Program-made: the position numbers and the translations under genes
Notes under the pieces: generated by a model
The model's input: the letters and a program-made list of their open reading frames with translations, nothing else
Databases searched by the model: none
What the model was told of the DNA's origin: nothing
Virus record (IMG/VR): IMGVR_UViG_3300037882_003354
Coordinates: 124,001-188,000 of that record
Reading direction: 5' to 3' (one strand)
Length of the DNA stretch: 64,000 bases
Shown: positions 1 through 64,000 of the stretch, piece after piece
How the letters are laid out: the number at the start of each line of letters is the position of its first letter
Numbering within the stretch: position 1 is the first letter of the stretch

Positions 1-17
1 TTGAACCTGGAATCCTG

Positions 18-242
18 ATGAATCACAGTCCCATTCTGCAGTGGACAGCCACTGCCGTGACACTGCTGGGCGCCATGCTCACAGCGGCAGCTCTGGATCC
101 CTGGAATGTCTACTGTCTGAATGCCGGCAGTGGCCTGTGGCTCATCTGGGCCTGGCGGGTGCGCAGCCGCAGCTTGATCGTGGTCAACGCTGGCCTGGTG
201 CTCATATACATGGCAGGCCTGGTCCGAGCCTTCTTTGCTTGA
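18..242 (+). CDS. small membrane protein
   Basis: 74 aa, three hydrophobic segments; TGA stop lies inside the next TTGACA. Confidence 0.7.
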   Translation: MNHSPILQWTATAVTLLGAMLTAAALDPWNVYCLNAGSGLWLIWAWRVRSRSLIVVNAGLVLIYMAGLVRAFFA

Positions 243-266
243 CAATCTGGATCATTGTGCTATAGT
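239..266 (+). promoter_or_regulatory. early sigma70-type promoter P1
   Basis: TTGACA-16-TATAGT with TGn extended -10. Confidence 0.8.
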
Positions 267-296
267 ACTGACATCGCAACACAACAAGGAAGACAC

Positions 297-554
297 ATGA
301 AGAAAGACCTTATGACCCGTGACCTGAAACGGCATGCCCTGGTACAAGACACCGTGACTGGCTTTGTGCAGGCTCAGTACGAATTGCATGACAGCCATGC
401 CTACGCCACCGGCTACATGGAGAGCCTGCTGGTGCAGATCTTGACCTATCACGTGACTGAGGCCAACCGTGCCCGATTCCTGGATGAGCTGGCTCGCAGC
501 GCCGACAAGGCTCGGGTGGAGAGCACCTACAGGGCATTGACCCTGGCTGCGTGA
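297..554 (+). CDS. hypothetical early protein
   Basis: AAGGA SD before ATG 297; open ORF. Confidence 0.75.
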   Translation: MKKDLMTRDLKRHALVQDTVTGFVQAQYELHDSHAYATGYMESLLVQILTYHVTEANRARFLDELARSADKARVESTYRALTLAA

Positions 555-733
555 TGACTGACTACCAGTTCTGCATGATCCTCCGCGATGGCGGCCATCG
601 GATCATCACCGTGGGGGCGGAGAATCAGGATCACGCCCATGACATGTTCCATCGCATCTACGGCACGGACCTGCCGGCCTTCCTGTACCAGCACCCGCCG
701 GCCTTTGTTCAAGAACTGGTTGACAACTCCTGA
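551..733 (+). CDS. hypothetical early protein
   Basis: 60 aa ORF coupled to the upstream stop (GTGATG). Confidence 0.65.
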   Translation: MMTDYQFCMILRDGGHRIITVGAENQDHAHDMFHRIYGTDLPAFLYQHPPAFVQELVDNS

Positions 734-747
734 ACTCCTGCTATAAT
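720..747 (+). promoter_or_regulatory. early promoter P2
   Basis: TTGACA-16-TATAAT. Confidence 0.85.
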
Positions 748-780
748 ACATTCATCACAACGCAACAGGGGAAGCAGAGC

Positions 781-1053
781 ATGGCCTACGTATTGATCAA
801 TCGCAACCAGAAGGGACGGCAAGAAGCCATCCGCACCTATGCCACCTACAAGGGTGCCCTGATTGGCATGCGCGTGAGCAACCGCAACGCCGGCTGGACT
901 CGTAGCAGCCGCTGCTACCTGGGCTACTGCGCCATGGAATGGGGTCATGATGCCGCTGGCGACTACGAGTACGCACCCTACGCCATCATGCACGAGTTTG
1001 ATTACAAGATGCGGCATCAGCCTCTTGACACGGTGCGTGGGGCCGCTGTATAA
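781..1053 (+). CDS. hypothetical early protein
   Basis: AGGGG SD, 90 aa ORF. Confidence 0.75.
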   Translation: MAYVLINRNQKGRQEAIRTYATYKGALIGMRVSNRNAGWTRSSRCYLGYCAMEWGHDAAGDYEYAPYAIMHEFDYKMRHQPLDTVRGAAV

Positions 1054-1054
1054 T
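1025..1054 (+). promoter_or_regulatory. early promoter P3
   Basis: TTGACA-18-TATAAT-acacac-ATG. Confidence 0.85.
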
Positions 1055-1060
1055 ACACAC

Positions 1061-1255
1061 ATGAAGACACAACAGGAGCAACAGATGAATGACTTTAGAC
1101 GGGCCATGCGAGTCATGTGCTCTGCATGTCAAGAATTTCACCAGGTGAAGGATGTGAAATTCATTGACATCCAGGAAGATTATGCCGGCAGGGATCTGAT
1201 GACCTTTGAGTGCTCGGTGACCAGCACCCAACAAAAGGCCTACGTGCTGGGCTGA
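1061..1255 (+). CDS. small zinc-ribbon-like protein (dual start 1061/1085)
   Basis: CSAC...FEC motif; ATG at predicted +1 and in-frame SD-led ATG. Confidence 0.7.
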   Translation: MKTQQEQQMNDFRRAMRVMCSACQEFHQVKDVKFIDIQEDYAGRDLMTFECSVTSTQQKAYVLG

Positions 1256-1259
1256 TCAC

Positions 1260-1287
1260 TTGACAATTGGTGCCATGATGTTATAAT
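1260..1287 (+). promoter_or_regulatory. early promoter P4
   Basis: TTGACA-16-TATAAT-acacac-ATG. Confidence 0.85.
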
Positions 1288-1293
1288 ACACAC

Positions 1294-1518
1294 ATGATGA
1301 CACAACTGGAGCAACACATGAATGAATTCGTAGCATCGGCAGTGGATCGGGTGGAGAGCAAGTTCCTGGTCCACTGCGACACTGATGTTCCAGCCGAGAT
1401 CCTGGCTGATGTCCTGCACTATTGCCGGGTCAAAGGCATTGACTTCGACAACGAGCTGCGCCTGGCTCGTGACTACGTGGAGGCAGAACTGGCTGAGTTT
1501 TTCGGTGTAGGTGCTTGA
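1294..1518 (+). CDS. hypothetical early protein (dual start 1294/1318)
   Basis: 74 aa; ILADVLHYC...GIDFD helical motif; stop inside next TTGACA. Confidence 0.75.
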   Translation: MMTQLEQHMNEFVASAVDRVESKFLVHCDTDVPAEILADVLHYCRVKGIDFDNELRLARDYVEAELAEFFGVGA

Positions 1519-1542
1519 CAACCGGAGCGATCCTGCTATAAT
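1515..1542 (+). promoter_or_regulatory. early promoter P5
   Basis: TTGACA-16-TATAAT-gctgac-ATG. Confidence 0.85.
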
Positions 1543-1548
1543 GCTGAC

Positions 1549-1875
1549 ATGGACAACGCAAAGGAGCAGCAAATGGAACTGAACACACGGCAGGTACGGG
1601 CAATTGCATTGAAGGCAACGGACAAGCCCTTCCACACTTGGACGGACAAGACCAGCGACTACGATGACGCACGACGCAGCGTGGTGTGGAGTTTTTATGG
1701 CACGGGTGGGGCACAGGCATTGTTTGACCTGTTGCAGGCAGAGTTTGCACGGCTGGGCGTGACGAATAAGTTGACGCTCACGGGCACTGCCTATGAATAC
1801 GTGCGCGTGATTGCACCCCTGGGCAATCTGCCTGCCCTGCGCTGGCAGGACTTGCCTGAAGTTTATCCCATCTGA
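1549..1875 (+). CDS. hypothetical early protein (dual start 1549/1573)
   Basis: 108 aa ORF, AAGGAG internal SD. Confidence 0.75.
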   Translation: MDNAKEQQMELNTRQVRAIALKATDKPFHTWTDKTSDYDDARRSVVWSFYGTGGAQALFDLLQAEFARLGVTNKLTLTGTAYEYVRVIAPLGNLPALRWQDLPEVYPI

Positions 1876-1889
1876 TGGTGGCAGGGTGC

Positions 1890-1918
1890 TTGACAACACC
1901 AGCACCCTGCGCTATAAT
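1890..1918 (+). promoter_or_regulatory. early promoter P6 with inverted repeat across -35
   Basis: TTGACA-17-TATAAT; GCAGGGTGCT 1881-1890 / AGCACCCTGC 1901-1910. Confidence 0.85.
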
Positions 1919-1924
1919 ACACAC

Positions 1925-2149
1925 ATGACGACGCAACAACAGGAGAGGCAAATGACGGTGACCCAATACCTGATGACCCAGGGCTGCGGCCAGGAAGAGA
2001 TCCGCACCATCCTGGAAGAGATGGAGTATCACAGGCAGCAGGAGCTCTGGGTGTCCCAGGACCCCCACGGCGATGAGGGCATGGACTGGGATGCGTTTGA
2101 TGACGCGCAGGCCGAAAGGCTCTGGCCAGAAGCAGAAGATTTTGCTTGA
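1925..2149 (+). CDS. small acidic protein (dual start 1925/1952)
   Basis: MTTQQQERQM start; D/E-rich; stop inside next TTGACA. Confidence 0.7.
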   Translation: MTTQQQERQMTVTQYLMTQGCGQEEIRTILEEMEYHRQQELWVSQDPHGDEGMDWDAFDDAQAERLWPEAEDFA

Positions 2150-2173
2150 CATTCCAAACGAATGCGTTATAAT
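2146..2173 (+). promoter_or_regulatory. early promoter P7
   Basis: TTGACA-16-TATAAT. Confidence 0.85.
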
Positions 2174-2206
2174 GCAGACTTACACACAACGAAAGGCGAC
2201 ACTAAC

Positions 2207-3085
2207 ATGGCAAAGGCAGCAATGAAGAACCCCAGCAAAGGCACCAGCACCGTGCTGGAATTTGACACCGACGCTATCAAAAGGCGTGAACAAGAAGTGG
2301 CACTGGAGAGCGATGAGGACATCATCAATCGCCTGCGCGAGCGCTTTGACATCCTGACTGACATGACCAAGGCGGTCAAAGAAGGCCATGTGCGGGCCAT
2401 GATTGTAAGCGGTCCACCGGGCGTGGGCAAGAGCTACGGCGTGGAGGCTGTGCTGGAGAAGGACGACTTGTTCAACAAGTTGGCAGAACGCAAGCCCAAG
2501 TACGAGATCGTCAAGGGCGCCATGAGCAGCATTGGACTCTACGCCAAGCTCTACGAGTTCAGCAAGGCTGGCAACGTGGTGGTGTTCGACGACTGCGACA
2601 GCATCCTGATGGAGGACCTGAGCCTGAACATCCTGAAGGGTGCACTGGACAGCAGCAGCCGCCGCTTCATCAGCTGGAACACCGACAGCCGCATCCTGCG
2701 CGCCGAGGGCATTCCCGACCGCTTTGAGTTCTGTGCAGGTGCCATCTTCATCACCAACATCAAGTTTGAGCACGTGCGCAGCAAGAAGCTCAAGGACCAC
2801 CTGGATGCACTGGAGTCGCGCTGCCACTACATTGACCTGCAGATGGACACCACACGCGAGAAGATCCTGCGCATCCGGCAGATCATCAACGATGGCATGC
2901 TGGAGAAGTACGAGTTCAGTCAGCCGGACCTGGTGCGTGACGAGCTGGTGGAGTTCGTGGTGGACAACCAGGACCGACTGCGTGAGCTGAGCCTGCGCAT
3001 GGTGCTCAAGTTGGCGGACCTGCGCAAGAGCTTCCCCACCAATTGGCAAGCCATGGCCAAGACCACTTGTATGCGTCGGTCATGA
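2207..3085 (+). CDS. AAA+ family P-loop ATPase
   Basis: Walker A GPPGVGKS, Walker B VVVFDDCD, sensor FITN, arginine-finger-like ALESRC. Confidence 0.85.
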   Translation: MAKAAMKNPSKGTSTVLEFDTDAIKRREQEVALESDEDIINRLRERFDILTDMTKAVKEGHVRAMIVSGPPGVGKSYGVEAVLEKDDLFNKLAERKPKYEIVKGAMSSIGLYAKLYEFSKAGNVVVFDDCDSILMEDLSLNILKGALDSSSRRFISWNTDSRILRAEGIPDRFEFCAGAIFITNIKFEHVRSKKLKDHLDALESRCHYIDLQMDTTREKILRIRQIINDGMLEKYEFSQPDLVRDELVEFVVDNQDRLRELSLRMVLKLADLRKSFPTNWQAMAKTTCMRRS

Positions 3086-3360
3086 TCAACCAACTGCTCT
3101 ACGCCACCTGGGTGGAGCGCCTGGTGGCGCTCACCGCCCAGGCCCTGGTGCTGTGGTGGGTGGGTGCCCAACTGGAGGGAGATCACTTCTGGGCCTTGTG
3201 CAGCATCCTGGCCATGACCCTGGTGTTGGAGTACTTGGCCTGGCAACAGGGCATTGCACAAGGCATGGCCATCTACGCGGGACTGACACCACAGCAACAG
3301 GCTGACGTCAGTGCCATCTTAAACTCAACCGACGACACAACTGAAGAAGAACAAAAATGA
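3082..3360 (+). CDS. membrane protein
   Basis: ATGA overlap with the ATPase stop; two hydrophobic helices. Confidence 0.7.
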   Translation: MINQLLYATWVERLVALTAQALVLWWVGAQLEGDHFWALCSILAMTLVLEYLAWQQGIAQGMAIYAGLTPQQQADVSAILNSTDDTTEEEQK

Positions 3361-3587
3361 ACAACCCATGCACCTGGATTGGCCCATACGGACTAAAGTG
3401 TACATGTGACCGACCGGCCATGCCCACCCGCAACTATTGTGAGGATCACATCTGGTTGATCTATCAGAAGGGCACCAACCTACGCCGACGACACAAGGAC
3501 ATTCGAGTGGCTAATGCCGTGTGGGACTGGGAGAGCGAGTTCAACTCAGCGGTGCAGGAACTGGTGGAAGAAGGCTTCGAAGTTTAA
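3357..3587 (+). CDS. small Cys/His-containing protein
   Basis: CTW..C.C..NYCEDH; ATGA overlap. Confidence 0.7.
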   Translation: MNNPCTWIGPYGLKCTCDRPAMPTRNYCEDHIWLIYQKGTNLRRRHKDIRVANAVWDWESEFNSAVQELVEEGFEV

Positions 3588-3595
3588 AAGATTGC

Positions 3596-3623
3596 TTGAC
3601 ATCTCTTGTGATTGTGCTATACT
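3596..3623 (+). promoter_or_regulatory. early promoter P8
   Basis: TTGACA-16-TATACT. Confidence 0.85.
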
Positions 3624-3653
3624 ACATTCATCAACAACGCAAAGGAAGACGAA

Positions 3654-4268
3654 ATGCCTAACTGGTGCAACAATCGAGTGACACTGACCCACACAGACCC
3701 TGTGATGATTGACCGTGCTGTCAAGGCCTACCAACAGGGTCGCTTGCTGAACGAGTTCATCCCTGTGCCACAGGAACTCATGGACACCCAGGCCAGCCCG
3801 GGCACCCAGGAGGAGGCCCTGGTGGCCCAGCGCACAGCCAATACAGAGAAGTTTGGTTTCGCCGACTGGTATACCTTCTGTCTGACCAACTGGGGCACCA
3901 AGTGGGATGTGGGTGGCGATGGTGAGTTCATCGAGCAAGACTCGCCCAATGAGGTCGAACTGGCTTTTGACAGCGCCTGGGCACCACCCATTGCGGCCTA
4001 CGAGCAACTGGAGGGCCTGGGTTTTGAGATTGAAGCCTATTACTTTGAACCCGGCATGGCCTTCTGCGGCGTCTGGACCAATGAGTTCGGTGACGACTAC
4101 TGTGAATACACAGACATGACACCGCAAGAGATCCGTGATCAGATGCCCGAGATTGACGAACGCTTCTGCATCAGCGACATGCTGGAGGAGTGGGCACGAG
4201 AAGAGGCTGAGAATGAAGAGAACCTGGAGATTGACCTGGACGGCGGCTTGAGCGCCACCAACGAATAA
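3654..4268 (+). CDS. DUF1281/YubB ferredoxin-like domain protein
   Basis: MPNWCNN, W..C..NWGTKWD and FDSAWAPP motifs characteristic of this family. Confidence 0.75.
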   Translation: MPNWCNNRVTLTHTDPVMIDRAVKAYQQGRLLNEFIPVPQELMDTQASPGTQEEALVAQRTANTEKFGFADWYTFCLTNWGTKWDVGGDGEFIEQDSPNEVELAFDSAWAPPIAAYEQLEGLGFEIEAYYFEPGMAFCGVWTNEFGDDYCEYTDMTPQEIRDQMPEIDERFCISDMLEEWAREEAENEENLEIDLDGGLSATNE

Positions 4269-4271
4269 AGA

Positions 4272-4300
4272 TTGACAGGGGCTCAGTCCCCTGTTATAAT
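4272..4300 (+). promoter_or_regulatory. early promoter P9 with hairpin in spacer
   Basis: TTGACA-17-TATAAT; ACAGGGG 4275-4281 / CCCCTGT 4288-4294. Confidence 0.85.
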
Positions 4301-4329
4301 ACGACATCAACACAACAAAAGGAAACAAG

Positions 4330-4719
4330 ATGGCAACTCGCGGCGTAATTGGGGTCATGTATGGTGAAGTCTGCAAGAGCATTTATGTGCACTGGGATTC
4401 GTATCTGGGCGGTGTGGGTGCCACGCTGCTGGAGAACTACGGACGAGTGGGTGCTAGCGAACTCATTGCCTGCGGCAACGTCAGCAGCCTGGGTGCCACC
4501 ATTCCGGACACCCGGTTCTTTGACCAAGAAACCGAGTGCCTGACTGCCAACAACTTTGAAGAGTTCCTGGATCAGTGGGGCGACTCCTGGATAGAGTACA
4601 TGTACATCATGGGCATGGATGAGCAGTGGTATGTGGTGCGTGACAACCGCAGCCTGCAACTGTTGAGCGAGGCCCTGGCGGCCGAACGGGCCTTGGACAA
4701 CATGAAGGAGCAAGCATAA
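4330..4719 (+). CDS. conserved phage hypothetical protein
   Basis: MATRxxIG...SIYVHWDSY motif typical of a widespread phage early family; AAAGGA SD. Confidence 0.75.
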   Translation: MATRGVIGVMYGEVCKSIYVHWDSYLGGVGATLLENYGRVGASELIACGNVSSLGATIPDTRFFDQETECLTANNFEEFLDQWGDSWIEYMYIMGMDEQWYVVRDNRSLQLLSEALAAERALDNMKEQA

Positions 4720-4931
4720 TGGGTCTGGAAAAGGTGGTGCTCAGGGACTTGGAAGATGAATCGGTCTATGACGTCTATTGGTCATCAGGCCGCTTGTACT
4801 ACATGAACGAATGGGACTTGCCCACCATTCGTCAGGTGCTCAGGGATCGTTACCCATTGGTGAACCAGGACATCCTGGTGGCTGATACAGATGCTGTCAT
4901 GTTCGATCCCTATGCAACTGTCAACAGCTAG
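4719..4931 (+). CDS. hypothetical protein
   Basis: TAATG coupling, AAGGAG SD. Confidence 0.7.
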   Translation: MGLEKVVLRDLEDESVYDVYWSSGRLYYMNEWDLPTIRQVLRDRYPLVNQDILVADTDAVMFDPYATVNS

Positions 4932-4969
4932 ACACCCTAAAACCCCGCTGCAAGGGTGGGCAGAATCGG

Positions 4970-4998
4970 TTGACAAGACTGAATTTACATGTTAAACT
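4970..4998 (+). promoter_or_regulatory. early promoter P10
   Basis: TTGACA-17-TAAACT. Confidence 0.65.
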
Positions 4999-5049
4999 AA
5001 TGACACTGGACCAATGATGGTTCGGTATTACACACACAAAGGAAATTTT

Positions 5050-5451
5050 ATGACTGACAAGACTTATACCCACGCTGGCGTGAGCACTTTTGAAGGCGTG
5101 ATCAAGCCGCGCTTCACCTGCAATCCCAATCGTGTGAAGACCATGATCAAGGAAGGGCACACTGCCATCGACTTCCTGGAGCTCTTGAAGCCCATGACCA
5201 CGCAGGAGGCCATCGCTTACTTGCTCAAGATCAATTACGGTGACGACGCCACTCGTGCGGCACTCACGGCAGCCCTGGACCGTCGCGTGCCGGCTGTCAA
5301 GGCACCCAAGACCGTCCGGGTCAAGGCTGAGAAGAAGGTCAAGCCCACCTTGTCGTCCATCGCTGCACGTGGCCCCCGCAATCCTGTGACCCAGGTCACC
5401 CGAGCTGAGGTTGAAGCCCAGCTGGCCGATCTGGACGACGCGCCCTTCTAA
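5050..5451 (+). CDS. basic hypothetical protein
   Basis: AAAGGA SD; K/A/P-rich C-half, ends DLDDAPF (SSB-like acidic tip). Confidence 0.75.
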   Translation: MTDKTYTHAGVSTFEGVIKPRFTCNPNRVKTMIKEGHTAIDFLELLKPMTTQEAIAYLLKINYGDDATRAALTAALDRRVPAVKAPKTVRVKAEKKVKPTLSSIAARGPRNPVTQVTRAEVEAQLADLDDAPF

Positions 5452-5456
5452 GCACC

Positions 5457-5669
5457 ATGAGCCAACTGCTGTTCGTTGGCCGTCCCTGGACGGTGTTTGA
5501 CGCCCACAACCGTCAGCACCGCCAGTGGTTCGCGGAGTTCCAGCGCCGCCGCTCCTGGGGCTCCTGTCCTGTCAGGTTCATCATCCCGGACGACGCTGGG
5601 GACTTATTGAGTATGATCCAGGGCCGGTTAATAGAATATTATACCAATAAAGAGTTTAAAATCAGTTGA
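5457..5669 (+). CDS. hypothetical protein
   Basis: 70 aa, FD..N..HR..F..F....SWG.CP motif; stop inside next TTGACA. Confidence 0.75.
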   Translation: MSQLLFVGRPWTVFDAHNRQHRQWFAEFQRRRSWGSCPVRFIIPDDAGDLLSMIQGRLIEYYTNKEFKIS

Positions 5670-5720
5670 CATCCTGACAGATACTGTATACCATAGTATC
5701 AACTGTTTGAATACAGTATC
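5666..5720 (+). promoter_or_regulatory. promoter P11 with candidate operator
   Basis: TTGACA-17-TACCAT; perfect IR GATACTGTAT 5680-5689 / ATACAGTATC 5711-5720. Confidence 0.65.
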
Positions 5721-5736
5721 ACATAAGGATATCAAA

Positions 5737-5982
5737 ATGAGTTTAATCAAATTAACCAAGCCGCAAAACCAATTTCTAGAAGAGCACCTTCGTGGAACTG
5801 GACGCACCCTGAGCGCACGTCAGGCACGGGCCGCCTACGGCATCCAGAACCTCCGCGCTCGCATGACGGAACTTCGTCACGCTGGGTTGCGAGTCACCAC
5901 TGACATCAACAGTCAGGGCCGCACAGTGTATGCCATCAGCAGCCGTGACGTCACCGGCAGTCGTGCTGCCCGCTTTGCCTGA
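5737..5982 (+). CDS. winged helix-turn-helix DNA-binding protein
   Basis: LSARQARAAYGIQNLRARMTELRHAGLRV pattern of HTH_39-like wHTH; TAAGGA SD. Confidence 0.7.
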   Translation: MSLIKLTKPQNQFLEEHLRGTGRTLSARQARAAYGIQNLRARMTELRHAGLRVTTDINSQGRTVYAISSRDVTGSRAARFA

Positions 5983-6200
5983 TGCATGACATCACAGTCG
6001 CCGTGCAGTTGACTGGGCAGGATCTGGAGTTCCTGGACTCGGTGTTGAAGTGTGTGATTGACACCAACACTGAGCAGGAGGCTGAGACACTGACCCTGCT
6101 GCGTGCCAGACTGGCCCATGCCCAGGCAGAGTTGATGAGTGCCAGGGCCATGGCCCTGGCATTAAATACTCAGTCTTATATTAAAGGAGATAGATTATGA
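5982..6200 (+). CDS. hypothetical protein
   Basis: TGATG coupling; 72 aa. Confidence 0.6.
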   Translation: MHDITVAVQLTGQDLEFLDSVLKCVIDTNTEQEAETLTLLRARLAHAQAELMSARAMALALNTQSYIKGDRL

Positions 6201-6430
6201 GCAATTTAGATACTAAAGTATCAGAAGTCACCGCGGAAGTGGTAGTCAGTCAGTTGACTGGCAAGAAGTGGTACCTGTCCAAGACACTCTGGGCCAACGT
6301 GGGCATGATTGCAGCCATCTGGTTCCAGGGCCACTTTGGAGTTGCCATGAGCGTGGAACTGCAGGCCCTAATCATGGCTGGTGTCAACATGGCACTGCGC
6401 ACCATCACCAAGGAACCTGTGGTCTGGTGA
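6197..6430 (+). CDS. small membrane protein, possibly holin-like
   Basis: GKKWYLSKTLWAN followed by two TM helices; AAGGAG SD; late-type TAAATA at 6163-6168. Confidence 0.55.
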   Translation: MSNLDTKVSEVTAEVVVSQLTGKKWYLSKTLWANVGMIAAIWFQGHFGVAMSVELQALIMAGVNMALRTITKEPVVW

Positions 6431-6431
6431 G

Positions 6432-6460
6432 TTGACAAGAACCGCATCACCTGCTATACT
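6432..6460 (+). promoter_or_regulatory. early promoter P12
   Basis: TTGACA-17-TATACT. Confidence 0.8.
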
Positions 6461-6488
6461 GACTCCACATTAACACATGGAGTTGGAA

Positions 6489-6575
6489 ATGCAGCAGGTG
6501 AAATTGGTTCTGGGTTGGATCGCCGTCATTGTCCTGTCAGCCTTCATGGGTGTTTTACTCGCCTGGAGGGGTTGA
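6489..6575 (+). CDS. 28 aa single-TM micro-protein (not in ORF track)
   Basis: MQQVKLVLGWIAVIVLSAFMGVLLAWRG; GGAG SD; own promoter; stop inside next TTGACA. Confidence 0.65.
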   Translation: MQQVKLVLGWIAVIVLSAFMGVLLAWRG

Positions 6576-6600
6576 CAGGACTCTTCTCTGACTGTAGAAT
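6572..6600 (+). promoter_or_regulatory. early promoter P13
   Basis: TTGACA-17-TAGAAT-acacac-ATG. Confidence 0.8.
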
Positions 6601-6606
6601 ACACAC

Positions 6607-6807
6607 ATGAAATACAACATCCAGCAAGAGACCACCCAGTGGGCCAGCCCCACCACTCCCAATCATGTGTACATTTTTGAAGGCACGGTGAGCGGCCGTG
6701 GGGCCAAGGCCATTGGCTACGTCAAGGCTGGCACCACTCACGTGCAGCGATTCCGTGTGCCCATGATGATGGACACTCGCGGCAGGACCTTTGTTGCCTT
6801 GAAATGA
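6607..6807 (+). CDS. hypothetical protein, leaderless
   Basis: ATG 6 nt after -10, no SD, no nearby alternative start. Confidence 0.75.
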   Translation: MKYNIQQETTQWASPTTPNHVYIFEGTVSGRGAKAIGYVKAGTTHVQRFRVPMMMDTRGRTFVALK

Positions 6808-6992
6808 GAAACAGCAGATACGGTTTTGACACCCTGCCAGCCATCCCATTCACCAGTGCGCCCTGGGTGCCTGTGGGTGAAGCCACTGAGATCACCTGGG
6901 CTCAGGCCTACTCACAGTGGAGTCAGGCGCAACGGGTGCCCGTGACACCACAGGACTTCTTGAAGGCCTTCAGGCTTGACTCCGACAGATGA
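6804..6992 (+). CDS. hypothetical protein
   Basis: ATGA overlap; 62 aa. Confidence 0.6.
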   Translation: MRNSRYGFDTLPAIPFTSAPWVPVGEATEITWAQAYSQWSQAQRVPVTPQDFLKAFRLDSDR

Positions 6993-7004
6993 TGCTGCTA
7001 GAAT
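6976..7004 (+). promoter_or_regulatory. early promoter P14
   Basis: TTGACT-17-TAGAAT. Confidence 0.75.
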
Positions 7005-7030
7005 AGATGCAAGACAACAGGAGTAGACGA

Positions 7031-7177
7031 ATGCCATACACATTGATCACTCCACTGGGACAGATTTACACTTTCTATCTCCAGGTGACGGCCCAGACAT
7101 TCCAGCAGGCCTACGGTGGTCACATCCTGACTGCCGATATGCTGCAGACTGAAGCCCAGCCCATACTCATCAACTAA
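7031..7177 (+). CDS. 48 aa hypothetical protein (not in ORF track)
   Basis: CAGGAG SD; MPYTLITPLGQIYTFY...FQQAYGGHI. Confidence 0.65.
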   Translation: MPYTLITPLGQIYTFYLQVTAQTFQQAYGGHILTADMLQTEAQPILIN

Positions 7178-7188
7178 AAGGAAACCCT

Positions 7189-7434
7189 ATGAAAAACTCC
7201 ACTCTTGCCGCCTGGCGCACCGCCGGCTGGGTCTTGGCCATGGTGGCCTTGTGCCTGATTGCTCACCTGACATTCACCCTGGTGCCCGCCCAGGTGCTGC
7301 TCAACAGCCTGTATGCCCTGATGGGCATTGGCGCCGTGGTGGGCCTGTATCATATAGCACTGGCTCAGATTGAGTACCAGCAGGTGGCACGTGACATCGC
7401 CCAGCGTGAAAAGTTCCCCAACATCCAGGAATAA
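7189..7434 (+). CDS. membrane protein
   Basis: AAAGGA SD; two TM helices. Confidence 0.7.
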   Translation: MKNSTLAAWRTAGWVLAMVALCLIAHLTFTLVPAQVLLNSLYALMGIGAVVGLYHIALAQIEYQQVARDIAQREKFPNIQE

Positions 7435-7437
7435 GTC

Positions 7438-7465
7438 TTGACAAATCGTCAGAAGTCGCTATAAT
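7438..7465 (+). promoter_or_regulatory. early promoter P15
   Basis: TTGACA-16-TATAAT. Confidence 0.85.
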
Positions 7466-7472
7466 GGATCAC

Positions 7473-7718
7473 ATGACGACGCAACAACAGGAGCAGAACA
7501 TGGGCTACACCGTAATCGCAGACAAGTATCAAATGGACCAGATGCGCGACAATTACGGTCCACGCCGGGGCTTGGAAGGGCCTTTCAACTTCAGCGGCCG
7601 GGTTCTGTATTACGACGTCCAGGAGGGCAAGTACTATGACCCTCGCAGCGATTTTTATGTGGAGCAGGATGAAATGAACCTGATCAACGCCCGGCTCATG
7701 AACACGCTCAGGGGCTGA
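7473..7718 (+). CDS. conserved phage hypothetical protein (dual start 7473/7500)
   Basis: GLEGPF...GRVLYYD..EGKYYDP..DFY motif. Confidence 0.75.
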   Translation: MTTQQQEQNMGYTVIADKYQMDQMRDNYGPRRGLEGPFNFSGRVLYYDVQEGKYYDPRSDFYVEQDEMNLINARLMNTLRG

Positions 7719-7719
7719 C

Positions 7720-8070
7720 ATGAGCCGGAACACTCGCATCCATGCACACCGCATGATCCAGGTGATCAAGACTGGTGCCCTGGACACACAGAGCACTGAG
7801 TTTGACGCATGGCAGACGCCCACCACAGCCACCTGGCACATCCTGATCCCTGTGGACACGGCCGCCCGACTGCAGGCCTATCGTGACTGGGTCATGAGCG
7901 CCTGCCAGGATGAGACCGAGAACGTCTACGCTGAGGACGACTTGTTCCAGGCGGGCGAGCCCGTGAGCACGGTCATCGTCAATCACGGGCGTGATCACAT
8001 CGCCCAATTGGATGAGTGGCTGGCGCTCTTGGAGCAGACAGGCTGGGAAGTGTCAGTGGATGCCTGGTAA
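7720..8070 (+). CDS. hypothetical protein
   Basis: 116 aa ORF immediately after the previous stop. Confidence 0.7.
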   Translation: MSRNTRIHAHRMIQVIKTGALDTQSTEFDAWQTPTTATWHILIPVDTAARLQAYRDWVMSACQDETENVYAEDDLFQAGEPVSTVIVNHGRDHIAQLDEWLALLEQTGWEVSVDAW

Positions 8071-8073
8071 GGC

Positions 8074-8101
8074 TTGACACGGCCTGAGAAGTCGCTATAA
8101 T
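8074..8101 (+). promoter_or_regulatory. early promoter P16
   Basis: TTGACA-16-TATAAT-gaacac-ATG. Confidence 0.85.
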
Positions 8102-8107
8102 GAACAC

Positions 8108-8212
8108 ATGAAGACAAAAGACCTACTGTTTGAAATTGAAGTCATCCTCATGCTCATCGTGGGCTTTGGATTGTTTTTCGCACTCCTTTACATGGCAGGA
8201 ATGACACTATGA
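8108..8212 (+). CDS. 34 aa leaderless single-TM micro-protein (not in ORF track)
   Basis: MKTKDLLFEIEVILMLIVGFGLFFALLYMAGMTL; ATG at predicted +1; ATGA overlap with next gene. Confidence 0.65.
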   Translation: MKTKDLLFEIEVILMLIVGFGLFFALLYMAGMTL

Positions 8213-8445
8213 GCAAGATGAGTGAACTATTTTACGACCTCCTGGAGATGCTGGAACTGGGCCGCACTGATTCAGAAATCAGCCTGGCCACCGGCTTCCC
8301 GCTGGAAGCCATTGCCATCTGGCGGGCAGATGCTGAACTGCGCCCTGAGAGCGCCAGTGAAGAGAGCGACTGGCAAACCGACACCGGGCCTGGTGATGAA
8401 GAGGATGGCTGGGACGATGACGAATGGTTCATCCAGGCCGAGTGA
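8209..8445 (+). CDS. highly acidic small protein
   Basis: short HTH-like N-half, D/E/W-rich tail. Confidence 0.7.
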   Translation: MSKMSELFYDLLEMLELGRTDSEISLATGFPLEAIAIWRADAELRPESASEESDWQTDTGPGDEEDGWDDDEWFIQAE

Positions 8446-8450
8446 CAGAC

Positions 8451-8768
8451 ATGCGGCCACCACCCCAGAACGTGCCCACCCTGACTGACGTGGTGCATGA
8501 GCCACCACCCAGGTGGGTGGTGCATCAGACTCTGAGCGACCACCAGCTGCCCAAACTCAGCTGCATCATGCTGCACCTGCGACTGCATGAACAGTATTAT
8601 CAGGTGCAGCTGAGCACCTCACGTGGCATCTGGGCCATGATTCGCCTGGCCCTGGTGCCCCTGTCGGAGATTCAACAGGCCAACGACCTGTTGCGCATGA
8701 AGATCCAGAAGTACGGTGACATCCGAGGATATCGCCTGCTGGTGGCGGGTTGCAGGAAAAACACTTGA
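8451..8768 (+). CDS. hypothetical protein
   Basis: fills the gap to the next promoter; stop inside TTGACA. Confidence 0.6.
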   Translation: MRPPPQNVPTLTDVVHEPPPRWVVHQTLSDHQLPKLSCIMLHLRLHEQYYQVQLSTSRGIWAMIRLALVPLSEIQQANDLLRMKIQKYGDIRGYRLLVAGCRKNT

Positions 8769-8792
8769 CATCCTGACGGAAGTCGCTATAAT
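8765..8792 (+). promoter_or_regulatory. early promoter P17
   Basis: TTGACA-16-TATAAT-gatcac-ATG. Confidence 0.85.
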
Positions 8793-8798
8793 GATCAC

Positions 8799-9239
8799 AT
8801 GACGACGCAACAGGAGCACCAGATGGCTAAATTGAACAAAGAACAGCGCGAAGCCCTGGCCGTGGCCGATGCCCAGGCTGAACAGGCCCGGCTGCAGTCC
8901 CTGGTGGACTCCTATCCCCAGCGCCTGATGGACGCTCTGAGCCGGGCCCTGGCCCAGGGTGCTCATGCGGATGTGGATGCCCCGGGCATGTTCTTCAGTG
9001 TGGTGTTCCGTGACTCAGGGCGTGTGATCAATGTGTCCTATGCATGCGGCGGGCCCATGGATGAGGAGTATCTGCAGGACCTGCTGTTCGAGGTGGCCCA
9101 CCTGGAGTTCCTGCGTGAGGAAGAACGCCGCCTGGAACAGGTGCGAGTCACGGCCCTGGCCAAACTGTCGGATGAAGAAATCAAGGTCTTGGGGCTCCAG
9201 TGCGCCGCCCGGGGCACCTGGAACCGCGACTGCTATTGA
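8799..9239 (+). CDS. hypothetical protein (dual start 8799/8823)
   Basis: coiled coil ending ALAKLSDEEIKVLGL. Confidence 0.75.
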   Translation: MTTQQEHQMAKLNKEQREALAVADAQAEQARLQSLVDSYPQRLMDALSRALAQGAHADVDAPGMFFSVVFRDSGRVINVSYACGGPMDEEYLQDLLFEVAHLEFLREEERRLEQVRVTALAKLSDEEIKVLGLQCAARGTWNRDCY

Positions 9240-9253
9240 GCCGGGAGCACCTG

Positions 9254-9469
9254 ATGTACGCACTATTCGCTGGAGATGTATTCTACCCACAGGGCGGCTG
9301 GCGGGACCTGCAGGGAGTGTACCAGACCCTGACACAGGCACAGGAGGCCCTGGCTCGCATACAATCTGAGCCTGATGAGCACGGTGACGTGCCCGATGCC
9401 TTCGAATGGGCTCACGTGGTGGACCTGCGCCGTGCCCATCTGGTGTGGGACTGGCACCGTCAGGATTGA
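9254..9469 (+). CDS. conserved phage hypothetical protein
   Basis: GGGAG SD; LFAG..FYP.GGW.D...WAHVVD motif. Confidence 0.7.
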   Translation: MYALFAGDVFYPQGGWRDLQGVYQTLTQAQEALARIQSEPDEHGDVPDAFEWAHVVDLRRAHLVWDWHRQD

Positions 9470-9493
9470 CATTCAGCACAGGGTGTGTATAAT
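9466..9493 (+). promoter_or_regulatory. early promoter P18
   Basis: TTGACA-16-TATAAT-gcactc-ATG. Confidence 0.85.
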
Positions 9494-9499
9494 GCACTC

Positions 9500-9578
9500 A
9501 TGCGTTCGAACAGTCTGACTGGGGGTGGACGGCGAGGCTGGGCCACATGATGGCCCTCCCTTTCCCTGAAAGAAACAG
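9500..9578 (+). ncRNA. candidate small RNA or 16-aa leaderless peptide
   Basis: strong promoter followed by only 79 nt before the next promoter; hairpin GGGCCA-catga-TGGCCC. Confidence 0.35.
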
Positions 9579-9606
9579 TTGACAAGACGGCACAAGGCGC
9601 TAGAAT
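9579..9606 (+). promoter_or_regulatory. early promoter P19
   Basis: TTGACA-16-TAGAAT. Confidence 0.8.
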
Positions 9607-9613
9607 ACATGAC

Positions 9614-9820
9614 ATGACGACGCAACTTCAACTGGAGCAGAACATGGACATGAACCAACGCCGCCAACTGGCCCTCCGCGCAGCCGCAGCCTTCCGTGAA
9701 GCCTGGGCGCTCATGGACCAGGCCATTGGCTGGGACGCCAGCGGCGCCCTGGCTGAGGATGGCCTGGTCACCATCATCCACGAACTGGAGCGGCAGGAGT
9801 TCGTGGGAGTGGCGGAATAA
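9614..9820 (+). CDS. hypothetical protein (dual start 9614/9644)
   Basis: 68 aa ORF, GGAG internal SD. Confidence 0.7.
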   Translation: MTTQLQLEQNMDMNQRRQLALRAAAAFREAWALMDQAIGWDASGALAEDGLVTIIHELERQEFVGVAE

Positions 9821-9827
9821 GGAGCAC

Positions 9828-10058
9828 ATGATGAAGCGTCAATACAATAAATGGAGTGAGATCCTGAAGGGTGATCTATCCGCCCAGGATCGTCGAAAGA
9901 TTCGGAACTCTGTCACACTATACGTTCAGACCCCCAAGGGCTGGAACAGCGTTGCCGTATGCTATACCCGACAAGAAGCTGAAGAGTTCAAAGAACGAAT
10001 TGTTCGGGGCAGGTTCACACTCAAATACGAGCACGAAAAAGTCTTTAAAATTGGTTGA
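9828..10058 (+). CDS. basic hypothetical protein
   Basis: TAAGGAG SD; visibly more AT-rich than neighbours; stop inside TTGACA. Confidence 0.7.
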   Translation: MMKRQYNKWSEILKGDLSAQDRRKIRNSVTLYVQTPKGWNSVAVCYTRQEAEEFKERIVRGRFTLKYEHEKVFKIG

Positions 10059-10082
10059 CATTCCGGCAGAAGGCGGTATAAT
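10055..10082 (+). promoter_or_regulatory. early promoter P20
   Basis: TTGACA-16-TATAAT-acacac-ATG. Confidence 0.85.
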
Positions 10083-10088
10083 ACACAC

Positions 10089-10532
10089 ATGACGACGCAA
10101 CAGGAGCCAACAATGACTGAAGCCACTTTCCCCAGCTGGGACGACATGACGGACCTGCAGCAGGCCCAGTGCATGTTCTGGGACATGTACAAGGACGCCC
10201 ACGGCTTCCGTCCCCGTGGCGTGGACACCAGCGCCTGGACCCTGGAGGACTTCAGCCGGGAGTTTGACTTCCTGGGGCGGGTGATTGAGCAGCAGGAACA
10301 GGAGCGCATCCTGAAGGAGCAGCAGGCCATCACCCACTTTGAGCGCCGCCTGCAGGAGTTGATGAAACTGGGCGCCCAGGACCGTGAGGACGCCATCCGC
10401 TGGTGCCTGGATGCGGACGATGCCCGGGACCTGGAGGACTTGGCCTGGCGCAACGAACTGCCCTGGAACTACCTCCGGGTTCAGCCCCTGCGTGGTGACG
10501 GCCGCTACGACGCTGAAGTCAGCGACGAATAA
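10089..10532 (+). CDS. conserved phage hypothetical protein (dual start 10089/10113)
   Basis: WDMYKDAHGFRPR motif. Confidence 0.8.
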   Translation: MTTQQEPTMTEATFPSWDDMTDLQQAQCMFWDMYKDAHGFRPRGVDTSAWTLEDFSREFDFLGRVIEQQEQERILKEQQAITHFERRLQELMKLGAQDREDAIRWCLDADDARDLEDLAWRNELPWNYLRVQPLRGDGRYDAEVSDE

Positions 10533-10536
10533 AGGC

Positions 10537-10564
10537 TTGACATTCCGGCTGCGGCCGCTATAAT
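10537..10564 (+). promoter_or_regulatory. early promoter P21
   Basis: TTGACA-16-TATAAT-acacac-ATG. Confidence 0.85.
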
Positions 10565-10570
10565 ACACAC

Positions 10571-11488
10571 ATGACGACAACTACACAGGAACGCAACATG
10601 AAGACAGGCATCATCGTATTCTCCGAAGGCAAGTGGCAGGGTCGTGACGAACAAGGCCGCATCTTGCTCACCAGCGTGGACCAGGACCGTGTGCGCCGTG
10701 TGCTCATGAAAAAGCACGAGTGCACCAACGTCCAGATCCTGGATCAAGCCCAGTCAGAGGCTGCCGAGACCCAGAGCCAGTGGCCCATCAATCAGCGTTT
10801 CGACTTCCTGAGCCAGCTGGTGCGCATGGTGGGACAAGGCAACGCGGTGAGCTTGATTGTCACGGGTCCCGGCGGCCTGGGCAAGACCCACACGGTGCGT
10901 GAGGGACTCCTGGCATGTGGCCTCAAAGAAGCCACCGTGGACGGCGTGAATGGCGAAGGCACCTTCAAGATCATCAAGGGCTACAGCACCGCCAAGGGCT
11001 TGTACCGCGAGCTGTATCAGAACCAGGACAGCGTGTTGGTGTTTGACGACTGCGATGATGTGCTCAAGGATCCCACTGCACTCAACCTGCTGAAAGGCGC
11101 ACTGGATTCGTACGACAAGCGCATCATCAGCTGGAATGCAGACATGCGTGACGACGACCTGGAGCGCAGTTTCCAGTTCAACGGCCGCGTGATCTTCATC
11201 AGCAATCTCAACCGCGATCGCATGGACACGGCACTCAAGACCCGAGCCTACTGCGTGGACCTGGCCATGAGCTTGAGCCAGAAGATCGAGCGCATGCAGG
11301 TGCTGGCTGCGTCGGATGACTTCATGCCACGTGCCCGCCGTGAGCACAAGGCCGACGCCCTGGCTCTGATCCAAGAGCTGGGCCCACGCTGCCGTGAAGT
11401 CAGCCTGCGCACCCTGCAGGCCGTCACCCGCATCCGTGCTGCGGGCGGCGCCTGGCGTGAACTGGCAGAGTACACCCTGACCAATTGA
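10571..11488 (+). CDS. AAA+ family P-loop ATPase, paralog of 2207..3085 (dual start 10571/10598)
   Basis: GPGGLGKT, VLVFDDCD, LNLLKGALDS, RIISWN, FISN, REVSLR. Confidence 0.85.
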   Translation: MTTTTQERNMKTGIIVFSEGKWQGRDEQGRILLTSVDQDRVRRVLMKKHECTNVQILDQAQSEAAETQSQWPINQRFDFLSQLVRMVGQGNAVSLIVTGPGGLGKTHTVREGLLACGLKEATVDGVNGEGTFKIIKGYSTAKGLYRELYQNQDSVLVFDDCDDVLKDPTALNLLKGALDSYDKRIISWNADMRDDDLERSFQFNGRVIFISNLNRDRMDTALKTRAYCVDLAMSLSQKIERMQVLAASDDFMPRARREHKADALALIQELGPRCREVSLRTLQAVTRIRAAGGAWRELAEYTLTN

Positions 11489-11514
11489 CACACCAGGGCT
11501 CCTGCCCTTATAAT
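11485..11514 (+). promoter_or_regulatory. early promoter P22
   Basis: TTGACA-18-TATAAT-gcattc-ATG; IR CAGGGCTCCTG 11494-11504 / CAGGAGCCCTG 11530-11540. Confidence 0.8.
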
Positions 11515-11520
11515 GCATTC

Positions 11521-12255
11521 ATGATGACCCAGGAGCCCTGCATGCTGCAAGAACGAATCCAACTGGTCCAAGCAAAGATCCAGACCCTGATCACCCAGTG
11601 GTCTGCCCAGACTGGGCAGACCCTGCCTGACATCCAGGTGAAGTTTGATCTGCGCGGCCGGGTGGCTGGCTGGGCCGGGTCACGTGGTGGCCGGTACTTC
11701 ATGCGCTTCAACACCGACATGATGCAGAACGCCGCATGGACGCATGTGATCAACAACACCGTGCCACACGAGCTGGCCCACGTCATCTGCTTTGTTCAGG
11801 GCACGGACTCAGGACATGGCCGTGTATGGGTCAGAACCTGCCGCAGCCTGGGCGGTAATGGAGAGCGTTGCCACTCAGAGGCTGTCACATACGCCAAAGG
11901 CAAGACCTATGTGTACACCACCCACACGGGCCGCACCATCCACCTGAGCAGCATCAAGCATAAGAAGATCCAGCAGGGCGCATCCTATACGGGACGCAAC
12001 GGCCTGGGCCGCATAGACAGCCGGTGTGCATATCATGTGCTGGGGCAGACTGTACAGCCCGTGACCCGTGTGACGCCACCCGTGGCAGCACCGCGTGTGG
12101 TCTCGGGCAGCCGTGCGGCGCAGGTGCGCGCCTGGATAGTGCAGGGTCTGACCCAGGCTCAGGTTTATGAGCTGTGCCGGAGCCAGCTGGCTCAGACTGA
12201 CGCTCAGGCCCGACAGTATTGGAGGACCGAGAGTGCCAAGGTGGGCCGTGTGTGA
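11521..12255 (+). CDS. SprT-like zinc metalloprotease
   Basis: LRGRVAG, VPHELAH (HExxH), HG..W....R.LG, RCH motifs of the SprT family. Confidence 0.85.
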   Translation: MMTQEPCMLQERIQLVQAKIQTLITQWSAQTGQTLPDIQVKFDLRGRVAGWAGSRGGRYFMRFNTDMMQNAAWTHVINNTVPHELAHVICFVQGTDSGHGRVWVRTCRSLGGNGERCHSEAVTYAKGKTYVYTTHTGRTIHLSSIKHKKIQQGASYTGRNGLGRIDSRCAYHVLGQTVQPVTRVTPPVAAPRVVSGSRAAQVRAWIVQGLTQAQVYELCRSQLAQTDAQARQYWRTESAKVGRV

Positions 12256-12340
12256 GGGTGGCTCAGGTGGGCAGGGTAGGGTGCCCAGGGCTCAGTCGAC
12301 AAATGCCATCACTTGCTGGACTTTTGCAAGCTGCATGCTT

Positions 12341-12382
12341 TCTTCAAATGATCTTCAAATGATCTTCAAATGATCTTCAAAA
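12341..12382. repeat. 11-bp tandem repeat TCTTCAAATGA x3.8
   Basis: copies at 12341, 12352, 12363 and partial at 12374. Confidence 0.95.
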
Positions 12383-12459
12383 TAAACCATCAAACCTTCA
12401 AAATACCACAGGGGTGTTAGAGTGAATACCTGTTTCTAGACTTCTTAAAAACACAGAAT

Positions 12460-13427
12460 ATTTCTCCGTCGAAATTTCACAGTACCCGGAAAAATGGGGC
12501 CCAGGGTGTTGGCATGACTAGCCCACCCTGCCCTCATGGTGACATCCACCGTGTGTAAAACTTTCACTCACCACAGCATCAGCCCTGGCTGAATTTTTTT
12601 TACCGAATTTTCGGGCTGCCCGGAAAACATGGGGCCCTGTGGTATTCCCACCTGGGAACAACATCCATGATCAGGCCCACCACCATGCACATGCCAGCAC
12701 CAGCACGACCATCACCCCCACCGCATCCCAGATGCCGTTCAGGGGATTGTCAGGACTTCTGCCACCACATCCATCCAGTGGACTGGTACAGTGGGCACAG
12801 CGCGTGGCCACCCATTCAACTTGTTGTAGACATGCATGACATGTGGCCATCCTGCTCTCTCCGTATTAAAAGTGTTAAAAGTTCGGTTGTCATTCTAGTC
12901 TACGCTGGGACGCTGTGATTGTCAACTCAAGAACACCATCGCCCCTGCCAGAATTTTTTTACCCGATTTCTGCCTCACCCGGTAAATATTCCCCAGCATC
13001 ATGCCACCTGATGCCGCCAGGACATGGTCCCAGCCCGTGGATACCCTGAATTCCGTCAGCAGGGTCATCTGGCCTGGCCACGCACGGTTGCTCAGGGTCA
13101 TGCGGTCTCCTGGTCTGATCTACACCTTGTGGGCAATGTGGAGACCGATCTCAGCGTACTAGCACCTGACAAAGTCACCCGGGCACAACGTCAGGTCACC
13201 CAGGGTCGTGTGGAGATGCCCATGGTGGGCATCTGGCCCGACCATTCACTGGATTTAATCGGTGGCAACACTCGTACGGCCGCCCTGCTGGCTGCCGGAC
13301 ATGATCCACAAGTGTGGTTGGTCACTGTGCCCGCCCGGCTGAGTCACCGGTCTTCACGCTGATTAAGTCAGTAGTTTAATTTAAAAAAATCTTTTCCACG
13401 CTTCGCGCTTCGCGCAGTGTGGGGCCC
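12460..13427. repeat. dispersed repeats in non-coding region (T-tract / CCCGG(A/T)AAA / TGGGGCCC)
   Basis: CCCGGAAAAATGGGGCCC 12485-12502, CCCGGAAAACATGGGGCCC 12619-12637, GAATTTTTTT at 12591 and 12951, TGGGGCCC 13420-13427. Confidence 0.7.
13024..13362 (+). CDS. ParB/Srx-like domain protein
   Basis: EMPMV...LDLIGGNTRTAAL resembles the ParB N-terminal GxxR motif; start uncertain. Confidence 0.5.
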   Translation: MVPARGYPEFRQQGHLAWPRTVAQGHAVSWSDLHLVGNVETDLSVLAPDKVTRAQRQVTQGRVEMPMVGIWPDHSLDLIGGNTRTAALLAAGHDPQVWLVTVPARLSHRSSR

Positions 13428-13468
13428 AGACCCGCGCCGGACTCACCGCCATTCTTTTCATCCGGACA

Positions 13469-13474
13469 TAAATA
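13469..13474 (+). promoter_or_regulatory. late-type promoter TAAATA
   Basis: cATAAATA 6 nt before ATG 13481; resembles T4 late TATAAATA. Confidence 0.6.
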
Positions 13475-13480
13475 TTCACT

Positions 13481-14728
13481 ATGAGAGCACGCGAATTCCT
13501 TAGATTACTTGAAGAAGATGCATCATCTTCTGACCCTTTGTACGGGCTAAAAGTCATGATTGCCGGCAAGATCAAAGATCTTCCACCCACCAAAGAAACA
13601 CAAGACGCCCTGACTGAGATTGAAGATCTACTCAGCAATGTGGGCGCTGGTGGACGACTGGGCTTGATCAATCAGACATTGAGCTCCATTCATGATCCCA
13701 GTGTGACCAAGGCACAAAAACTCCTGGCCAAATACATATTGAGTGTTCCCATGACACGGGAACAACGAGATGATCTGTTCAGTCGGTGGCGTAATGATCA
13801 ACTGGTCAACAAGGATCTGTTGTTGCAGACTGGGCAGCATGAGATCAAGGACATCATACTGGGCTATGATGAGAATCCTGCCATCAAGGAACTCACCATT
13901 GATCTGGCACAGGTACAGGCCATTGGACAGGGCAAGGGAGAATTTCTCCTCAGCGTGTTCAGCAAGAGCATTTCCAAATTGCAGAAGGGTGACCTCATGA
14001 TCGATGGTCACCAGATTGAAGTCAAAACCTATGACGTAGGTGGCGGTCGATTCTATGACCAGGAGGTTCGAACAGCACAGGGGTACAGCGCCTCCGTGGA
14101 GAATTTCAGGAACACCTGGGCTGATGAAATCGCCTATGCATTTCCCAGTCTGGCCAAGTCGGGATTGAAGCTGGATGATCTCATACTGCTGTCTGACCAC
14201 ATTGAAGTAAAAAAGAAAAAGAAGTACTGGGAGTCTGTCCGACAGGTTTTCCAGAATCTGTTTCCCGGCCAGGACACGTCGGGCATCATCGATGCCATGC
14301 AGGTGGGCAGCAGTGGCGCTGCCAAGCAACTGTATGCATTGACCAGTGTCAAGTATTACCAGAGTGTCAAGAAGGACGATTACGGCATTATTTTCATCAA
14401 CCTGTCAGCTGCCATACCCACATTCGTATTCTTTAAAGATCCTGATGAGTTGTCCGACAGTGGACTGCGGTTGCATGCATCCACGGCCTATCCCGTGGCC
14501 GCCATGGATCCCAAGGATGCATATCCACAGATACGTATTGTACCCGGCGGTGGTGGCGTCACCACAGCACCCAGTTCACCCACTGCGTCACGCAGCCCAG
14601 CTGCGGCGGCTGCACCAGCAGCACGTAAACCCAAACCTGCACCTGTTGCAGCACCCGTCGCTGCACAACCCGCACCTGCTGCCACCACACCACCATCGGT
14701 GCCGGCGGACACGCAACAGCAGCCTTGA
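13481..14728 (+). CDS. hypothetical protein with PD-(D/E)xK-like motif and Pro/Ala-rich tail
   Basis: GKGE...KGDLMIDGHQIEVKT; low-complexity C-terminus. Confidence 0.7.
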   Translation: MRAREFLRLLEEDASSSDPLYGLKVMIAGKIKDLPPTKETQDALTEIEDLLSNVGAGGRLGLINQTLSSIHDPSVTKAQKLLAKYILSVPMTREQRDDLFSRWRNDQLVNKDLLLQTGQHEIKDIILGYDENPAIKELTIDLAQVQAIGQGKGEFLLSVFSKSISKLQKGDLMIDGHQIEVKTYDVGGGRFYDQEVRTAQGYSASVENFRNTWADEIAYAFPSLAKSGLKLDDLILLSDHIEVKKKKKYWESVRQVFQNLFPGQDTSGIIDAMQVGSSGAAKQLYALTSVKYYQSVKKDDYGIIFINLSAAIPTFVFFKDPDELSDSGLRLHASTAYPVAAMDPKDAYPQIRIVPGGGGVTTAPSSPTASRSPAAAAAPAARKPKPAPVAAPVAAQPAPAATTPPSVPADTQQQP

Positions 14729-14780
14729 TCGATCAGGACATTTAATACACCGGTGGCGATCTTTCCGGTAAATATTTTAC

Positions 14781-15335
14781 ATGAACAAACGAATATCCTG
14801 CCAGGGACAACTGCTGGCCGCCAATCCGGTAAACCCTGCCGATGAACTCTGCAAGGCCGTCATCCTGGTGCTCAGCCACAACCCCGACCGGGCTATTGGC
14901 ATACAGATCAACAGCCCCCTGGAAAATCTCACACTACAAGCAGTGGCCGGTAAATTGGGCATAGAGTATGAAGGTGCAGACCCCATCTGGTCTGGTGGCC
15001 CAGCCGGACCAACTAAAATTCATGTCATACATAGTCTGGACTGGGCCAGCCTGAGCACTGTGCAAATCAACGAAGGAATTGGAGTCACCAGTGATGTGTC
15101 AGTGATTGCTGCACTCAGTCGTGGTGATGGCCCTGAACATTTCCGAGCATGTTCGGGATTCTGGATCTGGGAGGATGGACGTCTGGATCGGCAACTGGAT
15201 GTCCGGTCACAAGAGCCCTATACCTGGGAACTCAGCGCCGCCACCGTGACGTCTGTGTTCCAGGGCGAGGGCACCATGCAGTGGCTGGCCGTTCTGGAAG
15301 ACAGTGCCCAGCTGCAGATAGACAACTGGTTCTAA
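14781..15335 (+). CDS. YqgE/AlgH (DUF179) family protein
   Basis: LLAANP, AVILVLSH, AIGIQINSP, GGP, HVIHS, FRACSGFWIW..GRLD; TAAATA at 14769-14774. Confidence 0.8.
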   Translation: MNKRISCQGQLLAANPVNPADELCKAVILVLSHNPDRAIGIQINSPLENLTLQAVAGKLGIEYEGADPIWSGGPAGPTKIHVIHSLDWASLSTVQINEGIGVTSDVSVIAALSRGDGPEHFRACSGFWIWEDGRLDRQLDVRSQEPYTWELSAATVTSVFQGEGTMQWLAVLEDSAQLQIDNWF

Positions 15336-16822
15336 TCCCGCTCGGGGTTCACATCAGGCATGGTCAACATGCCGCGTATGCTGGCCGGCCGGCTGGATGC
15401 ATTGTTCTTGAACTTGTTGGCACTCATGCCCACAGTGGGATCAATGATCTCCCCAGTGGCATCGTCCACTGATGTGGTGCTGACCACGCTGGTACGCTTG
15501 AGTCCCTGATACGCACTATTACCACCGCCAGTGCTCTGCTGTGCTCGTTGTTGGCTGAAACTACTGGTGTCTTCATCCTCGTTCAAGTCTGTGATGCGCA
15601 GAGTGTCCAGGTTAAACTCCAGATCCACCTTCTGTCCCACACCACTACTGCTGCGTGTCTTCATGAACTGAATCTGATAACGACCACGTTCCTTCATGGC
15701 CCTGCTGGTAAAGATGCCAATGACATTGTCTGCTGTCATGATCTTGCTCAAGCCACCTGAAATGTGACTGTGGTCAAACTCAATCTCCTCCACTGCACTG
15801 CGATTCAACTGACTGGCAGTGACTGTGACACATTGCGTCTCCATGGCCAAGTTTCTGATCTCCTCACTCACGTATTTGTCCTTGACGAACAGATCACTGG
15901 GCGATACCTTTACTGACAGTGGCATCATCAAATCCAGGTAATCTATGAGCAAAACATCAGGTTTTACGCCTTTTTTCACCTGATATTCTTTAAGATATGC
16001 TCTGATATCGTTACAATTCTTGCCACTTGGCATGTACTTGATCTGTATGCTGCCCGCCTTCTTGCCCAGCATCTTGACCTTGAGTTCCACGTCATCAATG
16101 TTCTTGAAGATCTCGCGTGTGCTGATGCCTGTGGTCATGCTGTCCAGTCGCATGGCCACCAGACCCTCGCTCAACTCGAATGTCAGGTACAACACATTTA
16201 GACCCAGTTGCGCCCAGTTGACTCCCATGTTGGCCAGGAACAGACTCTTGCCGCCACCTGATCCTGCACAGAAGATGTTGAGCTCGCCGCGGTTAAATCC
16301 GCCATACAACTTGCGATCAATGCTGGGCCAGCCTGTGCTGATCTGCCCGTTGCCGTCTTTCAACTTGCTCAATCGACTGCGCGGATCTTCAAAGTAGTCA
16401 GTGCCCATGTCCTTGTTCAGACTGATCTGAATGGCATCCTTGATCAACTTCTCCACAGGTCCATAGTCTCCAGCCTCCAGCAGATCACTGCTCTTGATGA
16501 TGGCCCGCTCCAGGCCCTTGTGCCGGCTGAAGTTCTCAAACTCATCCATGAGCCATTCGTAGTTCTCACGGGGCAGGGTAATGGCATCGAAAGTGCTGCG
16601 TGTGGCTGCATTAACAATGCTGGCCTCGGGCATGACCTTGTATTCATCCACATACCGGTTGATAAACTCTGCGGCCGCCTGCAGACGTTGATCAAAGTTC
16701 TCATGATCAAAAATATTCTGACACCTGACAAATGTTTCAGCATCTGACAGGAACATCTCCAAATATAACTTCTGCATGGCAAAGTCATAGTTGGGTTTGA
16801 CCGCGGCTTTATTCTTCTGCAT
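15332..16822 (-). CDS. DnaB-like replicative helicase (T4 gp41-like)
   Basis: STGWPSID..LYGG, AGSGGGKS, LTFELSE, IDYLDLM, TASQLNR. Confidence 0.92.
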   Translation of the reverse strand: MQKNKAAVKPNYDFAMQKLYLEMFLSDAETFVRCQNIFDHENFDQRLQAAAEFINRYVDEYKVMPEASIVNAATRSTFDAITLPRENYEWLMDEFENFSRHKGLERAIIKSSDLLEAGDYGPVEKLIKDAIQISLNKDMGTDYFEDPRSRLSKLKDGNGQISTGWPSIDRKLYGGFNRGELNIFCAGSGGGKSLFLANMGVNWAQLGLNVLYLTFELSEGLVAMRLDSMTTGISTREIFKNIDDVELKVKMLGKKAGSIQIKYMPSGKNCNDIRAYLKEYQVKKGVKPDVLLIDYLDLMMPLSVKVSPSDLFVKDKYVSEEIRNLAMETQCVTVTASQLNRSAVEEIEFDHSHISGGLSKIMTADNVIGIFTSRAMKERGRYQIQFMKTRSSSGVGQKVDLEFNLDTLRITDLNEDEDTSSFSQQRAQQSTGGGNSAYQGLKRTSVVSTTSVDDATGEIIDPTVGMSANKFKNNASSRPASIRGMLTMPDVNPERD

Positions 16823-17807
16823 TTTCCAGTTTCCTCTTCAGTAGATGTAGATTTATCTCTCCACTGACCTTGTAGTGTAATATTGTGGACAACGTGTATA
16901 ACCTGCCGTATCGTTTCACAGCATCAGCCGCATCTTTGACATCTGACTCCCAGGGCGGCAAGCTCACGCTCCAGCCCTGATCGACAGCCACCTTGATCAT
17001 CTTGGCGCCCGCTCGATCACGATCAGGTACCACTATGACCTCCCGACCCAGGGAATTTATTCTAGCGCATTGTGTTTCATTGGGTTCATTGTGCATGATG
17101 GCCACTCCATCCACAGCAATGGCATCAAACTGTCCTTCAACTACTATAACAAATTTACGCTCGTTTGTCTGTCTATCCAGGTTAAAAACATAACCAGGTT
17201 GCGCATCTGTCAGGTACTTGGGTTTGCCGGGTGTAATCTTGCGACCAGTGTAGCCCACAATCTTGCCCTGATGATAGAAGGGAATGATGACTCTATCCCG
17301 GTAACCCTTGGCTGCACTCCAGTGCCAGTTGTACCAATCCCAGCCCATCTTGCGTTCATCCACCAGGTACGTGATTATATCAAGCAGTTCAGCTTCTTGC
17401 ATGCCCTGAGCTATCCATGTGTCCATGGGCAAACAGTCTGCAGGCAGAGGACGTTCCTCCAAGGCCAGTTGCAATGCTTTTTTGGATACAGGTTGATCGT
17501 CTTTGATCTTGAGTGCCAGCAGGTTCAACTTGCCTATGTCCATGTCACTAGCGCCCAACCATTTGAACAAATTTTTGGTATTCTTGCTCAGCAGCTTGCC
17601 CGGGGACCAGCCGGCTTTAAAATTACAGTTGAAACAACTGTATGCCCAGCCACCATCTGGGCTGGTCTTGATACCGCCTCGCTTCCTGTCATCCCTCTTT
17701 TCGCCGTTGTACGAACAACAGACCGAATTGAAACTATCCCACCCGCTGGGTGTGGATTTTCGATTGGGCGGCAGCAGTGAGAACAGGGCGGCCTGTATGT
17801 CGTTCAT
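16809..17807 (-). CDS. DNA primase (T4 gp61-like)
   Basis: Zn finger CC...CFNC, RVIIPF, GYTGR, TOPRIM VEGQFDA, PDRD, KDAADA. Confidence 0.9.
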   Translation of the reverse strand: MNDIQAALFSLLPPNRKSTPSGWDSFNSVCCSYNGEKRDDRKRGGIKTSPDGGWAYSCFNCNFKAGWSPGKLLSKNTKNLFKWLGASDMDIGKLNLLALKIKDDQPVSKKALQLALEERPLPADCLPMDTWIAQGMQEAELLDIITYLVDERKMGWDWYNWHWSAAKGYRDRVIIPFYHQGKIVGYTGRKITPGKPKYLTDAQPGYVFNLDRQTNERKFVIVVEGQFDAIAVDGVAIMHNEPNETQCARINSLGREVIVVPDRDRAGAKMIKVAVDQGWSVSLPPWESDVKDAADAVKRYGRLYTLSTILHYKVSGEINLHLLKRKLENAEE

Positions 17808-17812
17808 GCACT

Positions 17813-17841
17813 ATTTTAACACCTGTAGAGCACTTTGTCAA
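17813..17841 (-). promoter_or_regulatory. sigma70 promoter giving a leaderless primase mRNA
   Basis: TTGACA-17-TAAAAT-agtgc-ATG on the minus strand. Confidence 0.75.
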
Positions 17842-18652
17842 ATGAACCGTAATATGCAGGATTGTCGTTGTCAAATTCAGCAGGTGCAGTGGCTGGCACA
17901 TACATGATTCGAACATAGGAAAAGATGCCGTTGAAGTTTACATAATCAACACCGGTGAAGTCGTCGTAAGACAGTGTTTGTACAGTTACGTATCGATCAA
18001 AACTTTGCGGGCTGTTGTACAAGGTGCCCTGTACATACACGGTGCCACGGAAACCGGTCATGTACATGGCCATGGTGTGCAAGGCAGTGTTACTATTATA
18101 CTCTGGGCATGCATAAACATTACCGCTCTTGTGCTCGTACTGATTGGTAAATGAATTAAATGATTTGTTAAAACTCACGATCTCTTGGCTGGACTGTAGC
18201 ACAGGATTAATGTCTTCGGCCAAGTGAACAGTGCCAGCAACTCCGTAATAGGTGTTGGCGTAAGTGGGCAAATACGTGCCGTCATCAGGATCTCGATACT
18301 TGACGCTGAATTGATAACTGGACTTGGTGAGATCCATGGTGTCGCTTTCCGTCAGGGTCAGCAGGGCCAGTCCCCGTGTGCTGGTGTTGGTCTCAATGAC
18401 CTCCAGTTGCTTCTCCAGCACCAGCCGTTGGCTGATGGTGTCGAACATGGAGAATACAAATGTCTGCGTGTTGCTGATGGACACTCGCTTTTGATCGCTA
18501 TTCTTAAACTGAATGCGTACCTTGTTCTTGATTCCCTTTTGAATCTTGAGATCGTGCTGATACATAACTTGATTGACTCCTCGTACAGTGGGGTACAAAT
18601 CTAATATTACATCCAGATTGTTGTCATATAAATAGATTGGTAAATTTTGCAT
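17816..18652 (-). CDS. hypothetical, likely virion structural protein
   Basis: beta-rich; start MQNLPIY 5 nt after TAAATA (18658-18663). Confidence 0.7.
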   Translation of the reverse strand: MQNLPIYLYDNNLDVILDLYPTVRGVNQVMYQHDLKIQKGIKNKVRIQFKNSDQKRVSISNTQTFVFSMFDTISQRLVLEKQLEVIETNTSTRGLALLTLTESDTMDLTKSSYQFSVKYRDPDDGTYLPTYANTYYGVAGTVHLAEDINPVLQSSQEIVSFNKSFNSFTNQYEHKSGNVYACPEYNSNTALHTMAMYMTGFRGTVYVQGTLYNSPQSFDRYVTVQTLSYDDFTGVDYVNFNGIFSYVRIMYVPATAPAEFDNDNPAYYGSFDKVLYRC

Positions 18653-18672
18653 ACTAGTATTTATTGATAACA

Positions 18673-19056
18673 ATGTCAACAACCACCATCTTCCAAGAAA
18701 ACTATCCCTTTATCACCTGCATCAAGTCAAACGACATTGAATACGTGGGGTTGATCATCAATAACGATACCTATATCACCAGCATCTACGATATTGCAAC
18801 ATTACGTTCCGGTGATGAACGTCGCATTTTTTTGGAAATGGGAGAAGTATGGTGGTGGGAGAGCAACCGTAAAATACCCATCAACATATTTCTTAAAAAA
18901 GAAATGCAATTGTTCAAGTATACCATCAAAACTTTCAACAGCAAGGACACCGTTATAGTCTTCGGACCCACGGTAAATCTCAGTGAGATTGCCGAGAAAC
19001 GCGTCAAGCGCAAATCCATTCAATTGGTCAGGGTTCCCAAGCAGAATCTCGACTGA
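18673..19056 (+). CDS. conserved phage hypothetical protein
   Basis: WWWESNRKIPINIFL motif; TATAAATA at 18627-18634 upstream. Confidence 0.75.
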   Translation: MSTTTIFQENYPFITCIKSNDIEYVGLIINNDTYITSIYDIATLRSGDERRIFLEMGEVWWWESNRKIPINIFLKKEMQLFKYTIKTFNSKDTVIVFGPTVNLSEIAEKRVKRKSIQLVRVPKQNLD

Positions 19057-19618
19057 GGTTTTCACATATCAAATTCATCTGCATGACCACGGCATGTGCA
19101 TAGCCATAGGCATGGGATTTTTTCCATGAGTATTCCACAGTCTTGGTCCAGATGTCTGAGGCAATGGCCGCCCAACCCTGATGCGCACACACTGATATCA
19201 GATGCCGTTTTCCCGGTCTCAGCAGTGCCAGAAACATGGCCAATTGATCGATATTACGTGGCCTCAGTTCAGCCACCAGGTCATGATGACCATTGACATG
19301 AAATATCATGTCGGAAAACTCACGTTGCTCCAATAGTTCCCACATGGGTTCCACGGCCAGCAGCCGGTTGATATGAGTTTCGTCCTTGACATCCTGGTAC
19401 ACACCCACATTCAAAAAGTCTATCTTGAAATAACCCCGAGCCTGAGCCGCACGGTAGTCCATGCTGGCTGTGCCGGTCAAAGGGTTCACGGGAATTTCCT
19501 GGCAGTAGACACCAGTGTTATGACGCTTGACCGTTTTGCCATCATCAATGGTGGCTGGCACATGCTTGATCAACTCAAGTATGCTGTTGCGATCTCCAAA
19601 ATCAATGTCAATGTCCAT
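19028..19618 (-). CDS. miniature DNA polymerase III alpha (DnaE)-like protein
   Basis: MDIDIDF, RHNTGVY, FKIDFL, LAMFLALLRPG, YSWKKSHAYGY match DnaE motifs PDxDxD, HAxG, KxDFLG, AL.RPG, FNKSHA.AY. Confidence 0.75.
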   Translation of the reverse strand: MDIDIDFGDRNSILELIKHVPATIDDGKTVKRHNTGVYCQEIPVNPLTGTASMDYRAAQARGYFKIDFLNVGVYQDVKDETHINRLLAVEPMWELLEQREFSDMIFHVNGHHDLVAELRPRNIDQLAMFLALLRPGKRHLISVCAHQGWAAIASDIWTKTVEYSWKKSHAYGYAHAVVMQMNLICENLSRDSAWEP

Positions 19619-20384
19619 TGAGTGTCTGTGTTAGCTTGGTTAGATCAGCACAGGTGTACTGCTGATATTGTTTCTTTATATTGTCTGGCATGGGTATATA
19701 TTCTATTTTAGCACCATAATGCACGGCAATCGAGCGAGCCACTGCTTCAAATGATCTGGGCTTGCCAGTGCCCACATTCCAGATGCCAGATTCCTTGATG
19801 TCAAAAAACTTCTTATGCACATCAATTACATCATCCACGTGTACAAAATCCCTGAGGTATTGATCCGAGTTTTCAAATAATTTTATCACACCAGTCTCAC
19901 GAGCCTGCTTTTCAAATTTATAATAAGGGCTGGCTTGATCACCTTTGTGTTCTTCATGAGGACCGTGTACGTTAAAATACCGGAACCCCTGCACTCGGAT
20001 TCCGTTAAACTTGTTGGACAGCACATGGCGATCAAACAAATACTTGCTCCAGGCATAGGGGCTCTGTGGGCTGTGCGGTGCCTGCTCACTAAAATTTTTA
20101 CCCAACCCGTACACACTGGCCGAACTGGCATACTGCAAATTCACATTGTTGGTCTGGCAGGCCACCAATAATATGCAACTGAAGTCATGATTCTGTCGCA
20201 TGACTTTCTCAACATCAGTCTCAGTGGTGCTGCTGATGGCGCCCAGGTGTATGACCCAATCCAAACCTTCAAATTCGGGAATGGCATCACCCCACTCGTA
20301 ATAAGTCAGCTGGTGGTCGTCACGTAGTGCTTTGACCATGTTCTGGCCGATAAATCCTTTGTATCCCGTGATTAAAATTTTCAT
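19608..20384 (-). CDS. hldD: ADP-L-glycero-D-manno-heptose 6-epimerase
   Basis: TGYKGFIG, HLGAISSTTE, YASSASVYG, YAWSK, GFRYFNVHGP.E.HKG.QAS, RDFVHV. Confidence 0.85.
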   Translation of the reverse strand: MKILITGYKGFIGQNMVKALRDDHQLTYYEWGDAIPEFEGLDWVIHLGAISSTTETDVEKVMRQNHDFSCILLVACQTNNVNLQYASSASVYGLGKNFSEQAPHSPQSPYAWSKYLFDRHVLSNKFNGIRVQGFRYFNVHGPHEEHKGDQASPYYKFEKQARETGVIKLFENSDQYLRDFVHVDDVIDVHKKFFDIKESGIWNVGTGKPRSFEAVARSIAVHYGAKIEYIPMPDNIKKQYQQYTCADLTKLTQTLNGH

Positions 20385-20797
20385 TTGGTAGCCAATACTG
20401 CGTTGTAAATGTCTTGAACTTTCTTGGTTGTCGAATACAGGTCCAATCGATCATAGAATATGACTTCTTTGCAATGCTCTGCACCGATGATGTGCCGGCC
20501 TCGATAGTCACTGCCCTTGATCATGAGATCCGGTTCAAAGTTTTTTATCAGAGTGTCTAATTCTGTATCTGAGTCAAATATATCCACACGATCCACCGCC
20601 TTGAGCGCAAACAAGAAACTTGATCTTTCAAATTCGTTGTTGACTGGCCTGTGTTTGCCCTTGAGTTGGGCAATCCTTCGATCACTGTCAATAAGAACAT
20701 AAACGTAGGAGTCAGGGTGGCAACGGGCGTATTCCAATAATCGCAAATGGCCCACGTGTAATATATCAAATGATCCATTAACAATTATTTTTTTCAT
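20381..20797 (-). CDS. heptose-1-phosphate adenylyltransferase-like cytidylyltransferase (RfaE domain II / HldC-like)
   Basis: NGSFDILHVGH, SD..I..LKG..RP.N, KGSDY, STT. Confidence 0.8.
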   Translation of the reverse strand: MKKIIVNGSFDILHVGHLRLLEYARCHPDSYVYVLIDSDRRIAQLKGKHRPVNNEFERSSFLFALKAVDRVDIFDSDTELDTLIKNFEPDLMIKGSDYRGRHIIGAEHCKEVIFYDRLDLYSTTKKVQDIYNAVLATK

Positions 20798-21150
20798 TTT
20801 TGACTGTCCCCCGGCATCACTCGATAATTATCCTCCACAGAATCAGGTGTGCTGACTTCTATGATGGTGCCTGCCTGCAAGCAGGTGATACGATGCGGTA
20901 CCAGTGGATCATTATGATGAACACCACCTTCCCCGACAATTTTCTTATTCACTTTGGCAGTTAGGGTGTCAATGACTTCAATTTCAAACAGGCCACTCAG
21001 CACATACCAAGTTTCTTCTTTTTCAGAATGAAAGTGCATGCTAAACTTGCTGCCTGTATTGAAGTTAAGGAACTTGCTGCAATATTTGTCGTTGGTGACC
21101 CAGATGAGTTCTGAACCCCAGCCCTTTTCAACTTTTCCGTCTAATCTCAT
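20794..21150 (-). CDS. cupin (mannose-6-phosphate isomerase-like)
   Basis: KGWG.E, SMHFH..KEETWYV, PHR, EVST. Confidence 0.8.
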   Translation of the reverse strand: MRLDGKVEKGWGSELIWVTNDKYCSKFLNFNTGSKFSMHFHSEKEETWYVLSGLFEIEVIDTLTAKVNKKIVGEGGVHHNDPLVPHRITCLQAGTIIEVSTPDSVEDNYRVMPGDSQK

Positions 21151-21530
21151 AATTCTCCGCTTTCAGCCAATTTTAACATCAGGCTATATTGTTCGTAAGC
21201 CCGTCGTACAGACGGGTATTTTTCTTTCAAATGTTTTTCTTGTTCTTTTTGTTTCATGAGTATCTCAAACATTTGATGATGACCACGCTGTTGCATGTTG
21301 TTAAACACTTGTGATTCAAAATTTGCAATTCGTTCTAGTTCACTTTCTGCGATCTCTATAGTATACAATGGCTCGCTATCAACTACAATGTCTTCGTAAA
21401 CTCGATTAAAATCCGTGGGATCCTTGAAATAATTTACATTAACTTTGTGATATCGACTGGCTCGTTTGTTGGTGTCGATCACTTTAATGCCGTGTTGTTC
21501 ACAAAATGTTCTTAAATTTTCATTTGTCAT
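21147..21530 (-). CDS. hypothetical protein
   Basis: coupled ORF in the operon. Confidence 0.7.
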   Translation of the reverse strand: MTNENLRTFCEQHGIKVIDTNKRASRYHKVNVNYFKDPTDFNRVYEDIVVDSEPLYTIEIAESELERIANFESQVFNNMQQRGHHQMFEILMKQKEQEKHLKEKYPSVRRAYEQYSLMLKLAESGEL

Positions 21531-22228
21531 TTTATACCCACCTCATGACATATTTCTTTGACCAGGGCCACATCAGCCGGGGTCTCTCGGAATTTCTTCA
21601 TCCAGAAGGGAACATCAAATGCCGGTGCAATCATGTTCAACTGATCGTCGCTCATTTTCCTGACCATGGATTGGCCCACTGCGCTGTTCAAAACCATCCA
21701 GGGACTTATGCGACCATGCAGAATGTCGTGCACTGCCTTGTTCAGACTGACGTAGTTAAAGTAGTGAGCGAACTCTGCCTTGTGTTCATCGCCCCACTCC
21801 ATCATGGTCTGCAGGGTACGCTGTACCGCTGACTCAACCGGTTCAATCTTGATCATTTCAAACAAATATTTTTCGTACAGTTCATCTCTGCACCAGTGGT
21901 CCAATTTGACGCCACTCTTGATCACATAGTCAACAAACCTGTCAGGATAGATGGGATTGACGTTGTTGACAAAACTACCGAATTTTACAAACGCATTGTA
22001 ATAAGGGCTGTCGCAGAAGTCCTTGTACAGGATTTTTTTCTTGGAATTGTTGGTCAGTTGCCAGAATCTAATGAAGGCCGAGAACCCAGCCTGCACTCGC
22101 TTTTCTTTTTCCTGAAACGCACGACGCTTCTTTTCACACAGGTGGCTCACAAGTGTCTTGGGCTGACTGAATTTTTTGCCACAATAATCACACTGATGTG
22201 GTTGTGGCATGAGCAGGCTGTTACTCAT
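21527..22228 (-). CDS. hypothetical protein with N-terminal zinc finger
   Basis: CDYCGKKF......HLC. Confidence 0.75.
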   Translation of the reverse strand: MSNSLLMPQPHQCDYCGKKFSQPKTLVSHLCEKKRRAFQEKEKRVQAGFSAFIRFWQLTNNSKKKILYKDFCDSPYYNAFVKFGSFVNNVNPIYPDRFVDYVIKSGVKLDHWCRDELYEKYLFEMIKIEPVESAVQRTLQTMMEWGDEHKAEFAHYFNYVSLNKAVHDILHGRISPWMVLNSAVGQSMVRKMSDDQLNMIAPAFDVPFWMKKFRETPADVALVKEICHEVGIK

Positions 22229-22706
22229 ATTCCTTGCGCTGTTTTTTATCGAACCCCATGCTGTCGAACAACTCCTTGATGTCTTCCTTGGTCATCATTT
22301 TGGCCAGTATTTTAACTTCAGTCATCTTCATGGTAGGGTTCAATTCAGCCACCAGTCGTTCAATCTTGACTGCCTTTTCCTTCTTGGTGGCCGCCAAGTA
22401 GGGATGGTATGCTGGTACACCAGCACCCGTGGCTGCGTATAATTTCCATAGCAATGCCTTGTGATCCTTACTCAGCACCCAATGATTCTTGTTGACATAT
22501 TCGTTGGTGGTTTCCAAAAACCATTCCTGTATGTCACGATCACCCTGCACATTGGCAGTATACCGCATGAGTACATATGGGCTAAATGCCTTGCGTTCTT
22601 CATCGGTCAGGTTGCTGTAAAAATCGTAGTCTTTGTTGTCAACTGCGGCCAGTTCCCGCTTGATGTCCAACACTGGCGGCTTCTTGGGTTTAGGTGTTGT
22701 TGCCAT
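22221..22706 (-). CDS. putative clamp-loader small subunit (gp62-like)
   Basis: KAFSPYVLMRY helical motif; replication context. Confidence 0.45.
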   Translation of the reverse strand: MATTPKPKKPPVLDIKRELAAVDNKDYDFYSNLTDEERKAFSPYVLMRYTANVQGDRDIQEWFLETTNEYVNKNHWVLSKDHKALLWKLYAATGAGVPAYHPYLAATKKEKAVKIERLVAELNPTMKMTEVKILAKMMTKEDIKELFDSMGFDKKQRKEYE

Positions 22707-22938
22707 TTTCCATGCTCAAGTAATACAATATTTTAACACGTTCCAGTGCTGCGTGTAAAGCAGGATCTGTTCGTGCAGCCCGCCTGATGTTACCCCAAAG
22801 TTGATTCTCCATCATGTGTTCATGCAATGGACGGCCATCGGACGTTCGGGCATCCCTGATCAACTCACGTTCACTAGAACCCGATTCACGCTGATAGACG
22901 ATGTTACCGCCATCCGGGCTTTCGTATATCAGGGCCAT
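22690..22938 (-). CDS. small hypothetical protein
   Basis: IYESPDGG..VY.R motif; start reassigned to 22938. Confidence 0.7.
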   Translation of the reverse strand: MALIYESPDGGNIVYQRESGSSERELIRDARTSDGRPLHEHMMENQLWGNIRRAARTDPALHAALERVKILYYLSMENGNNT

Positions 22939-22939
22939 G

Positions 22940-23443
22940 TCACCAGCATTTGGTATAATCCACCAGTTCACTCTGGCGGCTGACTTCTTTGACAAAGTAT
23001 GCACACAGAGGTTTTTTACCTGCATGTAATGGAGTGCACAGCAATTGCCCGGGTCGCATTTTGGGAAAGTACCATTTGACATCTTGGTAGACATCGATGA
23101 TGTCTATCTCCAGTAATTCTGGTCTAAAACTGCTAAGTGGATTGAAACAGAAAGTTTTAAATCCGCGATCGTTAAGACTGGTGAGTGGCAGGATTTCCAT
23201 GTCCGGGCCCTCAGCATCACCCACAATGGTGCACCAATCCAGGGGCATGGTGATCTCGTGTGGTCCTATTTTTAGCACAACTGCTGGGCCTGTAAAACTT
23301 TCCAGGAAGATCAGGGGAATGAAAAAGTGGTCGGGGTTTTGATTGTCACTATTGTCCAGCACAGCAAATCGCAAGTCGTCATCAACTTCATCTGGCAGTT
23401 TATTGAGAAAGAATGTTTCGTTATCGAGCGTGAGTATTTGCAT
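22940..23443 (-). CDS. conserved hypothetical protein
   Basis: 167 aa, TAATG-coupled to uvsW. Confidence 0.75.
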   Translation of the reverse strand: MQILTLDNETFFLNKLPDEVDDDLRFAVLDNSDNQNPDHFFIPLIFLESFTGPAVVLKIGPHEITMPLDWCTIVGDAEGPDMEILPLTSLNDRGFKTFCFNPLSSFRPELLEIDIIDVYQDVKWYFPKMRPGQLLCTPLHAGKKPLCAYFVKEVSRQSELVDYTKCW

Positions 23444-24906
23444 TATTGGTATTTTACTTTCTCTATTGTGAATGGGTATTTGGCATCTTTGTAAAATCGT
23501 TTGCGTTCGGTCAGATGCCGCTTGGCGTATTTTGTGCTGGCAGTGATATCCCAGATGCTGACAAAGTCTTTGTCGTCGGCCTTTCTTATGCCCCGTCCAA
23601 TACTCTGTATAACACGGACAAAACTTTTCCCGGGTTCCAACAGAACCAGATTAAAAATCCGAGGGATATTAATACCCACAGCGGCAACACCATAGGTAGC
23701 CACAATAATCTTGTTATCAGCAGTCTTAATTTCGTCATATTCTTCTTTTCTGTCCTTGGTTTTAACTTCCCCAGAGACAAAAACACTACCTGGTATTTTT
23801 TCCGCTATGGCTCTTCCTGAATCAATTCGATTGACCAGCACCAGAGTGTTGCCACTTGCTGAGATGGTATTTACTAGTTCGCTGACATAATCCATGCGCG
23901 TGTTGTCTGTGACCAAATATTTAAGTTCTTCTGCATAACTGCCAAACTCTTTCCACTCCGCAGTCTGTATGATGTTCACATGACAGTTGCTCAGTACACC
24001 TTTCTCCTGCAACTCATGTGCGCTCACCCGATTGATCACCTCACCCAGGCTGGCACGGATGCTTTGGAATTCGTGATCGGCCTTGGGCACGGTGCCAGTC
24101 AGCCCCCATCTGATGGGAGCATGGGACAGATTGCGTGTCAACAAATTCCTCAACACGTCTGCTTTGGCCATGTGCACCTCGTCCACCATGACTGTGCTGA
24201 CACCTTCCAGCAACTCTGCCAGTGTCAGCAGTTCGGCATCTCTGCTGAAATCCTTGGACTTTTTATCCAGGATGTTCAGACTTTGCCAGGTGCAGATGGT
24301 GTGTGTTTTATCCAGATTTTTTCTATCACCATAGTACACACCCACATCCAGACCGCAGTTGAGGAAGTCTTCTTCAGTTTGTTCCACCAGACTCTTGTTG
24401 GGCACAATGGTGACCGTACGTCCATACTTTTCGCAGATCTTGGCCAGGGTGGCCGTGGTGATGGTTTTGCCAAATCCCGTGGCGATCTCTTGGATGCATT
24501 GTGGGTTCTTTAGGAACATGTTGACCACTTCCACTTGGTCATCACGCAGACGAATTGGTTGACCTGCAAATCGATGACCCACTGGCCATGTTTGCTCGCC
24601 CCAAAAATCTTCAAAAATCTCTTCAAACTCCAGTGCTGGGCTGGTGCGCAAGTCTTCCACTTCCACGTAATAGTTTTTACTTTCCAAGTATTCCAGCACT
24701 GGTTCTAACATGCTCAAGTAGGTGGTACCACCCAGTCCAAAGAAAGAAATGCTGCCATCCCAGCGACCCAATTTGTAACTGGGTCGGAATCTGGCCGATG
24801 GATCCTCGTACTTGAATTTTTTAACCAGAGCCTTGCGTGTATCGAGATCTAGATTCGATATCTTGACATTGACTTCGTCTAGGATTGTTACCCGTGCTGT
24901 GGCCAA
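23443..24906 (-). CDS. uvsW: UvsW-like SF2 helicase
   Basis: LRDDQ, ATGFGKT, DEVH, GLTGT, GINIPRI, IQSIGRG.R. Confidence 0.9.
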   Translation of the reverse strand: MATARVTILDEVNVKISNLDLDTRKALVKKFKYEDPSARFRPSYKLGRWDGSISFFGLGGTTYLSMLEPVLEYLESKNYYVEVEDLRTSPALEFEEIFEDFWGEQTWPVGHRFAGQPIRLRDDQVEVVNMFLKNPQCIQEIATGFGKTITTATLAKICEKYGRTVTIVPNKSLVEQTEEDFLNCGLDVGVYYGDRKNLDKTHTICTWQSLNILDKKSKDFSRDAELLTLAELLEGVSTVMVDEVHMAKADVLRNLLTRNLSHAPIRWGLTGTVPKADHEFQSIRASLGEVINRVSAHELQEKGVLSNCHVNIIQTAEWKEFGSYAEELKYLVTDNTRMDYVSELVNTISASGNTLVLVNRIDSGRAIAEKIPGSVFVSGEVKTKDRKEEYDEIKTADNKIIVATYGVAAVGINIPRIFNLVLLEPGKSFVRVIQSIGRGIRKADDKDFVSIWDITASTKYAKRHLTERKRFYKDAKYPFTIEKVKYQ

Positions 24907-26072
24907 TTGATCTCCATTTGCGCCGGCTGCTTGGAAAAGTTCACCAGATTTTCATGATTGCGAATAAACGCCTTGGTGGTATAATGAGCACTCTCAAAAC
25001 CCAGGTTTATGATACAATTAAATTTCATATTAGATTTTACAACAGTCTTGGGCAGCTTGCAACTGATAAAAACAATTTTGGTGGCATCCGTGATGGGTGA
25101 ATTAAGGTTTTGTGTTCGTACAAACTGGTTAAATTGCTGATGCCGGTCTGATGGCAATCTGAACATCACCGACATTTCTTCATCAGCAAAGCCTGCCTGT
25201 TTTAAGAAGTCATAGGCACACTGCGTGGTTTCAAGTTCATTACTGCCCGGAATAACAAACAGGCAGGGGCTCAGGTGTTTTACAATGTCTGTCAAACTGG
25301 ACATGTCCACTGTTTCGCTGTTGACATGGAATGATTCACCAGGGTCAAGATTTAAAAACTCCCTGGTGATGGGACAGATGGACTGGTTGTCCAACTGGTG
25401 ATTGATTGTTTCGTCCCAGGCGTAAATTCCTGCCCGCCTGCTTTCAAATACTGCTTCCAACACCGTGGTTGCCTGCAATCTGGGTAGGGCAGGACTCACA
25501 TTCTTATATTGTGGCATGCCCTGATCAAACACCAGTGTGGGCACATGTTGTTCAAAATCTTGCAGAATGGTGGAAATTTGAGACATGTAGGATTGTACTT
25601 CCTGGTCGCAAACAAATGCCTCCTGCTCCACCAATCGATTGAGGAAAGTCAGATTGTCTTCACTGACTGAAAATATCCAGGCCTTGTGTTCACCATCCCA
25701 ATGTGCAAAGTCCAGTGACTCCCTGGATTTTCGAATCAAGGCCAAGGTGTCTTCCCGGTAGGGAAATTCCACTTTGATGGCTCGTCCATACATGGGATAG
25801 TCAATCATGCTCAGGGACTTGATGGTGTTAACCGAGCGATGAGGGAATTTATATTGTGGGCAATCCAGGTATTGCTGAATGTCCTGACCCAACAGAGTGG
25901 TCAGTTGACCGGAGTATCGGTTGACCAGTTTTAAAGCCAGAGCAGCCTGCTTCTCTGTGAAGCCCGATTTACGATGGATTTGATCGTAGAAACTGGTGAC
26001 CACGTTGGTGTCCCAACGGTTGCATTTTACACCCAGAGTGGTCATGTACAATACCAAGTCTTCGATGGTCAT
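24888..26072 (-). CDS. hypothetical protein
   Basis: 394 aa ORF in the operon. Confidence 0.75.
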   Translation of the reverse strand: MTIEDLVLYMTTLGVKCNRWDTNVVTSFYDQIHRKSGFTEKQAALALKLVNRYSGQLTTLLGQDIQQYLDCPQYKFPHRSVNTIKSLSMIDYPMYGRAIKVEFPYREDTLALIRKSRESLDFAHWDGEHKAWIFSVSEDNLTFLNRLVEQEAFVCDQEVQSYMSQISTILQDFEQHVPTLVFDQGMPQYKNVSPALPRLQATTVLEAVFESRRAGIYAWDETINHQLDNQSICPITREFLNLDPGESFHVNSETVDMSSLTDIVKHLSPCLFVIPGSNELETTQCAYDFLKQAGFADEEMSVMFRLPSDRHQQFNQFVRTQNLNSPITDATKIVFISCKLPKTVVKSNMKFNCIINLGFESAHYTTKAFIRNHENLVNFSKQPAQMEINWPQHG

Positions 26073-26524
26073 AGTGTGATGTCTTCAAGCCCTGCGGCTC
26101 TGAGTTTGATGATGTTGCTCAATTGCCACTGTTTGATATCCAGGGCTTTAATGATGCCCAGCCACTGATTGCGTAGCATGGCAAATTCGTTGATGATCTT
26201 TTCCATGTCAACGACATCTGCCTCGCCTTCCACGTATTTTTCACAATCACGACTGCTAAGAGCACGTTGATAATTTTCCAGATACTTTTTAAAAGCCTTG
26301 GACCTGATGCGTCTAAGCTCGATGTTCAAATATTCTAGAATGGCTTCAATCTCTTGAAGTTGATTAAAACGCTGTTCAACGATGCCAGGCAAGGCGGCAC
26401 TGGCTCGTTCTACGTTTCCGTAGATCTTTACCTCTTGCCTGGCTACGTCTAACTCTCGATAGAAGTGATCTAAACTACTGGGAAGGTGTGCTATGTCTTT
26501 GCTGACCTTAGCATACCATGACAT
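26069..26524 (-). CDS. uvsY: recombination mediator UvsY-like
   Basis: helical, KYVEGEADV and GIIKALDIKQWQLSNIIKLR; between uvsX and uvsW. Confidence 0.75.
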   Translation of the reverse strand: MSWYAKVSKDIAHLPSSLDHFYRELDVARQEVKIYGNVERASAALPGIVEQRFNQLQEIEAILEYLNIELRRIRSKAFKKYLENYQRALSSRDCEKYVEGEADVVDMEKIINEFAMLRNQWLGIIKALDIKQWQLSNIIKLRAAGLEDITL

Positions 26525-26781
26525 CAGTCGTCCTCGTCTGCTTCGTACGAATCCCAATCATCCTCATCTACAAAATCCGAGGCGTCAGTATTTTCGTCTA
26601 TTACCAATTGGATGGCATGGTCCAGATGGGAATCATATCCCATGATGGCCTCAAGTGCGGAGATTTCAATCGATTGTCCCAGCAGGTAACCAACATAATG
26701 ATTGGCTGCCGTTTCTTTGTTTTTGTCTGTGATGTAGTCTTTAAACAAATCCCACATTTCGATGATCTGATCTTCTTCCAT
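26524..26781 (-). CDS. small acidic protein
   Basis: GAGG SD, TAATG/TGATG coupling; D/E-rich tail. Confidence 0.7.
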   Translation of the reverse strand: MEEDQIIEMWDLFKDYITDKNKETAANHYVGYLLGQSIEISALEAIMGYDSHLDHAIQLVIDENTDASDFVDEDDWDSYEADEDD

Positions 26782-27839
26782 TATGCCTCCTCTGGTTCTT
26801 CTGTAGTTGTTGACATGGGCACCACTGCCGAGTGATCCCACTCCAGCATGATGGTCATCAATTTGTCTTCGGTCCAACCTTTGCGGAATTCAGACATGAT
26901 CTCGCCAGTCTTCTTACTTATATATTGTAGCTTGTTTCCGCTCTTTGTCAACACATTCATCTTCTCAAACATGTCCAGCAGCCCTGATGTGGGGGCCATG
27001 CCTGTTGAGTAGGGAATCTTGACTTGCACAGTCTCAAACGGTTTGGCGTATCGTGTTTTCATGATCTTGCAAGCCGACCGAATGCCCAGTACGTCAGTGC
27101 TCTTGTTACCGTCTTCGTCTTCCTTGAGCTTGAGCTTCTTCATGGCCACTACAATGGAACTTGCATAAACAAATCCCTGCCCGCCTGAAATCTTGTCGTC
27201 AGGATCAAACATGTCCTGTGACGCATAGGTATGATTGGTGGCAATCAAGCCCACGTTGTAACTACCAAACATGTTGACGCAGTTACGTACCAGGGATGTC
27301 AGTGCCTTGGGCTTACGACCCATGTCACCCTTCATCTCACCTGCTTCAAACTGATTGACGTCAGTGGGAGTCAACAACATGCCCAGACTGTCAATGACAA
27401 ACAACACCTTGGGACGTTCATCCGCAGGCATGACTTTGTACTCTTTCATGAATTCTGAAATAGTTTTTGCCACATCGTCAATCATGGCCATGTTAAGTTT
27501 GAGTAGTTTGTCGTCACCAGTGTTCACACCCAGATCCACCAACCACTTTTCGTCCAAGGCATTTTCAGTATCAACCAGGATGACAAAAATGCCCTGCTCC
27601 TGTGCATGACGAATGATGTTTCCGGAACAGATGTAACTCTTTCCAGCACCACTTTCGCCTGCAAACACAGTCACCTTGCCAAGGGGCACTCCCTTGAAGA
27701 AGTCCCCGCTGATAAGATAATTCAGGGCATAGTTTCCAGTTGAAATCCAATCTGTGGGATCGTTAAATCCAATCCCCAGTCCATCAATACTCTTGGTGAT
27801 GGATTTACGGAACTTTGAAATATCAAATGATTTTGACAT
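26781..27839 (-). CDS. uvsX: RecA-like recombinase UvsX
   Basis: STGNYALN, AGESGAGKS, VDTENA, IDSLG, NHTY, SGGQG. Confidence 0.92.
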   Translation of the reverse strand: MSKSFDISKFRKSITKSIDGLGIGFNDPTDWISTGNYALNYLISGDFFKGVPLGKVTVFAGESGAGKSYICSGNIIRHAQEQGIFVILVDTENALDEKWLVDLGVNTGDDKLLKLNMAMIDDVAKTISEFMKEYKVMPADERPKVLFVIDSLGMLLTPTDVNQFEAGEMKGDMGRKPKALTSLVRNCVNMFGSYNVGLIATNHTYASQDMFDPDDKISGGQGFVYASSIVVAMKKLKLKEDEDGNKSTDVLGIRSACKIMKTRYAKPFETVQVKIPYSTGMAPTSGLLDMFEKMNVLTKSGNKLQYISKKTGEIMSEFRKGWTEDKLMTIMLEWDHSAVVPMSTTTEEPEEA

Positions 27840-27848
27840 CGGTTAACC

Positions 27849-28862
27849 TCAAGTGGACTGGCGCTTGCGAATCATGGCAATAATGTCTGCAGCACGGCTG
27901 CCTGCATCACCACTTGCTGCTGGCGCAGCCTCCGTCTTGGGTTCCTCCCAAGGAGCATCTTCAGCATCTTCTTCCACTGGTGCAGGTGCAGCGGCACGAA
28001 CAGGGGCCGCTGGTGCCGGAGTTGCAGCAGGTGCCGCAGCCCGTGGTGCTGAGCCAGTGGCCTGACCACTGCCACCCATGCCGGCTGGCTTGTAGTATGC
28101 ACCCCAACGTTCCATGTCAAATGCATCACCGTCCACAGACGCTTCAAACATTTCCTTGATTACCTTGAGTTCCACATCAGTGGGCTTCTTGGGCAAGAAA
28201 CTCTTGAGGTCAAACAGACCGTGTTGTGCAATGGCTGCATTTTCTACTTCGCTCAGAGCACGTTCACGACGAGCCCAGGTGGAGGTGGAGTAGTCAGCAT
28301 AACCGCCCTTGCTGGTCTTGGCGATCTTGAAATCCAGTCCACGTACCAGGTCAGTGGGCAATTCTTCAATCTCGCTGTCCATGAGCGCGTTCTTGACGAT
28401 GTTAAAAATCTGGCTGCCGATGATGAATCGGCGGATGGGATTCTCAGGAACTTTGCCGTCCTCTTGCAACTTGCTGTCTACAACAAATCCCTGGAACAGA
28501 TAACTTTTCTTCTTCCAATACTTGCGACCCATGTCTTCCAGGCTCTTGTCCTTGAACCAAGGGCGCACCTCTGTCAGAACAGGGCAGGTTTCGCCCCACA
28601 TTTCCATACACGGAACTTGCACAGTCACTGGCTTGGAATTGGTCTCACCCTTGATTCCGGCAAAAGGCAACTTGATCATTGCTCGTTCGATCCAGAAAAA
28701 AGTGTTATTGGGATCTGCATCTGGCAGGAAACGCACTGTGGTAGTGGTTCCTTCTGCTGCATTCCAGTGTGGGAAGATTGCGTTGTCTCCACCTGCTGCG
28801 CCGCCGGTGTTTTGTTGAGATGACGATTGAAGTTTCGCGCGAATTTCTGCTAACGTGGCCAT
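27849..28862 (-). CDS. single-stranded DNA-binding protein (gp32-like)
   Basis: VRFLP, CMEMWGETCPV, GLDFKIAK, YADYSTS, acidic tail. Confidence 0.88.
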   Translation of the reverse strand: MATLAEIRAKLQSSSQQNTGGAAGGDNAIFPHWNAAEGTTTTVRFLPDADPNNTFFWIERAMIKLPFAGIKGETNSKPVTVQVPCMEMWGETCPVLTEVRPWFKDKSLEDMGRKYWKKKSYLFQGFVVDSKLQEDGKVPENPIRRFIIGSQIFNIVKNALMDSEIEELPTDLVRGLDFKIAKTSKGGYADYSTSTWARRERALSEVENAAIAQHGLFDLKSFLPKKPTDVELKVIKEMFEASVDGDAFDMERWGAYYKPAGMGGSGQATGSAPRAAAPAATPAPAAPVRAAAPAPVEEDAEDAPWEEPKTEAAPAASGDAGSRAADIIAMIRKRQST

Positions 28863-28920
28863 AATGTTCTCCTTGATAATGTGCCTATTTTATGCCATTT
28901 TCCTAGAGCCAACTGACTAA

Positions 28921-28959
28921 AGGAAAAAACTGTGCATACATTGAGTATAGCACAGTTTT
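28921..28959 (-). terminator. hairpin terminator overlapping the ssb promoter
   Basis: AAAACTGTGC / GCACAGTTTT stem followed by a U-run; TATACT in the loop, TAAATA 28959-28964. Confidence 0.6.
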
Positions 28960-28996
28960 ATTTATCCCTGCAAGAATTATCTTGCTATATATCGAT

Positions 28997-31900
28997 TTAT
29001 TTCTTCAATCCGGCCAACTTTAAAATATCGGTCAACCCTTCGCTCATACCCAATTTTGCCTTTAGTGCCGCCAACCCTTCTGGGCTGGTGGGACTCTTTG
29101 TTCTTTCTTTTTCCAAATCTTTACCAGTTACTTTCCAGTCGCCACCCTGCGCTTTACGCTGCGCAGCAGGAATGTCGCTTTTGTTGGGGCTTTCGCTTTT
29201 TAATTTACCAGTACGCTCCAAATCATGCAGCATATCTATACGATCGCGGTAGCCGGCAACACCTGGTTTGATGTCATGTGCGGCCATGCGCTGTTGCACT
29301 GTGGGATTGTCTGCGTGTCGCATGGTGGTGTCATACTGATGACTGTGATCTGGATTATGTTCTTCAGAGGACATGATGTTCGTGTTGAAGTCTTCACCGC
29401 CATGGCCTTGATCACCAATGCCTTCCACTTTACCCTTGATTCGATTTAAGATTTCTTTCAATCCATCAATGGTCAATCCATCACCGCCCACTGGCTTGCC
29501 ATGACGCTCTTGGTATTCTTGTGTGAGTTTTTCCATGAACATGCCAGCCATCTGCTCAGCTTGCTCACCTGCTTGCTCGCCAAACATTTCTGAAATCTTC
29601 TTCTTGACGTCGATGACAATGCCTTCTTCGCCACGGAATGGTCCAACGTCTGGATTGTCCCTGTTGTAAAAACTTTTGACAATCTTGGCCACTTCTTTGA
29701 TCATGCCTTCTTTGCTCATCATTTTGGGAATTCCGCTGCCGTCCATATTTTCAGCAGCCGGTGTCGCAGGAGCCACTGGTTCGGCGGGCGCTGGTTCAGC
29801 AGGGGCGGGCTCTTGTGCAGGAGCCTGTGTGCCACTCATGCCCAGGGCCACAGTGAGTTCTGGGTAATTGTCTGTTGCCCATAATTTAAACACTTCTAGA
29901 GCGTTGGTTTCTGCATCAACATTGGCCATGTCTTTGAACTTGTCTTCTAGATCCGAATCCTCAATGCCCAGTTCGTTAAAAAATTGCCAGGCAGTCTGTC
30001 CATCTGGTCCCAGTTTTAATTCTGGACCCGACTGATCTTGTGGCAATTCTTCCAGTGCTTGCTTCATCAGGGCTATTTGATCGTCTGTCAACTTGCCCTG
30101 TTCGGTAGCATCTGCCCAGTCTTCAAAAGCATCGATGCTTTCGGCTGGTGACTTTTCTTTGGACATCTTCTCTGTTTCACGACGTGCTTTGTCACTGAGG
30201 TTAGTCACACGGCCACGACCGTCTTTCTTGGATGATGCTTTCCATTCGCCCTCATCTTTCCAACTGACTACCCGGCCAGTCTCATCTTTGGTCTCTGACC
30301 TTTCTTCCTGAACATAGTCTGCCAGGTCCACCTGGTTGACTTCGCTCATGATGCGGTGCAGCAATGGGAAATAGCCAGCCAGTTCTTCCTGGAAGGAACT
30401 CTGTGTAAATGTCTGCTTGTATTGTTCCATGGTGACCTCATCCATGGTCAGCCCGTCGTCCATCATGTCTTCTTCATTAAATCCCGCCATCCAGGATTCG
30501 TAGTGACTGCGCCGACCCAGGGCGGCCATCTGTGATTTAAGTTCATGCAGGCGGCCAATGGCACGCTCTGTGATGCCAGTGGCATCGTCATGTAAACTTG
30601 CATGCTGTACTTTGCGCTGGAATTCAGCCAGTTGAGCGATCTGCTCGCTCATGCCTATGATGGCCTTGCCTGCTGGATCATGCGGTGTGCCACCATGATC
30701 CACGTGTTGTGCCATGGCAAATGCACCGGCAGTGTGGATGAATGGATACTTGAATCGCTCGCCCTCTTTATTCTGTATGAAGATGGCCTTGATATTTTTG
30801 CGTTGGCTACGGCTGCCTGCATATTCTTCGTCCACTGCATGGGCGTGCCGCACGATGACTTCTGTTTTACCTTGCACGGCGCGGCTGGTTTTCCGGCTGC
30901 TTTTATTATTCCAACGACCTTCTTGTAAGCCTTCTGCCATGTCTTGCTGCCCAGCATCCAATCCTTTGCCGTACAAGGACACAGCGCGAGCGCCTGCTCC
31001 ATAGGGCGGATTTAGGTTGATACCCTGCCGGCCGTGTTCAACACCTATGGTATACCAATCAATTTTATCGGAACCACCAGCCTTTTGTGCTTGCTGTTTC
31101 CAGAAAGTCAAACTGTCCATGCCTTCTGACACGCCTTGTTCAGGATTCTCATCATGCCAAATGTGTTCATTTTCTTCACCATACACCTCGACAAAATCAT
31201 CAAGCGTCATGGTGTCTGCAGAAATCTTCATATCTTCTATTGATACGTTTTCCGACATGCCTTGCTCTGGAAGTTGTCCCGTAGGCCCCGCCATCTTGCT
31301 TCTTGGACTGCGGGTGATTTTGTATTTGGTTAGTCGATTGGTCTTCTTCATATTCGCAACGATGCGCTGGGCCTGGTCCACACTGTGGTATGTTCCTGCT
31401 TTTTCACCGTCCCTATAAATGTGATAGACATACTCCTTGTCAACTGGATGATCCAATGTGTAATTGACGGAACCGTCTGCTGCCGAGCCTTCCGACATGC
31501 CTTGCTGATCCAACATACTCGGCAAGCCCTGTGCCTTACGAGCCATATGACGGGCATAATCTACTTTATCGTCATTAACAACATCAACTAACTCGGCCAT
31601 TTTCTTTGCTATTAAGGCGTGTGCTGTTGATGGCTTATATTTTTTCATATTCAACTTTTTAGCAACATCAATGTAAAGTTGTAAATCATTGCCATCATCG
31701 CCACCGTTAAATCCATCCGGGGCAAATTCATTTAGAGAGCCTTCCGCCACATGGTGTCTAGTTTTTTTATTTTCGTTCATGGTGTTTGTATCCTGTTCTT
31801 TGGGGCCTTGTGTTGCGGCCAAATGTTTGAAATCATTTTTGTCCAGGTTGGTCTTGGCAATGTCCCTGGTGTCAAAACGCAATAGTCTGCGCTTGGCAAA

Positions 31901-32182
31901 ATATCGCATCTCTCTTAAAAAACCATACCACATGCGCCGCACGGGATCATCACGATTTTCAGTGATACCCTGGCTGTAGTAAACTTTTAGACTGCCCAGA
32001 TCCCCCAGGCTGATGCTCACGCGGCCCAGGTTGTTGCCTTCTATGACAAAGTCAAAGTCGAAAAATCTCGCTTGCGCGGGATCAATGGTGACTGCGCCTG
32101 TTTTGTCGCCCATTTCTAAATTACTGAAACGGCTGCGAACTTTATCAAACAGGTCTTGGCTGATTATTTGAATGGCTTCCAT
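28997..32182 (-). CDS. large acidic putative internal virion protein / polyprotein
   Basis: 1061 aa; late TAAATA 5 nt upstream; repeated QG(M/V)(S/A)EG; ends ILKLAGL. Confidence 0.75.
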   Translation of the reverse strand: MEAIQIISQDLFDKVRSRFSNLEMGDKTGAVTIDPAQARFFDFDFVIEGNNLGRVSISLGDLGSLKVYYSQGITENRDDPVRRMWYGFLREMRYFAKRRLLRFDTRDIAKTNLDKNDFKHLAATQGPKEQDTNTMNENKKTRHHVAEGSLNEFAPDGFNGGDDGNDLQLYIDVAKKLNMKKYKPSTAHALIAKKMAELVDVVNDDKVDYARHMARKAQGLPSMLDQQGMSEGSAADGSVNYTLDHPVDKEYVYHIYRDGEKAGTYHSVDQAQRIVANMKKTNRLTKYKITRSPRSKMAGPTGQLPEQGMSENVSIEDMKISADTMTLDDFVEVYGEENEHIWHDENPEQGVSEGMDSLTFWKQQAQKAGGSDKIDWYTIGVEHGRQGINLNPPYGAGARAVSLYGKGLDAGQQDMAEGLQEGRWNNKSSRKTSRAVQGKTEVIVRHAHAVDEEYAGSRSQRKNIKAIFIQNKEGERFKYPFIHTAGAFAMAQHVDHGGTPHDPAGKAIIGMSEQIAQLAEFQRKVQHASLHDDATGITERAIGRLHELKSQMAALGRRSHYESWMAGFNEEDMMDDGLTMDEVTMEQYKQTFTQSSFQEELAGYFPLLHRIMSEVNQVDLADYVQEERSETKDETGRVVSWKDEGEWKASSKKDGRGRVTNLSDKARRETEKMSKEKSPAESIDAFEDWADATEQGKLTDDQIALMKQALEELPQDQSGPELKLGPDGQTAWQFFNELGIEDSDLEDKFKDMANVDAETNALEVFKLWATDNYPELTVALGMSGTQAPAQEPAPAEPAPAEPVAPATPAAENMDGSGIPKMMSKEGMIKEVAKIVKSFYNRDNPDVGPFRGEEGIVIDVKKKISEMFGEQAGEQAEQMAGMFMEKLTQEYQERHGKPVGGDGLTIDGLKEILNRIKGKVEGIGDQGHGGEDFNTNIMSSEEHNPDHSHQYDTTMRHADNPTVQQRMAAHDIKPGVAGYRDRIDMLHDLERTGKLKSESPNKSDIPAAQRKAQGGDWKVTGKDLEKERTKSPTSPEGLAALKAKLGMSEGLTDILKLAGLKK
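30930..31756 (-). repeat. five 17-nt dispersed in-frame repeats, consensus CAAGGCATGTCGGAAGG
   Basis: copies at 30930-30946, 31122-31138, 31248-31264, 31488-31504, 31740-31756. Confidence 0.85.
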
Positions 32183-32193
32183 AGTATTATTTA

Positions 32194-33783
32194 TTAATAA
32201 CTGCTGATATAGATGGGCATGGGCAGGTCGTGTTCTTCCATGCCCTCCTGGTCTCGCATCTTTTCATAGATACTTGGGTCCCAATCCTGCAGGATCATGA
32301 TCATGCGTACAGCCAACAGCAGGCTGGACACCAGGTCATCGTGTTGTCCGGGTTTGGCCTTGAAACTCAAGGCTGCAGACACATATGTTTTGAGTTCACT
32401 GATCAGGCTCTTGCTGTGCAATTTAAGTTTTTTATTCTCAATCAGTTGTTTTAACTTGGCACAGGCATTGATCTTGGCCACATGTGTGGTATTAAATCCC
32501 TTGCGGAACCTGCGCACATGACCCTTTTTAACCGGCTCGCTTAAAAACATGCCAGGGAATGTTTCTTCTCCCAGCTCACTAATGGCCACCAGGGCCGCTT
32601 CACCTATGCTGTTGTTTTCCACACTGTAGTATATGCTGGGCACCAGGCCCTGCTTGGCACATTCATCCTCGATAAATTTCAGCAGATCTCTAAGCACACG
32701 TGCCTGCCCCTGCACCGGCGTGGTATTGTGGTTCCATTCACACACCTGTTCCAGACTGGGCACTTCTATGACTTCAATGGCTGCATAATCTCCACCAGTG
32801 CCCAGACTGGGATCCAGAGATACGATGTAGGTCATGGCAGGGTTCACTCGTTTGTACCATCGGGCCTGCCCCATTTTCATCAAGGGTTCTTTGCCTTCCA
32901 AATTGGACAGGGTGATGCTGTTAACCAAGGTTTCATCGAACACCAGGAATATGCACTCGTGTTCTCTTTGAAATCTTTCAGCCCCCACACGACTGCGTTC
33001 GGCCTCAGCCCAGATTTCGTCACGATCTGGATGTTCACTCCAGATGGCAATACAGGGGTAGAAACCATTCCTGCCCAGTTCGGTCCGATTGCCGTATTCG
33101 TCGAATCTCTTGTTGGCCTCGTTCCAGATCTGTGCAAACTGATCCTCGTCGCTGTTGGGGGTGGATGTGATGATGGCTTTACCGCCAGTGGCCAGGGTAG
33201 GGCTGATACTGGTCCAAAACTCAGTGGCAATGCCAGGTTCCACATAGGCAAACTCATCCAGATAGATCAAGCTCAAGCTCATGCCTCGTCCAGTGGTTTC
33301 AGTGGTAGTCTGTGCCACAATGCGGCTGCCATTTTCAAATTCAATACTCTGCTTGTTGTAACTGGTGACACCCGCACGTATCCAATCAGGGCATGTCTCG
33401 TATGCATAACGCAGACGTTGCATGATTTCCTGCGCACCTGTATATTTGTGCGCAGCAATCAGTATGGTGCTGTCGGGCACAAACATGGCATACCATAACA
33501 GGTAGCCCACCGCAGTGGTGGTTTTCCCCAGCTGACGCCCCAGCATGTTCACACTGAATCTGTGTTTGTGATAACTGTCCAGCAGCCGTTGTTGGTAGGG
33601 AAAGGGGGCGTATTGTATTTTGCCCTTGGTGGGGTGTTGTATAAAAAAGTAATTGGCTAAAAAATATTCAGGGCCAGTGTCAGCATGCTGGCATTTCATT
33701 AGATCCGCAATGTCCTGCTCAGAAAATTTCTGTGTGACATTGGCCTTTTTAACCAAGTTGCCGTCTAAGTTTTTTGATCCCAT
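32194..33783 (-). CDS. terL: terminase large subunit (gp17-like)
   Basis: GRQLGKTT, YLDEFA, ITSTPN, F.REHEC, DPSLGTGGDY, HDDLV. Confidence 0.93.
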   Translation of the reverse strand: MGSKNLDGNLVKKANVTQKFSEQDIADLMKCQHADTGPEYFLANYFFIQHPTKGKIQYAPFPYQQRLLDSYHKHRFSVNMLGRQLGKTTTAVGYLLWYAMFVPDSTILIAAHKYTGAQEIMQRLRYAYETCPDWIRAGVTSYNKQSIEFENGSRIVAQTTTETTGRGMSLSLIYLDEFAYVEPGIATEFWTSISPTLATGGKAIITSTPNSDEDQFAQIWNEANKRFDEYGNRTELGRNGFYPCIAIWSEHPDRDEIWAEAERSRVGAERFQREHECIFLVFDETLVNSITLSNLEGKEPLMKMGQARWYKRVNPAMTYIVSLDPSLGTGGDYAAIEVIEVPSLEQVCEWNHNTTPVQGQARVLRDLLKFIEDECAKQGLVPSIYYSVENNSIGEAALVAISELGEETFPGMFLSEPVKKGHVRRFRKGFNTTHVAKINACAKLKQLIENKKLKLHSKSLISELKTYVSAALSFKAKPGQHDDLVSSLLLAVRMIMILQDWDPSIYEKMRDQEGMEEHDLPMPIYISSY

Positions 33784-33796
33784 GTGAGTATTTACT

Positions 33797-33820
33797 GAAA
33801 AGAATAGCCTCCGAAGAGGC
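33797..33820 (-). terminator. rho-independent terminator, cUUCGg loop
   Basis: GCCTC-TTCG-GAGGC-TATTCTTTTC. Confidence 0.75.
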
Positions 33821-33844
33821 CATCTGGTTCAGGTGTCTAATGTA

Positions 33845-34837
33845 TTAAGCAGAATGTACTGTAGCTTTCTTGCCCTTGGCTTGCAGGCTTCTGGCAATAT
33901 TTTCTGCTTGACGGCGGTCGTCGAATGTTTTCCAAGTACGACCGTCAATTGCCACTGCAAACTTGGCGGGTTCAACTTCGTGACCAAGTTCGTGTTGCAA
34001 TTCTTGTTTCTTAAAAGACCGATGTGAAAGGTCGCCCATGTCGCCTTCAGCGACAAAACGCTTGTACTCGTCCATGAGTGACTCTTCCATGGTGGCAAAA
34101 GCCTTGGGACGGTCACCATCCATACGATCGCCAACACCAGGGTGGCCAGCTGGATCTTGGTTCATACGTCCAGGATCAATCATGGCATCTGCATCCATGT
34201 CTGGTATGTCATCAACGCCAGTGGGCGTATTATCATACTGCCCTTCCTTGGCTTCTTCGTCGTCTTCATCACCAGCGTCATCACCGTTGATCCGGTCAAT
34301 CACAGCTCGCATCTCGTCACCAGCACTGGCGGCAGGACCCATGACTGTCATGGGCTCGGCAGTTAATGTCACAGGTGCTGGTTCTACACCCAGATCATGT
34401 GGCTCAACCTTGTGTACACCAGCCAGGGACATAATGTCCTTGAGCATGTTGCTCAACTCTTCACCACTGCCGGCAGTGATGTTAACACTAGCGGGAGTAT
34501 GAGGGTGTGCCATGTCGGGCATGGGAGACATGCCGCATGCTGACGACCCTTCTGCAACACCTTGGTCTTCAAGCATGTTTGCGTCTTCCAGTTCAGACAT
34601 CACCAGGGTCGACAGGTATTTTAAATCAGTGGGGTTCTTGCCCACCATTTTTAAATATTTCGATACATGATCATCGATATTACCACGATTTATGTTTGGC
34701 ATTCCCATCAATTTTTGTGCTATTTTTTTTGCAGCATCCTCATCCCGCATGCCAATATTGGACGAAACATCTTCTGCCATGTTGGTATTTTTGGCATCCA
34801 ACTCGGCCAGGCGCTTGATAACGTCAATCATGTTCAT
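33845..34837 (-). CDS. acidic putative head/internal protein
   Basis: 330 aa; NMAED, QGVAEG, FVAEG repeats; AAGGA SD. Confidence 0.7.
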   Translation of the reverse strand: MNMIDVIKRLAELDAKNTNMAEDVSSNIGMRDEDAAKKIAQKLMGMPNINRGNIDDHVSKYLKMVGKNPTDLKYLSTLVMSELEDANMLEDQGVAEGSSACGMSPMPDMAHPHTPASVNITAGSGEELSNMLKDIMSLAGVHKVEPHDLGVEPAPVTLTAEPMTVMGPAASAGDEMRAVIDRINGDDAGDEDDEEAKEGQYDNTPTGVDDIPDMDADAMIDPGRMNQDPAGHPGVGDRMDGDRPKAFATMEESLMDEYKRFVAEGDMGDLSHRSFKKQELQHELGHEVEPAKFAVAIDGRTWKTFDDRRQAENIARSLQAKGKKATVHSA

Positions 34838-34839
34838 AA

Positions 34840-35430
34840 TTATTTCCTTGTTTGGGCTGATGCCAACACAGTTCCTGCGTCTGCAGGGGTATCAGTATTA
34901 TACTTGGCTGGGCCGTCTGTGGGGATTTCTTCCCCACGAGCCTTGCGTTGCAACTTTAGCAGAGCGTTGAGTTCTTTGACAAACTCACCGTTGTATTTGT
35001 CACCATAGTAATCTTCAAACTTGGGACTGCCTGCTTCTTTATAATCAGGATCATCAAGCAGTGCACCGGTGCGTGGCTCCACCAGAGTTTGATATTCTTC
35101 ACTGGGCTCGCCAGGACGACGAACTACTAAATTTTGTTTGCTCACTTCTAGGCCAGCGGCCAAATATTCTGTAAGTTCCTGCTGAGTGGTGGGATACTGC
35201 AAGCTGACTTCGTAGATGCTGACTTCGCAATTCTTGACCTGCGGGAAGTCCAAGGGCAGTGCCTGAATGGGAGTCTTGCTCACCTTCTTGAACACATTGA
35301 CTTCAAATCGTTCCAGCATGGATTTCAATTTTTCTTCTTGTTCAGAGGTAAAGTCGCCTGCTACCTTGACTCGAAAGTCATATGTTTTACCAGAGGTAGA
35401 TTCTGAGAGATAGTCGAGGAATGTTTTCAT
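34840..35430 (-). CDS. hypothetical virion-associated protein
   Basis: MKTFLDYLSE start typical of T4-like head proteins; late box upstream. Confidence 0.7.
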   Translation of the reverse strand: MKTFLDYLSESTSGKTYDFRVKVAGDFTSEQEEKLKSMLERFEVNVFKKVSKTPIQALPLDFPQVKNCEVSIYEVSLQYPTTQQELTEYLAAGLEVSKQNLVVRRPGEPSEEYQTLVEPRTGALLDDPDYKEAGSPKFEDYYGDKYNGEFVKELNALLKLQRKARGEEIPTDGPAKYNTDTPADAGTVLASAQTRK

Positions 35431-35437
35431 AGTGCTT

Positions 35438-35920
35438 TTATTTATTCAAATTCTTTAATTTTTCCAGAATACTATTACGGTCAGTGAGAATATAACCCTG
35501 ACCTTCCACAGTTTCTCCGGTTTCTGTGCCATGTTTTTTGTCTATGGCCAGCTTCTTCAGCTGTAGGTCAACCATTTTTAACTTCTTGTCTATCTTGGCA
35601 CTCTTGGCCTGTATGGCAGCGTTCATCATGTTGGCTGCCACTTCAAACATTCTGGCACCATACCGGGCCTCCACATTCATGCCCAGGTCCATGAGATCGT
35701 CGTATGCTTGCTCGGCCTTGGATGCCAGATCGTCAAATTCTTGATCGCTGAGATCGCCCAGACCAGTTACCCTGGGCAATGCTGCAGAAATTTTGTCAAA
35801 TTCTTCCAGTTGATCTTGTAGATTGATTGCAGGTACCACCTCTGTGGCCTTGGCATTGTTTTTAATCAAGGGCTCATTATTGGGCGGTAAATCCAAAAGT
35901 TCTTCTAATTTTCGAGTCAT
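35438..35920 (-). CDS. putative terminase small subunit (gp16-like)
   Basis: helical; ARMFEVA...KLKMVDLQLKK resembles gp16 PRxYEV...KL.DLQ; near terL. Confidence 0.5.
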   Translation of the reverse strand: MTRKLEELLDLPPNNEPLIKNNAKATEVVPAINLQDQLEEFDKISAALPRVTGLGDLSDQEFDDLASKAEQAYDDLMDLGMNVEARYGARMFEVAANMMNAAIQAKSAKIDKKLKMVDLQLKKLAIDKKHGTETGETVEGQGYILTDRNSILEKLKNLNK

Positions 35921-35928
35921 GTGTGTAC

Positions 35929-36372
35929 TTATCGTGTCTTAGCGCCGCCGTGAAAAATATCGCCCTCACTGATAATTCTAAATTTAATTCCCTGCTGCTT
36001 GCACCAGTTGTTGGCCGCCGCCCACTTGGCTTGATTTTTAACAAACTGCGCCTGGTTGTAGGGATTCTTGCCCACTTTTTCTTTCAGAGTCTGGTTGAGT
36101 GGTTTGATTTCTATGAGTTCCACATGCTTGACCTGGTTTCGATCGATGTAGGTGATTAAAAAATCAGGCACATACACAGTCTGCTTGCCAGTCAGCGGAT
36201 CCCTGTAGGGAATACGCACGCACTCACTGGCCCACTGCTGTATGCTGGGGTTATTGTCACAAAACGTCATGAAAGACAATTCCCAACCGCTGCGGAATGT
36301 GGGCTGTCGTGTGCCCATGTATTTGTCTGGATTTTTAACCTTGTATATACCCTGATTAAACTTGAGACTCAT
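35929..36372 (-). CDS. head completion nuclease-like protein (gp4-like)
   Basis: FRSGWE..FM.FCD.NP, WASE..IPY, YVPDF, IEIKP, KW.AA..WC. Confidence 0.85.
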   Translation of the reverse strand: MSLKFNQGIYKVKNPDKYMGTRQPTFRSGWELSFMTFCDNNPSIQQWASECVRIPYRDPLTGKQTVYVPDFLITYIDRNQVKHVELIEIKPLNQTLKEKVGKNPYNQAQFVKNQAKWAAANNWCKQQGIKFRIISEGDIFHGGAKTR

Positions 36373-36749
36373 GCTATGACGTTTCTGACCACTTCCTGAT
36401 ATGGTGTAAATTCCAGCGCGTATCCTAGAAAACTTGTCTTAAACCTATTGAAGTTGACAATCTCTGAAACCAGCGCACTGATTTCCACACTGTCTAGTCC
36501 TTTGAGTGTGTCCAGGATGGTCATGGGATTGTAACCGTCAATTTTTGCCTGCTTCATGATGATCACCGTGATGGATTCTGAAGATGATTCATCAAAACCC
36601 CTGCTGGTAAAAAAGCCCTTGATGGCATCGAAGTTAACTGCACTCAGCTCAAATGGGGTGTCAAAGTAAGCATCAAAGGCACGGAGTGTGACGCGGCTGC
36701 TGTTGGGCACGCTGCTGTTGGGTATGTTGTTGAATTGATTGGTTGCCAT
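36369..36749 (-). CDS. hypothetical protein
   Basis: GGAGG SD before MATNQF at 36749. Confidence 0.7.
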   Translation of the reverse strand: MATNQFNNIPNSSVPNSSRVTLRAFDAYFDTPFELSAVNFDAIKGFFTSRGFDESSSESITVIIMKQAKIDGYNPMTILDTLKGLDSVEISALVSEIVNFNRFKTSFLGYALEFTPYQEVVRNVIA

Positions 36750-36753
36750 GGAT

Positions 36754-38001
36754 TTATCCTCCAGTAATCTTGGATTCTGTGGCAGGTGTTGTGCCGTTGG
36801 TGCTGCTGTTTTTGTCAGCAAAAATATTGATGCCAACTCTGCCAAGTTGTCCTATGCCAGACTGACTCAATCCTTGTTCAGCCGCTCCACGAGTACCACC
36901 TGGTTGATTGCCGGTGGCCTGTATGTTGCCCAGCACCCCGGATACAATACTGTATCCTTCTGTTTTAAGATTTAAATTTTTTGCATTTTTAACTACATTG
37001 ACGCCCTGTACAACTGCTGCCAGGTAATTGGGATCATCACTGCTCAGGTTGCCAAATACTGAAGCCGCGCCCGCCAAGACTCCGCCGGCCCCAAACAGAG
37101 TGTTGGTTCCGTTTCCACCCACACTCAGTGGGCTGGGGCTGGTGTCGTAGTACACTGCTGTAAACTTTGATGACTCATCACCGCTGGTGATTGCCCCAGA
37201 TTTATACAATACATCTTCGTATGCCACAGTCATTTTATTTTGTAATATTTTAGCGCCATCGTTTTGATCCAAATTATCATGAGCCCAGTCTGTGACCAGG
37301 GGATTTATCAATGTTATTTGAGTGAACTTCTGCTGGTGCAACACGTATATGTCTATGCTTTTAAAAAATGGAATGGATTGCGAATTACTCAGACCGTAGG
37401 CATAATCGGTGGTGCCATACTTGGTGTCTCCAAATGCAGTGGGCACACCTGTGGCACCTGAAGTTGCACCTGGCGATCTACCGCGACCACCGCGCAATGT
37501 GTTCAGTACATTGCTGGCTACGCCTTCTAAAAAGCCCGCGGGCTTGTCGCCACCATTGTTTGCCGGGGCCGTGGTCAGCTGGCCGTAATTACTGTCGGAA
37601 AAATAATATCTGTAGTAGTTGATCCATAAATTGTTGGTTATGTCGCTGTTGTCGTCATGGAAATCCATGCTGACTGGTTGATATGTTAGTTTGGATTGCA
37701 CCACGGTTTTTCTGTTATATTGATTCAGCGTCTCTGTGGTAATGTTAAACTTGGGCAAATCAATTTTTTTAACCAGCAACCCAATGTCCTGAACACCGCC
37801 CTTCTGCAACCACTGTGCATTTCCCACTGCCTCGGTGTTGACATTAAAACTGACAAAATATAGGAATCCGTGCTTGGGCGACCGGGCATAGGTGTTCCTG
37901 ACATACAGGCGATCAGCATGTTGATAGTCTTTGAGGTCGCCGGTGGTTCCAAAAAACCCACTGGAAACACCGCTTAAAAAATTTGTGAAGGCATTACTCA
38001 T
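36754..38001 (-). CDS. tail-tube-fold baseplate protein (gp48/gp54-like)
   Basis: LVKKIDLP, NQYNRK, Y.PV.MDFHDD, TLINP tube-like motifs; adjacent to the tube gene. Confidence 0.65.
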   Translation of the reverse strand: MSNAFTNFLSGVSSGFFGTTGDLKDYQHADRLYVRNTYARSPKHGFLYFVSFNVNTEAVGNAQWLQKGGVQDIGLLVKKIDLPKFNITTETLNQYNRKTVVQSKLTYQPVSMDFHDDNSDITNNLWINYYRYYFSDSNYGQLTTAPANNGGDKPAGFLEGVASNVLNTLRGGRGRSPGATSGATGVPTAFGDTKYGTTDYAYGLSNSQSIPFFKSIDIYVLHQQKFTQITLINPLVTDWAHDNLDQNDGAKILQNKMTVAYEDVLYKSGAITSGDESSKFTAVYYDTSPSPLSVGGNGTNTLFGAGGVLAGAASVFGNLSSDDPNYLAAVVQGVNVVKNAKNLNLKTEGYSIVSGVLGNIQATGNQPGGTRGAAEQGLSQSGIGQLGRVGINIFADKNSSTNGTTPATESKITGG

Positions 38002-38015
38002 GATAATATTTAGTC

Positions 38016-38044
38016 AAAGAAAAAGGCCTGGTTGCCCAGGCCTT
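38016..38044 (-). terminator. rho-independent terminator, GCAA loop
   Basis: AAGGCCTGG-GCAA-CCAGGCCTT-TTTCTTT after the tail tube gene. Confidence 0.85.
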
Positions 38045-38061
38045 GGTGTGGGGCGTGAGCT

Positions 38062-38697
38062 TTAACCGCCCACTGCCAGTGTACGTACAGTACGACCAAC
38101 TGATGCACCCAGTCCGGTTGGGTTGCCTGAACCGTCGACTTGGATGGCATTGTCATAGCAAACAGTCAATGCAATGTCCATGATGTCTGTTGACGAATTG
38201 TAGTCGCCACCTTGATAGGTGGCACCTTGTAACCAGCACCCGTGGAACTCAAATGTTTCCAAGGTGTTGGGTGTGTAGGCACCATTACCACCGTCCAGTA
38301 TTTCCACTCTCATCATGAACTTGTAGTCAATACCTGATGCTGCACCACTTTGTTCAAAGAAGTCGAATTGCTTTTGCAGTTGCTCGCCCACTTTCTTGGT
38401 AACTGCGTTGGTAACGTCGTCACGCAGAGTTAATTTGGCATTGGCAAAAGAGTGTTTTCCAGCTATCTTGACAGTGCTGTTATAAACACCCAGTTTGATT
38501 TCGTCAAAAGAAATCTCAGGGCGTGTGACATTCATCACCTGTTTGGTTAATTCCGTAGTAGGAGTACCTGCCACACCGAATCCATCCATGGTCACGCGAA
38601 AGCGATACTTGAGTTTGGGCATGAGCAGACCCTGAGAGGTTGAACTCTGATTGGTGGCTAATGGTACTGAAAATTTGCTTAGACTTGAGATTGGCAT
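38062..38697 (-). CDS. tail tube protein (gp19-like)
   Basis: PKLKYRFRV, VTRPEISF, IAGKH, LRDD, GCW, YDNA; follows the sheath gene. Confidence 0.85.
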   Translation of the reverse strand: MPISSLSKFSVPLATNQSSTSQGLLMPKLKYRFRVTMDGFGVAGTPTTELTKQVMNVTRPEISFDEIKLGVYNSTVKIAGKHSFANAKLTLRDDVTNAVTKKVGEQLQKQFDFFEQSGAASGIDYKFMMRVEILDGGNGAYTPNTLETFEFHGCWLQGATYQGGDYNSSTDIMDIALTVCYDNAIQVDGSGNPTGLGASVGRTVRTLAVGG

Positions 38698-38727
38698 AAA
38701 TGCTCCTTATTCTTTATATTGTTCTGA

Positions 38728-41700
38728 TTAACCTAAATTTCCAGATGCTATTTCACCAGTGTTGAGCAATCTCAATGGAATGTAAATAAATTCCACTGCT
38801 TTGACTGGTTCAATGGCAACGTCCACCCAGAGTTCTGATCGGTCAATTCTAGCAGGCGTATTGTTGGAAGTGTCGCAGACCACAATGAAGTCGTACAATG
38901 CGCGTTGTCCCACCAATTCCACCAGTAGACTTTCCACGGCTGCTTTAATTTCATTGCGCGTTTGTGCATCGTTGGGTTCAAACAAGTAAGGCTTGGCCAG
39001 TATGCCCAGTTGCTGACGTAGGTAGCAGACCAGTCTGGCCACATTGATACGATCCAGGGACGATGCATTCTTGGCGCGTGTATACTGACCAAAGTTAACA
39101 AGTCCCACACCTGGCAATGTTGCGATGGGGTTGATCTTGACATCGTGCATGACATTGCGCAGGCCTTCATACAAGGATGCAGTCTTGAACTCACCTTCGC
39201 TGGTGATGTATCCCACAGATGTGGCATTGTCAACACCGCCGCGGCGAGTACCAGCCGGTGCAAACCATGGATAACTGACATTGTCGCTGTTAAGGATGGT
39301 GCGCAATATCATGTGACTTGGCGGAACAACAATGTTGTTGCCTGCGTTATCTGTGGTGAATCCGCTGGGGTAGAACATGCCCATGTAACTGTCATAGCTC
39401 ACAGCACCATCGTCGCCGTTGTCAAAAGCCAGGGCTGCATTGTTACCCCAGTTGCTTAGTTCAGTGGCAGTGGGTTCCAATCTAAATGGGGTGTCGCCCA
39501 CAACAAATGCAGTCTGTCCACGGTCTGTGTTGAATGCCACCATGTTCTGTATGACTTCTGGATAACCAGGACAGGCAATCAAGTTAAACATCAGCGCGTC
39601 GGTGTCTCGAACTGCTTCGTTTGTATCAATGGTGGCCTTGAGTTTGGACACCACATATCCGCGTTGGGCAAGACGTCCAAACTTACCGCTGCCGTCTTCA
39701 TTGTTGGCACTCACTGTGACCCAACGATCTGGGGAATAGCCGGCCATGGGATCGTTTGCAAATCGAAGGTTTGATCCGTTGTTGGCGTTAACGTTGATGT
39801 GGCCAGCCATGAACTGTTTGACATTAAATCCGCTGCGACGCAGATTCCACAGTCGTGTGCCCCTGGGGTACAGACGTGGGTCCACGCAATCTGGATCCAC
39901 ATAGTTGCTGGACAGCAGGTCAGTAATGGCCGTCACCGTCTCTGGACCGGTCGCACCAGCATCGCTCCAACGTGCATCTGCAAACACCCAGCCGGTGGGG
40001 CTGGTCTGATCTGCAACATCCTGCAGCACCCATTCGAGCAAATCTCTGTCCCAGACATAGATATGACGTCCATACATGTCAGGATCTGATGTGTCAATCC
40101 AGATGTCACCAGTCACTAGATCGGTTCCATCGCTTTGTACAGTGGGCTTGGTGGCGCTAATGATGGGGCCGTTGGGATCAGAAGTGGCAAATGCATTCCG
40201 ATACCCAATCCAACGGGTGCCTTCATTGTACATGATGTCCACAGATTCCATATTGCTGTCATACCACAACTTGCCGTCAACTGGTTTGGTCGTGGGAGTA
40301 GTACCCGTCGCCTGGTAAACCAATGGCTTCCAGTTGCTGGCTGAGAAATCATACCCATCACCCTGAGGTGCCTGATACAAATTAACTGTTCCTGATTTGT
40401 TCACAGGATCGTATGCAGCAAATCCCGCAATGTCCAAGGGCGTTCCCACGCCGTCCAGCAGTTGGAAATCGCCGCCCAGCTTGTGCGTCAGGGTCAATCT
40501 GTTGGTCACAAGATCATAGTTAGCGGTGATATTTTGCAGTGCAGAGTTGCTAATGCCCACTGTAATTTGCGAGGCTACACTGGCAATACTTGATCCGGGA
40601 ACAGTAATAACAATATCATTGCTCCAGTCGGTGTCACTGGCCAGTGTTTCCCTGATGGTAAACTCTGATGAAACTCCATTTGTGGCTGTGGAAGCATCGC
40701 TGACTATCACAGTGGCGCCTGAATTACTTCTTCTCCAGAGTTTAAATCCTGCGGCTGGACCAACATCCAGACCATAGTGCTCAGGATCAGATTCAACAAA
40801 CAGTGTGCCCACTGCAATATTTTTGCCGCCGCCTGCATAGTCGATCTTTTCCAGTGCTTGACGAGCGCTGTCGTAGACTGGTGCATTGATACTGGTCCAT
40901 GCTTGTGTGCTGCCATTGTAATATTTCACCATCCAGTTGGCACCAAGGCCCGGCGTGGTTGTCTTGATCCACACGCTGCCAGTTACAGCTGAGTTGCCCG
41001 TGCTGGTGGTGAAGTCAGGATAATCATAATGCGGCGCAACAGTCAACTTCTTGGTGGCCGATTCGTCCCATAAATTTCCAGTATTCGATGAAACTTCCAC
41101 CCAGTTGGTGGCAGTCCTGTAGTAAAGTGCATTGGTGTTGTTGGATGTGACCACCATGGCGTAATCGCCGCGGTTGCCAAAACCTGACTTGGGACTATAC
41201 ACATCGGAAACTAGGTCAGCAACCACATCCTTGTTACTGTCATCGATGATCAAGGGCGTCTTGGTGGTAAATTTTTGTGTGACTGCGTCCCATTCGTTGA
41301 TACCAAACAGGCTGTTTTTAGTGTCCACCCAATAAGTGCCGCTGACTGGATCCCCAGCCGGCACGCTGGTGGTGGGCGACAATTCGGCTAGGTCAACATC
41401 GGCACGAACTACATATGCTCTGGAACTAACACCCAGCAAACTGTAGGCAGTCTGCAATCCGTATTCATTCAATTCACCGCCGTGAATTGGGTTGCCGTTA
41501 TTGGTGTAAAACAGCGGAGTACCAAATGTATCGGAAAGATCACGCTGACTGGTGATGGCCCAAACTTTACCCAAATTAGCAGCAGTGGTGCCTTGGGCAG
41601 TGCCACTGGCTGATGCATTGCTCTTGTCTTGCGCAGTTGCAACAAAGATGAGTGGCACTGTGCCGGGGGCTGCGGGGGTGTAAAAACTCTCGTCAACGAC

Positions 41701-41736
41701 TGTTACTTGTACGCCGGGTGAACCTAATGTGGCCAT
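38728..41736 (-). CDS. tail sheath protein (gp18-like)
   Basis: SPGVQVTVVDES, PWFAPAGTRRG, INPI, LDRINVARL, FEPND..TR, PVKAVEFIYI. Confidence 0.93.
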   Translation of the reverse strand: MATLGSPGVQVTVVDESFYTPAAPGTVPLIFVATAQDKSNASASGTAQGTTAANLGKVWAITSQRDLSDTFGTPLFYTNNGNPIHGGELNEYGLQTAYSLLGVSSRAYVVRADVDLAELSPTTSVPAGDPVSGTYWVDTKNSLFGINEWDAVTQKFTTKTPLIIDDSNKDVVADLVSDVYSPKSGFGNRGDYAMVVTSNNTNALYYRTATNWVEVSSNTGNLWDESATKKLTVAPHYDYPDFTTSTGNSAVTGSVWIKTTTPGLGANWMVKYYNGSTQAWTSINAPVYDSARQALEKIDYAGGGKNIAVGTLFVESDPEHYGLDVGPAAGFKLWRRSNSGATVIVSDASTATNGVSSEFTIRETLASDTDWSNDIVITVPGSSIASVASQITVGISNSALQNITANYDLVTNRLTLTHKLGGDFQLLDGVGTPLDIAGFAAYDPVNKSGTVNLYQAPQGDGYDFSASNWKPLVYQATGTTPTTKPVDGKLWYDSNMESVDIMYNEGTRWIGYRNAFATSDPNGPIISATKPTVQSDGTDLVTGDIWIDTSDPDMYGRHIYVWDRDLLEWVLQDVADQTSPTGWVFADARWSDAGATGPETVTAITDLLSSNYVDPDCVDPRLYPRGTRLWNLRRSGFNVKQFMAGHINVNANNGSNLRFANDPMAGYSPDRWVTVSANNEDGSGKFGRLAQRGYVVSKLKATIDTNEAVRDTDALMFNLIACPGYPEVIQNMVAFNTDRGQTAFVVGDTPFRLEPTATELSNWGNNAALAFDNGDDGAVSYDSYMGMFYPSGFTTDNAGNNIVVPPSHMILRTILNSDNVSYPWFAPAGTRRGGVDNATSVGYITSEGEFKTASLYEGLRNVMHDVKINPIATLPGVGLVNFGQYTRAKNASSLDRINVARLVCYLRQQLGILAKPYLFEPNDAQTRNEIKAAVESLLVELVGQRALYDFIVVCDTSNNTPARIDRSELWVDVAIEPVKAVEFIYIPLRLLNTGEIASGNLG

Positions 41737-41837
41737 GTTTTAAATCTCCTTAATTGGATTACTTTGTTTTATTTAGCAACTATGTTCAAAAATCTCTGGA
41801 TTAAATACCCAAAAAGGTATACAAAAAGGGCGCATGT

Positions 41838-42176
41838 ATGAGAAAATTATGTAAACTGTGCAACGAACGTCCACAAGCCATCAACTACCACAAGCATGGG
41901 GTGGTGCACTACAGATCAAAGTGTGATCATTGCAACAGCGGACGAAAGAAAGGGCGGTCGCCCTGGGAGTTGTCGGGATATAAGAAAAAGTCAATATGCG
42001 AGAGGTGTGGCTATCTGTCCAAATATTCCGAACAGTTTAATGTATTCCATATTGACGGACACTTGAACAATTGTAGGTACACCAACCTAAAAACAGTATG
42101 TGCCAATTGTCAGCGTATCTTGCATCGTGACGGTGCAAAATGGCGGCAGGGCGATCTAGTCCCTGATAAGATTTAA
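41838..42176 (+). CDS. HNH-like zinc-binding protein
   Basis: CKLC, CDHC, CERCG, VFHIDGHLNN...NLKTVCANC. Confidence 0.75.
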   Translation: MRKLCKLCNERPQAINYHKHGVVHYRSKCDHCNSGRKKGRSPWELSGYKKKSICERCGYLSKYSEQFNVFHIDGHLNNCRYTNLKTVCANCQRILHRDGAKWRQGDLVPDKI

Positions 42177-42914
42177 CCGCAGTTTTTCTACGAAACAATA
42201 ATTCACGTAGTGATTAGTTTTAGTGTCCACGATATAATTCAGGATGGCTTGATTGGATGTTATCCATCGTTCAAACGCATACCTGTAAGTGGGCCCCACA
42301 GGCTCGTAATATGCTTCGGTATCCAGTGGATCTGACAGTGTCCGAATGTGACTTGATTTTGACCACCAGTAGTTGCCACTCATCACAAGATCACTAGAGA
42401 TGGCATCGCGAACACCTGATACATCATGGTCCTGCAACTTTCTCACATGATGTGTCCATTCTTTGATGACAAAATGGTCCAGTACTTCTTTCCAATTGGT
42501 GGTGGTGGCCACTGGAGAATAGTTGGTAATACCCTTGCTGTGCAGGTAAAGAAAATATGCATCCACTTGGCAAGCGCGTTGTTGTAGCAATTTTAAAGTT
42601 TTACCTTCATACGTATTGGGCTCTGTGACGTCGCAGATGTCCACAATATTAACAAAGGGATACCTCAGGTTCACATATTCACGGATCTTGTCTTCAAAAG
42701 TCAATATCACGGATGCGTCGTCGTTTTTGGTCAGTGAAAATCCTGCAATCTCTGTCCAGTGCTTGGGCATGGTGATGGACAGGTTGACATTGGATATTTC
42801 TAATAATCTGGATTCAGCAAGTTGTGCAATAAATCCGTCTAAAAAATGCGACCATAAACAGCACTTCCAGTCACTGGGTATGTATAAATGATAAAAAATT
42901 TCTATGGGATGCAT
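42156..42914 (-). CDS. glycosyltransferase-like hypothetical protein
   Basis: YE..TL, LYLHSKG, SGNYWW...HI, R...ERWI motifs seen in phage GT-like proteins. Confidence 0.55.
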   Translation of the reverse strand: MHPIEIFYHLYIPSDWKCCLWSHFLDGFIAQLAESRLLEISNVNLSITMPKHWTEIAGFSLTKNDDASVILTFEDKIREYVNLRYPFVNIVDICDVTEPNTYEGKTLKLLQQRACQVDAYFLYLHSKGITNYSPVATTTNWKEVLDHFVIKEWTHHVRKLQDHDVSGVRDAISSDLVMSGNYWWSKSSHIRTLSDPLDTEAYYEPVGPTYRYAFERWITSNQAILNYIVDTKTNHYVNYCFVEKLRLNLIRD

Positions 42915-43540
42915 CAGGGCGCAGACATGATCAGGGATTTGAGTTGTAAAAATAACTCGTCAATGGTGCCATCGTTGGACACCGCATGATCGATGGCACC
43001 GCCCACCCAGGAGGTCTCGCTGGCATGAATGCCCAATTGTGACAATTGCCGACTGCAATCAAGATCACCGGAATTGGCTGCAACCGCCAGGTCAAACCAT
43101 GCAGGATCAGGACCCCTCTTGGTGCGAATCACCACACCCCCTGCATTATGAATTGCCTTGATTTCGTTGGGGAAACGAACATCACTGATGACAATACTGT
43201 CGTTGGTCTTGCGCATCTTGTTTTCCAGGCTGGCGATCCAGATGTCGTCGTGAAATCCTTGACGGCAAACTTCAGTGCCCCAATGTTGTAAAATCCAGCG
43301 TGGAGTTAAGTTGGGCAGGTTCAATCGCGCAGACCACCAAGGGTCCACCTGCTCTCGCCAGGCACGTGACTCTGATGTTCGCCCCTCTAATAGAGTTCGA
43401 TCCCAACCAAATATCACGCTAACCGCGTCTTTGAGAGTGTTGGCAAAACTATCACGACGAAAGCCGTGTACATTGCAGAGGTAATCTGCTGCTGTGTCTT
43501 TTCCACTGCCGATAAAACCAACTAGACCTACAATCATCAT
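42914..43540 (-). CDS. deoxynucleoside monophosphate kinase (gp1-like)
   Basis: GFIGSGKDT, SFA..LKD, PRWILQ.WGTE..R, ISDVRFPNE, HASE. Confidence 0.9.
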   Translation of the reverse strand: MMIVGLVGFIGSGKDTAADYLCNVHGFRRDSFANTLKDAVSVIFGWDRTLLEGRTSESRAWREQVDPWWSARLNLPNLTPRWILQHWGTEVCRQGFHDDIWIASLENKMRKTNDSIVISDVRFPNEIKAIHNAGGVVIRTKRGPDPAWFDLAVAANSGDLDCSRQLSQLGIHASETSWVGGAIDHAVSNDGTIDELFLQLKSLIMSAP

Positions 43541-43557
43541 ATCCCCCGTATGGGTAT

Positions 43558-43586
43558 ACTATATTGCATTCGTATTACATAGTCAA
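43558..43586 (-). promoter_or_regulatory. sigma70 promoter for the dNMP kinase
   Basis: TTGACT-17-TATAGT. Confidence 0.7.
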
Positions 43587-43603
43587 TGAGTTTTTAAAAT
43601 ATT

Positions 43604-44362
43604 TTATCCAGTGACCCAGGTGAGTGGAGTCGAACCTTCTTTGTAATTGATCAAATCTTGTTCCAGGGCTTCCATTTCAGCCTTGCCCTCTCCCTTGAGT
43701 GCAGCACCGTTGAGTTGGGTACCGCCCTGTGGGCTGGCGATGGTGGCAAATTTTTCACGAGCCTCGCCCAAGATCACCTTGCAGTTGGCCAATGCGTAAT
43801 CTTTCAACCACTGACCCGCATAGTTGTCCTGCAACAGATTGAAGTCTGGGCGATAGTTGTACATCCAGACCAGCAGTTCTTCGTCGGACCTGGGACGCTG
43901 CATGATGGTCAGCATGCGGCTGGTCTTGTTGAAGGTAAAATTAATTTCTGATCCAAACATTTTACCCACTTGCTTCTGATAACTGGCAAATGCATAATAT
44001 GTGGCCAGACCGCCCATGTTGGTGGAAGTCAACAGATAGGTGTTGGAATATGCCAGGTTAAACGGCTCGAACAGGCTGCCACCATCGCCGCCACCTGATC
44101 TGGAGCCAATACTACGACGGAACAACTGCCGGATTTCCATGACTTCCTTGGGCATGATGTAGTCATTCTGGTCCACCTGTATGGTCAGGAATCCAAAACT
44201 TTCTTCCACGGCATTGCTACTGCGCTGGCGGTACTTGGCCAGGGCACGATTTAATGCAGTTTCATAATGAATTGGGTCAAGTTCTACATCCACCATGCCG
44301 GAACCCAGCATGGCTTGCACGTACTCAACTACTTGTCGGCGAGAGTTTAGTGTTTCATCCAT
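43604..44362 (-). CDS. neck protein (gp13-like)
   Basis: LG.GMVDVEL, WLKDYALA..K..LG..R.KF, P.GG..LNG; start reassigned to 44362. Confidence 0.8.
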   Translation of the reverse strand: MDETLNSRRQVVEYVQAMLGSGMVDVELDPIHYETALNRALAKYRQRSSNAVEESFGFLTIQVDQNDYIMPKEVMEIRQLFRRSIGSRSGGGDGGSLFEPFNLAYSNTYLLTSTNMGGLATYYAFASYQKQVGKMFGSEINFTFNKTSRMLTIMQRPRSDEELLVWMYNYRPDFNLLQDNYAGQWLKDYALANCKVILGEAREKFATIASPQGGTQLNGAALKGEGKAEMEALEQDLINYKEGSTPLTWVTG

Positions 44363-44425
44363 GTCAATATTTAGTCTCAGATGTGGTCTTTCCATCTGTT
44401 ATCACTCGATTCAATAAATATAACT

Positions 44426-45625
44426 ATGCCAAGACTCAGCCTGTACAGATCAGAAAAAGGTGCGGATTTCCGATTCATTGACCGCGTGATCAATGAAGAA
44501 TTTCAAGTGGGAGGTGTGGACATTTTTGTACACAAATACCTGGGCCCAGTGGATCCACTGGCTGGCGAAAGCACACCCAGCACACCTGTCAATTCCAATG
44601 CCATACCGGAACTGGGCATCCAAGATATAATCTTCATGGAAAACCGAGATCGGCATTATGATCCAGATGTGTATGTCATGCGTGGCATATACCAGATGCA
44701 GGATTTGGATTTCAACCTGAGTCAGTTTGGTCTGTTTTTACAGAATGACACTGTGATGTTGCACTTCCATCTGAGGAATACCGTGGACACCCTGACGCGC
44801 AAAATCATGCCAGGTGACGTGGTGGAAATGCCTCACTTGAAAGATGAGTATGCCCTGGACGACCACATGGTTGCGCTCAAGAGATTTTATGTGGTGCAAG
44901 ACGTCACACGACCTGCCAATGGATTCAGCCAGACCTGGTATCCGCACCTGTTGCGTGCCAAGTGTGTGCCCCTGGTGGACAGTCAGGAATTTAAAGAAAT
45001 TCTGGACGGCGATGCCGGTGACGGCACACCGCTGCGCGATTTGCTCAGCACTTACCAGAAAAGCATTGAGGTCAATGATCAAATCATTGCCCAGGCTGAG
45101 GCAGATGTTCCGAAAAGTGGATATGATACCCAGAGTTATTTTGTCATACCCACAAGAGAATCAGGATTGGTTGATAATGCTGATGCATCCTCCGTGGACG
45201 AGGATGCCAGCATAGACCAAGCCATCTACGACGCCAGTGTGGTGTTGAGAAGTCCCAACAGAGACCTGTATGTGGGGTACATGACCGGAGACGGAGTACC
45301 GCCCAACGGTGCTCCATATGGTTTCGGAATCACTTTTCCCAATAATCCAGTAAATGGATCATTTTATCTCAGAACCGATTATTTGCCCAATCGGCTGTTT
45401 AGATTTAATGGCAACAACTGGATCAAGTTTGAAGACAATGTTCGCATGACAGTGAACAACTTTGGTGCAGGCGATGTTGCTGGCGGTGCCAATGCAGGCA
45501 AGGACATCCGACAAACTCAGAAACTTGGATTCATTAACAACACAAACACCTCCACCATCGCGGGCGAGGTTGTACAAGAGCGTCAGGCGCTGAGCAAGGC
45601 ATTGAAACCCAAGGCGGACAATTGA
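44426..45625 (+). CDS. neck/head-closure protein (gp14-like)
   Basis: LSQFGLF, PGDVVEMPH; start MPRLSLY 5 nt after TAAATA. Confidence 0.65.
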   Translation: MPRLSLYRSEKGADFRFIDRVINEEFQVGGVDIFVHKYLGPVDPLAGESTPSTPVNSNAIPELGIQDIIFMENRDRHYDPDVYVMRGIYQMQDLDFNLSQFGLFLQNDTVMLHFHLRNTVDTLTRKIMPGDVVEMPHLKDEYALDDHMVALKRFYVVQDVTRPANGFSQTWYPHLLRAKCVPLVDSQEFKEILDGDAGDGTPLRDLLSTYQKSIEVNDQIIAQAEADVPKSGYDTQSYFVIPTRESGLVDNADASSVDEDASIDQAIYDASVVLRSPNRDLYVGYMTGDGVPPNGAPYGFGITFPNNPVNGSFYLRTDYLPNRLFRFNGNNWIKFEDNVRMTVNNFGAGDVAGGANAGKDIRQTQKLGFINNTNTSTIAGEVVQERQALSKALKPKADN

Positions 45626-45626
45626 C

Positions 45627-47015
45627 ATGAGTGACTTTTTCTATGACGCGCAGGTAAAACGTTACCTGACTCAATTCATGAGAATCATGAGCAGCTTCTC
45701 CTATAAAGATGCCAAGGGCCAATTGGTACGCATACCAGTCAGATACGGAGACATGAACCGGCAAGTGGCCAGCATACTGAAAAAGAACAGTGAGAACACC
45801 ATTCCCAGTGCGCCATTCATTGCATGCTATATCAAAGAACTAAAGTTTGATCGTTCACGATTGCAAGATCCCACTTTCGTCAGCAAAGTGAACATCAGGG
45901 AACGGGCATTCGACGCCGCTGGTAATGAATATTTGAATTTACAGGGTGCAAATTACACAGTGGAGCGCATCATGCCAACTCCATACTTGATTACCTTTGC
46001 GGCAGATGTCTGGACCACCAACACTGATCAGAAGTTGCAAATATTTGAGCAATTGGCGGTGTTATTCACACCCAGTTTTGAACTACAGACCACTGACAAT
46101 TACATTGACTGGACCAGCCTGAGTGTACTTGAGCTGAGTGATCAAGGTTCGTTCAGCAGCAGGCAGATACCACAGGGTGCAGAACAGGATATAGACATCA
46201 TGAACATGATCTTTACATCTCCCATCTGGATCACACCGCCGGCCAAGGTCAAACAACTGGGCATCATTACAAAAATTATTTCCAACATTTTCGCAGTGCC
46301 CAGTGGCACAGTGGCGTCCTTGGAAGGTGGCTACGGAGATGCAATCTTTGGGGATACCCCTGAAACAGTGGTGGTGACCCCAGGCAACTTTGACCTCTTG
46401 GTTCTGGATAATGTGGCCAAATTAGTGGGCCCAGCAGTGCCCGACGGAATTGTCAATATTGGTGATGTGGAAAATAATACATCCTGGCTAAGGGTGCTGG
46501 ATCTTTATCCCGGCAGGTTCAGAGCAGGACTGAGTCAGTTGCGTCTGGCCAAGGAGGGCGGCACTGAGATTGTGGCCTACATCAGCCTGGATCCCATGGA
46601 TGAATCCAAGATGATGTTGAATTTTGACAACGACACCCGACCAAGCGACACAGAAATCGCCGGCAGGAGCACCATCGATGCCATCATCAATCCAGAAACA
46701 TTCAACCCCACTGGGGTGGTGACCGGCACACGATACTTGGTACTGGAGAACATCAATGAGTTTTACAACCAACCCGGATATGATGGCCCAGTTGCCTGGA
46801 AGAATGCCAATGCCAGTGATTTTGTGGCTAATGCCAACGACATCATAGAATGGAATGGCACCGCATGGACTGTTGTGTTCAATTCACTGGCAACCACCAG
46901 CATTGTTTATATAACCAATTCATATACAAACGTACAATACAAATGGGATCAGGGATCATGGTCCAAGAGCTTTGAGGGTATATACTCCAAAGAACTTTGG
47001 CGACTGATACTTTGA
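45627..47015 (+). CDS. tail terminator / sheath stabiliser (gp15-like)
   Basis: FFYD.Q..RY, IPVRYG, PTPY, QKLQIFEQL..LF.P. Confidence 0.75.
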   Translation: MSDFFYDAQVKRYLTQFMRIMSSFSYKDAKGQLVRIPVRYGDMNRQVASILKKNSENTIPSAPFIACYIKELKFDRSRLQDPTFVSKVNIRERAFDAAGNEYLNLQGANYTVERIMPTPYLITFAADVWTTNTDQKLQIFEQLAVLFTPSFELQTTDNYIDWTSLSVLELSDQGSFSSRQIPQGAEQDIDIMNMIFTSPIWITPPAKVKQLGIITKIISNIFAVPSGTVASLEGGYGDAIFGDTPETVVVTPGNFDLLVLDNVAKLVGPAVPDGIVNIGDVENNTSWLRVLDLYPGRFRAGLSQLRLAKEGGTEIVAYISLDPMDESKMMLNFDNDTRPSDTEIAGRSTIDAIINPETFNPTGVVTGTRYLVLENINEFYNQPGYDGPVAWKNANASDFVANANDIIEWNGTAWTVVFNSLATTSIVYITNSYTNVQYKWDQGSWSKSFEGIYSKELWRLIL

Positions 47016-47437
47016 ATCAAATTGTTTGCAGCGGCGGATTATTCTTAGCCAGAGACACTCGACGTTTTTTGTTCCTGTTGAGAACACAGGGAAAAACAGC
47101 TGGCACCTGGGGCATAGTGGGGGGCAAAAAAGAGCCTGCAGACACCACTGCATATGATATCCTTACTAGAGAGATAGCGGAAGAAGTGGGTCGCACACCC
47201 ACTATTAAGAAGGTGATTCCCTTGGAATTATTCACCAGCAACGATCAACAATTTCAGTACAACACCTATGTACTAATTGTGGAAAAAGAGTTTATTCCCA
47301 CTCTAAATGCAGAGCATGCTGGGTATGCTTGGTGTGATTTTTTGCGCTGGCCCAAGCCCTTGCACCAAGGTGTGAAAACCAGCTTGAGCAGTAAATCCAA
47401 TCAAGTTAAATTGGAAATGCTACTCGAGCTGGTTTGA
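46997..47437 (+). CDS. NUDIX hydrolase
   Basis: W.IVGGKKE.......LTREIAEEVG Nudix box. Confidence 0.85.
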   Translation: MATDTLNQIVCSGGLFLARDTRRFLFLLRTQGKTAGTWGIVGGKKEPADTTAYDILTREIAEEVGRTPTIKKVIPLELFTSNDQQFQYNTYVLIVEKEFIPTLNAEHAGYAWCDFLRWPKPLHQGVKTSLSSKSNQVKLEMLLELV

Positions 47438-47455
47438 CGTCCTGACGGGTTAAAC

Positions 47456-47758
47456 TTATGGTGTCAGTAGAGCCTTGATGCGATCATAAAGTATCTCGTC
47501 AGTCCAAGTGCCGCGAACTGCCAGGTATTCTGCACCTTCCCAGACTGTCATTCTGCGCTCGACATAGGGAACATCGCTCAACACCACCACAGCCATCACG
47601 CTGTTGGGGCGGCCAGGGGCGCGGCGGCCAGGTCCGTCTGTGTTGTCTTCTTCCCATCCGTAGTTTTCCTCAATGTAGGTCACTCGGAATGAACTAGTGG
47701 TCAAGGCATCGGTGGCTGCTGCAATGGTGTAGGGTTGCGTAAGTGAAATTGTTGTCAT
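47456..47758 (-). CDS. hypothetical late protein
   Basis: AGGAG SD; TAAATA upstream near 47791-47800. Confidence 0.7.
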   Translation of the reverse strand: MTTISLTQPYTIAAATDALTTSSFRVTYIEENYGWEEDNTDGPGRRAPGRPNSVMAVVVLSDVPYVERRMTVWEGAEYLAVRGTWTDEILYDRIKALLTP

Positions 47759-47807
47759 GTTTTATCTCCTAAGGGGTTACAATGATAATGTATTTATTTA
47801 TCTACAA

Positions 47808-48260
47808 TTAAATGCTCATTAAATGCGACATTTTTGGGTTATTTGCAATATAGGCACCAATTATTTTTGCCCAACTCTCAGCATCTTTCTCTTTGACACG
47901 AAAGTCGTAGTTTGTTGGCGGCACAAAAACACGATTGGTATCCTCAAATCTACCTTCCTTGATGGTGTCCATCCAGATGGTCCAGTGAGCGTCAAGGTTT
48001 GTCCTCATCTCAATCAAGGGCGCTACGAAATCGCAAACCACAAAATCTTTTTTTGACGCATCAGCCAATTCCCGCATGCGCAGACTCTGACGTATGCGTC
48101 CTTGGTGGCTGAAATCCCAATCGTTGTATTGTTCACGAACAACATCAGCATTTAACCATAATACATTAGGAACAAGCCCGGCTACGAGCAGCGCGGCCAG
48201 TGTGGTCTTGCCTGAGCCTGGTAGACCCAGTATTAGTATTCGTGTTGGCGTTTTAATCAT
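47808..48260 (-). CDS. adenylylsulfate (APS) kinase-like
   Basis: GLPGSGKTTLA, NAD.VR, DFS..GR..Q..RM, FVAP, F.PP. Confidence 0.75.
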   Translation of the reverse strand: MIKTPTRILILGLPGSGKTTLAALLVAGLVPNVLWLNADVVREQYNDWDFSHQGRIRQSLRMRELADASKKDFVVCDFVAPLIEMRTNLDAHWTIWMDTIKEGRFEDTNRVFVPPTNYDFRVKEKDAESWAKIIGAYIANNPKMSHLMSI

Positions 48261-48283
48261 GATGACAGTTCCATGTGTGGTGG

Positions 48284-49147
48284 TCAAAGCCGACGATTGC
48301 TCAAGACAACTTTGATGGCCTTGGCAAAAGAGAATGAGTTCAACAAATCTTGTAGTTGATATTTTGCAATCACTGGAGAACCAACACCACCCACCAGACA
48401 AAGATTGGCTAGATCGTCTCCCCATTTTTCCGCAAATACATCGAAGTACTTTTGATTGCGTTGATTAATTTGTTGTTGATGTTCAGGACCTGCCCAGGTG
48501 CTCTTGCCGGCAAAGTGCAATATATAACTGTGACTGTAGTATTTTACCGGAAAATTATGGGAGATGGCGCGTATGCGATAGTCCACATCTTCGCCCCCGC
48601 CCACACCAAACCTCTCATCAAACAATCCCACTTGGTTGTACACCGTGGCAGGCAATACAAATGCATAAAAACCCATCAACAGGCGTTCGAAAAATCCCGA
48701 CCGCAGCCGGTCCCGGTGTGCCTGAGCAATCTTGCACAGATCAGCATATTGATTGTTATACTCATCCAGGTTCATGGTCTGCTGCAAGGTCAGTTGACCG
48801 CTGGCGTACAAATGAGTTTGGTTGCAACTGGGCATCACAATGGCATCTGGATGTTGCGTCAGTTCATGGGACCAGCCGGGGGTGAATACGATGTCGTTGT
48901 TGAGCACAATCAGAGTTCTGCCACGCGCAATGCCAATCATGTTGTTGACATTCTTGGCAAAACTCTGGGGTGTTGTATTGGATATCACGCTGGCTTGAGT
49001 GTCGTATGTGCCCTCGTTATCATTGTCAATCAGGTACACCTCATCCCCTGTGCCCAGCCGTGTGCTGCTAAAAAAAGAATCCAGGGCAAGTTTTGTGTAA
49101 AAATTAGAACCCCGGGTGGTGATCATGACGTATACATTGCCCATCAT
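48284..49147 (-). CDS. GT2 family glycosyltransferase
   Basis: LIDN, SFA.NVN, LNNDI, VGLFDERF..GGGEDVDY..R. Confidence 0.85.
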   Translation of the reverse strand: MMGNVYVMITTRGSNFYTKLALDSFFSSTRLGTGDEVYLIDNDNEGTYDTQASVISNTTPQSFAKNVNNMIGIARGRTLIVLNNDIVFTPGWSHELTQHPDAIVMPSCNQTHLYASGQLTLQQTMNLDEYNNQYADLCKIAQAHRDRLRSGFFERLLMGFYAFVLPATVYNQVGLFDERFGVGGGEDVDYRIRAISHNFPVKYYSHSYILHFAGKSTWAGPEHQQQINQRNQKYFDVFAEKWGDDLANLCLVGGVGSPVIAKYQLQDLLNSFSFAKAIKVVLSNRRL

Positions 49148-49944
49148 TTTTTATTCCAAAAATCCAAACTCAACGATCGATAGTATTCGGTCAATTCTGT
49201 TCCAATCACTTGTTCAGCAGGTGGACTGGCTCGTTTTAATTCCGGCCTAATGTCATGCAAGCCCATCAATCCATATGCTCGATCATTTTCTGGTTTGGGA
49301 GTCAGGTGCGCATGATTGAGATTGATAGAATTTGGTATTTCTAAAAAATCAAATATTCTACCCACGGTTGTCACAGAGTTTTCCACAATGTCACCATAGT
49401 CTAAAAACAACATGCTGGTGGGAGCATACTCCCAACCCAATTTTAAACTGGTCCATGGGATGTTGATATACTTTTCCCATAATAGTCTGCATCTATTTTG
49501 ATTGTTCACCGGCTTGTTTGTGTCAATTAACTCTTGATCAATATATGTGATCGTGTGGTTGTTTCTTTCTATTAACAGAATAAAACTGCTGAGAATTTCT
49601 GGAATGTCTCTGACTGTGCAGATGATCTTGGGCGGCTGGCCGTGTAGCTCGGTTAGAAACTTTATATGCCGCGGCCACTCTCTGTGTTTATCTATGATGT
49701 TGGTCTGGGCAACATGCCGGTAACTGGATTCAAATACTCCGTGGACAATGTTGTTCAACTGTCTGGGATCTTGATCCACCAGATGGCCAGTGATACCTGG
49801 CCACCTGTTTTTGATGACATTAATAAGATCCAACACTGGGCTGGTGGTGGTAGTGTAAACATCGGGATGCTGACTCAGCATGCTGGCCAACACCGTGCTA
49901 CCGCTTCTGGGCAGACCCGATATCATGAACACACGTTTATCCAT
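49144..49944 (-). CDS. sulfotransferase
   Basis: 5'-PSB motif SGLPRSGST, DK.R.W, VRD..EILSS. Confidence 0.85.
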   Translation of the reverse strand: MDKRVFMISGLPRSGSTVLASMLSQHPDVYTTTTSPVLDLINVIKNRWPGITGHLVDQDPRQLNNIVHGVFESSYRHVAQTNIIDKHREWPRHIKFLTELHGQPPKIICTVRDIPEILSSFILLIERNNHTITYIDQELIDTNKPVNNQNRCRLLWEKYINIPWTSLKLGWEYAPTSMLFLDYGDIVENSVTTVGRIFDFLEIPNSINLNHAHLTPKPENDRAYGLMGLHDIRPELKRASPPAEQVIGTELTEYYRSLSLDFWNKK

Positions 49945-50857
49945 ATGCCCGTATGGTGTTAAAAAATTGTTGCCATTCCAATTTACGCTGTTCCCAGGAC
50001 CAATAGTGATTGTAATGTGTGGACTGGCGATGTATGTGGTATTGAGTGCTGACCTTCCAATACTCTGCAATGGCCAAATCTAGTTCCCGCGCAAATCTAG
50101 ATGCCAATACCTGGCGATGGTTTAGACCCACCGGAACCATGCGTGCCCAATCGCTGCATGTTTCAGGCAATGCACCATGGCTGGTGGTCACCTGCAGGCA
50201 GCCGGCGGCGGCAGCTTCTATGGCTGCCAGGCAACTGGTTTCTTCAAAAATACTGGGATATGCAAATACATGCGCTTGTTGCAATGCTGCCCTGACCACA
50301 TCGTTGGGTTGATATTCGTGGAAATTTACACCAGGTGTGTTTTTTGTACGTTTAAATATTTCGTCAAACCTGCCCTGGGTTATTTTTACAAAATGATCCC
50401 CGTATATTTTGGCACTGCTGTACACATCGAGTTCAATGTCTGTTCGATCCAGTAACTCAACTGCATCTAACAATATGTCCAGACCACGCCAGGGGGTGCT
50501 GGTGTAGATCAACTTGGTCTTGCCTTCACATCTGGGCATGAACTGTATGGGCTCAATGGCATTTTTTATGACAATACTCTTGTATGCCGGTACATTGAAC
50601 ACTTGACAAAATTTATTGTACTGCCAGTGACTGACAAATACAAAATAATCCACACGTTCTATAAACACTGGATTGGACATCAGTGCCACTTGTTCTTCGT
50701 TGGTGTTCAAGTGTTGCCATACCACATTGATCTTGTTGGGGTCAATTTTTGCATGATCGCACGAACTCAAGATCAGGTTCACTCGGTCCTGCCAGTCGGT
50801 GCCCACATGTTTTAACATGTTGAAATACAGTATCTCACTGCCGCCCATGGGATTCAT
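49937..50857 (-). CDS. GT4 family glycosyltransferase
   Basis: GGSE, VFVS.WQ, I.NAI, YTSTPWRGL, YPS.FEETSC...IEA.AAG. Confidence 0.85.
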   Translation of the reverse strand: MNPMGGSEILYFNMLKHVGTDWQDRVNLILSSCDHAKIDPNKINVVWQHLNTNEEQVALMSNPVFIERVDYFVFVSHWQYNKFCQVFNVPAYKSIVIKNAIEPIQFMPRCEGKTKLIYTSTPWRGLDILLDAVELLDRTDIELDVYSSAKIYGDHFVKITQGRFDEIFKRTKNTPGVNFHEYQPNDVVRAALQQAHVFAYPSIFEETSCLAAIEAAAAGCLQVTTSHGALPETCSDWARMVPVGLNHRQVLASRFARELDLAIAEYWKVSTQYHIHRQSTHYNHYWSWEQRKLEWQQFFNTIRAYG

Positions 50858-51504
50858 AGACTCTCCGCAAATTTCATCAGGGTATCGTATATCTTGACCT
50901 TGGGTTTGAGCATACGATAAATGGGATTTTCCAGACGCTCACGGGCCTTTTGCCCCTTGCCAGTCAACACCAGCACAGGCGTGGCGCCTGCTCGCTCGGC
51001 CATGGTTAGGTCTTCTATGGTGTCGCCAACATAGGCGCCGCCGGCTATTTTGACGCCAGGACTGTTATTTTCCGCATGTTTAAACAGTCCCAGATTGGGC
51101 TTGGCATAAACATCATCCTTGCGTGAACTGGTGTTGTACCAGATGCCATCTATGCTGGTGCATCCTGCCTGCCCCAGCAAATTCAACATGTGCCGGTTGC
51201 AATCTTCCACTTGCTCCACAGTGACCTTTCGGTGACTTACACTGGGCTGATCATATAAGAAAAGCACCCGGTGTCCCTTGCTGCGTATGATGGCAACAGC
51301 ACGAAATGCATCTGCTATGGGAATAAATTTGTCAGGACCAGTTATTGCATCATGACATTCGCACACCACACCGTCCCTGTCCAGAGCAATGGTGAATTTA
51401 TCAAAAGTCGCCGGCATGACCAGGGCAGTAGATGTTGCAATACCGGAGTTCTCGCTCACCGCGGCATTGGGCAACATGTTTTTGTCAACACTAAATCTGC
51501 CCAT
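50854..51504 (-). CDS. D,D-heptose 1,7-bisphosphate phosphatase-like HAD (GmhB-like)
   Basis: LDRDGV, KP..G.F, VGD...D, LVLTGKG. Confidence 0.75.
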   Translation of the reverse strand: MGRFSVDKNMLPNAAVSENSGIATSTALVMPATFDKFTIALDRDGVVCECHDAITGPDKFIPIADAFRAVAIIRSKGHRVLFLYDQPSVSHRKVTVEQVEDCNRHMLNLLGQAGCTSIDGIWYNTSSRKDDVYAKPNLGLFKHAENNSPGVKIAGGAYVGDTIEDLTMAERAGATPVLVLTGKGQKARERLENPIYRMLKPKVKIYDTLMKFAESL

Positions 51505-51507
51505 GAT

Positions 51508-52233
51508 TTACTCGTATAGTGATTTAATATCTTGCGGCGTGGAGACACGTTGTTTTATACCATCCAGCCATCCTGGGAAATCAGCAGTGAACAAATTGTT
51601 GGTGTTTTGTGAACAGGTGGTGGTGGGCCATGCCCAGATGTCTATGCCCAGGTCCTTGAGTTTGTTGCACAGCACCTGACTCTCATTAAAGAATCTGCCG
51701 TATTGTGTCTGATGCTCAAATACCACCTTGACATCATTGTTGTTTTCATCTGTGATGGAGACGTTGCTGTTCATCAAGGCTTGAATCACAGGCCGGTCCA
51801 GCTTCATGCAGGCTGTGCTGGCATAGGAAACTTTAAGGAATCCCTGCTGATCAAACTGCAGATTGGATTTGTCAAAATCAATGTCATATATCACACTGTT
51901 GGTCTTCTTGCTGATCACTGGCAGCACCACCACCGGCAGGTCAGACATCATGATTCGAACCATTTCATTGGCATCCCAGGCCAGATCATGATCAACAAAC
52001 ACCAGGCTGTCCACTTCCTGCTCAAATGCTATCTTGAGCAAATCGTTTTTTGCCATGGGAACAGACCGATCGTTGCCGATGAAAACCGGTATCACTGTGA
52101 TGCCCACGCTCATGGCAGACTTGATGGTGTCTGACAGACTGTGTACATAGAATACATCAAGTTTACTTTCCCGGGCCACAGTGGCCAGGATTACAAGTTT
52201 GGATTTTAGTGCTGTGTTATTTGGTGTCATCAT
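51508..52233 (-). CDS. GT-A fold glycosyltransferase-like, divergent paralog of 52230..53009
   Basis: AKN.L, FVDHD, degenerate ED motif. Confidence 0.6.
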   Translation of the reverse strand: MMTPNNTALKSKLVILATVARESKLDVFYVHSLSDTIKSAMSVGITVIPVFIGNDRSVPMAKNDLLKIAFEQEVDSLVFVDHDLAWDANEMVRIMMSDLPVVVLPVISKKTNSVIYDIDFDKSNLQFDQQGFLKVSYASTACMKLDRPVIQALMNSNVSITDENNNDVKVVFEHQTQYGRFFNESQVLCNKLKDLGIDIWAWPTTTCSQNTNNLFTADFPGWLDGIKQRVSTPQDIKSLYE

Positions 52234-53009
52234 ATGCCTTTGTTGTTGATATATCTATTGAGGTAGTTGTTGCCGTAACTGGTGCGGGCGGCTGGTGGTG
52301 TTTGTGTTGTAGCAGGTGTGGCGGTGGGTCTGGTCTTGGCCAGCCAGGCATCAAAGTTTCCAGTGTACTTTTTAAATCCAATATGGTTGCAGGTGATGCT
52401 GGTGTCCAACCAGGTTTTAAATCCCAGTTGTTTGAGTTTTCTGCACAGGTGGATGTCTTCGCTGATCAAGCCGCCATTTTCCACAACCACCTCGAACACC
52501 CAGCGTCGGTCTTTGTTTTGGTCCAATTCCACATACACTGGACTGGCATCCCATATGGCATCCACTGCACGACGACTGAACCTGAGAAAACCAGTGCCTA
52601 GCCCATCAACCTCCAATAAATTGGTCACAGGGTCCTTGGCAGCGTATGGATCATCCATCTTGGCCACATATAGTTCAGTCTCACCCTTCTTGGGGTAAGT
52701 GCCGCCCACAATGTCCACGGGATAATTTAACAGTCGGTAGAACCATTCAGGTTCCCACTCAATGTCATTGTCGATGAATATGATGTCGTCGCAATCCAGT
52801 TCCCTGACCAGAGCAATAGTGTCGTTTCTGGCTCTTTGTACCAGGGCATCATAACTGACCCAGATGGGGATGATTTCCACATTCATCTCTGCGGCTAGTT
52901 TGACGGTGTTGACCAGACTGTTCACATACCATACATCAATGCTGCCATCATAGCAGGGTGTTCCCACCATGACTCGTCTTTTCTTTTTTATTTCCATCAT
53001 GCCATCCAT
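52230..53009 (-). CDS. GT-A fold glycosyltransferase
   Basis: TPCYDG, VQRARN, FIDND, GG.YPKK, GTGFL, SED..LC, CNHIG. Confidence 0.75.
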   Translation of the reverse strand: MDGMMEIKKKRRVMVGTPCYDGSIDVWYVNSLVNTVKLAAEMNVEIIPIWVSYDALVQRARNDTIALVRELDCDDIIFIDNDIEWEPEWFYRLLNYPVDIVGGTYPKKGETELYVAKMDDPYAAKDPVTNLLEVDGLGTGFLRFSRRAVDAIWDASPVYVELDQNKDRRWVFEVVVENGGLISEDIHLCRKLKQLGFKTWLDTSITCNHIGFKKYTGNFDAWLAKTRPTATPATTQTPPAARTSYGNNYLNRYINNKGI

Positions 53010-53821
53010 AACATTTGTCGCTTGATATGGTCAAAATCATATTTCCAAAAACTGCTGGTCACATATGTTTGCCATAGGTCTGCAGGAATAATGGGCTTCC
53101 TGGCCTTATATTCTACACGACGACGAACAGTATGTAAACCAGAAATATTGGCCTGCTGATCAAATTCGTCGTAACTGTCTTCCACATTTTCAAAGTCGTG
53201 TTCAAACCAGGGTTCATTGATAAACTTATAAATTTGTTGCATGGTTTCCCTGGGACGTTTGGTCAACACATCATAATCCACCACACACAACATGTCTTTT
53301 TCGTTGCCATACATGGCTTGCTTGGTACAAGCAATGGGGCCGCTGACGTAACCACCGCCACCATCCTGGCTCATCAGCATGTTCACTCGATTGAACACCG
53401 TGGGCAGGTCCTGATGCTGAAACAATGCCTTGATGGTGTAGGGATTCCTGGCGTTCAACTGCTCGAAACTGTCCAGAATCCAGGGCACATCCCTAATGCA
53501 CACTATGATCTTGCTGGCGGGAAACAAGTCGCGCACCATGGGCGTTTGTGCACACCAGGCTCGATTGGTGTTAAAGCAAACCTCAGGTCCACCTTGGTAA
53601 AATGTGGAAAATAATCCGCGTATCAATGCTGCCCGTTTTTCCACAGGAACTGCCGACTCCATGCCCACTGCGGTGTGCGTCACTTGCAGTATGTTCCTGG
53701 AATAATCCTGCAATGGGTCAGAAATACTTGCATGAAACCTGGGGTTTTGTTTCAATATGGCACTGAGCAAGGTGGACCCACTGCGTGGAAGTCCGGATAT
53801 GAAGTGATATTTTTGCATCAT
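52997..53821 (-). CDS. sulfotransferase
   Basis: FISGLPRSGSTLL..IL.QNP, IRD..WILDS, GLH.VR. Confidence 0.85.
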   Translation of the reverse strand: MMQKYHFISGLPRSGSTLLSAILKQNPRFHASISDPLQDYSRNILQVTHTAVGMESAVPVEKRAALIRGLFSTFYQGGPEVCFNTNRAWCAQTPMVRDLFPASKIIVCIRDVPWILDSFEQLNARNPYTIKALFQHQDLPTVFNRVNMLMSQDGGGGYVSGPIACTKQAMYGNEKDMLCVVDYDVLTKRPRETMQQIYKFINEPWFEHDFENVEDSYDEFDQQANISGLHTVRRRVEYKARKPIIPADLWQTYVTSSFWKYDFDHIKRQMLWMA

Positions 53822-55521
53822 TCTTTCACCAACAATTTACCCAGATCAGGCAGGTACAGATACTTTATATCCGACTTGAGCAGAGTGTTGATGGCGTCAA
53901 CCAGGGTTTCCACCAAGGGTTCCCCTGCCAGGTTGAAACTAGTGTTGAACACCATGGGAACCGATGTCCGGGTATAAAATGCCTGGATCACAGCATGGTA
54001 ATGAGAGTTGTCCTGTGCGTTGACCGTCTGCACTCGACAGGTGCCATCCACATGAGTCACTGCCGGAATCTCACCCAGTTTGTCAGTGGCCACATCAATG
54101 GCGTACATCATGAATGGGCTGGATTTTAGACCTCGCATGTCAAACCAGGTGGCAGCCTGTTCTTCCAGTATGCTGGCAGCAAATGGTCTAAACCATTCCC
54201 GACCTTTAACACGGTTCACACGGTCCTTGCCATCTTGAACACGCGGATCAAACAACATGGATCGGTTGCCCAGTGCCCGGGGGCCGCCTTCTGCACGACC
54301 ACTAAACATGGCCACGATGTTTTGGGTGGCCAATAATTCTGCAACGTCGTCAGCCAGGGCATGTTGCATTTTAAGTTGCGGCACTTGTGCCAGCAACTGA
54401 TCCAACATCTGATAGTTGGGTTGTGCGCCCAGGTACACATGCTTGAGTGGTCTGACCACTGAGTCCTCACTGTGCAAATGCCAGGCCAGTCGTGCCAGCC
54501 CCAGTGCAGTTCCGCCGTCGTGGCTGATGGGATCCACATAGAGATTGATGTCTTTACATCTGTCCAGGAGGTAATAGTTGGCCACACAGTTGAGTGCATA
54601 CCCACCAGCCAAGACAACATTTTTAATGCCAGTGGCAGCCACTGCTCGTTCGATCAGGATGCCCAGGAGTTCCTGTGTTTCCTGTTGCACATGGAAGGCC
54701 AGGTCGCGGTCCATGTCGGTGACTTTACTGAAGTCCCAGTGCCATTCCTTGGGGTCTTGTTTGCGTCGTAGATCAGGGAATCTATCCTCATCAATAAATG
54801 CACCAGCAGGATACATGGGCAACAGCAGGTTTTTATTGCCGCGGCCTTCTACGAAAAATGCAGGGATGGCTGCGTTGCGTTTGCCATAAGGCGCCAGCCC
54901 CATGGTTTTGCCGGCTTCGATAAATCCAAAACCCAGATACTGACTGACTGCTTCGTATGCCTTGGTGATGGTGACGGAATTGTCAAATTCCTGCAGGCCA
55001 TTGTTGAAGTAGGGAGTGCGTCCGTCAGAATATCTCTTGTACAAGGGCTCAAATGCAGCTGGGTAACTGCACTTGTAGACACTTTCTGTCTCGTATCCGC
55101 CCACCGGTGTACCAGTACCGTCTGGACCTGTGGTGGTGGACACCATGCTGCCGGCACCGTCCACCACAATGGCCAGGGCTTCAGTAAATCCGCTGTTGTA
55201 GAACGCACCAGCGGCATGGCCCAGGTGATGTTGGTGTCCTAGATTGGTGACCTTGACACCAGGATTGAATTTACGCACCAGGGCCGAGTAACTGTCCTCA
55301 CCGGTCCAGGGCAAGATGGCCAGTTCTGGATTGGTGCCACCAATCACCAGTTCGTCAATACGGTGACTCTGCAGGCATTCCAGCATGGCACGGAAGGGAT
55401 TGCCGTCATATTTCATGCGACTCAGTCGTTCTTCTTCTGAATAATAAACCACTTCACCGTCCACCACCAGGCATGCGCTGCCATTGTGGCCGGGATTTAT
55501 AGCAAGTATTGAATACGTCAT
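53818..55521 (-). CDS. O-carbamoyltransferase (NodU/CmcH/TobZ family)
   Basis: GHN.S, EEERLSR.K, HHLGHA, VDGAG, GKTMGLAPYG, GG.ALN, EGGPRALGNRS, RE.FRPFA, NTSFN. Confidence 0.92.
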   Translation of the reverse strand: MTYSILAINPGHNGSACLVVDGEVVYYSEEERLSRMKYDGNPFRAMLECLQSHRIDELVIGGTNPELAILPWTGEDSYSALVRKFNPGVKVTNLGHQHHLGHAAGAFYNSGFTEALAIVVDGAGSMVSTTTGPDGTGTPVGGYETESVYKCSYPAAFEPLYKRYSDGRTPYFNNGLQEFDNSVTITKAYEAVSQYLGFGFIEAGKTMGLAPYGKRNAAIPAFFVEGRGNKNLLLPMYPAGAFIDEDRFPDLRRKQDPKEWHWDFSKVTDMDRDLAFHVQQETQELLGILIERAVAATGIKNVVLAGGYALNCVANYYLLDRCKDINLYVDPISHDGGTALGLARLAWHLHSEDSVVRPLKHVYLGAQPNYQMLDQLLAQVPQLKMQHALADDVAELLATQNIVAMFSGRAEGGPRALGNRSMLFDPRVQDGKDRVNRVKGREWFRPFAASILEEQAATWFDMRGLKSSPFMMYAIDVATDKLGEIPAVTHVDGTCRVQTVNAQDNSHYHAVIQAFYTRTSVPMVFNTSFNLAGEPLVETLVDAINTLLKSDIKYLYLPDLGKLLVKE

Positions 55522-56459
55522 TATTTCACCTGTTTTTCTATGTCTGCGACAATCCGGTTGTAGATGTCCACAATCTCAGCCTCGTCAAAATCCATCATGC
55601 GATCATTATGGCGGTCTGCCAGTGTGCTGTCCAGACCAGTGATGCGTATGGGGCTGTATTTCTTCTCACCGGCTTTTTCTATGATCTGGAAAAAGTCAGG
55701 ATAACTGGTGTTCACAGGAAAGGTGGATCCAAAAATCACAGTGCCTGGCGTGTCAGTGGCCCGGGCCATGTGCTGTCCCACGGAATCCACACCCACAAAA
55801 TAATCAGCACAATCAATCAGGGCTGCCCACATGCGCAGGTCAGTGTTGGGTTGTAACTTGGCTGTGTATGTGTCTGTGACAATCTGGAATTGTTGTTCGC
55901 CAAAGAACACCATGTTGTATTTGGCTGCCAGTTTTTTCACCAGACTGATGTAAGCATCTGCTGACAGACTGCGACTGGCCGGATCCACCACGTCTGACCG
56001 ATCCAGAGTGGCACCGCGACCGAACGGCTGTATGACTATGGTCTTGTTCTTCTGCTGTGCCTGCTTGACGTCGGCAATGGTGTTGGCGGCCCATTTTTCT
56101 TCAGCCTTGTTGAATATCAACTTGGGTATGGTTAGATCACTGTGATCAGTGGTCATGTTGATCTCGCGATCAAAACCTTCCACCAGGCTGATTTCCTGTC
56201 GGAAATAGGCAGGCAGTCGGTAGGGCTCGGGTGTTAGAATACGATCTGCCTGTGACACCACGTTGTCCCAGAGCCCCTTGGTGTCGGCTCCGTAGGTCCG
56301 GTCCTGTAGTTCGGGTATGCTCCACAACAGGTAATCCCAGGCTGGAATGATGATGTTCCAGTCGGCACCAGGGTTCAGTCGGTGAAATTTCAGCAGGGCG
56401 GGAATGGCTGCAATCACTCGGCCAGCCCCGCCGTCTATGTAAATTATGGTCTTTGACAC
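55521..56459 (-). CDS. GT9-like (ADP-heptose heptosyltransferase-type) glycosyltransferase
   Basis: GG.G..IAAIPAL, IVIQPFG, ALI..ADYFVGVDS..QHMA.A...P..VIFG. Confidence 0.7.
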   Translation of the reverse strand: MSKTIIYIDGGAGRVIAAIPALLKFHRLNPGADWNIIIPAWDYLLWSIPELQDRTYGADTKGLWDNVVSQADRILTPEPYRLPAYFRQEISLVEGFDREINMTTDHSDLTIPKLIFNKAEEKWAANTIADVKQAQQKNKTIVIQPFGRGATLDRSDVVDPASRSLSADAYISLVKKLAAKYNMVFFGEQQFQIVTDTYTAKLQPNTDLRMWAALIDCADYFVGVDSVGQHMARATDTPGTVIFGSTFPVNTSYPDFFQIIEKAGEKKYSPIRITGLDSTLADRHNDRMMDFDEAEIVDIYNRIVADIEKQVK

Positions 56460-56474
56460 GTTGGATCCTCTTGA

Positions 56475-56513
56475 GTATATACTTAATGTATATACTTAAT
56501 TATCCTGTGTCAA
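56475..56513 (-). promoter_or_regulatory. promoter region of the modification operon with a 13-bp tandem repeat
   Basis: TTGACA-17-TACATT; ATTAAGTATATAC x2, each containing late-like TAAGTA. Confidence 0.55.
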
Positions 56514-56527
56514 TGGCGATGCATGAT

Positions 56528-59119
56528 TTATTTGGTGGTCATCAATGTTTCAAGTTGTTGTTCAAGATTGTGTATTTTGATGTCTAGATCCTGAATGGCC
56601 TTGACCATGATGGGCATGAGTTTGCCAGGATCAGCATATAACTGTTCTGGATTAGCATCATGCGCCAGTCGTATGTGGTCTTGAACTCCATATTTCTTGA
56701 TCAATTCCAACAGGTCTTGAGCCAGGAATCCTGAATCTGGTATACCCGTTCTGTTGCCATCGCGAGTGGCCCAGGTGAATTGTACTGGTTTGACTTCCTT
56801 GATGAAATCCAGACCCACTGGTATGCCACTGATGCCAGTTTTATCTCGACAATCTGACAGGGATGTCCAGGTGGCACTGGGTGCATATTGGCTGGTGTAT
56901 GCGGTGGTTCCCAGCACTATACTATTGCATGATGTGGTGGTTGGCGCTGCTGCCAGATGGCCTATGATGATGTTGCTGCACCCCACAGTCAATGTGACGC
57001 CTGCACCTGCACCCAGTGCAATATTACCGCCCGATCCGTTTGAATTATACAACGCACAGCAACCAATGGCTATGTTGTTACATCCAGTGCGGTTGTTGGA
57101 CAGTGCGCAAATACCAATGGCCACGTTGTTGTTGCCAGTGGTGTTGCCATACATGGCACGTTCGCCCACCATGAAGTTATTGCAGGTAAGGATCGGCGAC
57201 GCCGTGCCGCCAACGGCGCGGCCAATGCCCACGTTGTTACATCCTCGAACGCATCGCATGGCGAACCGTCCAATGCCCACATTGGCATCACCATAAACGT
57301 ACGCGAGTGCACTCCAGCCAATGGCCACGTTGTCACTTCCTGTTGCCTGGAGCATGGCATATGGACCAATGGCCACATTACAACATCCATTAATCAGGTT
57401 TCCCATGGTAGACTGGCCGATGCCTACATTTAAAGCCGCAGCCACCGCACTTGATAGAGCACTATCACCTATGGCCACGTTACCATAACCACCCACCTGA
57501 CTGCATAATGCATTGGATCCAATGGCTATACCTCCACCGCCGTAAGTACTGGCCGCTAATGCACCTGCTCCCAGTGCCACATTGTTGCTGCCATTTATCA
57601 ATCCGGCCAGTGACTTGCACCCAATGCCTATGTTGCCAGTGCCGTAATTATAGCCATATTCTGCATCGCCTGTTCTTCTTAAATTATATAATGAACATAT
57701 GCCTGCAGAAAAATTGCTGTTGTTTCCATAATCATTACAGTATTGTGATTTGTATCCCTGAGCAAAATTCTCACTGCTTGATATGTTATTATACATGGCC
57801 TGTTTACCCAGGGCCATGTTATTATTGCCAAAAGCGTTGTTGTATAACGAACAGTAACCCACTGCCAAATTATTAGAACCCGAACAGGCACTGTATAATG
57901 AATATGTTCCAATGGCTATATTGCAATTGCCAAACACGCTCTTGCACAAGGAATAGGCTCCCATGGCTATGTTATCGCAACCCAAATTGTTTCGTAATGC
58001 AAATGTGCCAAATGCAGTATTATTACATCCAGTAGAATTACCTCTGCCTGCAAGACATCCCATACTAGTGTTGTTGCATCCGGTAATGTCAGTATTGCCA
58101 GCAAGACATCCTATGTGGGTGTTGCCATTACCAGTGGTATAACCAAACACTGATCCCAATGACGTGGGTGTGGCTGGTGTACTGGCGCCTCCGCCTGCAC
58201 TGCCAGTATAGCCCACGCTTCCATTATATCCTGATCCAATTGAACCAGTGTATCCCACACCGCCAGTGAGCAGGGTGTTGTTGACATACAAGCCAGTGGC
58301 ATCAACTTTTATTCGTTCAGTGGTACCAGCACCTATCAACACGGTGTCTGACAGTCCTGCAGTGGCCGGCAACTGACCAATGATGGTGTTGTTGGCACCT
58401 GTGGTTAGAAGGCATCCTGCGCATGTACCAATGCCAATGTTATTGCTTGCATCTGAACATTTGAGTGACAGGTAACCAATGGCGATTGAACACTGGGGAG
58501 TCTGTCCATAAAAGAGAGAATTCACACCAAGGGCCACGTTGTTGTTTCCGCCATGATTGGAGTACAAGGCTCCGTACCCCATGGCCATGTTACAACTTCC
58601 GGTGTCGTTACAGTAGAGAGCGATAGCGCCAATGGCCGTGTTGACTGCGCCGCTGGTGTTAGCGCGTAGTGCATACGATCCCACCGCAGTATTTGCACTT
58701 CCCGATGAATTACCGATTAACGCACCGTAGCCCACGGCTGTGTTTTCTGTTCCCTGTTGGTTGCTATTCAGTGACAGTGAACCCACGGCTGTGTTGAAGG
58801 CGCCAATGGTGTTTTGTTCCAGTGACAGGTAGCCAATGGCAGTATTTTGGCGGCCGGTGGTATTGCCGTAGAGTGACTCGTAGCCAAGGGCCACATTACT
58901 ATAGCCACAGGTGTTATATGCAAGTGCGCGATTTCCAATGGCAACGTTACTATAACCATTGATATTACGTTGCAATGCACAGACACCTATGGCCACATTG
59001 TTCTGGGCGCTGACCGTCACGCTGGACAAGGCACATTGCCCCACGGCCACGTTGCCATTGAGTACGCTAGCACCCGTGATATCGGGGATAACGGTGTTAC
59101 CAGAGAGTTTTATTGCCAT
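56528..59119 (-). CDS. tail fibre / adhesin with 14-aa NxAxG repeats and C-terminal S74 intramolecular chaperone
   Basis: (AL..N..G..N.A.G)n, GYTGS repeats, SDCRDK...G+.AQ++ chaperone motif and coiled coil. Confidence 0.85.
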   Translation of the reverse strand: MAIKLSGNTVIPDITGASVLNGNVAVGQCALSSVTVSAQNNVAIGVCALQRNINGYSNVAIGNRALAYNTCGYSNVALGYESLYGNTTGRQNTAIGYLSLEQNTIGAFNTAVGSLSLNSNQQGTENTAVGYGALIGNSSGSANTAVGSYALRANTSGAVNTAIGAIALYCNDTGSCNMAMGYGALYSNHGGNNNVALGVNSLFYGQTPQCSIAIGYLSLKCSDASNNIGIGTCAGCLLTTGANNTIIGQLPATAGLSDTVLIGAGTTERIKVDATGLYVNNTLLTGGVGYTGSIGSGYNGSVGYTGSAGGGASTPATPTSLGSVFGYTTGNGNTHIGCLAGNTDITGCNNTSMGCLAGRGNSTGCNNTAFGTFALRNNLGCDNIAMGAYSLCKSVFGNCNIAIGTYSLYSACSGSNNLAVGYCSLYNNAFGNNNMALGKQAMYNNISSSENFAQGYKSQYCNDYGNNSNFSAGICSLYNLRRTGDAEYGYNYGTGNIGIGCKSLAGLINGSNNVALGAGALAASTYGGGGIAIGSNALCSQVGGYGNVAIGDSALSSAVAAALNVGIGQSTMGNLINGCCNVAIGPYAMLQATGSDNVAIGWSALAYVYGDANVGIGRFAMRCVRGCNNVGIGRAVGGTASPILTCNNFMVGERAMYGNTTGNNNVAIGICALSNNRTGCNNIAIGCCALYNSNGSGGNIALGAGAGVTLTVGCSNIIIGHLAAAPTTTSCNSIVLGTTAYTSQYAPSATWTSLSDCRDKTGISGIPVGLDFIKEVKPVQFTWATRDGNRTGIPDSGFLAQDLLELIKKYGVQDHIRLAHDANPEQLYADPGKLMPIMVKAIQDLDIKIHNLEQQLETLMTTK

Positions 59120-59164
59120 CTTTGCTCCATTTATACTTAATTAAAGTTCCGTCATGCTGCTCAT

Positions 59165-62100
59165 TTAGGAAAGTTTCTCGACCAGCGCATCTATCTGTGC
59201 CTGTTGCTGTTTGGCTGCTTCTATCAGGAAGGCTATTAAGGGCAAATAGTTGACCGTTTTGAAGTTTTCAGGGTTGGTATGCACCAATTCTGGCAAGGTC
59301 TGCTCAATTTCTTGAGCAATCACACCATAACTCTTGCGAGCCGTGTCACGCCAGTTGAAGCCCACCCCGCGCAGGCTGTTGATTACCATCATGGGATGCT
59401 GAATGGTCTCAATGTTGTCCTTGAGATTGCCGTCTGATGTGGAATTCAAGTCCACCACGGTCAGTTGACCAGTGCTGGGGTTGAAGGACAACTTGGAGGT
59501 GCTGATGTACGCAGTGGTCAGCGTGCCAGTGGTGGCTGACGACATGGTGGGGTAATAACTGGCGTTGGTGGCGGTGTCGTTGGTGACCGTGCTGGATCCG
59601 GAGCCGGTGAACAAACTACCGTTGACATACAAGCCTGAGCCATCAACTTTTATTCGTTCGGTGATACCTGCTCCGATCAACACGGTGTTTGACAGTCCGG
59701 GGTCACCTGATAGTGAACCAATCACAGTGTTGTTTGTGCCAGTGGTTATGCCTTGCCCGGCCTGGTAGCCGATGGCCACGTTGTTATAACCTGTGGTGTT
59801 ACCGTAGAGTGCAGCATAGCCCTGTGCCGTGTTGTTGCAGCCAATGGTGTTGTTATATAGTGCTGCATAGCCTTGCGCGGTGTTGCGCTTGCCAGTGGTG
59901 TTGACTATTAGTGTACTGTGACCCTGGGCAGTGTTGCCGTAACCGGTGGTGTTTTCGTAGAGTGAATCAGCGCCCACAGCAGTGTTGCTGTAACCGGTGG
60001 TATTATTTTGCAGTGAAGATACGCCAACTGCTGTGTTATAATTACCACAATTCAGATGTAATGAGCCATAACCCATGGCTGTGTTCGAGCTGCCGCCGAG
60101 GTTGTTACGCAGCGCGCAGGTGCCCACTGCCGTGTTGAAACTACCGGAGATGTTGGACTCAAGTGCACCCATGCCCACAGCGGTATTACAGCAACCAGTG
60201 GTGTTTTTACTCAGTGCGCAACTGCCTATGGCCACATTGGCGCATCCTATGGTGTTGCTATAGAGAGCACATGTACCCACGGCGGTGTTGAAACAACCGC
60301 GGGTGTTGTTATAAAGTGCACTGTGACCTTGGGCCGTGTTGTTGCAGCCAGTGGTATTGTTATTAAGTGCACTGTTACCCTGGGCAGTATTATTACTACC
60401 GCCGGTGTTGAGATTGAGCGCTCGGTGTCCCACCGCAGTATTAGTGTTGCCAGTAATGTTGCAGCATAGTGCACCCACTCCTTGTGCTGTGTTGTAGCTG
60501 CCAGTGGTGTTGTGGTACAGACTGTTGAAGCCCTGTGACGTGTTGTTGGTGCCGTCGGTATTGCTCAGTAGTGCGCTGGCACCGAATGCTGTGTTTGAAT
60601 CACCTCCACGGTTGGCATTGAGTGCCAGGGCGCCCACGGCTGTGTTGTAGCAGCCAGTGGTGTTGGATTGGAGTGCCAGAGTGCCAATGGCTGTGTTCCT
60701 GAAGCCCATGAGGTTGTTGCGCAGCGCCAGATATCCAATGGCTGTATTTTGATAACCTGTGGTGTTACAGCTCAGTGTTTCCAGTCCCACAGCCACATTG
60801 CCATCGCCAGTGGTGTTGTTGAACAGTGCACAAGTGCCCAGGGCCACATTGTGGATGCCCTGAGTGTTACCATATAGTGTTTTGAAACCCAGTGCAATGT
60901 TGCCGCATCCGGCATTGGCGCCGGCCGCCATGGCGAGAATGCCTATGGCTGTATTACAGCAGCCAGTGGTGTTGTTGGCCAGCGCACTGAGACCGATGGC
61001 TATATTGTAGCTGCCAGAGTTGTTTGACAGGGCTGTGGGTCCCATGCCAATATTATAACAACCGCCGTAGGAATTTATCATGGCATCAGCGCCAATGGCC
61101 ACATTATCGCTGCCGTAGGTGTTGTGGCCCAATGCTCTTGACCCCACCGCCACGTTGCTTCTACCAGTGTTGTTGGCACCTAGACGACCATAGAGTGCAC
61201 ACCACCCCATGGTGACATTATAGTCTCCTCCATGAAAATGCGATGTTTGAATACCCACGGCCACGTTGTAGCTGCCCGACTGATTGCAGAATAATGAACC
61301 AGCGCCCAGGGCAATGTTGTTACCTCCAGACACAGTGTTCAAGAGTGCATATGTTCCCACAGCTATGTTCTGACAATTGCTGGTACCTTGATGGCCGGCG
61401 CAGTAACCCAGGGACACATTGGGTGCGGGCTGGCCCGAAGCATGTGGAGGTCCTATGGGGGTACAAGCATATACGGTGCCCAATAACATGGTCTGGGCTT
61501 GTGGTGTGAGACCGGACAGCAGCCCACCGTTGATGTACAATCCGGCATCGTCCACACGCAGTCGCTCACAAGTGCCAGCACCAATCAGCAAGGTGCAGGT
61601 GAGACCAGGCGTGGCTGGCAATGATCCAATCACAGTGTTTTTAAAGCCAGTGGTCAGGTTGCAAGCTGCATTAAATCCAATGCCTATATTGCTCAGAGCA
61701 TTTGAACATTTCAGAGCACCCACTCCCACTGCCACTGCACAACGATTGCATGCGCCATAGAATAAAGAACATGTGCCAATGGCCACATTCACACAACCGG
61801 TGGTGTTGCCGTAGAGTGCAGTATAGCCCTGTGCCGTGTTGCCGCTACCGGTGGTGTTGTTCTGTAGTGCAGCATAGCCATGTGCCGTGTTGAGATCGCC
61901 AGCGGTGTTGCGGCCGAGTGCTTGGGCGCCTACTGCTGTGTTGGTGCCGCCGGTGGTGTTGCTGCTGAGTGCGCCGTAACCAATTGCCACGTTTCGCTCG
62001 CCGGCGGTGTTGTTGAGCAGTGCTTGGTAACCCAGAGCACTGTTCAGACTGCCAAGGGTGTTTGAGTATAGTGCAGAGTTGCCAATGGCCACGTTGTTGT

Positions 62101-64000
62101 CGCCGGTGGTGTTACTGCGCAGTGAATCGGAACCCAGGGCAATATTACCGAATCCCGCAGTGTTTAAGGTCATGGCCAGACTTCCAATGGCTATATTTTT
62201 ACAGCCAGCGGTGTTGCTACACAATGCACGTTTGCCTATGGCCGTGTTTTCATTGCCATGTGTATTTCTGAACAGTGCTCGCTCACCAATGGCTATATTG
62301 TCGCAGCCGGTGACATTGCCGTAGAGTGCTCGGTATCCCTGGGCCACATTGTTGTTGCCGAGAGTGTTCAGTGCCAGAGACTGGTGCCCCTGGGCAATGT
62401 TATTGACACCTGTGGTATTGCTGCATAATGTGCATGCACCGATGGCCACATTGCGGTTGCCCTGGGTATTGGCAGTTAAAGCCTGATGACCCAGTGCTGT
62501 GTTAAACGAACCTTGGACGTTGGATTTTAACGAGTTGCATCCAATGGCTATGTTGTGTGATCCTGTTGTGTTGGCTGTTAGACCATAGGCTCCCAGTGCC
62601 ACGTTGCCACCGCCGTCGGTGTTGCTGACCAATGCGCATCTGCCCAGCACCAGGTTGTCCTGGCCGGTCTGCGTCATGTTACCCGAGCAAAAGCCCACAC
62701 TGATGTTGCCTAGGTTTGATGTGGTATATGCATACACCGCGCCCAGTACCACTGGTGTGGCTGCTGTGGATGTGCTACCAGCACCCCCTCCAGTAAATGG
62801 GCTACCGTTGATGTATAATCCGGTGTCATCAACCTTGATACGCTCGGTGGTCCCTGCACCAATCAACACCGTGCCCACGCAATCAGCAGCGGCTGGCAGA
62901 CTGCCAATCACAGTGTTGTTCACACCAGTGGTTATGGAACAGCCTGCCAGGGCGCCCACGGCTAGGTTGCCGCCGGTGGCATTGGCATTAAAGAGTGCGC
63001 GGCATCCCACGGCTGTGCTGTTGCAGCCAGTGGTGTTGCTTTTGAGTGCCCAGGTGCCCAGGGCTGTATTATTGTCACCAACAGTGTTGCTGCACATGGC
63101 TCGATAACCCTGTGCAACGTTGAAATTACCATCCCTATTTTTGTGTAGCGCATCGTAACCGATGGCCACGTTCAAGTTGCCAGTGGAGTTGCACCTCAGT
63201 GCATTTGCACCCAGGGCCACGTTGGCTTGGCCCGTGGTGTTGTCCAAGAGGGCATTCCAGCCCACAGCCACGTTAGATTGACCCGTGGTGTTGTTGTAGA
63301 GTGCACCGTAGCCCAGCGCAGTGTTCTGACTGCCAATGGTGTTTTCGCGCAGTGTACCGGCACCCACGGCTGTATTTTCCACTCCCACAGTGTTAGCGTA
63401 GAGTGCCCTGCTGCCCACAGCCACGTTGTCGTAGCCATTGGTGTTGCTGTAGAGTGCTGTGTAACCCTGGGCCGTGTTGCCCACGCCGGTGGTGTTGCCG
63501 TAGAGTGCTTGATAACCCTGGGCAGTATTGTTAATACCGCTGGTGTTGTTGGCCAGCGCGGCATTGCCCACGGCTATGTTGTTGTAGCCGGTGGTGTTGC
63601 CGTAGAGTGCATTCATACCTAGAGCAGTGTTGCCGGTGCCCATGGTGTTGTTGGTAAGTGCCGCCCGTCCAATGGCTGTATTGCCGTATCCTGCTGTGTT
63701 GCAGGTGAGTGCGCGATCGCCCACAGCAGTGTTCTGGCAACCGGTGGTGTTACGGTAGAGTGCACCGTAGCCCTGAGCTGTGTTATTACAGCCGGTGGTG
63801 TTGCAGAACAGTGCCAGTGTACCCTGAGCGGTGTTATTACAGCCGGTGGTATTTTTACACAGCGCCATGGCTCCCAGGGCCGTGTTGCATTGGCCAAAGG
63901 TATTACCATAGAGTGCTTGATGGCCCACGGCTACATTATAACAACCAGTGGTGTTGCATTTGAGTGCCAGTGATCCAATGGCCAGATTGCAACTGCCCAG
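59165..64000 (-). CDS. giant tail fibre / adhesin with NTTGxxNTAxG repeats and S74 chaperone (5' end beyond window)
   Basis: frame stays open to 64000; SDGNLKDNI, GVIAQE+E..LPELV, V.Y..LI..LIEA.K. Confidence 0.85.
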   Translation of the reverse strand: MGSCNLAIGSLALKCNTTGCYNVAVGHQALYGNTFGQCNTALGAMALCKNTTGCNNTAQGTLALFCNTTGCNNTAQGYGALYRNTTGCQNTAVGDRALTCNTAGYGNTAIGRAALTNNTMGTGNTALGMNALYGNTTGYNNIAVGNAALANNTSGINNTAQGYQALYGNTTGVGNTAQGYTALYSNTNGYDNVAVGSRALYANTVGVENTAVGAGTLRENTIGSQNTALGYGALYNNTTGQSNVAVGWNALLDNTTGQANVALGANALRCNSTGNLNVAIGYDALHKNRDGNFNVAQGYRAMCSNTVGDNNTALGTWALKSNTTGCNSTAVGCRALFNANATGGNLAVGALAGCSITTGVNNTVIGSLPAAADCVGTVLIGAGTTERIKVDDTGLYINGSPFTGGGAGSTSTAATPVVLGAVYAYTTSNLGNISVGFCSGNMTQTGQDNLVLGRCALVSNTDGGGNVALGAYGLTANTTGSHNIAIGCNSLKSNVQGSFNTALGHQALTANTQGNRNVAIGACTLCSNTTGVNNIAQGHQSLALNTLGNNNVAQGYRALYGNVTGCDNIAIGERALFRNTHGNENTAIGKRALCSNTAGCKNIAIGSLAMTLNTAGFGNIALGSDSLRSNTTGDNNVAIGNSALYSNTLGSLNSALGYQALLNNTAGERNVAIGYGALSSNTTGGTNTAVGAQALGRNTAGDLNTAHGYAALQNNTTGSGNTAQGYTALYGNTTGCVNVAIGTCSLFYGACNRCAVAVGVGALKCSNALSNIGIGFNAACNLTTGFKNTVIGSLPATPGLTCTLLIGAGTCERLRVDDAGLYINGGLLSGLTPQAQTMLLGTVYACTPIGPPHASGQPAPNVSLGYCAGHQGTSNCQNIAVGTYALLNTVSGGNNIALGAGSLFCNQSGSYNVAVGIQTSHFHGGDYNVTMGWCALYGRLGANNTGRSNVAVGSRALGHNTYGSDNVAIGADAMINSYGGCYNIGMGPTALSNNSGSYNIAIGLSALANNTTGCCNTAIGILAMAAGANAGCGNIALGFKTLYGNTQGIHNVALGTCALFNNTTGDGNVAVGLETLSCNTTGYQNTAIGYLALRNNLMGFRNTAIGTLALQSNTTGCYNTAVGALALNANRGGDSNTAFGASALLSNTDGTNNTSQGFNSLYHNTTGSYNTAQGVGALCCNITGNTNTAVGHRALNLNTGGSNNTAQGNSALNNNTTGCNNTAQGHSALYNNTRGCFNTAVGTCALYSNTIGCANVAIGSCALSKNTTGCCNTAVGMGALESNISGSFNTAVGTCALRNNLGGSSNTAMGYGSLHLNCGNYNTAVGVSSLQNNTTGYSNTAVGADSLYENTTGYGNTAQGHSTLIVNTTGKRNTAQGYAALYNNTIGCNNTAQGYAALYGNTTGYNNVAIGYQAGQGITTGTNNTVIGSLSGDPGLSNTVLIGAGITERIKVDGSGLYVNGSLFTGSGSSTVTNDTATNASYYPTMSSATTGTLTTAYISTSKLSFNPSTGQLTVVDLNSTSDGNLKDNIETIQHPMMVINSLRGVGFNWRDTARKSYGVIAQEIEQTLPELVHTNPENFKTVNYLPLIAFLIEAAKQQQAQIDALVEKLS

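Follow-up and report, generated by a model that had tools for sequence, protein, structure and literature searches.

The window analysed here, a 64,000-nucleotide stretch of an IMG/VR virus record, includes the early region, transcribed by the host RNA polymerase (RNAP), of a jumbo myovirus with a 322-kb genome; neither the phage nor its host has been cultured. Within 12 kb this region carries 25 sigma70-like sites, of which 14 are perfect (12/12) and 5 near-perfect (11/12), versus 6.5 ± 3.1 promoter-like sites in shuffled sequence. Most of the early genes have no Pfam match, and almost every small gene has its own copy of a cassette of about 60 bp, composed of a consensus sigma70 promoter, a discriminator whose last base is C, the +1 A (in the context CAT), a leader of 21–30 nt that is unstructured, poor in T and rich in CA/ACA, and, 6–7 nt 5′ of the gene start, a Shine-Dalgarno sequence (SD). 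Ten more copies of the cassette lie upstream of the window, over a further 4.2 kb (L003). No terminator-like site rose above shuffled expectation in the early region.

In ten cassettes, between positions 1025 and 11544, the promoter (TTGACA-N16–18-TATAAT) is followed by an ATG (ATG1) located 6 nt past the -10 in 8 of 10 copies and 7 nt past it in the two others, then by the leader, by the SD (GGAG or AGGA) and, 6–7 nt 3′ of the SD, by a second ATG (ATG2). All ten distances from ATG1 to ATG2 are multiples of three (3n), and no in-frame stop interrupts any of them, so that the frame is open throughout. The positions and spacings of these ten cassettes had been reported in the original prediction, together with those of five homologous cassettes that have ATC or TTA at +1, and we reproduced both sets. 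One of the upstream copies also has ATG at +1, with a spacing of 24 nt, which brings the number of ATG-bearing copies to 11; two non-ATG upstream copies break the frame (20 and 25 nt). The features are as follows:

1025..1087, + strand: dual-start cassette; -35 at 1025, -10 at 1049, ATG1 at 1061, SD at 1074, ATG2 at 1085, 24 nt
1260..1320, + strand: dual-start cassette; ATG1 at 1294 (ATGATG), SD at 1308, ATG2 at 1318, 24 nt
1515..1575, + strand: dual-start cassette; ATG1 at 1549, ATG2 at 1573, 24 nt
1890..1954, + strand: dual-start cassette; ATG1 at 1925, ATG2 at 1952, 27 nt
7438..7502, + strand: dual-start cassette; ATG1 at 7473 (7 nt past the -10), ATG2 at 7500, 27 nt
8765..8825, + strand: dual-start cassette; ATG1 at 8799, ATG2 at 8823, 24 nt
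9579..9646, + strand: dual-start cassette; ATG1 at 9614 (7 nt past the -10), ATG2 at 9644, 30 nt
10055..10115, + strand: dual-start cassette; ATG1 at 10089, ATG2 at 10113, 24 nt
10537..10600, + strand: dual-start cassette; ATG1 at 10571, ATG2 at 10598, 27 nt; AAA ATPase gene downstream
11485..11544, + strand: dual-start cassette; ATG1 at 11521 (ATGATG), ATG2 at 11542, 21 nt; SprT-like gene downstream
239..299, + strand: homologous cassette with ATC at +1 (273); gene ATG at 297, 24 nt
720..783, + strand: homologous cassette with ATC at +1 (754); gene ATG at 781, 27 nt
2146..2209, + strand: homologous cassette with TTA at +1 (2180); gene ATG at 2207, 27 nt
3596..3656, + strand: homologous cassette with ATC at +1 (3630); gene ATG at 3654, 24 nt
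4272..4332, + strand: homologous cassette with ATC at +1 (4306, 5 nt past the -10); gene ATG at 4330, 24 nt
6572..6807, + strand: leaderless gene; TTGACA-17-TAGAAT-ACACAC-ATG (6607), 66 amino acids, no SD
8074..8212, + strand: leaderless gene; perfect promoter, ATG at 8108, 6 nt past the -10, hydrophobic ORF of 34 amino acids
9466..9550, + strand: leaderless small ORF; perfect promoter, 16 codons (9500–9550), then a hairpin
6432..6491, + strand: early promoter whose 22-nt leader is non-homologous, not 3n and lacks a 5′ ATG
6976..7033, + strand: early promoter; 20-nt leader, counted from the predicted +1

Of the 30 early-region promoters tabulated, 14 have the ATG, those of the three leaderless ORFs among them. 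The last promoter in the list has an ATG at 7007, 24 nt from ATG2, which probably lies outside the mRNA because it is only 2 nt past the -10.

This organization resembles the promoter-early stem-loop elements (PeSL) of RB49, phi1 and other T4-type phages, which are repeated cassettes of ORFan-rich early regions with a near-perfect TTGACA-N17-TATAAT promoter and, at their 3′ end, an SD and a start codon (PMC2839356, PMC4122927). The strong repeated sigma70-like promoter, the SD and the start codon in an ORFan-rich region are all found here, and the RB49-like phage kaaroe has the same ACACAC-AT discriminator and a CA-rich leader. Crossovers between PeSLs fall between the -10 and the SD (PMC2839356, PMC4122927). 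PeSLs also mediate recombinational shuffling of the ORFs they flank; a protein look-up for related genomes found this contig alone. Stem-loops, which in PeSLs lie within or next to the promoter as terminators or attenuators, are convincing in no more than about 5 of the 30 cassettes: one is clear at 1890, where it surrounds the -35 (dG -14.1, z -4.5), and weaker at 4272 (within the promoter spacer), 11485, 10537 and L003:3297, while the other 25 or so cassettes have none. RB49-type leaders differ from those of this phage in having ATA or ATC at +1, a TAG ahead of the SD and a frame-random length of 26–28 nt.

Counted from the -10, ATG1 has its A at the 7th base pair (the 8th in two copies), with a C in front of it. 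The start position favoured by sigma70 RNAP is a purine 7 bp past the -10 that follows a pyrimidine (PMC5730371). ATG1 thus coincides in position and context with the preferred start site, and the predicted early mRNAs of these cassettes have AUG at their 5′ end. The 5′ ends of the leaders are predicted to be unstructured: the mean unpaired probability of the first 12 nt is 0.56–0.97, and at least 78% in 9 of the 10 ATG cassettes, and every cassette has a positive MFE z-score. In their AUG and unstructured 5′ end the ten copies agree with leaderless mRNAs in general. Those of lambda cI (PRM) and Tn1721 tetR have the start codon at the 5′ end and a CA-rich sequence downstream; natural leaderless mRNAs require the AUG, and CA repeats or CA-rich sequence 3′ of it enhance their translation (PMC9031893). 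Unlike cI and tetR, which have no SD-led second start (PMC9031893), the ten cassettes would superimpose a leaderless start on a canonical one, so that the 5′ AUG is not the sole start of an SD-less message.

The same promoter type also serves genes that can only be leaderless, in this phage and in relatives. Here, the ORFs at 6607, 8108 and 9500 have no SD-led second start. The N-terminus encoded at 6607 aligns with the start of its homolog in L181; the ORF at 8108, which overlaps the next gene by ATGA, starts with ATGAAGACA, as does the extension of the cassette at 1061. On another contig, L002, a 76-amino-acid ORF beginning with ATGACGACGCAAC (MTTQQ) likewise lacks an SD.

The original prediction held that the segment between the two starts encodes a shared MTTQQE extension, as an alternative a common targeting or degradation tag. 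The extension is not uniform, as the ten peptides differ: MKTQQEQQ, MMTQLEQH, MDNAKEQQ and MTTQQQERQ for the cassettes at 1061 to 1925, and MTTQQQEQN, MTTQQEHQ, MTTQLQLEQN, MTTQQEPT, MTTTTQERN and MMTQEPC for those at 7473 to 11521. MTTQ(Q)Q..E, which would speak for a tag, is common to five copies, and the others vary (MKTQQ, MMTQL, MDNAK, MTTTTQ, MMTQEP). The recurrent Q-E or K-E pair is the SD read as codons (CAG GAG or AAG GAG), and the in-frame extensions of relatives have nothing in common beyond this pair. Homologs begin at the equivalent of ATG2, as does the L002 homolog of the gene of cassette 7438..7502. The peptide being variable and its constant pair being the translated SD, the idea of a tag fails, and we regard it as hardly credible.

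Is the constant reading frame a property of the ATG? Within this phage, it is not specific to ATG: spacing is 3n and open in 11/11 ATG cassettes and in 12/16 non-ATG ones (ATC, ATT or TTA; Fisher p=0.12). Since 3n spacing is common to the non-ATG cassettes, the ten copies of the window provide little independent evidence. The original prediction had cautioned that the copies share ancestry; the ATG copies represent only about 3 subfamilies and about 4 independent indels, and the leader of cassette 1515..1575 belongs to the AACAACGCAAAGGA subfamily, whose other members are ATC-headed. The indels are located in CAA and ACG triplet repeats, which are prone to slippage by 3 regardless, and the leader of cassette 9579..9646 contains a 6-nt tandem duplication (CAACTT/CAACTG). 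In addition, the leaders are composed of 0.46 A, 0.28 C, 0.23 G and 0.03 T, and because T is so rare an open frame in the leaders of this phage is uninformative.

Comparison with other phages is more telling. Relatives were collected by means of the ATPase (45 loci; 46 with L002, itself found by its leader pattern). At these 46 loci, the frequency of ATG past the -10 has a sharp maximum at offset 6 (39/271 sites); 32 of the 39 ATGs head ORFs of 50 codons or more, one of them an NT5C-family gene. Frames were compared at the 35 loci that have early genes in common with this phage. Of the cassettes with ATG at +1, 21/30 are in frame and open, versus 41/146 of the non-ATG cassettes (p=3.3e-5), and the 3n fractions are 22/30 and 57/146, respectively (p=0.001). 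Two matched scans of IMG/VR, covering a spacer of 17 only, gave at least 120 and 117 matches; among the matches listed, 39/102 ATG cassettes are in frame and open versus 20/131 ATH cassettes (p=7.5e-5), a contrast that holds after the cassettes are clustered on coding sequence (p=3.4e-5, again among the matches listed). The effect is limited to ATG at the predicted start site: 53/128 cassettes are in frame and open for ATG at offsets 5–7, versus 14/82 at offsets 0–3 or of 10 and more (p=2e-4). Stops occur in frame 0 of 26% of ATG leaders versus 51% and 36% in the other frames, and are flat in non-ATG leaders (34/39/37%), with identical T content. Dual-start cassettes recur in relatives on unrelated leader sequences. 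The L091 ortholog of the TTA cassette 2146..2209 has a leader of 20 nt.

Frame-random indels in relatives, the pattern that the original prediction named as refuting its reading, were therefore not what we observed in ATG-bearing leaders. The claim that the two starts are always in frame describes all ten copies of the window and is not a rule, as 8 of the 30 in relatives fail to be in frame and open, and so do 62% of the ATG cassettes among the IMG/VR matches listed.

We favour a reading to which we give a probability of about 0.58, in which the 5′ AUG is seen by ribosomes, is kept in frame by selection and adds only harmless N-terminal residues. One point against it is that CAT at the start site is already a classical context for transcription initiation, which leaves only the G of ATG1 to be explained. 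With ATG as the +1 triplet, the mRNA would begin with AUG, and a certain amount of leaderless initiation would most likely take place there, besides initiation at the SD-led ATG2, the conserved protein start. Because a ribosome starting at the 5′ AUG would have to read across the SD and ATG2, this AUG would be tolerated mainly when in frame and open, and the product would be a minor isoform with 6–9 additional residues, which are the translated leader. Selection on the frame is supported statistically, and since the comparison with other phage cassettes points to it, the messages are probably read from both starts. Translation from ATG1, the two-route proposal of the original prediction, is plausible in view of the start-site geometry, the leaderless genes and the ATG-specific frame-keeping; the part of the argument that relied on the ten copies contributes little independently.

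It is possible, if doubtful, that ATG1 is incidental, a CAT context followed by G that is not meaningfully translated. The 3n spacing would then come from a copied 24-nt ancestral leader, later indels from triplet slippage in CAA or ACG, and the open frame only from the paucity of T. This agrees with the 3n and open non-ATG cassettes of this phage, the 3% T, the indels seen, which duplicate CAA or a 6-mer, the recent expansion of a few subfamilies, and the RB49-type PeSLs that have the ACACAC-AT discriminator and CA-rich leader without the ATG. However, it does not account for an in-frame open state that is 2.5–3 times commoner with ATG at +1 (in relatives and among the IMG/VR matches listed), position-specific and found at equal T content, and it leaves unexplained why this promoter type also drives leaderless genes. 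At the other extreme, the two starts may be kept for expression when SD-dependent initiation is impaired, or for two functional isoforms. This draws on the same evidence for a usable ATG1, on the proportion of early promoters with ATG and on the recurrence of dual starts on unrelated leaders, but ATG1 is missing from half of the cassettes of the region, whose genes are of no visibly different type, in other phages the majority of ATG cassettes (among the matches listed) are out of frame, the peptide sequence of the extension is not conserved, and no translation-modifying factor was seen among the proteins checked. The idea of insurance against anti-SD-cleaving toxins relies on the MazF anti-SD-cleavage "stress ribosome" model, which other laboratories did not reproduce (PMC9031893). 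We consider such an adaptive dual route improbable.

A 5′ AUG serving as a landing or shielding site for ribosomes, which would guard the triphosphate end from 5′-end-dependent decay or raise the ribosome supply for ATG2 with in-frame read-through as a side effect, appears to us very improbable. The 5′ AUG, the SD (+14 to +18) and ATG2 (+22 to +31) do lie within one to two ribosome footprints, and mutating E. coli 5′-uAUGs alters downstream expression variably (PMC4965119), but no sequence feature is specific to this function, and frame-keeping is not required for it per se, except to avoid harmful out-of-frame read-through. We also think it unlikely that dual-mode early mRNAs are a deliberate design widespread among many T4-like and jumbo phages. 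If they were, ribosomes would load at the 5′ end as the transcript emerges, early expression would be SD-independent or SD-additive, or the 5′ end would be protected, and such use would have left the in-frame rule as its evolutionary signature.

The leader composition has a possible explanation of its own. With 46% A and 28% C, the leaders are like the CA-repeat and ACA enhancers of translation (Martin-Farmer & Janssen 1999, via PMC9031893; Yang et al. 2014, PMC3879156), and ACA/CAA motifs lie directly 5′ of the SD and directly 3′ of ATG1. A putative enhancer activity would explain this composition, not the ATG at +1 or its frame. Besides the PeSLs, the closest known system is that of the E. 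coli 5′-uAUG mRNAs, which have a 5′-terminal AUG, a leader, an SD and a downstream start, and whose 5′-uAUGs bind 70S ribosomes and are translated, up to the level of lambda cI, so that one message serves in the leaderless and the canonical mode (Beck, Fleming & Janssen 2016; PMC4965119). This architecture is found in the 10 copies of the window and in 1 upstream copy, with the transcription start predicted from promoter geometry. Beck et al. chose out-of-frame uAUGs and set aside in-frame ones that "could produce longer isoforms" (PMC4965119); in contrast, the AUGs described here are in frame, 21–30 nt upstream and within a repeated phage cassette, and what they would add to the E. coli 5′-uAUGs is comparative evidence pointing to selection on the frame.

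The early array of this phage runs rightward over 239-11544 and the 4.2 kb upstream of the window (L003), and consists of small genes, mostly without family assignment, nearly every one of which has its own sigma70 promoter (25 promoter-like sites in 1-13000, 14 of them perfect, 12/12; shuffles, 6.5 +/- 3.1). The metagenomic source contig is 322,512 bp long. Outside the early array the window encodes a large terminase, a tail sheath and helicases of the DnaB type and others, which identifies the phage as a jumbo myovirus. A near relative, sought for polymorphism analysis, was not found among 50,697 phage records (megablast), exact-protein look-ups matched only the source contig and no near-identical genome, and a tRNA scan of the window returned zero tRNAs.

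In ten cassettes of ~60 bp, a sigma70 promoter is followed by an ATG at the predicted +1 (ATG1), a CA-rich leader, an SD and a second ATG, which is the gene start (ATG2). The original prediction was that these mRNAs are translated both from a leaderless 5' AUG and, in the same frame, from an SD-led AUG; its description of the cassettes is confirmed in positions, spacings and SDs, and its interpretation is supported in part only. The distance from the -10 to ATG1 (the offset) is 6 nt in eight of the ten and 7 nt in the other two, 7473 and 9614; a GGAG or AGGA SD lies 6-7 nt upstream of ATG2 in all ten, and the spacings from ATG1 (at 1061, 1294, 1549, 1925, 7473, 8799, 9614, 10089, 10571 and 11521) to ATG2 are 24, 24, 24, 27, 27, 24, 30, 24, 27 and 21 nt, all multiples of three (3n). 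Cassettes with ATC or TTA in place of ATG1 have spacings of 24, 27, 24, 24 and 27 nt. The 5' ends of the cassette leaders are unstructured. Within this phage, frame-keeping is only weakly meaningful. T makes up 3% of leader bases, therefore the absence of stops is uninformative and stop-free leaders were rejected as coding evidence. When L003 and the window are joined there are 27 SD-led cassettes, 11 with ATG at +1 and 16 without, and leaders are 3n without an in-frame stop (in-frame-open) in 11/11 of the former and 12/16 of the latter (Fisher p 0.12), the four non-ATG exceptions to 3n having leaders of 20, 25, 22 and 20 nt. The shared ancestry of the copies, a caveat of the original prediction, is decisive for this within-genome evidence, because the ATG copies form only ~3 subfamilies with ~4 independent indels (+3, +6, +3, -3), which sit in CAA/ACG repeats or are tandem duplications, where slippage by threes is expected anyway. 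Two further sites resemble these cassettes. At 6999-7033, ATG 7007 is exactly 24 nt from ATG2 with an open frame, yet it is probably outside the mRNA, since it lies 2 nt past the -10, and the site may represent a dual-start cassette that has decayed, or the spacing may be coincidental. L003:1490-1535 is a remnant cassette (TGTAAT-ACATTC-ATC, 27-nt leader, SD, ATG) without recognisable -35, directly past an upstream stop codon.

Other phages provide the comparative signal. We scored 176 SD-led cassettes in 35 loci with early genes in common with this phage (<=82% identity for the 2207 ATPase). Those with ATG at +1 are in-frame-open in 21/30 cases, compared with 41/146 without it (p=3.3e-5), and 3n in 22/30 compared with 57/146 (p=0.001). 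The in-frame copies of these relatives form ~13 sequence groups of 18-33 nt (grouped by eye), which makes a single inherited leader unlikely. Two IMG/VR scans, identical save for the +1 triplet (ATG, or ATA/ATC/ATT, hereafter ATH) and restricted to spacer 17 and to an ATG2 that opens at least 40 codons, gave in-frame-open leaders, among the matches listed, in 39/102 ATG and 20/131 ATH cassettes (p=7.5e-5), or 37/95 and 17/121 when these matches were clustered by coding sequence. The effect depends on position, with 53/128 in-frame-open at offsets 5-7 compared with 14/82 at offsets 0-3 or >=10 (p=2e-4), and T is 0.174 in both ATG and non-ATG leaders. Stops in frames 0/1/2 are found in 26/51/36% of ATG leaders and 34/39/37% of non-ATG leaders; the frame +1 figure of ATG leaders is an excess (51% vs 39%, loci L005-L286). 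Taken together, these four comparisons (relatives, IMG/VR, position and composition), with start-site and SD calls that are heuristic, argue that selection sees an ATG located at the predicted start site. The in-frame arrangement is thus enriched in relatives when ATG is at +1, but the rule is not absolute, as 8/30 ATG cassettes in relatives and 62% of those among the IMG/VR matches listed are not in frame or not open. No description of such a cross-phage signal was found in the literature searched.

Sigma70 RNA polymerase prefers to start 7 bp past the -10, at a purine that follows a pyrimidine (PMC5730371), and the 5' end of the transcript would be the A of ATG1. 5'-terminal AUGs are bound by 70S ribosomes, on SD-leadered mRNAs included (PMC4965119), and initiation is enhanced by CA repeats past the start codon (PMC9031893) and by ACA motifs upstream of the SD (PMC3879156). 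We propose that some ribosomes initiate at ATG1 and traverse the SD and ATG2, which would yield a protein 6-9 residues longer, and that out-of-frame versions would be counterselected, since translating them would tie up ribosomes unproductively and block the SD and ATG2. The second route may be adaptive, by allowing SD-independent early expression or by shielding the 5' end, or it may be merely tolerated; the model underlying the anti-SD-cleaving toxin rationale of the original prediction was not reproduced (PMC9031893). A mini-uORF closed ahead of the SD would be another 'safe' solution, and it is opposed by the rarity of pre-SD stops when ATG is present (11% vs 31%, among the IMG/VR matches listed). 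Non-ATG cassettes keep frame far more often here than in relatives (3n and open in 12/16 vs 28%, binomial p=1e-4), which is most simply explained by recent expansion from a T-poor ancestor of 24 nt. Near-cognate initiation at AUC/AUU is unsupported as its cause, ATH cassettes elsewhere being just 15% in-frame-open among the matches listed. A more speculative possibility is that they exchanged sequence with halves that carry an ATG. Crossovers in PeSL cassettes of other phages fall between the -10 and the SD (PMC2839356), and crossovers of this type suggest a possible route for swapping promoter halves and leader halves.

The PeSL cassette of RB49 and phi1 is the nearest structural precedent. 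RB49-like PeSLs, in which the ATG is absent, were reached through weak blastn matches only (E about 5). In the RB49-like phage kaaroe, TATAAT-ACACAC-ATA/ATC leads into a CA-rich leader with an SD; there is no +1 ATG, and the leaders, 26-28 nt long, have a TAG ahead of the SD. We did not class the present cassettes as PeSLs, because a PeSL stem-loop is clear in only ~5/30 of them and no terminators were found in the early region. The sole strong PeSL-like stem-loop of the array, at 1868-1912 (DNA fold -14.1 kcal/mol, z -4.5), contains an 8-bp GC-rich inverted repeat (CAGGGTGC / GCACCCTG) around the -35 of promoter 1890. Functionally, the closest precedent is the 5'-uAUG class of E. coli; the study of that class left in-frame cases aside, whereas those described here are in frame; in-frame 5'-uAUGs inside a repeated phage early cassette would be a variant of this known kind.

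The N-terminal extension had been described as a shared MTTQQE, with a targeting or degradation tag as an alternative reading. The peptides actually vary among the ten cassettes, their Q-E or K-E is the SD read as codons (CAG GAG or AAG GAG), the remainder consists of the ACN/CAA codons of the CA-rich leader, and in relatives the in-frame extensions have only the SD-derived pair in common. The extension is thus translated leader, which rules out a tag. ATG2 is the conserved protein start: gene 7500 begins MGYTV here and MAYTV in its homolog in the related locus L002, which starts at the ATG2 equivalent, and the alignment of 10113 orthologs begins at ATG2. JGI calls on the same contig (L287) place the start of most dual-start genes at ATG1 (the ATPase is 305 aa in the JGI call vs 296 aa), and one begins at an ATG within the -10 (window 7464), so that these proteins are probably annotated with overlong N-termini in the database.

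Several lines of evidence favour use of 5'-terminal AUGs in this system. The same promoter type is found directly in front of genes that, as judged from their sequence, can only be leaderless. ORF 6607 (66 aa) has TAGAAT-ACACAC-ATG and no SD, and its ATG is the true N-terminus, because MKYNIQQETTQW aligns with the first residues, MKWFAETTEW, of the homolog in locus L181. ORF 8108, which encodes a hydrophobic product of 34 aa and is coupled through ATGA to the following gene, lies 6 nt past a perfect -10, and its 5' end, ATGAAGACA, is identical to the initial nine bases of the extension in cassette 1061. In L002, which shares an early gene with the phage, a 76-aa ORF without SD starts ATGACGACGCAAC (MTTQQ) 6 nt past TATAAT. 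ATG frequency past the -10 was surveyed in 46 loci, L002, found through the leader pattern itself, and 45 others, which were not selected on start-site features since they were retrieved through the AAA ATPase; it has one sharp peak at offset 6 (39/271 sites, compared with 3-14 at neighbouring offsets). Thirty-two of these 39 ATGs are followed by ORFs of 50 codons or more, including an NT5C-family gene (MITLYLDMDGV start) and a UvdE-family gene. SD-ATG2 pairs as accidental motifs inside leaderless genes were judged negligible: ~6/32 leaderless-type ORFs hold an in-frame SD-ATG2 (hand count, mostly in the ATPase-ascertained set), and chance is ~0.3% by our rough estimate. A leaderless gene on TATAAT-N6-ATG, with the similar N-terminus M-N/K-x-x-K-x-x-R-K-K-R-x-D-R-x-H-I-x-Y, occurs in six loci (L079, L090, L151, L070, L105 and L164), and four of these loci have early genes in common with the phage. 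At 9466-9578 the sole ORF behind a perfect sigma70 promoter is a 16-codon leaderless sORF (9500-9550), and a GGGCCA/TGGCCC hairpin separates it from the promoter that comes directly afterwards; the unit may specify a small RNA or a peptide.

Leaderless initiation is commonly regarded as marginal beyond Actinobacteria and archaea. If the 5' AUGs are used, it would be routine for early genes across large environmental groups of T4-like and jumbo phages, many phage early proteins would come in two proteoforms that differ at the N-terminus, and annotation would often have picked the wrong start. The frame statistic would then be a computational-only read-out of 5'-terminal AUG translation in uncultured phage-host systems, and in synthetic cassettes CATG at the start site of a consensus promoter would add a second, SD-independent start.

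Several other features of the early region were observed. It contains two AAA ATPase genes (2207-3085 and 10598-11488), which reciprocal tblastn matches to the same loci, not a mutual alignment, suggest are paralogs. Homologs are present in ~1300 T4-like/jumbo phage records, frequently annotated 'thioredoxin'; those of the cultured Ralstonia phage RsoM2USA and Pseudomonas phage PA5oct are 46-48% identical to the phage's ATPase, and in RsoM2USA no small-ORF early region is present near the match. The 1.2-kb stretch from the last early gene to the next long ORF (12256-13480) contains a tandem 11-mer of the TCTTCAAATGA type (12341-12381), a 37-nt repeat with a terminal T-run (12573-12609 and 12933-12969), a CCCGGAAAA-ATGGGGCCC repeat (12485 and 12620) and long-range inverted repeats, and could be a regulatory or origin-like region. 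Finally, at 5666-5982, a promoter with a weak -10 (TACCAT), overlapped by the palindromic ATACTGTAT/ATACAGTAT, lies upstream of a 91-aa gene tagged HTH_39 by JGI, an arrangement that looks like an autoregulated repressor and its operator.

Follow-up and report, generated by a model that had tools for sequence, protein, structure and literature searches.

A shuffling promoter-gene cassette array in a freshwater jumbo phage

Why would a phage place a near-perfect bacterial promoter before small early-type genes over many kilobases, so tightly that genes end inside the next promoter? This arrangement is found in the 64,000-nucleotide stretch analysed here (hereafter the window), positions 124,001 to 188,000 of IMG/VR record IMGVR_UViG_3300037882_003354, a complete 322.5-kb freshwater jumbo phage distantly related to PA5oct and Rak2. 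A first-pass annotation had reported 22 co-oriented promoters at 239-11514, with nine upstream genes ending on the TGA of TTGACA. It proposed that each promoter acts as a recombination joint supplying a stop to the upstream gene and a promoter, start and ribosome-binding site to the downstream gene, so that any captured fragment is expressed, and it cited the repeated PeSL-type early-promoter elements of RB49-like T4 phages, which promote shuffling of early genes. It also proposed that promoter density may titrate host RNA polymerase. We confirmed the observation in full, whereas the interpretation was partly supported, the recombination-joint idea largely so.

A dense array of co-oriented promoters

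A promoter scan found 22 sigma70-type sites on the + strand between 239 and 11514, of which 14 match the TTGACA-N16-18-TATAAT consensus at 12/12 positions, five at 11/12 and three at 10/12. Only 3 weak sites lie on the - strand. In contrast, dinucleotide shuffles gave 6.5 +/- 3.1 sites for both strands at the laxer threshold of 9/12, and no comparable cluster occurs in the rest of the window. The window part of the array (1..12255, + strand) contains 36 small genes, numbered here with the prefix g. The array begins about 4.9 kb upstream of the window, at genome position 119,073, giving about 33 promoters in 16.4 kb (genome 119-136 kb) and about 55 small, mostly orphan genes. Promoters occur nowhere else at this density. 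GC1/GC2/GC3 is about 0.60/0.41/0.72 across the array, and almost every ORF shows this pattern, indicating that these ORFs look coding.

All nine reported stops are correct. ORFs end at 242, 1518, 2149, 5669, 6575, 8768, 9469, 10058 and 11488, and the corresponding -35 hexamers start at 239, 1515, 2146, 5666, 6572, 8765, 9466, 10055 and 11485. Furthermore, three more upstream genes end deeper in the next promoter, at 733 and 6992 in the spacer and at 1053 on the TAA of TATAAT, and two more -35 stops and five spacer stops lie in the part of the array upstream of the window. The feature is general in related phage contigs. Of 911 TTGACA promoters with an upstream ORF there, 178 (19.5%) have that ORF stop exactly on the -35 TGA, and of the 378 ORFs still open at the -35, 47% use that TGA against 33% expected (p = 2e-8). 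Within the window alone, however, 9/22 is not significantly above the one-third ceiling expected from random frames. What is unusual in this window is the extreme packing, not a frame bias.

The first promoters of the window are P239 (239..266, TTGACA-16-TATAGT, type A leader), whose upstream ORF is 18-242, P720 (720..747, 12/12, type B leader) and P1025 (1025..1054, 12/12, type C). They are followed by P1260 (1260..1287, 12/12, type C), P1515 (1515..1542, 12/12) and P1890 (1890..1918, 12/12), where a hairpin spans the -35 (z = -4.0). P2146 (2146..2173, 12/12) drives the block g29-g31, in which g29 (2207..3085) encodes a weak AAA-like P-loop ATPase (phrog_1250). P3596 (3596..3623, 11/12) has a type B leader, P4272 (4272..4300, 12/12) bears a PeSL-like GGGG...CCCC hairpin inside its spacer (z = -3.5), and P4970 (4970..4998, 10/12) has a long leader. 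P5666 (5666..5694, 10/12, -10 TACCAT) is overlapped by inverted repeats and lies upstream of the HTH_39 gene. Further along lie P6432 (6432..6460, 11/12), P6572 (6572..6600, 11/12), P6976 (6976..7004, 10/12), P7438 (7438..7465, 12/12), P8074 (8074..8101, 12/12) and P8765 (8765..8792, 12/12). P9466 (9466..9493, 12/12) is followed by only a 16-codon ORF before P9579 (9579..9606, 11/12). The last three are P10055 (10055..10082, 12/12), P10537 (10537..10564, 12/12) and P11485 (11485..11514, 12/12). The gene that stops on the -35 of P11485 is g55 (10598..11488), an AAA-like paralog of g29 (31% identity, phrog_1250), and the last gene of the array, g56 (11542..12255), encodes a SprT-like metalloprotease-domain protein. 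The only good + strand terminator-like hairpin with a T-run downstream of the array lies at 12579..12600 and is the likely common 3' end of the array transcripts.

Gene order and breakpoints in relatives

To test whether gene gain and loss breakpoints map inside the promoter elements, as the first-pass annotation had suggested, we compared the array with its relatives. More than 594 IMG/VR contigs encode the g29 protein, the conserved anchor of homologous arrays, at 75-83% identity, and all 80 loci that were fetched have dense promoter arrays. Neighbours separated by a promoter in the window are adjacent in these relatives in 5/72 co-occurrences, while promoter-less neighbours are adjacent in 52/56 (Fisher p = 5e-25). 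Moreover, genes 32/33/35/41/45/54 lie on the opposite side of the AAA gene in 182/186 cases. Among the relatives, we found 36 clean indels, many with 12-52-nt overlaps of the flanking alignments. Junction sequences show the inserted gene flanked by two promoters with the same spacer, or by repeats of the leader and Shine-Dalgarno (SD) site. Of 25 indels inside arrays, 21 have one end and 10 have both ends in a cassette, against 7.3 and 0.6 under random placement. However, a null in which only whole-gene indels survive selection would also put most breakpoints at gene boundaries, about 60% of which carry promoters, and the random-placement statistics therefore overstate the case.

No relative in IMG/VR is close enough to align the window's array at the DNA level outside the AAA gene. 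Breakpoints in the window itself rest on a single comparison with assembled contigs (Logan) of 3 independent lake DNA runs and 1 RNA library. Homology ends at 6437/6440, 0-3 nt after the -35 of P6432, and resumes at 6600, at the -10 of P6572. The cassette g43-g44 (7031..7434) is skipped promoter-to-promoter (6980->7458, from the -35 of P6976 to the spacer end of P7438) in one contig of the RNA library, although the match on the shorter side of this joint is only 22 nt. Breakpoints also fall at 7479 and 7489 in the leader of P7438, but the joint 7479->10534 is probably repeat-induced. Two joints run from a leader to the next start codon. The first, 8116->8209, skips g47 (8108..8212), which is absent from relatives in 3 lake runs. 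The second, 8811->9254, starts in the leader of P8765 and skips g50 (8823..9239, 138 aa), which is absent in one lake variant and is flanked by GGAGCACC(A/T)GATG repeats. The joint 9822->10069 skips g53 (9828..10058, 76 aa), absent from relatives in 2 runs, and ends mid-spacer of P10055, where the relatives have a different -35 half. The inserted g53 carries its own TTGACA, which also provides its stop codon, as the first-pass annotation predicted. Other breakpoints fall at 10076, at the spacer/-10 boundary of P10055, and at 10533, beside P10537. Both g47 and g53 are read as recent insertions, with a GC3 of 0.51 against an array mean of 0.72.

In total, 11 of 17 breakpoints fall in promoter/leader cassettes that cover 11.3% of the stretch (p = 2.5e-7). 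The six others lie outside promoter cassettes: three at promoter-less SD, start or stop sites, one at the promoter-less g45/g46 junction and two inside genes. No evidence of mini-circles was obtained. Furthermore, the cassette does not systematically close all three reading frames (11/31 against 8.2 +/- 2.3 in shuffles).

An ATG 6-7 nt after the -10 box

The remark that the cassette supplies a start understated a real feature, which is the new element of this work: many cassettes place an ATG 6-7 nt after the -10 box. In the window, 13 of 14 leader ATGs are in frame and open with the SD-led ATG, as at P1025, P1260 (24 nt), P1515, P1890 (27 nt), P7438 (27 nt), P8765, P9579 (7 nt after the -10, 30 nt from the SD-led start), P10537 (27 nt) and P11485 (21 nt). 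Since most leaders in the window are exactly 30 nt long, this count partly reflects one inherited length. In independent IMG/VR promoters with an ATG 5-8 nt after the -10, 19/22 and 42/46 (61/68 together) are in frame, whereas the same distance is uniform mod 3 when no 5' ATG is present (169/134/170 and 108/90/106).

Two genes of the window have no SD. The ATG of g41 (6607..6807, 66 aa), driven by P6572, lies 6 nt after the -10, and its homologs in four relatives (designated L192, L201, L203 and L209) have the same predicted leaderless arrangement. The other is g47, a 34-aa membrane ORF driven by P8074. In the IMG/VR contigs, 178 promoters are followed by a 5'-ATG ORF of 30 or more codons with no SD, and the motif TTGACA-N16-18-TATAATACACACATGA occurs in more than 119 contigs. 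Outside the array, a conserved 332-aa gene on the - strand (16809..17841) has its ATG 5 nt after a TTGACA-17-TAAAAT promoter (17841-17813). Four ORFs of 327-335 aa in relatives (L140, L147, L154 and L159) start the same way and have similar N-termini, although orthology was judged by eye rather than by alignment. These observations suggest leaderless expression outside the array as well.

Interpretation and known systems

We interpret the region, with reasonable confidence, as the hyperplastic early-gene block of the phage, in which about 33 copies of a 55-65-nt regulatory cassette are interspersed in one orientation. Each cassette has a consensus -35, a 16-18-nt spacer, a consensus -10, a conserved A/C-rich leader, an AGGAG SD and an ATG. 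Our analysis shows that the cassettes are dispersed direct repeats of 60-88% identity falling into three sub-families (repeat families of 38-64 nt), that the upstream stop usually lies within 16 nt of the next promoter or inside it, that the units between promoters keep their internal order but are reshuffled, gained and lost in relatives, and that breakpoints fall inside the cassettes from the -35 to the SD. The mechanism, in contrast, is inferred, as are transcription and translation, which we deduce from sequence alone. Homologous recombination, possibly by the phage's own RecA/UvsX-family recombinase (26781..27839, - strand), which would give it its own means of recombining short repeats, would cross over between cassette copies, although exact runs of about 20-25 nt are short for RecA-type recombination. 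A mid-spacer crossover would leave the -35 half, with the stop, attached to the upstream gene and the -10/leader/SD half attached to the downstream gene, so that every new junction regenerates a working promoter and the incoming gene is expressed. Host sigma70 RNA polymerase would transcribe the array soon after infection and, as there are no internal terminators, transcripts should read through to the terminator near 12.6 kb. In about a third of cassettes, transcription should start on the A of the 5' ATG, giving a leaderless mRNA. This ATG would be either the sole start (g41, g47) or kept in frame with the SD-led ATG, in which case the gene would have two initiation routes and a short MTTQQEQxM-type N-terminal extension.

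The main alternative, which we consider unlikely, is compaction only: ordinary early promoters in a tightly packed genome, where stops overlap the -35 because selection removes spacer DNA and only indels that respect gene boundaries survive, without any special recombinogenic role for the repeats. The lack of frame bias in the window, the lack of systematic three-frame closure, the breakpoints at promoter-less sites or inside genes, and a gene-boundary null that predicts counts similar to those of the 25 array indels all agree with this view. However, crossovers fall inside the 29-nt promoter core (10069, 10076, 7458, and 6440 just after the -35) and not merely somewhere between genes, indels among relatives are flanked by near-identical promoter copies with overlapping alignments, and promoter-separated neighbours are almost never kept together while promoter-less ones almost always are.

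A dedicated site-specific recombinase or nuclease, integron-like or homing-like, is very unlikely. The stereotyped cassette, the one-directional array and the presence of two conserved AAA-like ATPases, an HTH protein and a SprT-like protein of unknown role could fit such a system. Yet breakpoints are spread over the -35, spacer, -10, leader and SD, the same promoter-leaderless module is spread over many unrelated phage contigs, and none of the 14 array proteins scanned, which leave out roughly 40 small ORFs, matched an integrase, transposase or homing-endonuclease family. Titration of host RNA polymerase is even less likely and remains pure speculation, supported only by the density of about 33 near-consensus promoters in 16 kb. 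One infecting genome offers only about 33 sites, which is small next to a bacterial cell's pool of RNA polymerase, and every promoter is followed by a leader, an SD or 5' ATG, and an ORF with coding-type composition, indicating that these promoters are expression signals.

The array works like the PeSL (promoter-early stem-loop) cassettes of T4-type phages RB49/phi1, PST and nt-1 (Arbiol et al. 2010, PMC2839356; Comeau et al. 2014, PMC4122927). In both cases, repeated near-consensus sigma70 early promoters are concentrated in a hyperplastic region full of small orphan genes, insertions, deletions and replacements between relatives are bounded by the cassettes, and the phage has its own recombination machinery. 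PeSL crossovers are mapped between the -10 and the SD or ATG, and similar positions are seen here, but crossovers also occur inside the promoter spacer. The array differs from PeSL in that no stem-loop terminator lies next to the promoter, as only 2-4 of about 33 cassettes have a hairpin, located inside or across the promoter. Nor is there an AT-rich upstream element, and on these two points the array falls outside the PeSL class, although the analogy is apt in mechanism. Furthermore, the upstream stop overlaps the promoter so that cassettes are not transcriptionally insulated, many cassettes carry a 5'-terminal ATG, mini-circles have not been shown, and the phage belongs to a different, PA5oct/Rak2-related lineage.

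Pseudomonas jumbo phage PA5oct (Lood et al. 2020, PMC7318152) is the nearest cultured relative found in the phage collection searched (tail sheath, 38% identity). It relies on host RNA polymerase and has 32 promoters with TTGAC and TATAATA boxes. The passages of that paper found by a term search mention no cassette repeats, shuffling, stop/-35 overlap or leaderless starts, and the word 'leaderless' does not occur in its main text; this comparison rests on the paper and not on the PA5oct genome.

Leaderless mRNAs, such as lambda cI from PRM and those common in Actinobacteria and Deinococcus (Shell et al. 2015, PMC4633059), share a -10 box 6-7 nt upstream of an ATG, the absence of an SD and an ORF that begins at the transcript's 5' end. 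Here, the predicted leaderless ATG is part of a mobile promoter cassette and is often combined with an in-frame SD-led start 21-30 nt downstream on the same mRNA, a dual arrangement for which a limited literature search found no description in phage early genes.

Finally, integron gene-cassette arrays are also one-directional arrays of small, mostly orphan genes with high turnover, in which new genes are expressed on arrival. No integrase, attI or attC sites were found among the 14 array proteins scanned, and in the phage array each unit has its own promoter and junctions are homology-based rather than at a fixed site.

Genomic setting and structure of the promoter array

The single 322,512-bp contig that carries the window at bases 124,001-188,000 is classed in IMG/VR as a complete virus record with direct terminal repeats. 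The rest of the window encodes a tail sheath, a large terminase, a DnaB-type helicase and other phage proteins. The sheath shares 38% identity with that of Pseudomonas jumbo phage PA5oct, 33% with Rak2-like phages and 49-62% with five large IMG/VR contigs. Sequencing runs that contain near-identical 31-mers are lake and freshwater metagenomes from many studies, with some lake runs containing a third of the window's 31-mers. A megablast search of the array against 50,697 phage records returned no match, and Rfam and tRNA scans of the window found nothing.

The first-pass annotation had described 22 co-oriented, near-consensus promoters in this region, with nine upstream genes ending on the TGA of the next -35 box, and this observation was confirmed. 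A consensus scan found 22 promoter-like sites on the + strand between 239 and 11514, of which 14 are perfect TTGACA-N16-18-TATAAT, while shuffles gave 6.5 +/- 3.1 sites on both strands at a laxer threshold. Nothing comparable occurs in the other 51 kb of the window. A whole-genome scan revealed that the cluster starts upstream of the window, at genome position 119,073, and ends at 135,485. It contains about 33 sites, all on the + strand, in a block of 55.7% GC within a genome of about 47% GC. All nine stop codons are exactly the TGA of the next TTGACA. Furthermore, three more genes end inside the next promoter, at 733 and 6992 in the spacer and at 1053 on the TAA of TATAAT, and the upstream extension adds two -35 stops and five spacer stops. 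The ORFs show a coding-type GC1/GC2/GC3 of about 0.60/0.41/0.72.

To assess how unusual this overlap is, we examined 1,090 unique TTGACA promoters in related IMG/VR loci, of which 911 have an upstream ORF ending nearby. Of these ORFs, 178 stop exactly on the -35 TGA and most of the others stop 4-16 nt upstream. Among the 378 ORFs still open at the -35, 47% use that TGA against 33% expected (p = 2e-8). The overlap is therefore a general property of these phages, and reflects extreme packing with a modest preference for the frame that adds no extra residues. However, the cassette does not close all three reading frames more often than chance (11/31 against 8.2 +/- 2.3 in shuffles), and that idea was rejected.

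Alignment of all sites showed that the promoter is not the only repeated part. Also conserved are a G at -14, the motif ACAnACAT just after the -10, an A/C-rich leader, an AGGAG site, and a start codon most often exactly 30 nt after the -10. Copies are 60-88% identical over 38-64 nt, and three sub-families are visible: type A (TATAGT actgacatYgcaaca), type B (TATAAT acattcatcaacaacgcaaagga) and type C (TATAAT acacacATGACGACGCAACAGGAG). A search of IMG/VR for an exact 26-nt type-C cassette returned no match. Five promoters (7438-7465, 8074-8101, 8765-8792, 9579-9606 and 10055-10082) share the second half of the spacer (gaag[t/g]cg[c/g]) plus the -10, but have unrelated first halves, whereas P10055, P10537 and P2146 (named by the position of their -35) share the first half (ttcc...). 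These mosaic promoters are what mid-spacer crossovers would produce.

We found no + strand terminator-like sites in the array beyond chance, and upstream stops lie within 16 nt of the promoter or inside it, which leaves no room for a terminator upstream of the promoter. Only P1890 and P4272 carry significant hairpins, and these lie within or across the promoter itself. The 20 nt upstream of the -35 are coding and 48.9% AT, against 43.5% for the array, so an AT-rich UP element is absent. The perfect promoter P9466 is followed only by a 16-codon ORF before the next promoter (9466-9578), and a 40-nt piece of this interval (9504-9543) occurs in a different sequence context in lake contigs. A structured small RNA behind P9466 was considered and rejected, as its fold is not better than shuffles. 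The weak promoter P5666 (-10 TACCAT), upstream of the HTH_39 gene (5737-5982), is overlapped within 5660-5720 by a perfect 10-nt inverted repeat GATACTGTAT/ATACAGTATC and by a second 90% pair, an arrangement that looks like an operator for autoregulation.

The first good + strand terminator-like site lies at 12579-12600, in a 1.2-kb stretch following the array (12256-13480) in which we called no gene. This stretch contains 3.7 perfect tandem copies of TCTTCAAATGA (12341-12381), several GGGGCCC-containing repeats, and two copies of a 37-nt motif ending in a T-run (12573-12609 and 12933-12969), the first of which is a terminator-like hairpin. It could be a transcription end zone, an origin or a regulatory region. 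The array (1-12255) also differs in composition from the rest of the window (13000-64000), with a GC3 of 0.72 against 0.53 for structural and replication genes of the same phage. Homologous arrays in relatives have a median GC of 44.7%, and the anchor AAA-like gene g29 has a GC3 of 0.82 although its orthologs sit in AT-richer loci. Adaptation of early genes to host tRNAs or a different gene pool are possible causes.

Gene shuffling and positions of breakpoints

The AAA-like protein encoded by g29 (2207-3085) and its paralog at 10598-11488 are P-loop proteins sharing 31% identity, both assigned to phrog_1250, of unknown function. Relatives of g29 at 75-83% identity occur on more than 594 IMG/VR contigs, and the protein may be a core early function of this phage group. 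We analysed the best 80 loci. All carry dense arrays of the same promoter type, but only a minority of the window's genes recur, and their order differs. Most array genes have no match, or matches in only a few of the 80 loci, and their PHROG hits are all 'unknown function'.

The first-pass annotation had set the position of breakpoints in relatives, and the stability of gene order, as tests of its interpretation. Gene order was not stable. The usual order in relatives is 32, 33, 35-36, 45(41), 18, 14, 29(30)31 (window gene numbers), whereas in the window the block 14...29-31 precedes 32...54. Genes 32/33/35/41/45/54 lie on the other side of g29 in 182 of 186 cases. Window neighbours with a promoter between them are adjacent in relatives in 5 of 72 co-occurrences, while neighbours without one (29-30-31, 35-36) are adjacent in 52 of 56. 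These counts are dominated by a few junctions and by related contigs, so the p-value (Fisher p = 5e-25) is only indicative. Furthermore, the same gene family is found behind different promoter spacers and leaders, or directly behind another gene, in different phages.

An all-against-all blastn of the fetched loci gave 36 unique clean indels, many with 12-52-nt overlaps of the flanking alignments, which is the signature of direct repeats at the ends. In several junctions the inserted gene is bracketed by two promoters that share the same spacer (pairs of loci L112/L104, L195/L196 and L159/L154), and in others by repeats of the leader/SD such as ctaacaaggagca (L143/L163 and L046/L094). Of the 25 indels inside arrays, 21 have at least one end and 10 have both ends within -30 to +80 of a -35 start, whereas random placement predicts 7.3 and 0.6. 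A null that only allows whole-gene indels would give similar counts, because about 60% of gene junctions carry a promoter. The repeat signature, not the count, is the real evidence.

At the DNA level, a blastn search of the array against the 80 related loci aligned only the AAA gene, so breakpoints for the window could not come from IMG/VR. We therefore aligned assembled contigs from three lake DNA runs of different studies and one metatranscriptome library to positions 6001-12000. These contigs are 90-99% identical to the window over long pieces. Homology breaks at 6437/6440, 0-3 nt after the -35 of P6432, and at 6600/6607, at the -10 of P6572, and the g40 cassette between them is replaced. 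A joint at 6980->7458, from the -35 of P6976 to the spacer end of P7438, lacks g43-g44, but comes from one contig with only 22 nt matched on the shorter side. Breakpoints at 7479 and 7489 fall in the leader of P7438. The 8116->8209 joint, with 14 other nt, was seen in three runs and lacks g47, a 34-aa leaderless ORF by prediction. The 8811->9254 joint, with 11 nt, lacks g50, and in that variant the 5' ATG is again 24 nt from, and in frame with, the next start. The 9822->10069 joint, with CTTGACAGCGACTGT, was seen in two runs. Additional breakpoints were found at 10076, at the spacer/-10 boundary of P10055, and at 10471->10533, a C-terminal variant of g54 ending 4 nt before the next -35. The remaining ones are at the promoter-less g45/g46 junction and inside g56. 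A 7479->10534 joint was set aside as probably caused by the shared ATGACGA leader repeat. With regard to excised mini-circles formed by recombination between flanking cassettes, no joints leading back to an earlier position were seen among these contigs.

In the 9822->10069 case, the relatives lack g53 and have a different -35 and first half of the spacer, but share the second half of the spacer, the -10 and the leader with the window. The window's g53 arrived together with the TTGACA that serves as its stop, and the crossover lies in the middle of the promoter. In total, 11 of 17 breakpoints fall in cassettes that cover 11.3% of the stretch (p = 2.5e-7). The two genes missing from the relatives, g47 and g53, are also the only ones with low GC3 (0.51 against 0.72), which fits recent acquisition.

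In-frame ATG codons downstream of the -10 box

In 11 window cassettes, an ATG lies 6-7 nt after the -10, where transcription normally starts, and is in frame with the SD-led ATG 21-30 nt downstream. Counting every ATG in a leader, 13 of 14 are in frame and open. Two genes, g41 and g47, begin at that ATG with no SD, and g41 homologs have the same leaderless arrangement in four other phages. Because most window leaders share one length, with 30-nt leaders dominating, leader-length quantisation partly accounts for the window's own in-frame ATGs, and we turned to independent data. A search for TTGACA-N16-18-TATAATACACACATGA found more than 119 IMG/VR contigs, and in most of them the ATG opens a long ORF with no SD, for example a FEN-like MKYALIDTANTFFRA. 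In relatives, 178 promoters are followed by ORFs of 30 or more codons with no SD.

Across 1,327 unique strong promoters, those with a 5' ATG and an SD-led start within 45 nt are in frame in 19/22 and 42/46 cases (61/68). In contrast, promoters without a 5' ATG show a uniform distribution of the same distance mod 3. This control in relatives rejects general leader-length quantisation as the cause and shows that the in-frame constraint is specific to cassettes with a 5' ATG. It is indirect but strong evidence, from sequence alone, that the 5' ATG is translated, while the coincidence of the transcription start with the A of the start codon is inferred only from the 6-7-nt distance between the -10 and the ATG.

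Candidate leaderless genes also occur outside the array. A conserved 332-aa gene on the - strand at 16809-17807 (region 16809-17841), next to the DnaB-type helicase, starts 5 nt after a TTGACA-17-TAAAAT promoter. Four ORFs of 327-335 aa in relatives start the same way and have similar N-termini, although their orthology was judged by eye rather than by alignment. Outside the window, at genome positions 75,136 (- strand) and 302,543 (+ strand), a perfect promoter is followed 7 nt later by the ATG of a 1,540-codon ORF, a possible leaderless giant gene, and another promoter sits directly upstream of what looks like a tRNA gene.

Interpretation and comparison with known systems

The interpretation offered in the first-pass annotation, that the promoter acts as a recombination joint and that promoter density may also titrate host RNA polymerase, was supported only in part. 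Comparative evidence largely supports the recombination joint. The analysis establishes the repeated cassettes, the reshuffling of the units between promoters and the repeats flanking indels among relatives. That recombination is homologous and uses the phage enzyme, that circles are intermediates, that the promoters fire early from host sigma70 polymerase and that the 5' ATG starts the transcript and is translated are all inferred. The phage encodes a RecA/UvsX-family recombinase on the - strand at 26781-27839 (Pfam RecA, 55.8 bits), while no RecT-type annealase was found in the genome and AAA_24 gave only a sub-threshold hit. We found no evidence for polymerase titration, and each promoter is clearly an expression signal for a gene.

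A more far-reaching reading, which we consider possible but tentative, is that the cassette is a split, self-regenerating expression adaptor with two translation entry points. In this view, crossovers in the spacer let the -35/stop half travel with the upstream gene and the -10/leader half with the downstream gene, and the transcript would begin on an AUG kept in frame with the SD-led AUG. Early phage proteins could then be made both by leaderless initiation on whole 70S ribosomes and by SD-dependent initiation, which could be a hedge against host or phage-induced changes in the translation machinery. Such an adaptor appears to be used across a large, abundant clade of freshwater phages.

These results extend promoter-cassette-mediated modular shuffling, so far documented only in T4-type phages, to an unrelated and very abundant group of uncultured freshwater jumbo phages, represented by more than 594 IMG/VR contigs and occurring in lake metagenomes from many studies. 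They also show that the stem-loop terminator is not needed for the process, and crossovers can lie inside the promoter core, so that each junction would rebuild a promoter. The in-frame 5' ATG gives a simple, testable sequence signature for leaderless translation of phage early genes, and suggests a portable promoter-start module that could be useful for expression design. Finally, the array is a natural catalogue of rapidly exchanged early genes, which are probably host-takeover or anti-defence functions.

With respect to integrons, which have a tyrosine-recombinase integrase plus attI/attC sites at cassette boundaries, none of the 14 array proteins scanned matched an integrase family, and junctions are scattered over the cassette rather than at one site. 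The pattern matches that described for PeSL cassettes of T4-type phages (Arbiol et al., PMC2839356; Comeau et al., PMC4122927), which are consensus early promoters repeated in hyperplastic regions, with crossovers between the -10 and the SD or ATG that delete, insert or replace orphan genes. The array shares with PeSLs a strong sigma70-consensus promoter repeated many times, a location among small, variable orphan genes, and indels and replacements between relatives with crossovers inside the cassettes, the window data for the latter being assembled contigs. Two defining PeSL parts, the stem-loop terminator and the AT-rich upstream region, are absent here. We therefore regard these cassettes as working like PeSLs without being members of that group. 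PeSLs remain the closest known system, to which the array adds a new phage lineage, promoter-internal crossovers, stop/-35 overlap and a predicted leaderless, often dual, start.

Follow-up and report, generated by a model that had tools for sequence, protein, structure and literature searches.

Regarding transcripts and structured RNAs that act near promoters or replication origins, the ColE1/pBR322 system is one of the closest known. RNA II is made by the host polymerase from a strong promoter and contains a structured 5′ domain and a G-rich segment that forms a persistent hybrid, while a nearby DnaA box helps to load the helicase. RNA II is about 550 nt long, is cut by RNase H and is controlled by the antisense RNA I. 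The element described here is comparable by analogy only; its conserved part is about 37 nt, shares no sequence or fold with RNA II and, in its relatives, faces a whole cluster of DnaA boxes or other repeats, and no hybrid has been shown. In phage T4 oriF/oriG and the T7 primary origin, function depends on a promoter that fires into a non-coding, easily opened region, and the transcript primes or activates replication; those origins have no conserved structured RNA element and use phage-specific promoters, whereas the present family uses consensus sigma-70 promoters and host DnaA boxes. Lambda oop RNA is a short promoter-driven RNA beside the origin that is transcribed against the flow of the neighbouring genes, as are most members of the present family, but oop is a terminated 77-nt antisense RNA to cII, has no sequence or structure similarity to the element, and most members of the family lack a terminator. 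HK022 putL/putR are structured RNAs located right after early promoters in two copies on opposite strands (PMC9378689); put is about 70 nt with two long stems, binds the polymerase zinc-binding domain and is followed by long operons, whereas the present motif is a 3-bp hairpin or pseudoknot followed mostly by non-coding DNA. Small H-type pseudoknot riboswitch aptamers (preQ1-I, guanidine-III) are similar in size and have conserved loop bases, and the present motif may likewise form a compact pseudoknot, although no Rfam family matches its core and no regulated gene follows in most members.

The locus lies in a stretch of 64,000 nucleotides (hereafter the window), which corresponds to bases 124,001-188,000 of a 322,512-bp virus record with direct terminal repeats (designated G000; individual loci, contigs and strains in the comparisons carry L numbers). 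The phage carries 11 tRNAs, ten of them at 302-307 kb, and a permuted tmRNA of the betaproteobacterial type (139.5 bits; tag AANDDAYLMAA by ARAGORN); a relative (L021) carries a tmRNA too. Near-identical DNA occurs in freshwater and lake metagenomes from 13 studies. This is therefore an uncultured freshwater jumbo phage, probably of a betaproteobacterium. The first 11,500 nt of the window are an early-type region that holds 16 perfect or near-perfect TTGACA-N16-18-TATAAT promoters on the plus strand, each heading a one- or two-gene cassette. The pattern TTGACA-N15-19-TANAAT has 18 matches in the window against 0.17 expected, so the promoters are far beyond chance.

The initial annotation had described a consensus promoter driving 79 nt that contain a 16-codon ORF but no real gene, a GGGCCA/TGGCCC hairpin and a pyrimidine tract that resembles an anti-Shine-Dalgarno (anti-SD) sequence and could also pair with an upstream stretch, and had inferred an early small RNA that, speculatively, would fit a phage relying on leaderless mRNAs. 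Its observation is confirmed, as every listed feature is present (Table). Its interpretation is partly supported: the cassette is a promoter-driven non-coding unit, but the anti-SD role is not supported, and what is conserved is the first 37 nt of the predicted transcript (the core), not the hairpin or the pyrimidine tract. The promoter matches the consensus at 12 of 12 positions; the transcription start is inferred from spacing and was not measured. Folding and covariation had been suggested beforehand as ways of examining the RNA. The minimum free energy is -25.7 kcal/mol, with z = -0.40 (71 nt) and -0.02 (82 nt) against shuffled sequences, and hence the fold as such is not exceptional. The hairpin appears in the minimum-free-energy fold but is specific to this lineage, is not followed by a U-run and, with its C/U tail, was not called as an intrinsic terminator.

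Table. Coordinates of the promoter cassette and of other features of the phage genome
Sequence	Position	Strand	Feature
Window	9466-9493	+	Sigma-70-type promoter (-35 TTGACA 9466-9471; 16-nt spacer; -10 TATAAT 9488-9493)
Window	9500	+	Predicted +1 (A), 79 nt from 9500 to 9578
Window	9500-9550	+	16-codon ORF MRSNSLTGGGRRGWAT; ATG 9500-9502, 7 nt after the -10; TGA 9548-9550
Window	9501-9537	+	Conserved core motif
Window	9501-9503	+	5′ flank UGC, the S1 5′ strand in the family
Window	9504-9513	+	Invariant loop GUUCGAACAG
Window	9514-9518	+	Linker UCUGA; first 3 nt are the S1 3′ strand in the family
Window	9519-9532	+	G-rich block CUGGGGGUGGACGG
Window	9521-9528	+	Segment GGGGGTGG
Window	9533-9537	+	CGAGG
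Window	9540-9556	+	Local hairpin GGGCCA-CAUGA-UGGCCC (GGGCCA 9540-9545; loop 9546-9550; TGGCCC 9551-9556)
Window	9554-9566	+	Pyrimidine tract CCCTCCCTTTCCC
Window	9554-9572	+	Pyrimidine tract CCCUCCCUUUCCC (9554-9566), overlapping a possible mini-hairpin CUUUC-CCU-GAAAG (9560-9572)
Window	9579-9606	+	Next promoter (TTGACA-16-TAGAAT), which bounds the cassette
Window	9614-9820		ORF headed by the promoter at 9579-9606
Window	720-11514	+	Region with 16 promoters of this type
Window	10571-11488	+	AAA-like ATPase gene
Window	11545-12255	+	SprT-like protein gene
Window	15596-16342	-	DnaB_C-type helicase gene
G000	119694-119652	-	Copy 2 of the motif (paralog of window 9501-9543)
G000	118950-119650		Array of ATACTC/GAGTAT hexamers (L002)
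G000	119146-119229		tRNA-Leu(UAA), flanked by the array
G000	119073		Consensus promoter of tRNA-Leu(UAA)
G000	45244-45616		Permuted tmRNA (L211 372-743, minus strand)
Window	239-280		Second promoter and leader class
G000	119809, 120288, 122072, 122612		Second promoter and leader class

A search of the whole genome revealed a second copy (copy 2) 13.8 kb away on the other strand, which is 38/43 identical and also lies just downstream of a promoter (TTGACG-16-TATAAT); only these two copies exist in the genome. A covariance model (R1) scores it at 62.8 bits (E = 9e-16). Pattern scans then recovered about 25 true relatives in IMG/VR contigs of 5-350 kb and at least 120 stretches in metagenome contigs, most of them freshwater and a few marine or estuarine. 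Other jumbo phages carry one to three copies. The same pattern has no match in one genome each of 185,579 bacterial and archaeal species, and BLAST against about 50,000 isolate phage records gave only chance hits. In Rfam 15, no hit was found in the whole window; at E <= 10 on the 201 nt of 9440-9640 only two chance hits appeared, both outside the core, and in 14 member loci the only hits were tRNA and tmRNA elsewhere in those loci. A resemblance to the glutamine riboswitch or guanidine-III was considered but has no Rfam support. As the patterns fixed many core positions, the invariance of the core is partly circular, and the independent evidence comes from the positions left free: the first pattern left the CU..GG.R.U part free, and it came back invariant, while the second left the 5′ half free and returned GUUCGAACAG with only three single-base variants. 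By synteny, 47 loci with the neighbouring AAA-family gene have no motif within 6 kb and five complete phages of 155-175 kb that share this gene lack the motif entirely, so that it is not universal in this group.

The family consensus is NNN-GUUCGAACAG-N′N′N′, then 1-4 nt, then CUGGGGRUGGACGG-CGAG. The three bases just 5′ of GUUCGAACAG pair with the three bases just 3′ of it, and these pairs form in 49, 63 and 57 of 65 distinct sequences, with two to five pair types each; the middle pair is seen as GC, UA, AU, CG and UG. The covariation score is 0.592 against 0.191 in shuffles (0 of 500 reach it) and at most 0.204 when the partners are slid, as read on an ungapped alignment anchored on the invariant loop at positions that were N in every search pattern; a 69-sequence alignment gave the same result. 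The element is therefore a hairpin with a 3-bp covarying stem (S1) and an invariant 10-nt loop that contains the 8-nt palindrome GUUCGAAC. The last three bases of the loop (CAG) can pair with the CUG that follows the stem and linker, and this pairing is formed in all 69 sequences with two wobble-compatible single changes, which would make a compact H-type pseudoknot. A different structure, in which GUUC pairs with GGAC together with a CAG/CUG hairpin, was the first to be considered and was used to build model R1. The GUUC(G)/(U)GGAC helix is preferred by RNAalifold but shows no covariation (-0.01), and natural variants break the pairs without compensation (GAUC in L079, AUUC in L088 and L089); it is therefore not claimed, and R1 served only as a search device. 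Members with a 25-45 nt 5′ extension carry further mini-hairpins with compensatory changes, as expected for RNA.

That relatives might show the cassette to be a decayed gene remnant had been named in advance as an outcome that would refute the small RNA proposal. The comparison showed otherwise. The 5′ 37 nt belong to a large conserved family with a covarying stem. The 16-codon ORF is read as incidental, not as a gene: many members have AUA, AUU or GAGG where this copy has AUG, the spacer between the two invariant blocks is 4, 5, 6 or 7 nt in 4, 62, 31 and 1 members, so that no reading frame is kept, and four of the five differences between the two copies in this genome change the residue. Regarding the features of a classical terminated small RNA gene, the window copy has its own promoter, and in the family a -10-like hexamer ends 8-11 nt before the loop in 55 of 115 members and lies further upstream in most of the rest. 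An intrinsic terminator, in contrast, was not called after the motif in the window, and only 6 of 98 members have one on the sense strand within 220 nt. Accumulation of a discrete RNA, the other point on which the proposal had been said to depend, was not tested; no RNA run contained the region, and the one metatranscriptome examined, from a sample containing it, gave no reads or contigs there, which is no evidence of silence.

The window copy is atypical. Its flanks (UGC and UCU) allow only one of the three stem pairs (C-U, G-C, U-U), and the same is true in its orthologs L092, L143 and L168, whereas copy 2 keeps the canonical stem (UGC/GCA). Its CAG/CUG pairing (9511-9513 with 9519-9521) is extended by one pair, U9514-A9518. 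Across three related lake strains, positions 9479-9536 nonetheless show a single change, 9525 G>A in L092, at the R position of the family, while the promoter spacer (9475, 9477 and 9478 only), the hairpin loop, the pyrimidine tract and the flanking ORFs all vary. The hairpin stem is kept in L092 and L168 while its loop changes. The tract is substituted at 9556 and 9557 in L092 and at 9557, 9559 and 9561 in L168, overlaps two local hairpins and is not a shared feature of the wider family, although some other members carry a loosely similar C-rich stretch (CCCCCACUCAUU-like) 40-70 nt after the core. These comparisons imply that selection acts on the core, not on the tract.

The context of the family is the strongest clue to function, and it points to replication-origin-like DNA rather than to translation control. 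Among 105 members, 27 have two to eight DnaA boxes within 230 nt downstream and none within 250 nt upstream. Over 642 kb of member loci, 99 of 117 boxes lie 0-250 nt downstream of the motif, corresponding to 3.9 per kb against at most 0.08 per kb in every other distance bin. The first box starts at +21 to +24 in 11 members and at +44 or +45 in seven, boxes are spaced by 11 bp, and the first box reads TGTGGATAA on the transcript strand in 21 of 26, later boxes often being inverted. The unwinding element and box R1 of E. coli oriC have this same order and orientation, a parallel that is a lead and was not tested here. Only about a quarter of the members have DnaA boxes; others have different short repeats downstream, and for these the designation iteron-like rests on repeated 7-mers. 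Many members (L003, L005, L006, L009 and others) have a near-palindromic GTTAGTNNGCNCNNACTAAC site 20-45 nt after the motif, between the motif and the DnaA boxes, which looks like a dimeric protein-binding site. The 130 nt after the core are mildly AT-rich compared with the locus (41.4% against 45.1% G+C, p = 3e-5). The next ORF is convergent in 47 of 72 loci, and in several well-flanked loci the unit is the only element pointing against an otherwise one-directional gene array. No protein neighbour is universal; the best is a family of ORFans of about 65-75 aa (...FK[YH]ND..C[DE]...F....[AS]D[YW][IM]..P[LI]...), the convergent gene that ends right after the DnaA-box region in 10 of 23 well-flanked member loci (L003, L005, L006, L110, L131, L134, L148, L155, L159 and L192).

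In this genome, the promoter of copy 2 sits back to back with the first rightward early promoter, and its transcript enters about 450 nt of non-coding DNA with 12 ATACTC/GAGTAT hexamers against 0.22 expected, the densest such array in the genome, which runs up to a convergent tRNA-Leu. The window copy has no such repeats; it has one 1-mismatch DnaA box inside its own promoter and nothing downstream, and it points the same way as its neighbours. GC skew was uninformative and does not mark an origin near 119-124 kb. A DnaB-like helicase gene (DnaB_C type, 64.9 bits) lies 6 kb to the right of the window copy, and the phage has no DnaA gene of its own. A Pfam search of the flanking early ORFs gave only weak AAA, SprT-like and chance hits; the AAA-like ATPase is just under the Pfam cut-off and has about 47 relatives in IMG/VR, and the small early ORFs between these genes have no Pfam match.

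Considering these features together, an origin-associated transcript (R-loop, primer or origin activation) is put forward, tentatively and at less than even confidence, as the most likely role of the family. The analysis itself establishes a gene-less transcription unit whose first 37 transcribed nucleotides belong to a large family of structured non-coding elements found only in phage-derived sequence (viral contigs and environmental metagenomes), the position of the element 3-4 nt after the predicted start of a strong sigma-70-type promoter in about half of the members, the lack of coding, and the directional coupling to DnaA boxes or other repeats in the non-coding DNA into which the unit usually points, against the neighbouring genes. 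That the repeat regions are origins, that the RNA rather than the displaced DNA strand is the active form, and how it acts are inferred. In this view, host RNA polymerase makes the RNA at, or as part of, a replication origin, and the structured 5′ end and G-rich tract would favour a persistent RNA-DNA hybrid that opens the duplex beside the initiator-binding sites or primes synthesis, or transcription itself would activate the origin; the motif would then lie where the unwinding element lies relative to the first DnaA box in bacterial oriC. The role rests on adjacency to DnaA boxes and repeats, as no experiment or RNA data exist for any member, and neither initiation of DNA synthesis nor an RNA-DNA hybrid or RNA-to-DNA junction was assayed. 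Since R-loop formation alone would not need such strict sequence conservation of loop and G-tract, a specific partner is probably still unidentified. The window copy is interpreted as a solo paralog inside the early-gene array that keeps every invariant base, has lost two of the three stem pairs and is still under purifying selection; it probably supplies the same RNA domain in trans or as the 5′ end of early transcripts, but may do something else, or nothing.

Other explanations fit part of these data. A trans-acting early small RNA, in which the conserved loop and G-rich tail form a handle for a host or phage factor (a protein, or another RNA through the palindromic loop) and the variable 3′ part tunes stability or targets, is possible but unlikely; it retains the initial small RNA proposal without the anti-SD part. 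The strong early promoter at a fixed spacing, the location of the motif at the extreme 5′ end in about half of the members, the occurrence of several paralogs with different 3′ parts in one genome (three and two in two other genomes, two here), the terminator-like hairpins and convergent genes that follow some divergent copies (L087, L089) and the conservation of the window copy without origin-like DNA beside it are in its favour. However, it does not explain the directional, roughly 100-fold enrichment of DnaA boxes just downstream, most members lack a sense-strand terminator, no protein co-occurs in more than 10 of 23 loci and no candidate target was identified. A DNA-level signal, in which the non-template strand opened by transcription folds into the same hairpin and is recognized by an initiator, primase or helicase loader, like single-strand initiation signals, is doubtful. 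Covariation does not distinguish RNA from single-stranded DNA of the same strand, the fixed helical offsets of the DnaA boxes (+23 and +45, 11-bp spacing) suggest coupling at the DNA level, and the two copies in this genome lie on opposite strands; yet a 3-bp stem is very weak for DNA, the tight link to a promoter and the predicted +1 in most members argues that the transcript matters, and the compensatory changes in the 5′ extensions are as expected for a longer RNA.

A cis-acting RNA that modifies the transcribing polymerase (like HK022 put) or recruits an antiterminator (like a lambda nut site), so that early transcripts read through terminators, is also unlikely. A promoter-proximal structured RNA in two copies on opposite strands, at the edges of and inside the early region, would fit; HK022 putL likewise starts right at the PL transcript (PMC9378689), and the window copy is followed by early genes in the same direction. 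Across the family, however, the downstream DNA is mostly non-coding or holds convergent genes (47 against 25), only 1 of about 22 early promoters in this region of the genome carries the element, and the motif does not resemble the two long stem-loops of put as described in PMC9378689; read-through was not measured. An anti-SD-like RNA that biases translation towards leaderless mRNAs, or alternatively a leaderless 16-residue peptide gene, is very unlikely and is largely excluded by the comparisons. CCUCC does occur in the tract, an ATG sits at the predicted +1, and neighbouring cassettes show ATGs at +1 in frame with the SD-led start, but neither the tract nor the start codon and frame are conserved, and most early cassettes have a GGAG-type SD before their main ATG, so that the phage does not rely on leaderless starts alone. 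A more far-reaching form of the origin model, also considered unlikely, is that these phages have oriC-like origins in which the usual AT-rich unwinding element is replaced by a promoter plus a conserved pseudoknotted, G-rich RNA, with the nascent RNA or the displaced strand specifically recognized to open the origin next to the DnaA-box array, and with solo copies such as the window copy acting in trans or as extra firing sites. This would be a sequence-specific, RNA-driven way of firing an origin that is not described for any phage or bacterium.

Origin-linked transcripts are already known from ColE1 RNA II, the T4 and T7 origins and lambda oop, whereas a conserved pseudoknot-like RNA element at a set distance from a DnaA-box array has, to our knowledge, not been described. 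The sequence strings gave no hits in about 8.4 million papers and topic searches found no description, although a 2023 catalogue of more than 10,000 candidate viral RNAs (PMC10690425), whose tables were not examined, may list the motif anonymously. Replication origins of uncultured phages, above all jumbo phages, are almost unknown. This short, searchable motif, tied directionally and at fixed offsets to DnaA-box clusters and never found in cellular genomes, would therefore give a marker for candidate origins in metagenomic phage genomes, a testable case of a conserved RNA structure built into an origin and a new RNA family for covariance-model libraries. For this window, it turns an odd empty cassette into a member of a defined family and removes the speculative link to leaderless translation.

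The early region of the genome (window 720-11514; G000 120.6-135.5 kb) shows further regularities. About 22 consensus sigma-70 promoters each head a small cassette with a conserved initial transcribed sequence (ACACACATGACGACGCAACAGGAG...ATG). Where an ATG sits at the predicted +1, the SD-led ATG downstream is in frame in 11 of 11 cases, with spacings of 18-30 nt that are all multiples of 3, and two cassettes (promoters at window 6572 and 8074) have only the +1 ATG, which may mean dual starts, leaderless and SD-led. A second promoter and leader class, present in five copies, consists of TTGACA, an extended -10 (TGnTATAGT) and the conserved leader ACTGACATTGCAACAA before a GGAG-type SD. In window 8765-10533, contigs of related lake strains differ by cassette-sized insertions and deletions with junctions at promoter boundaries, namely a 442-nt skip from 8811 to 9254, a 246-nt skip from 9822 to 10069 and a 140-nt insert between 9460 and 9466, suggesting cassette shuffling by recombination between the repeated promoter and leader sequences.
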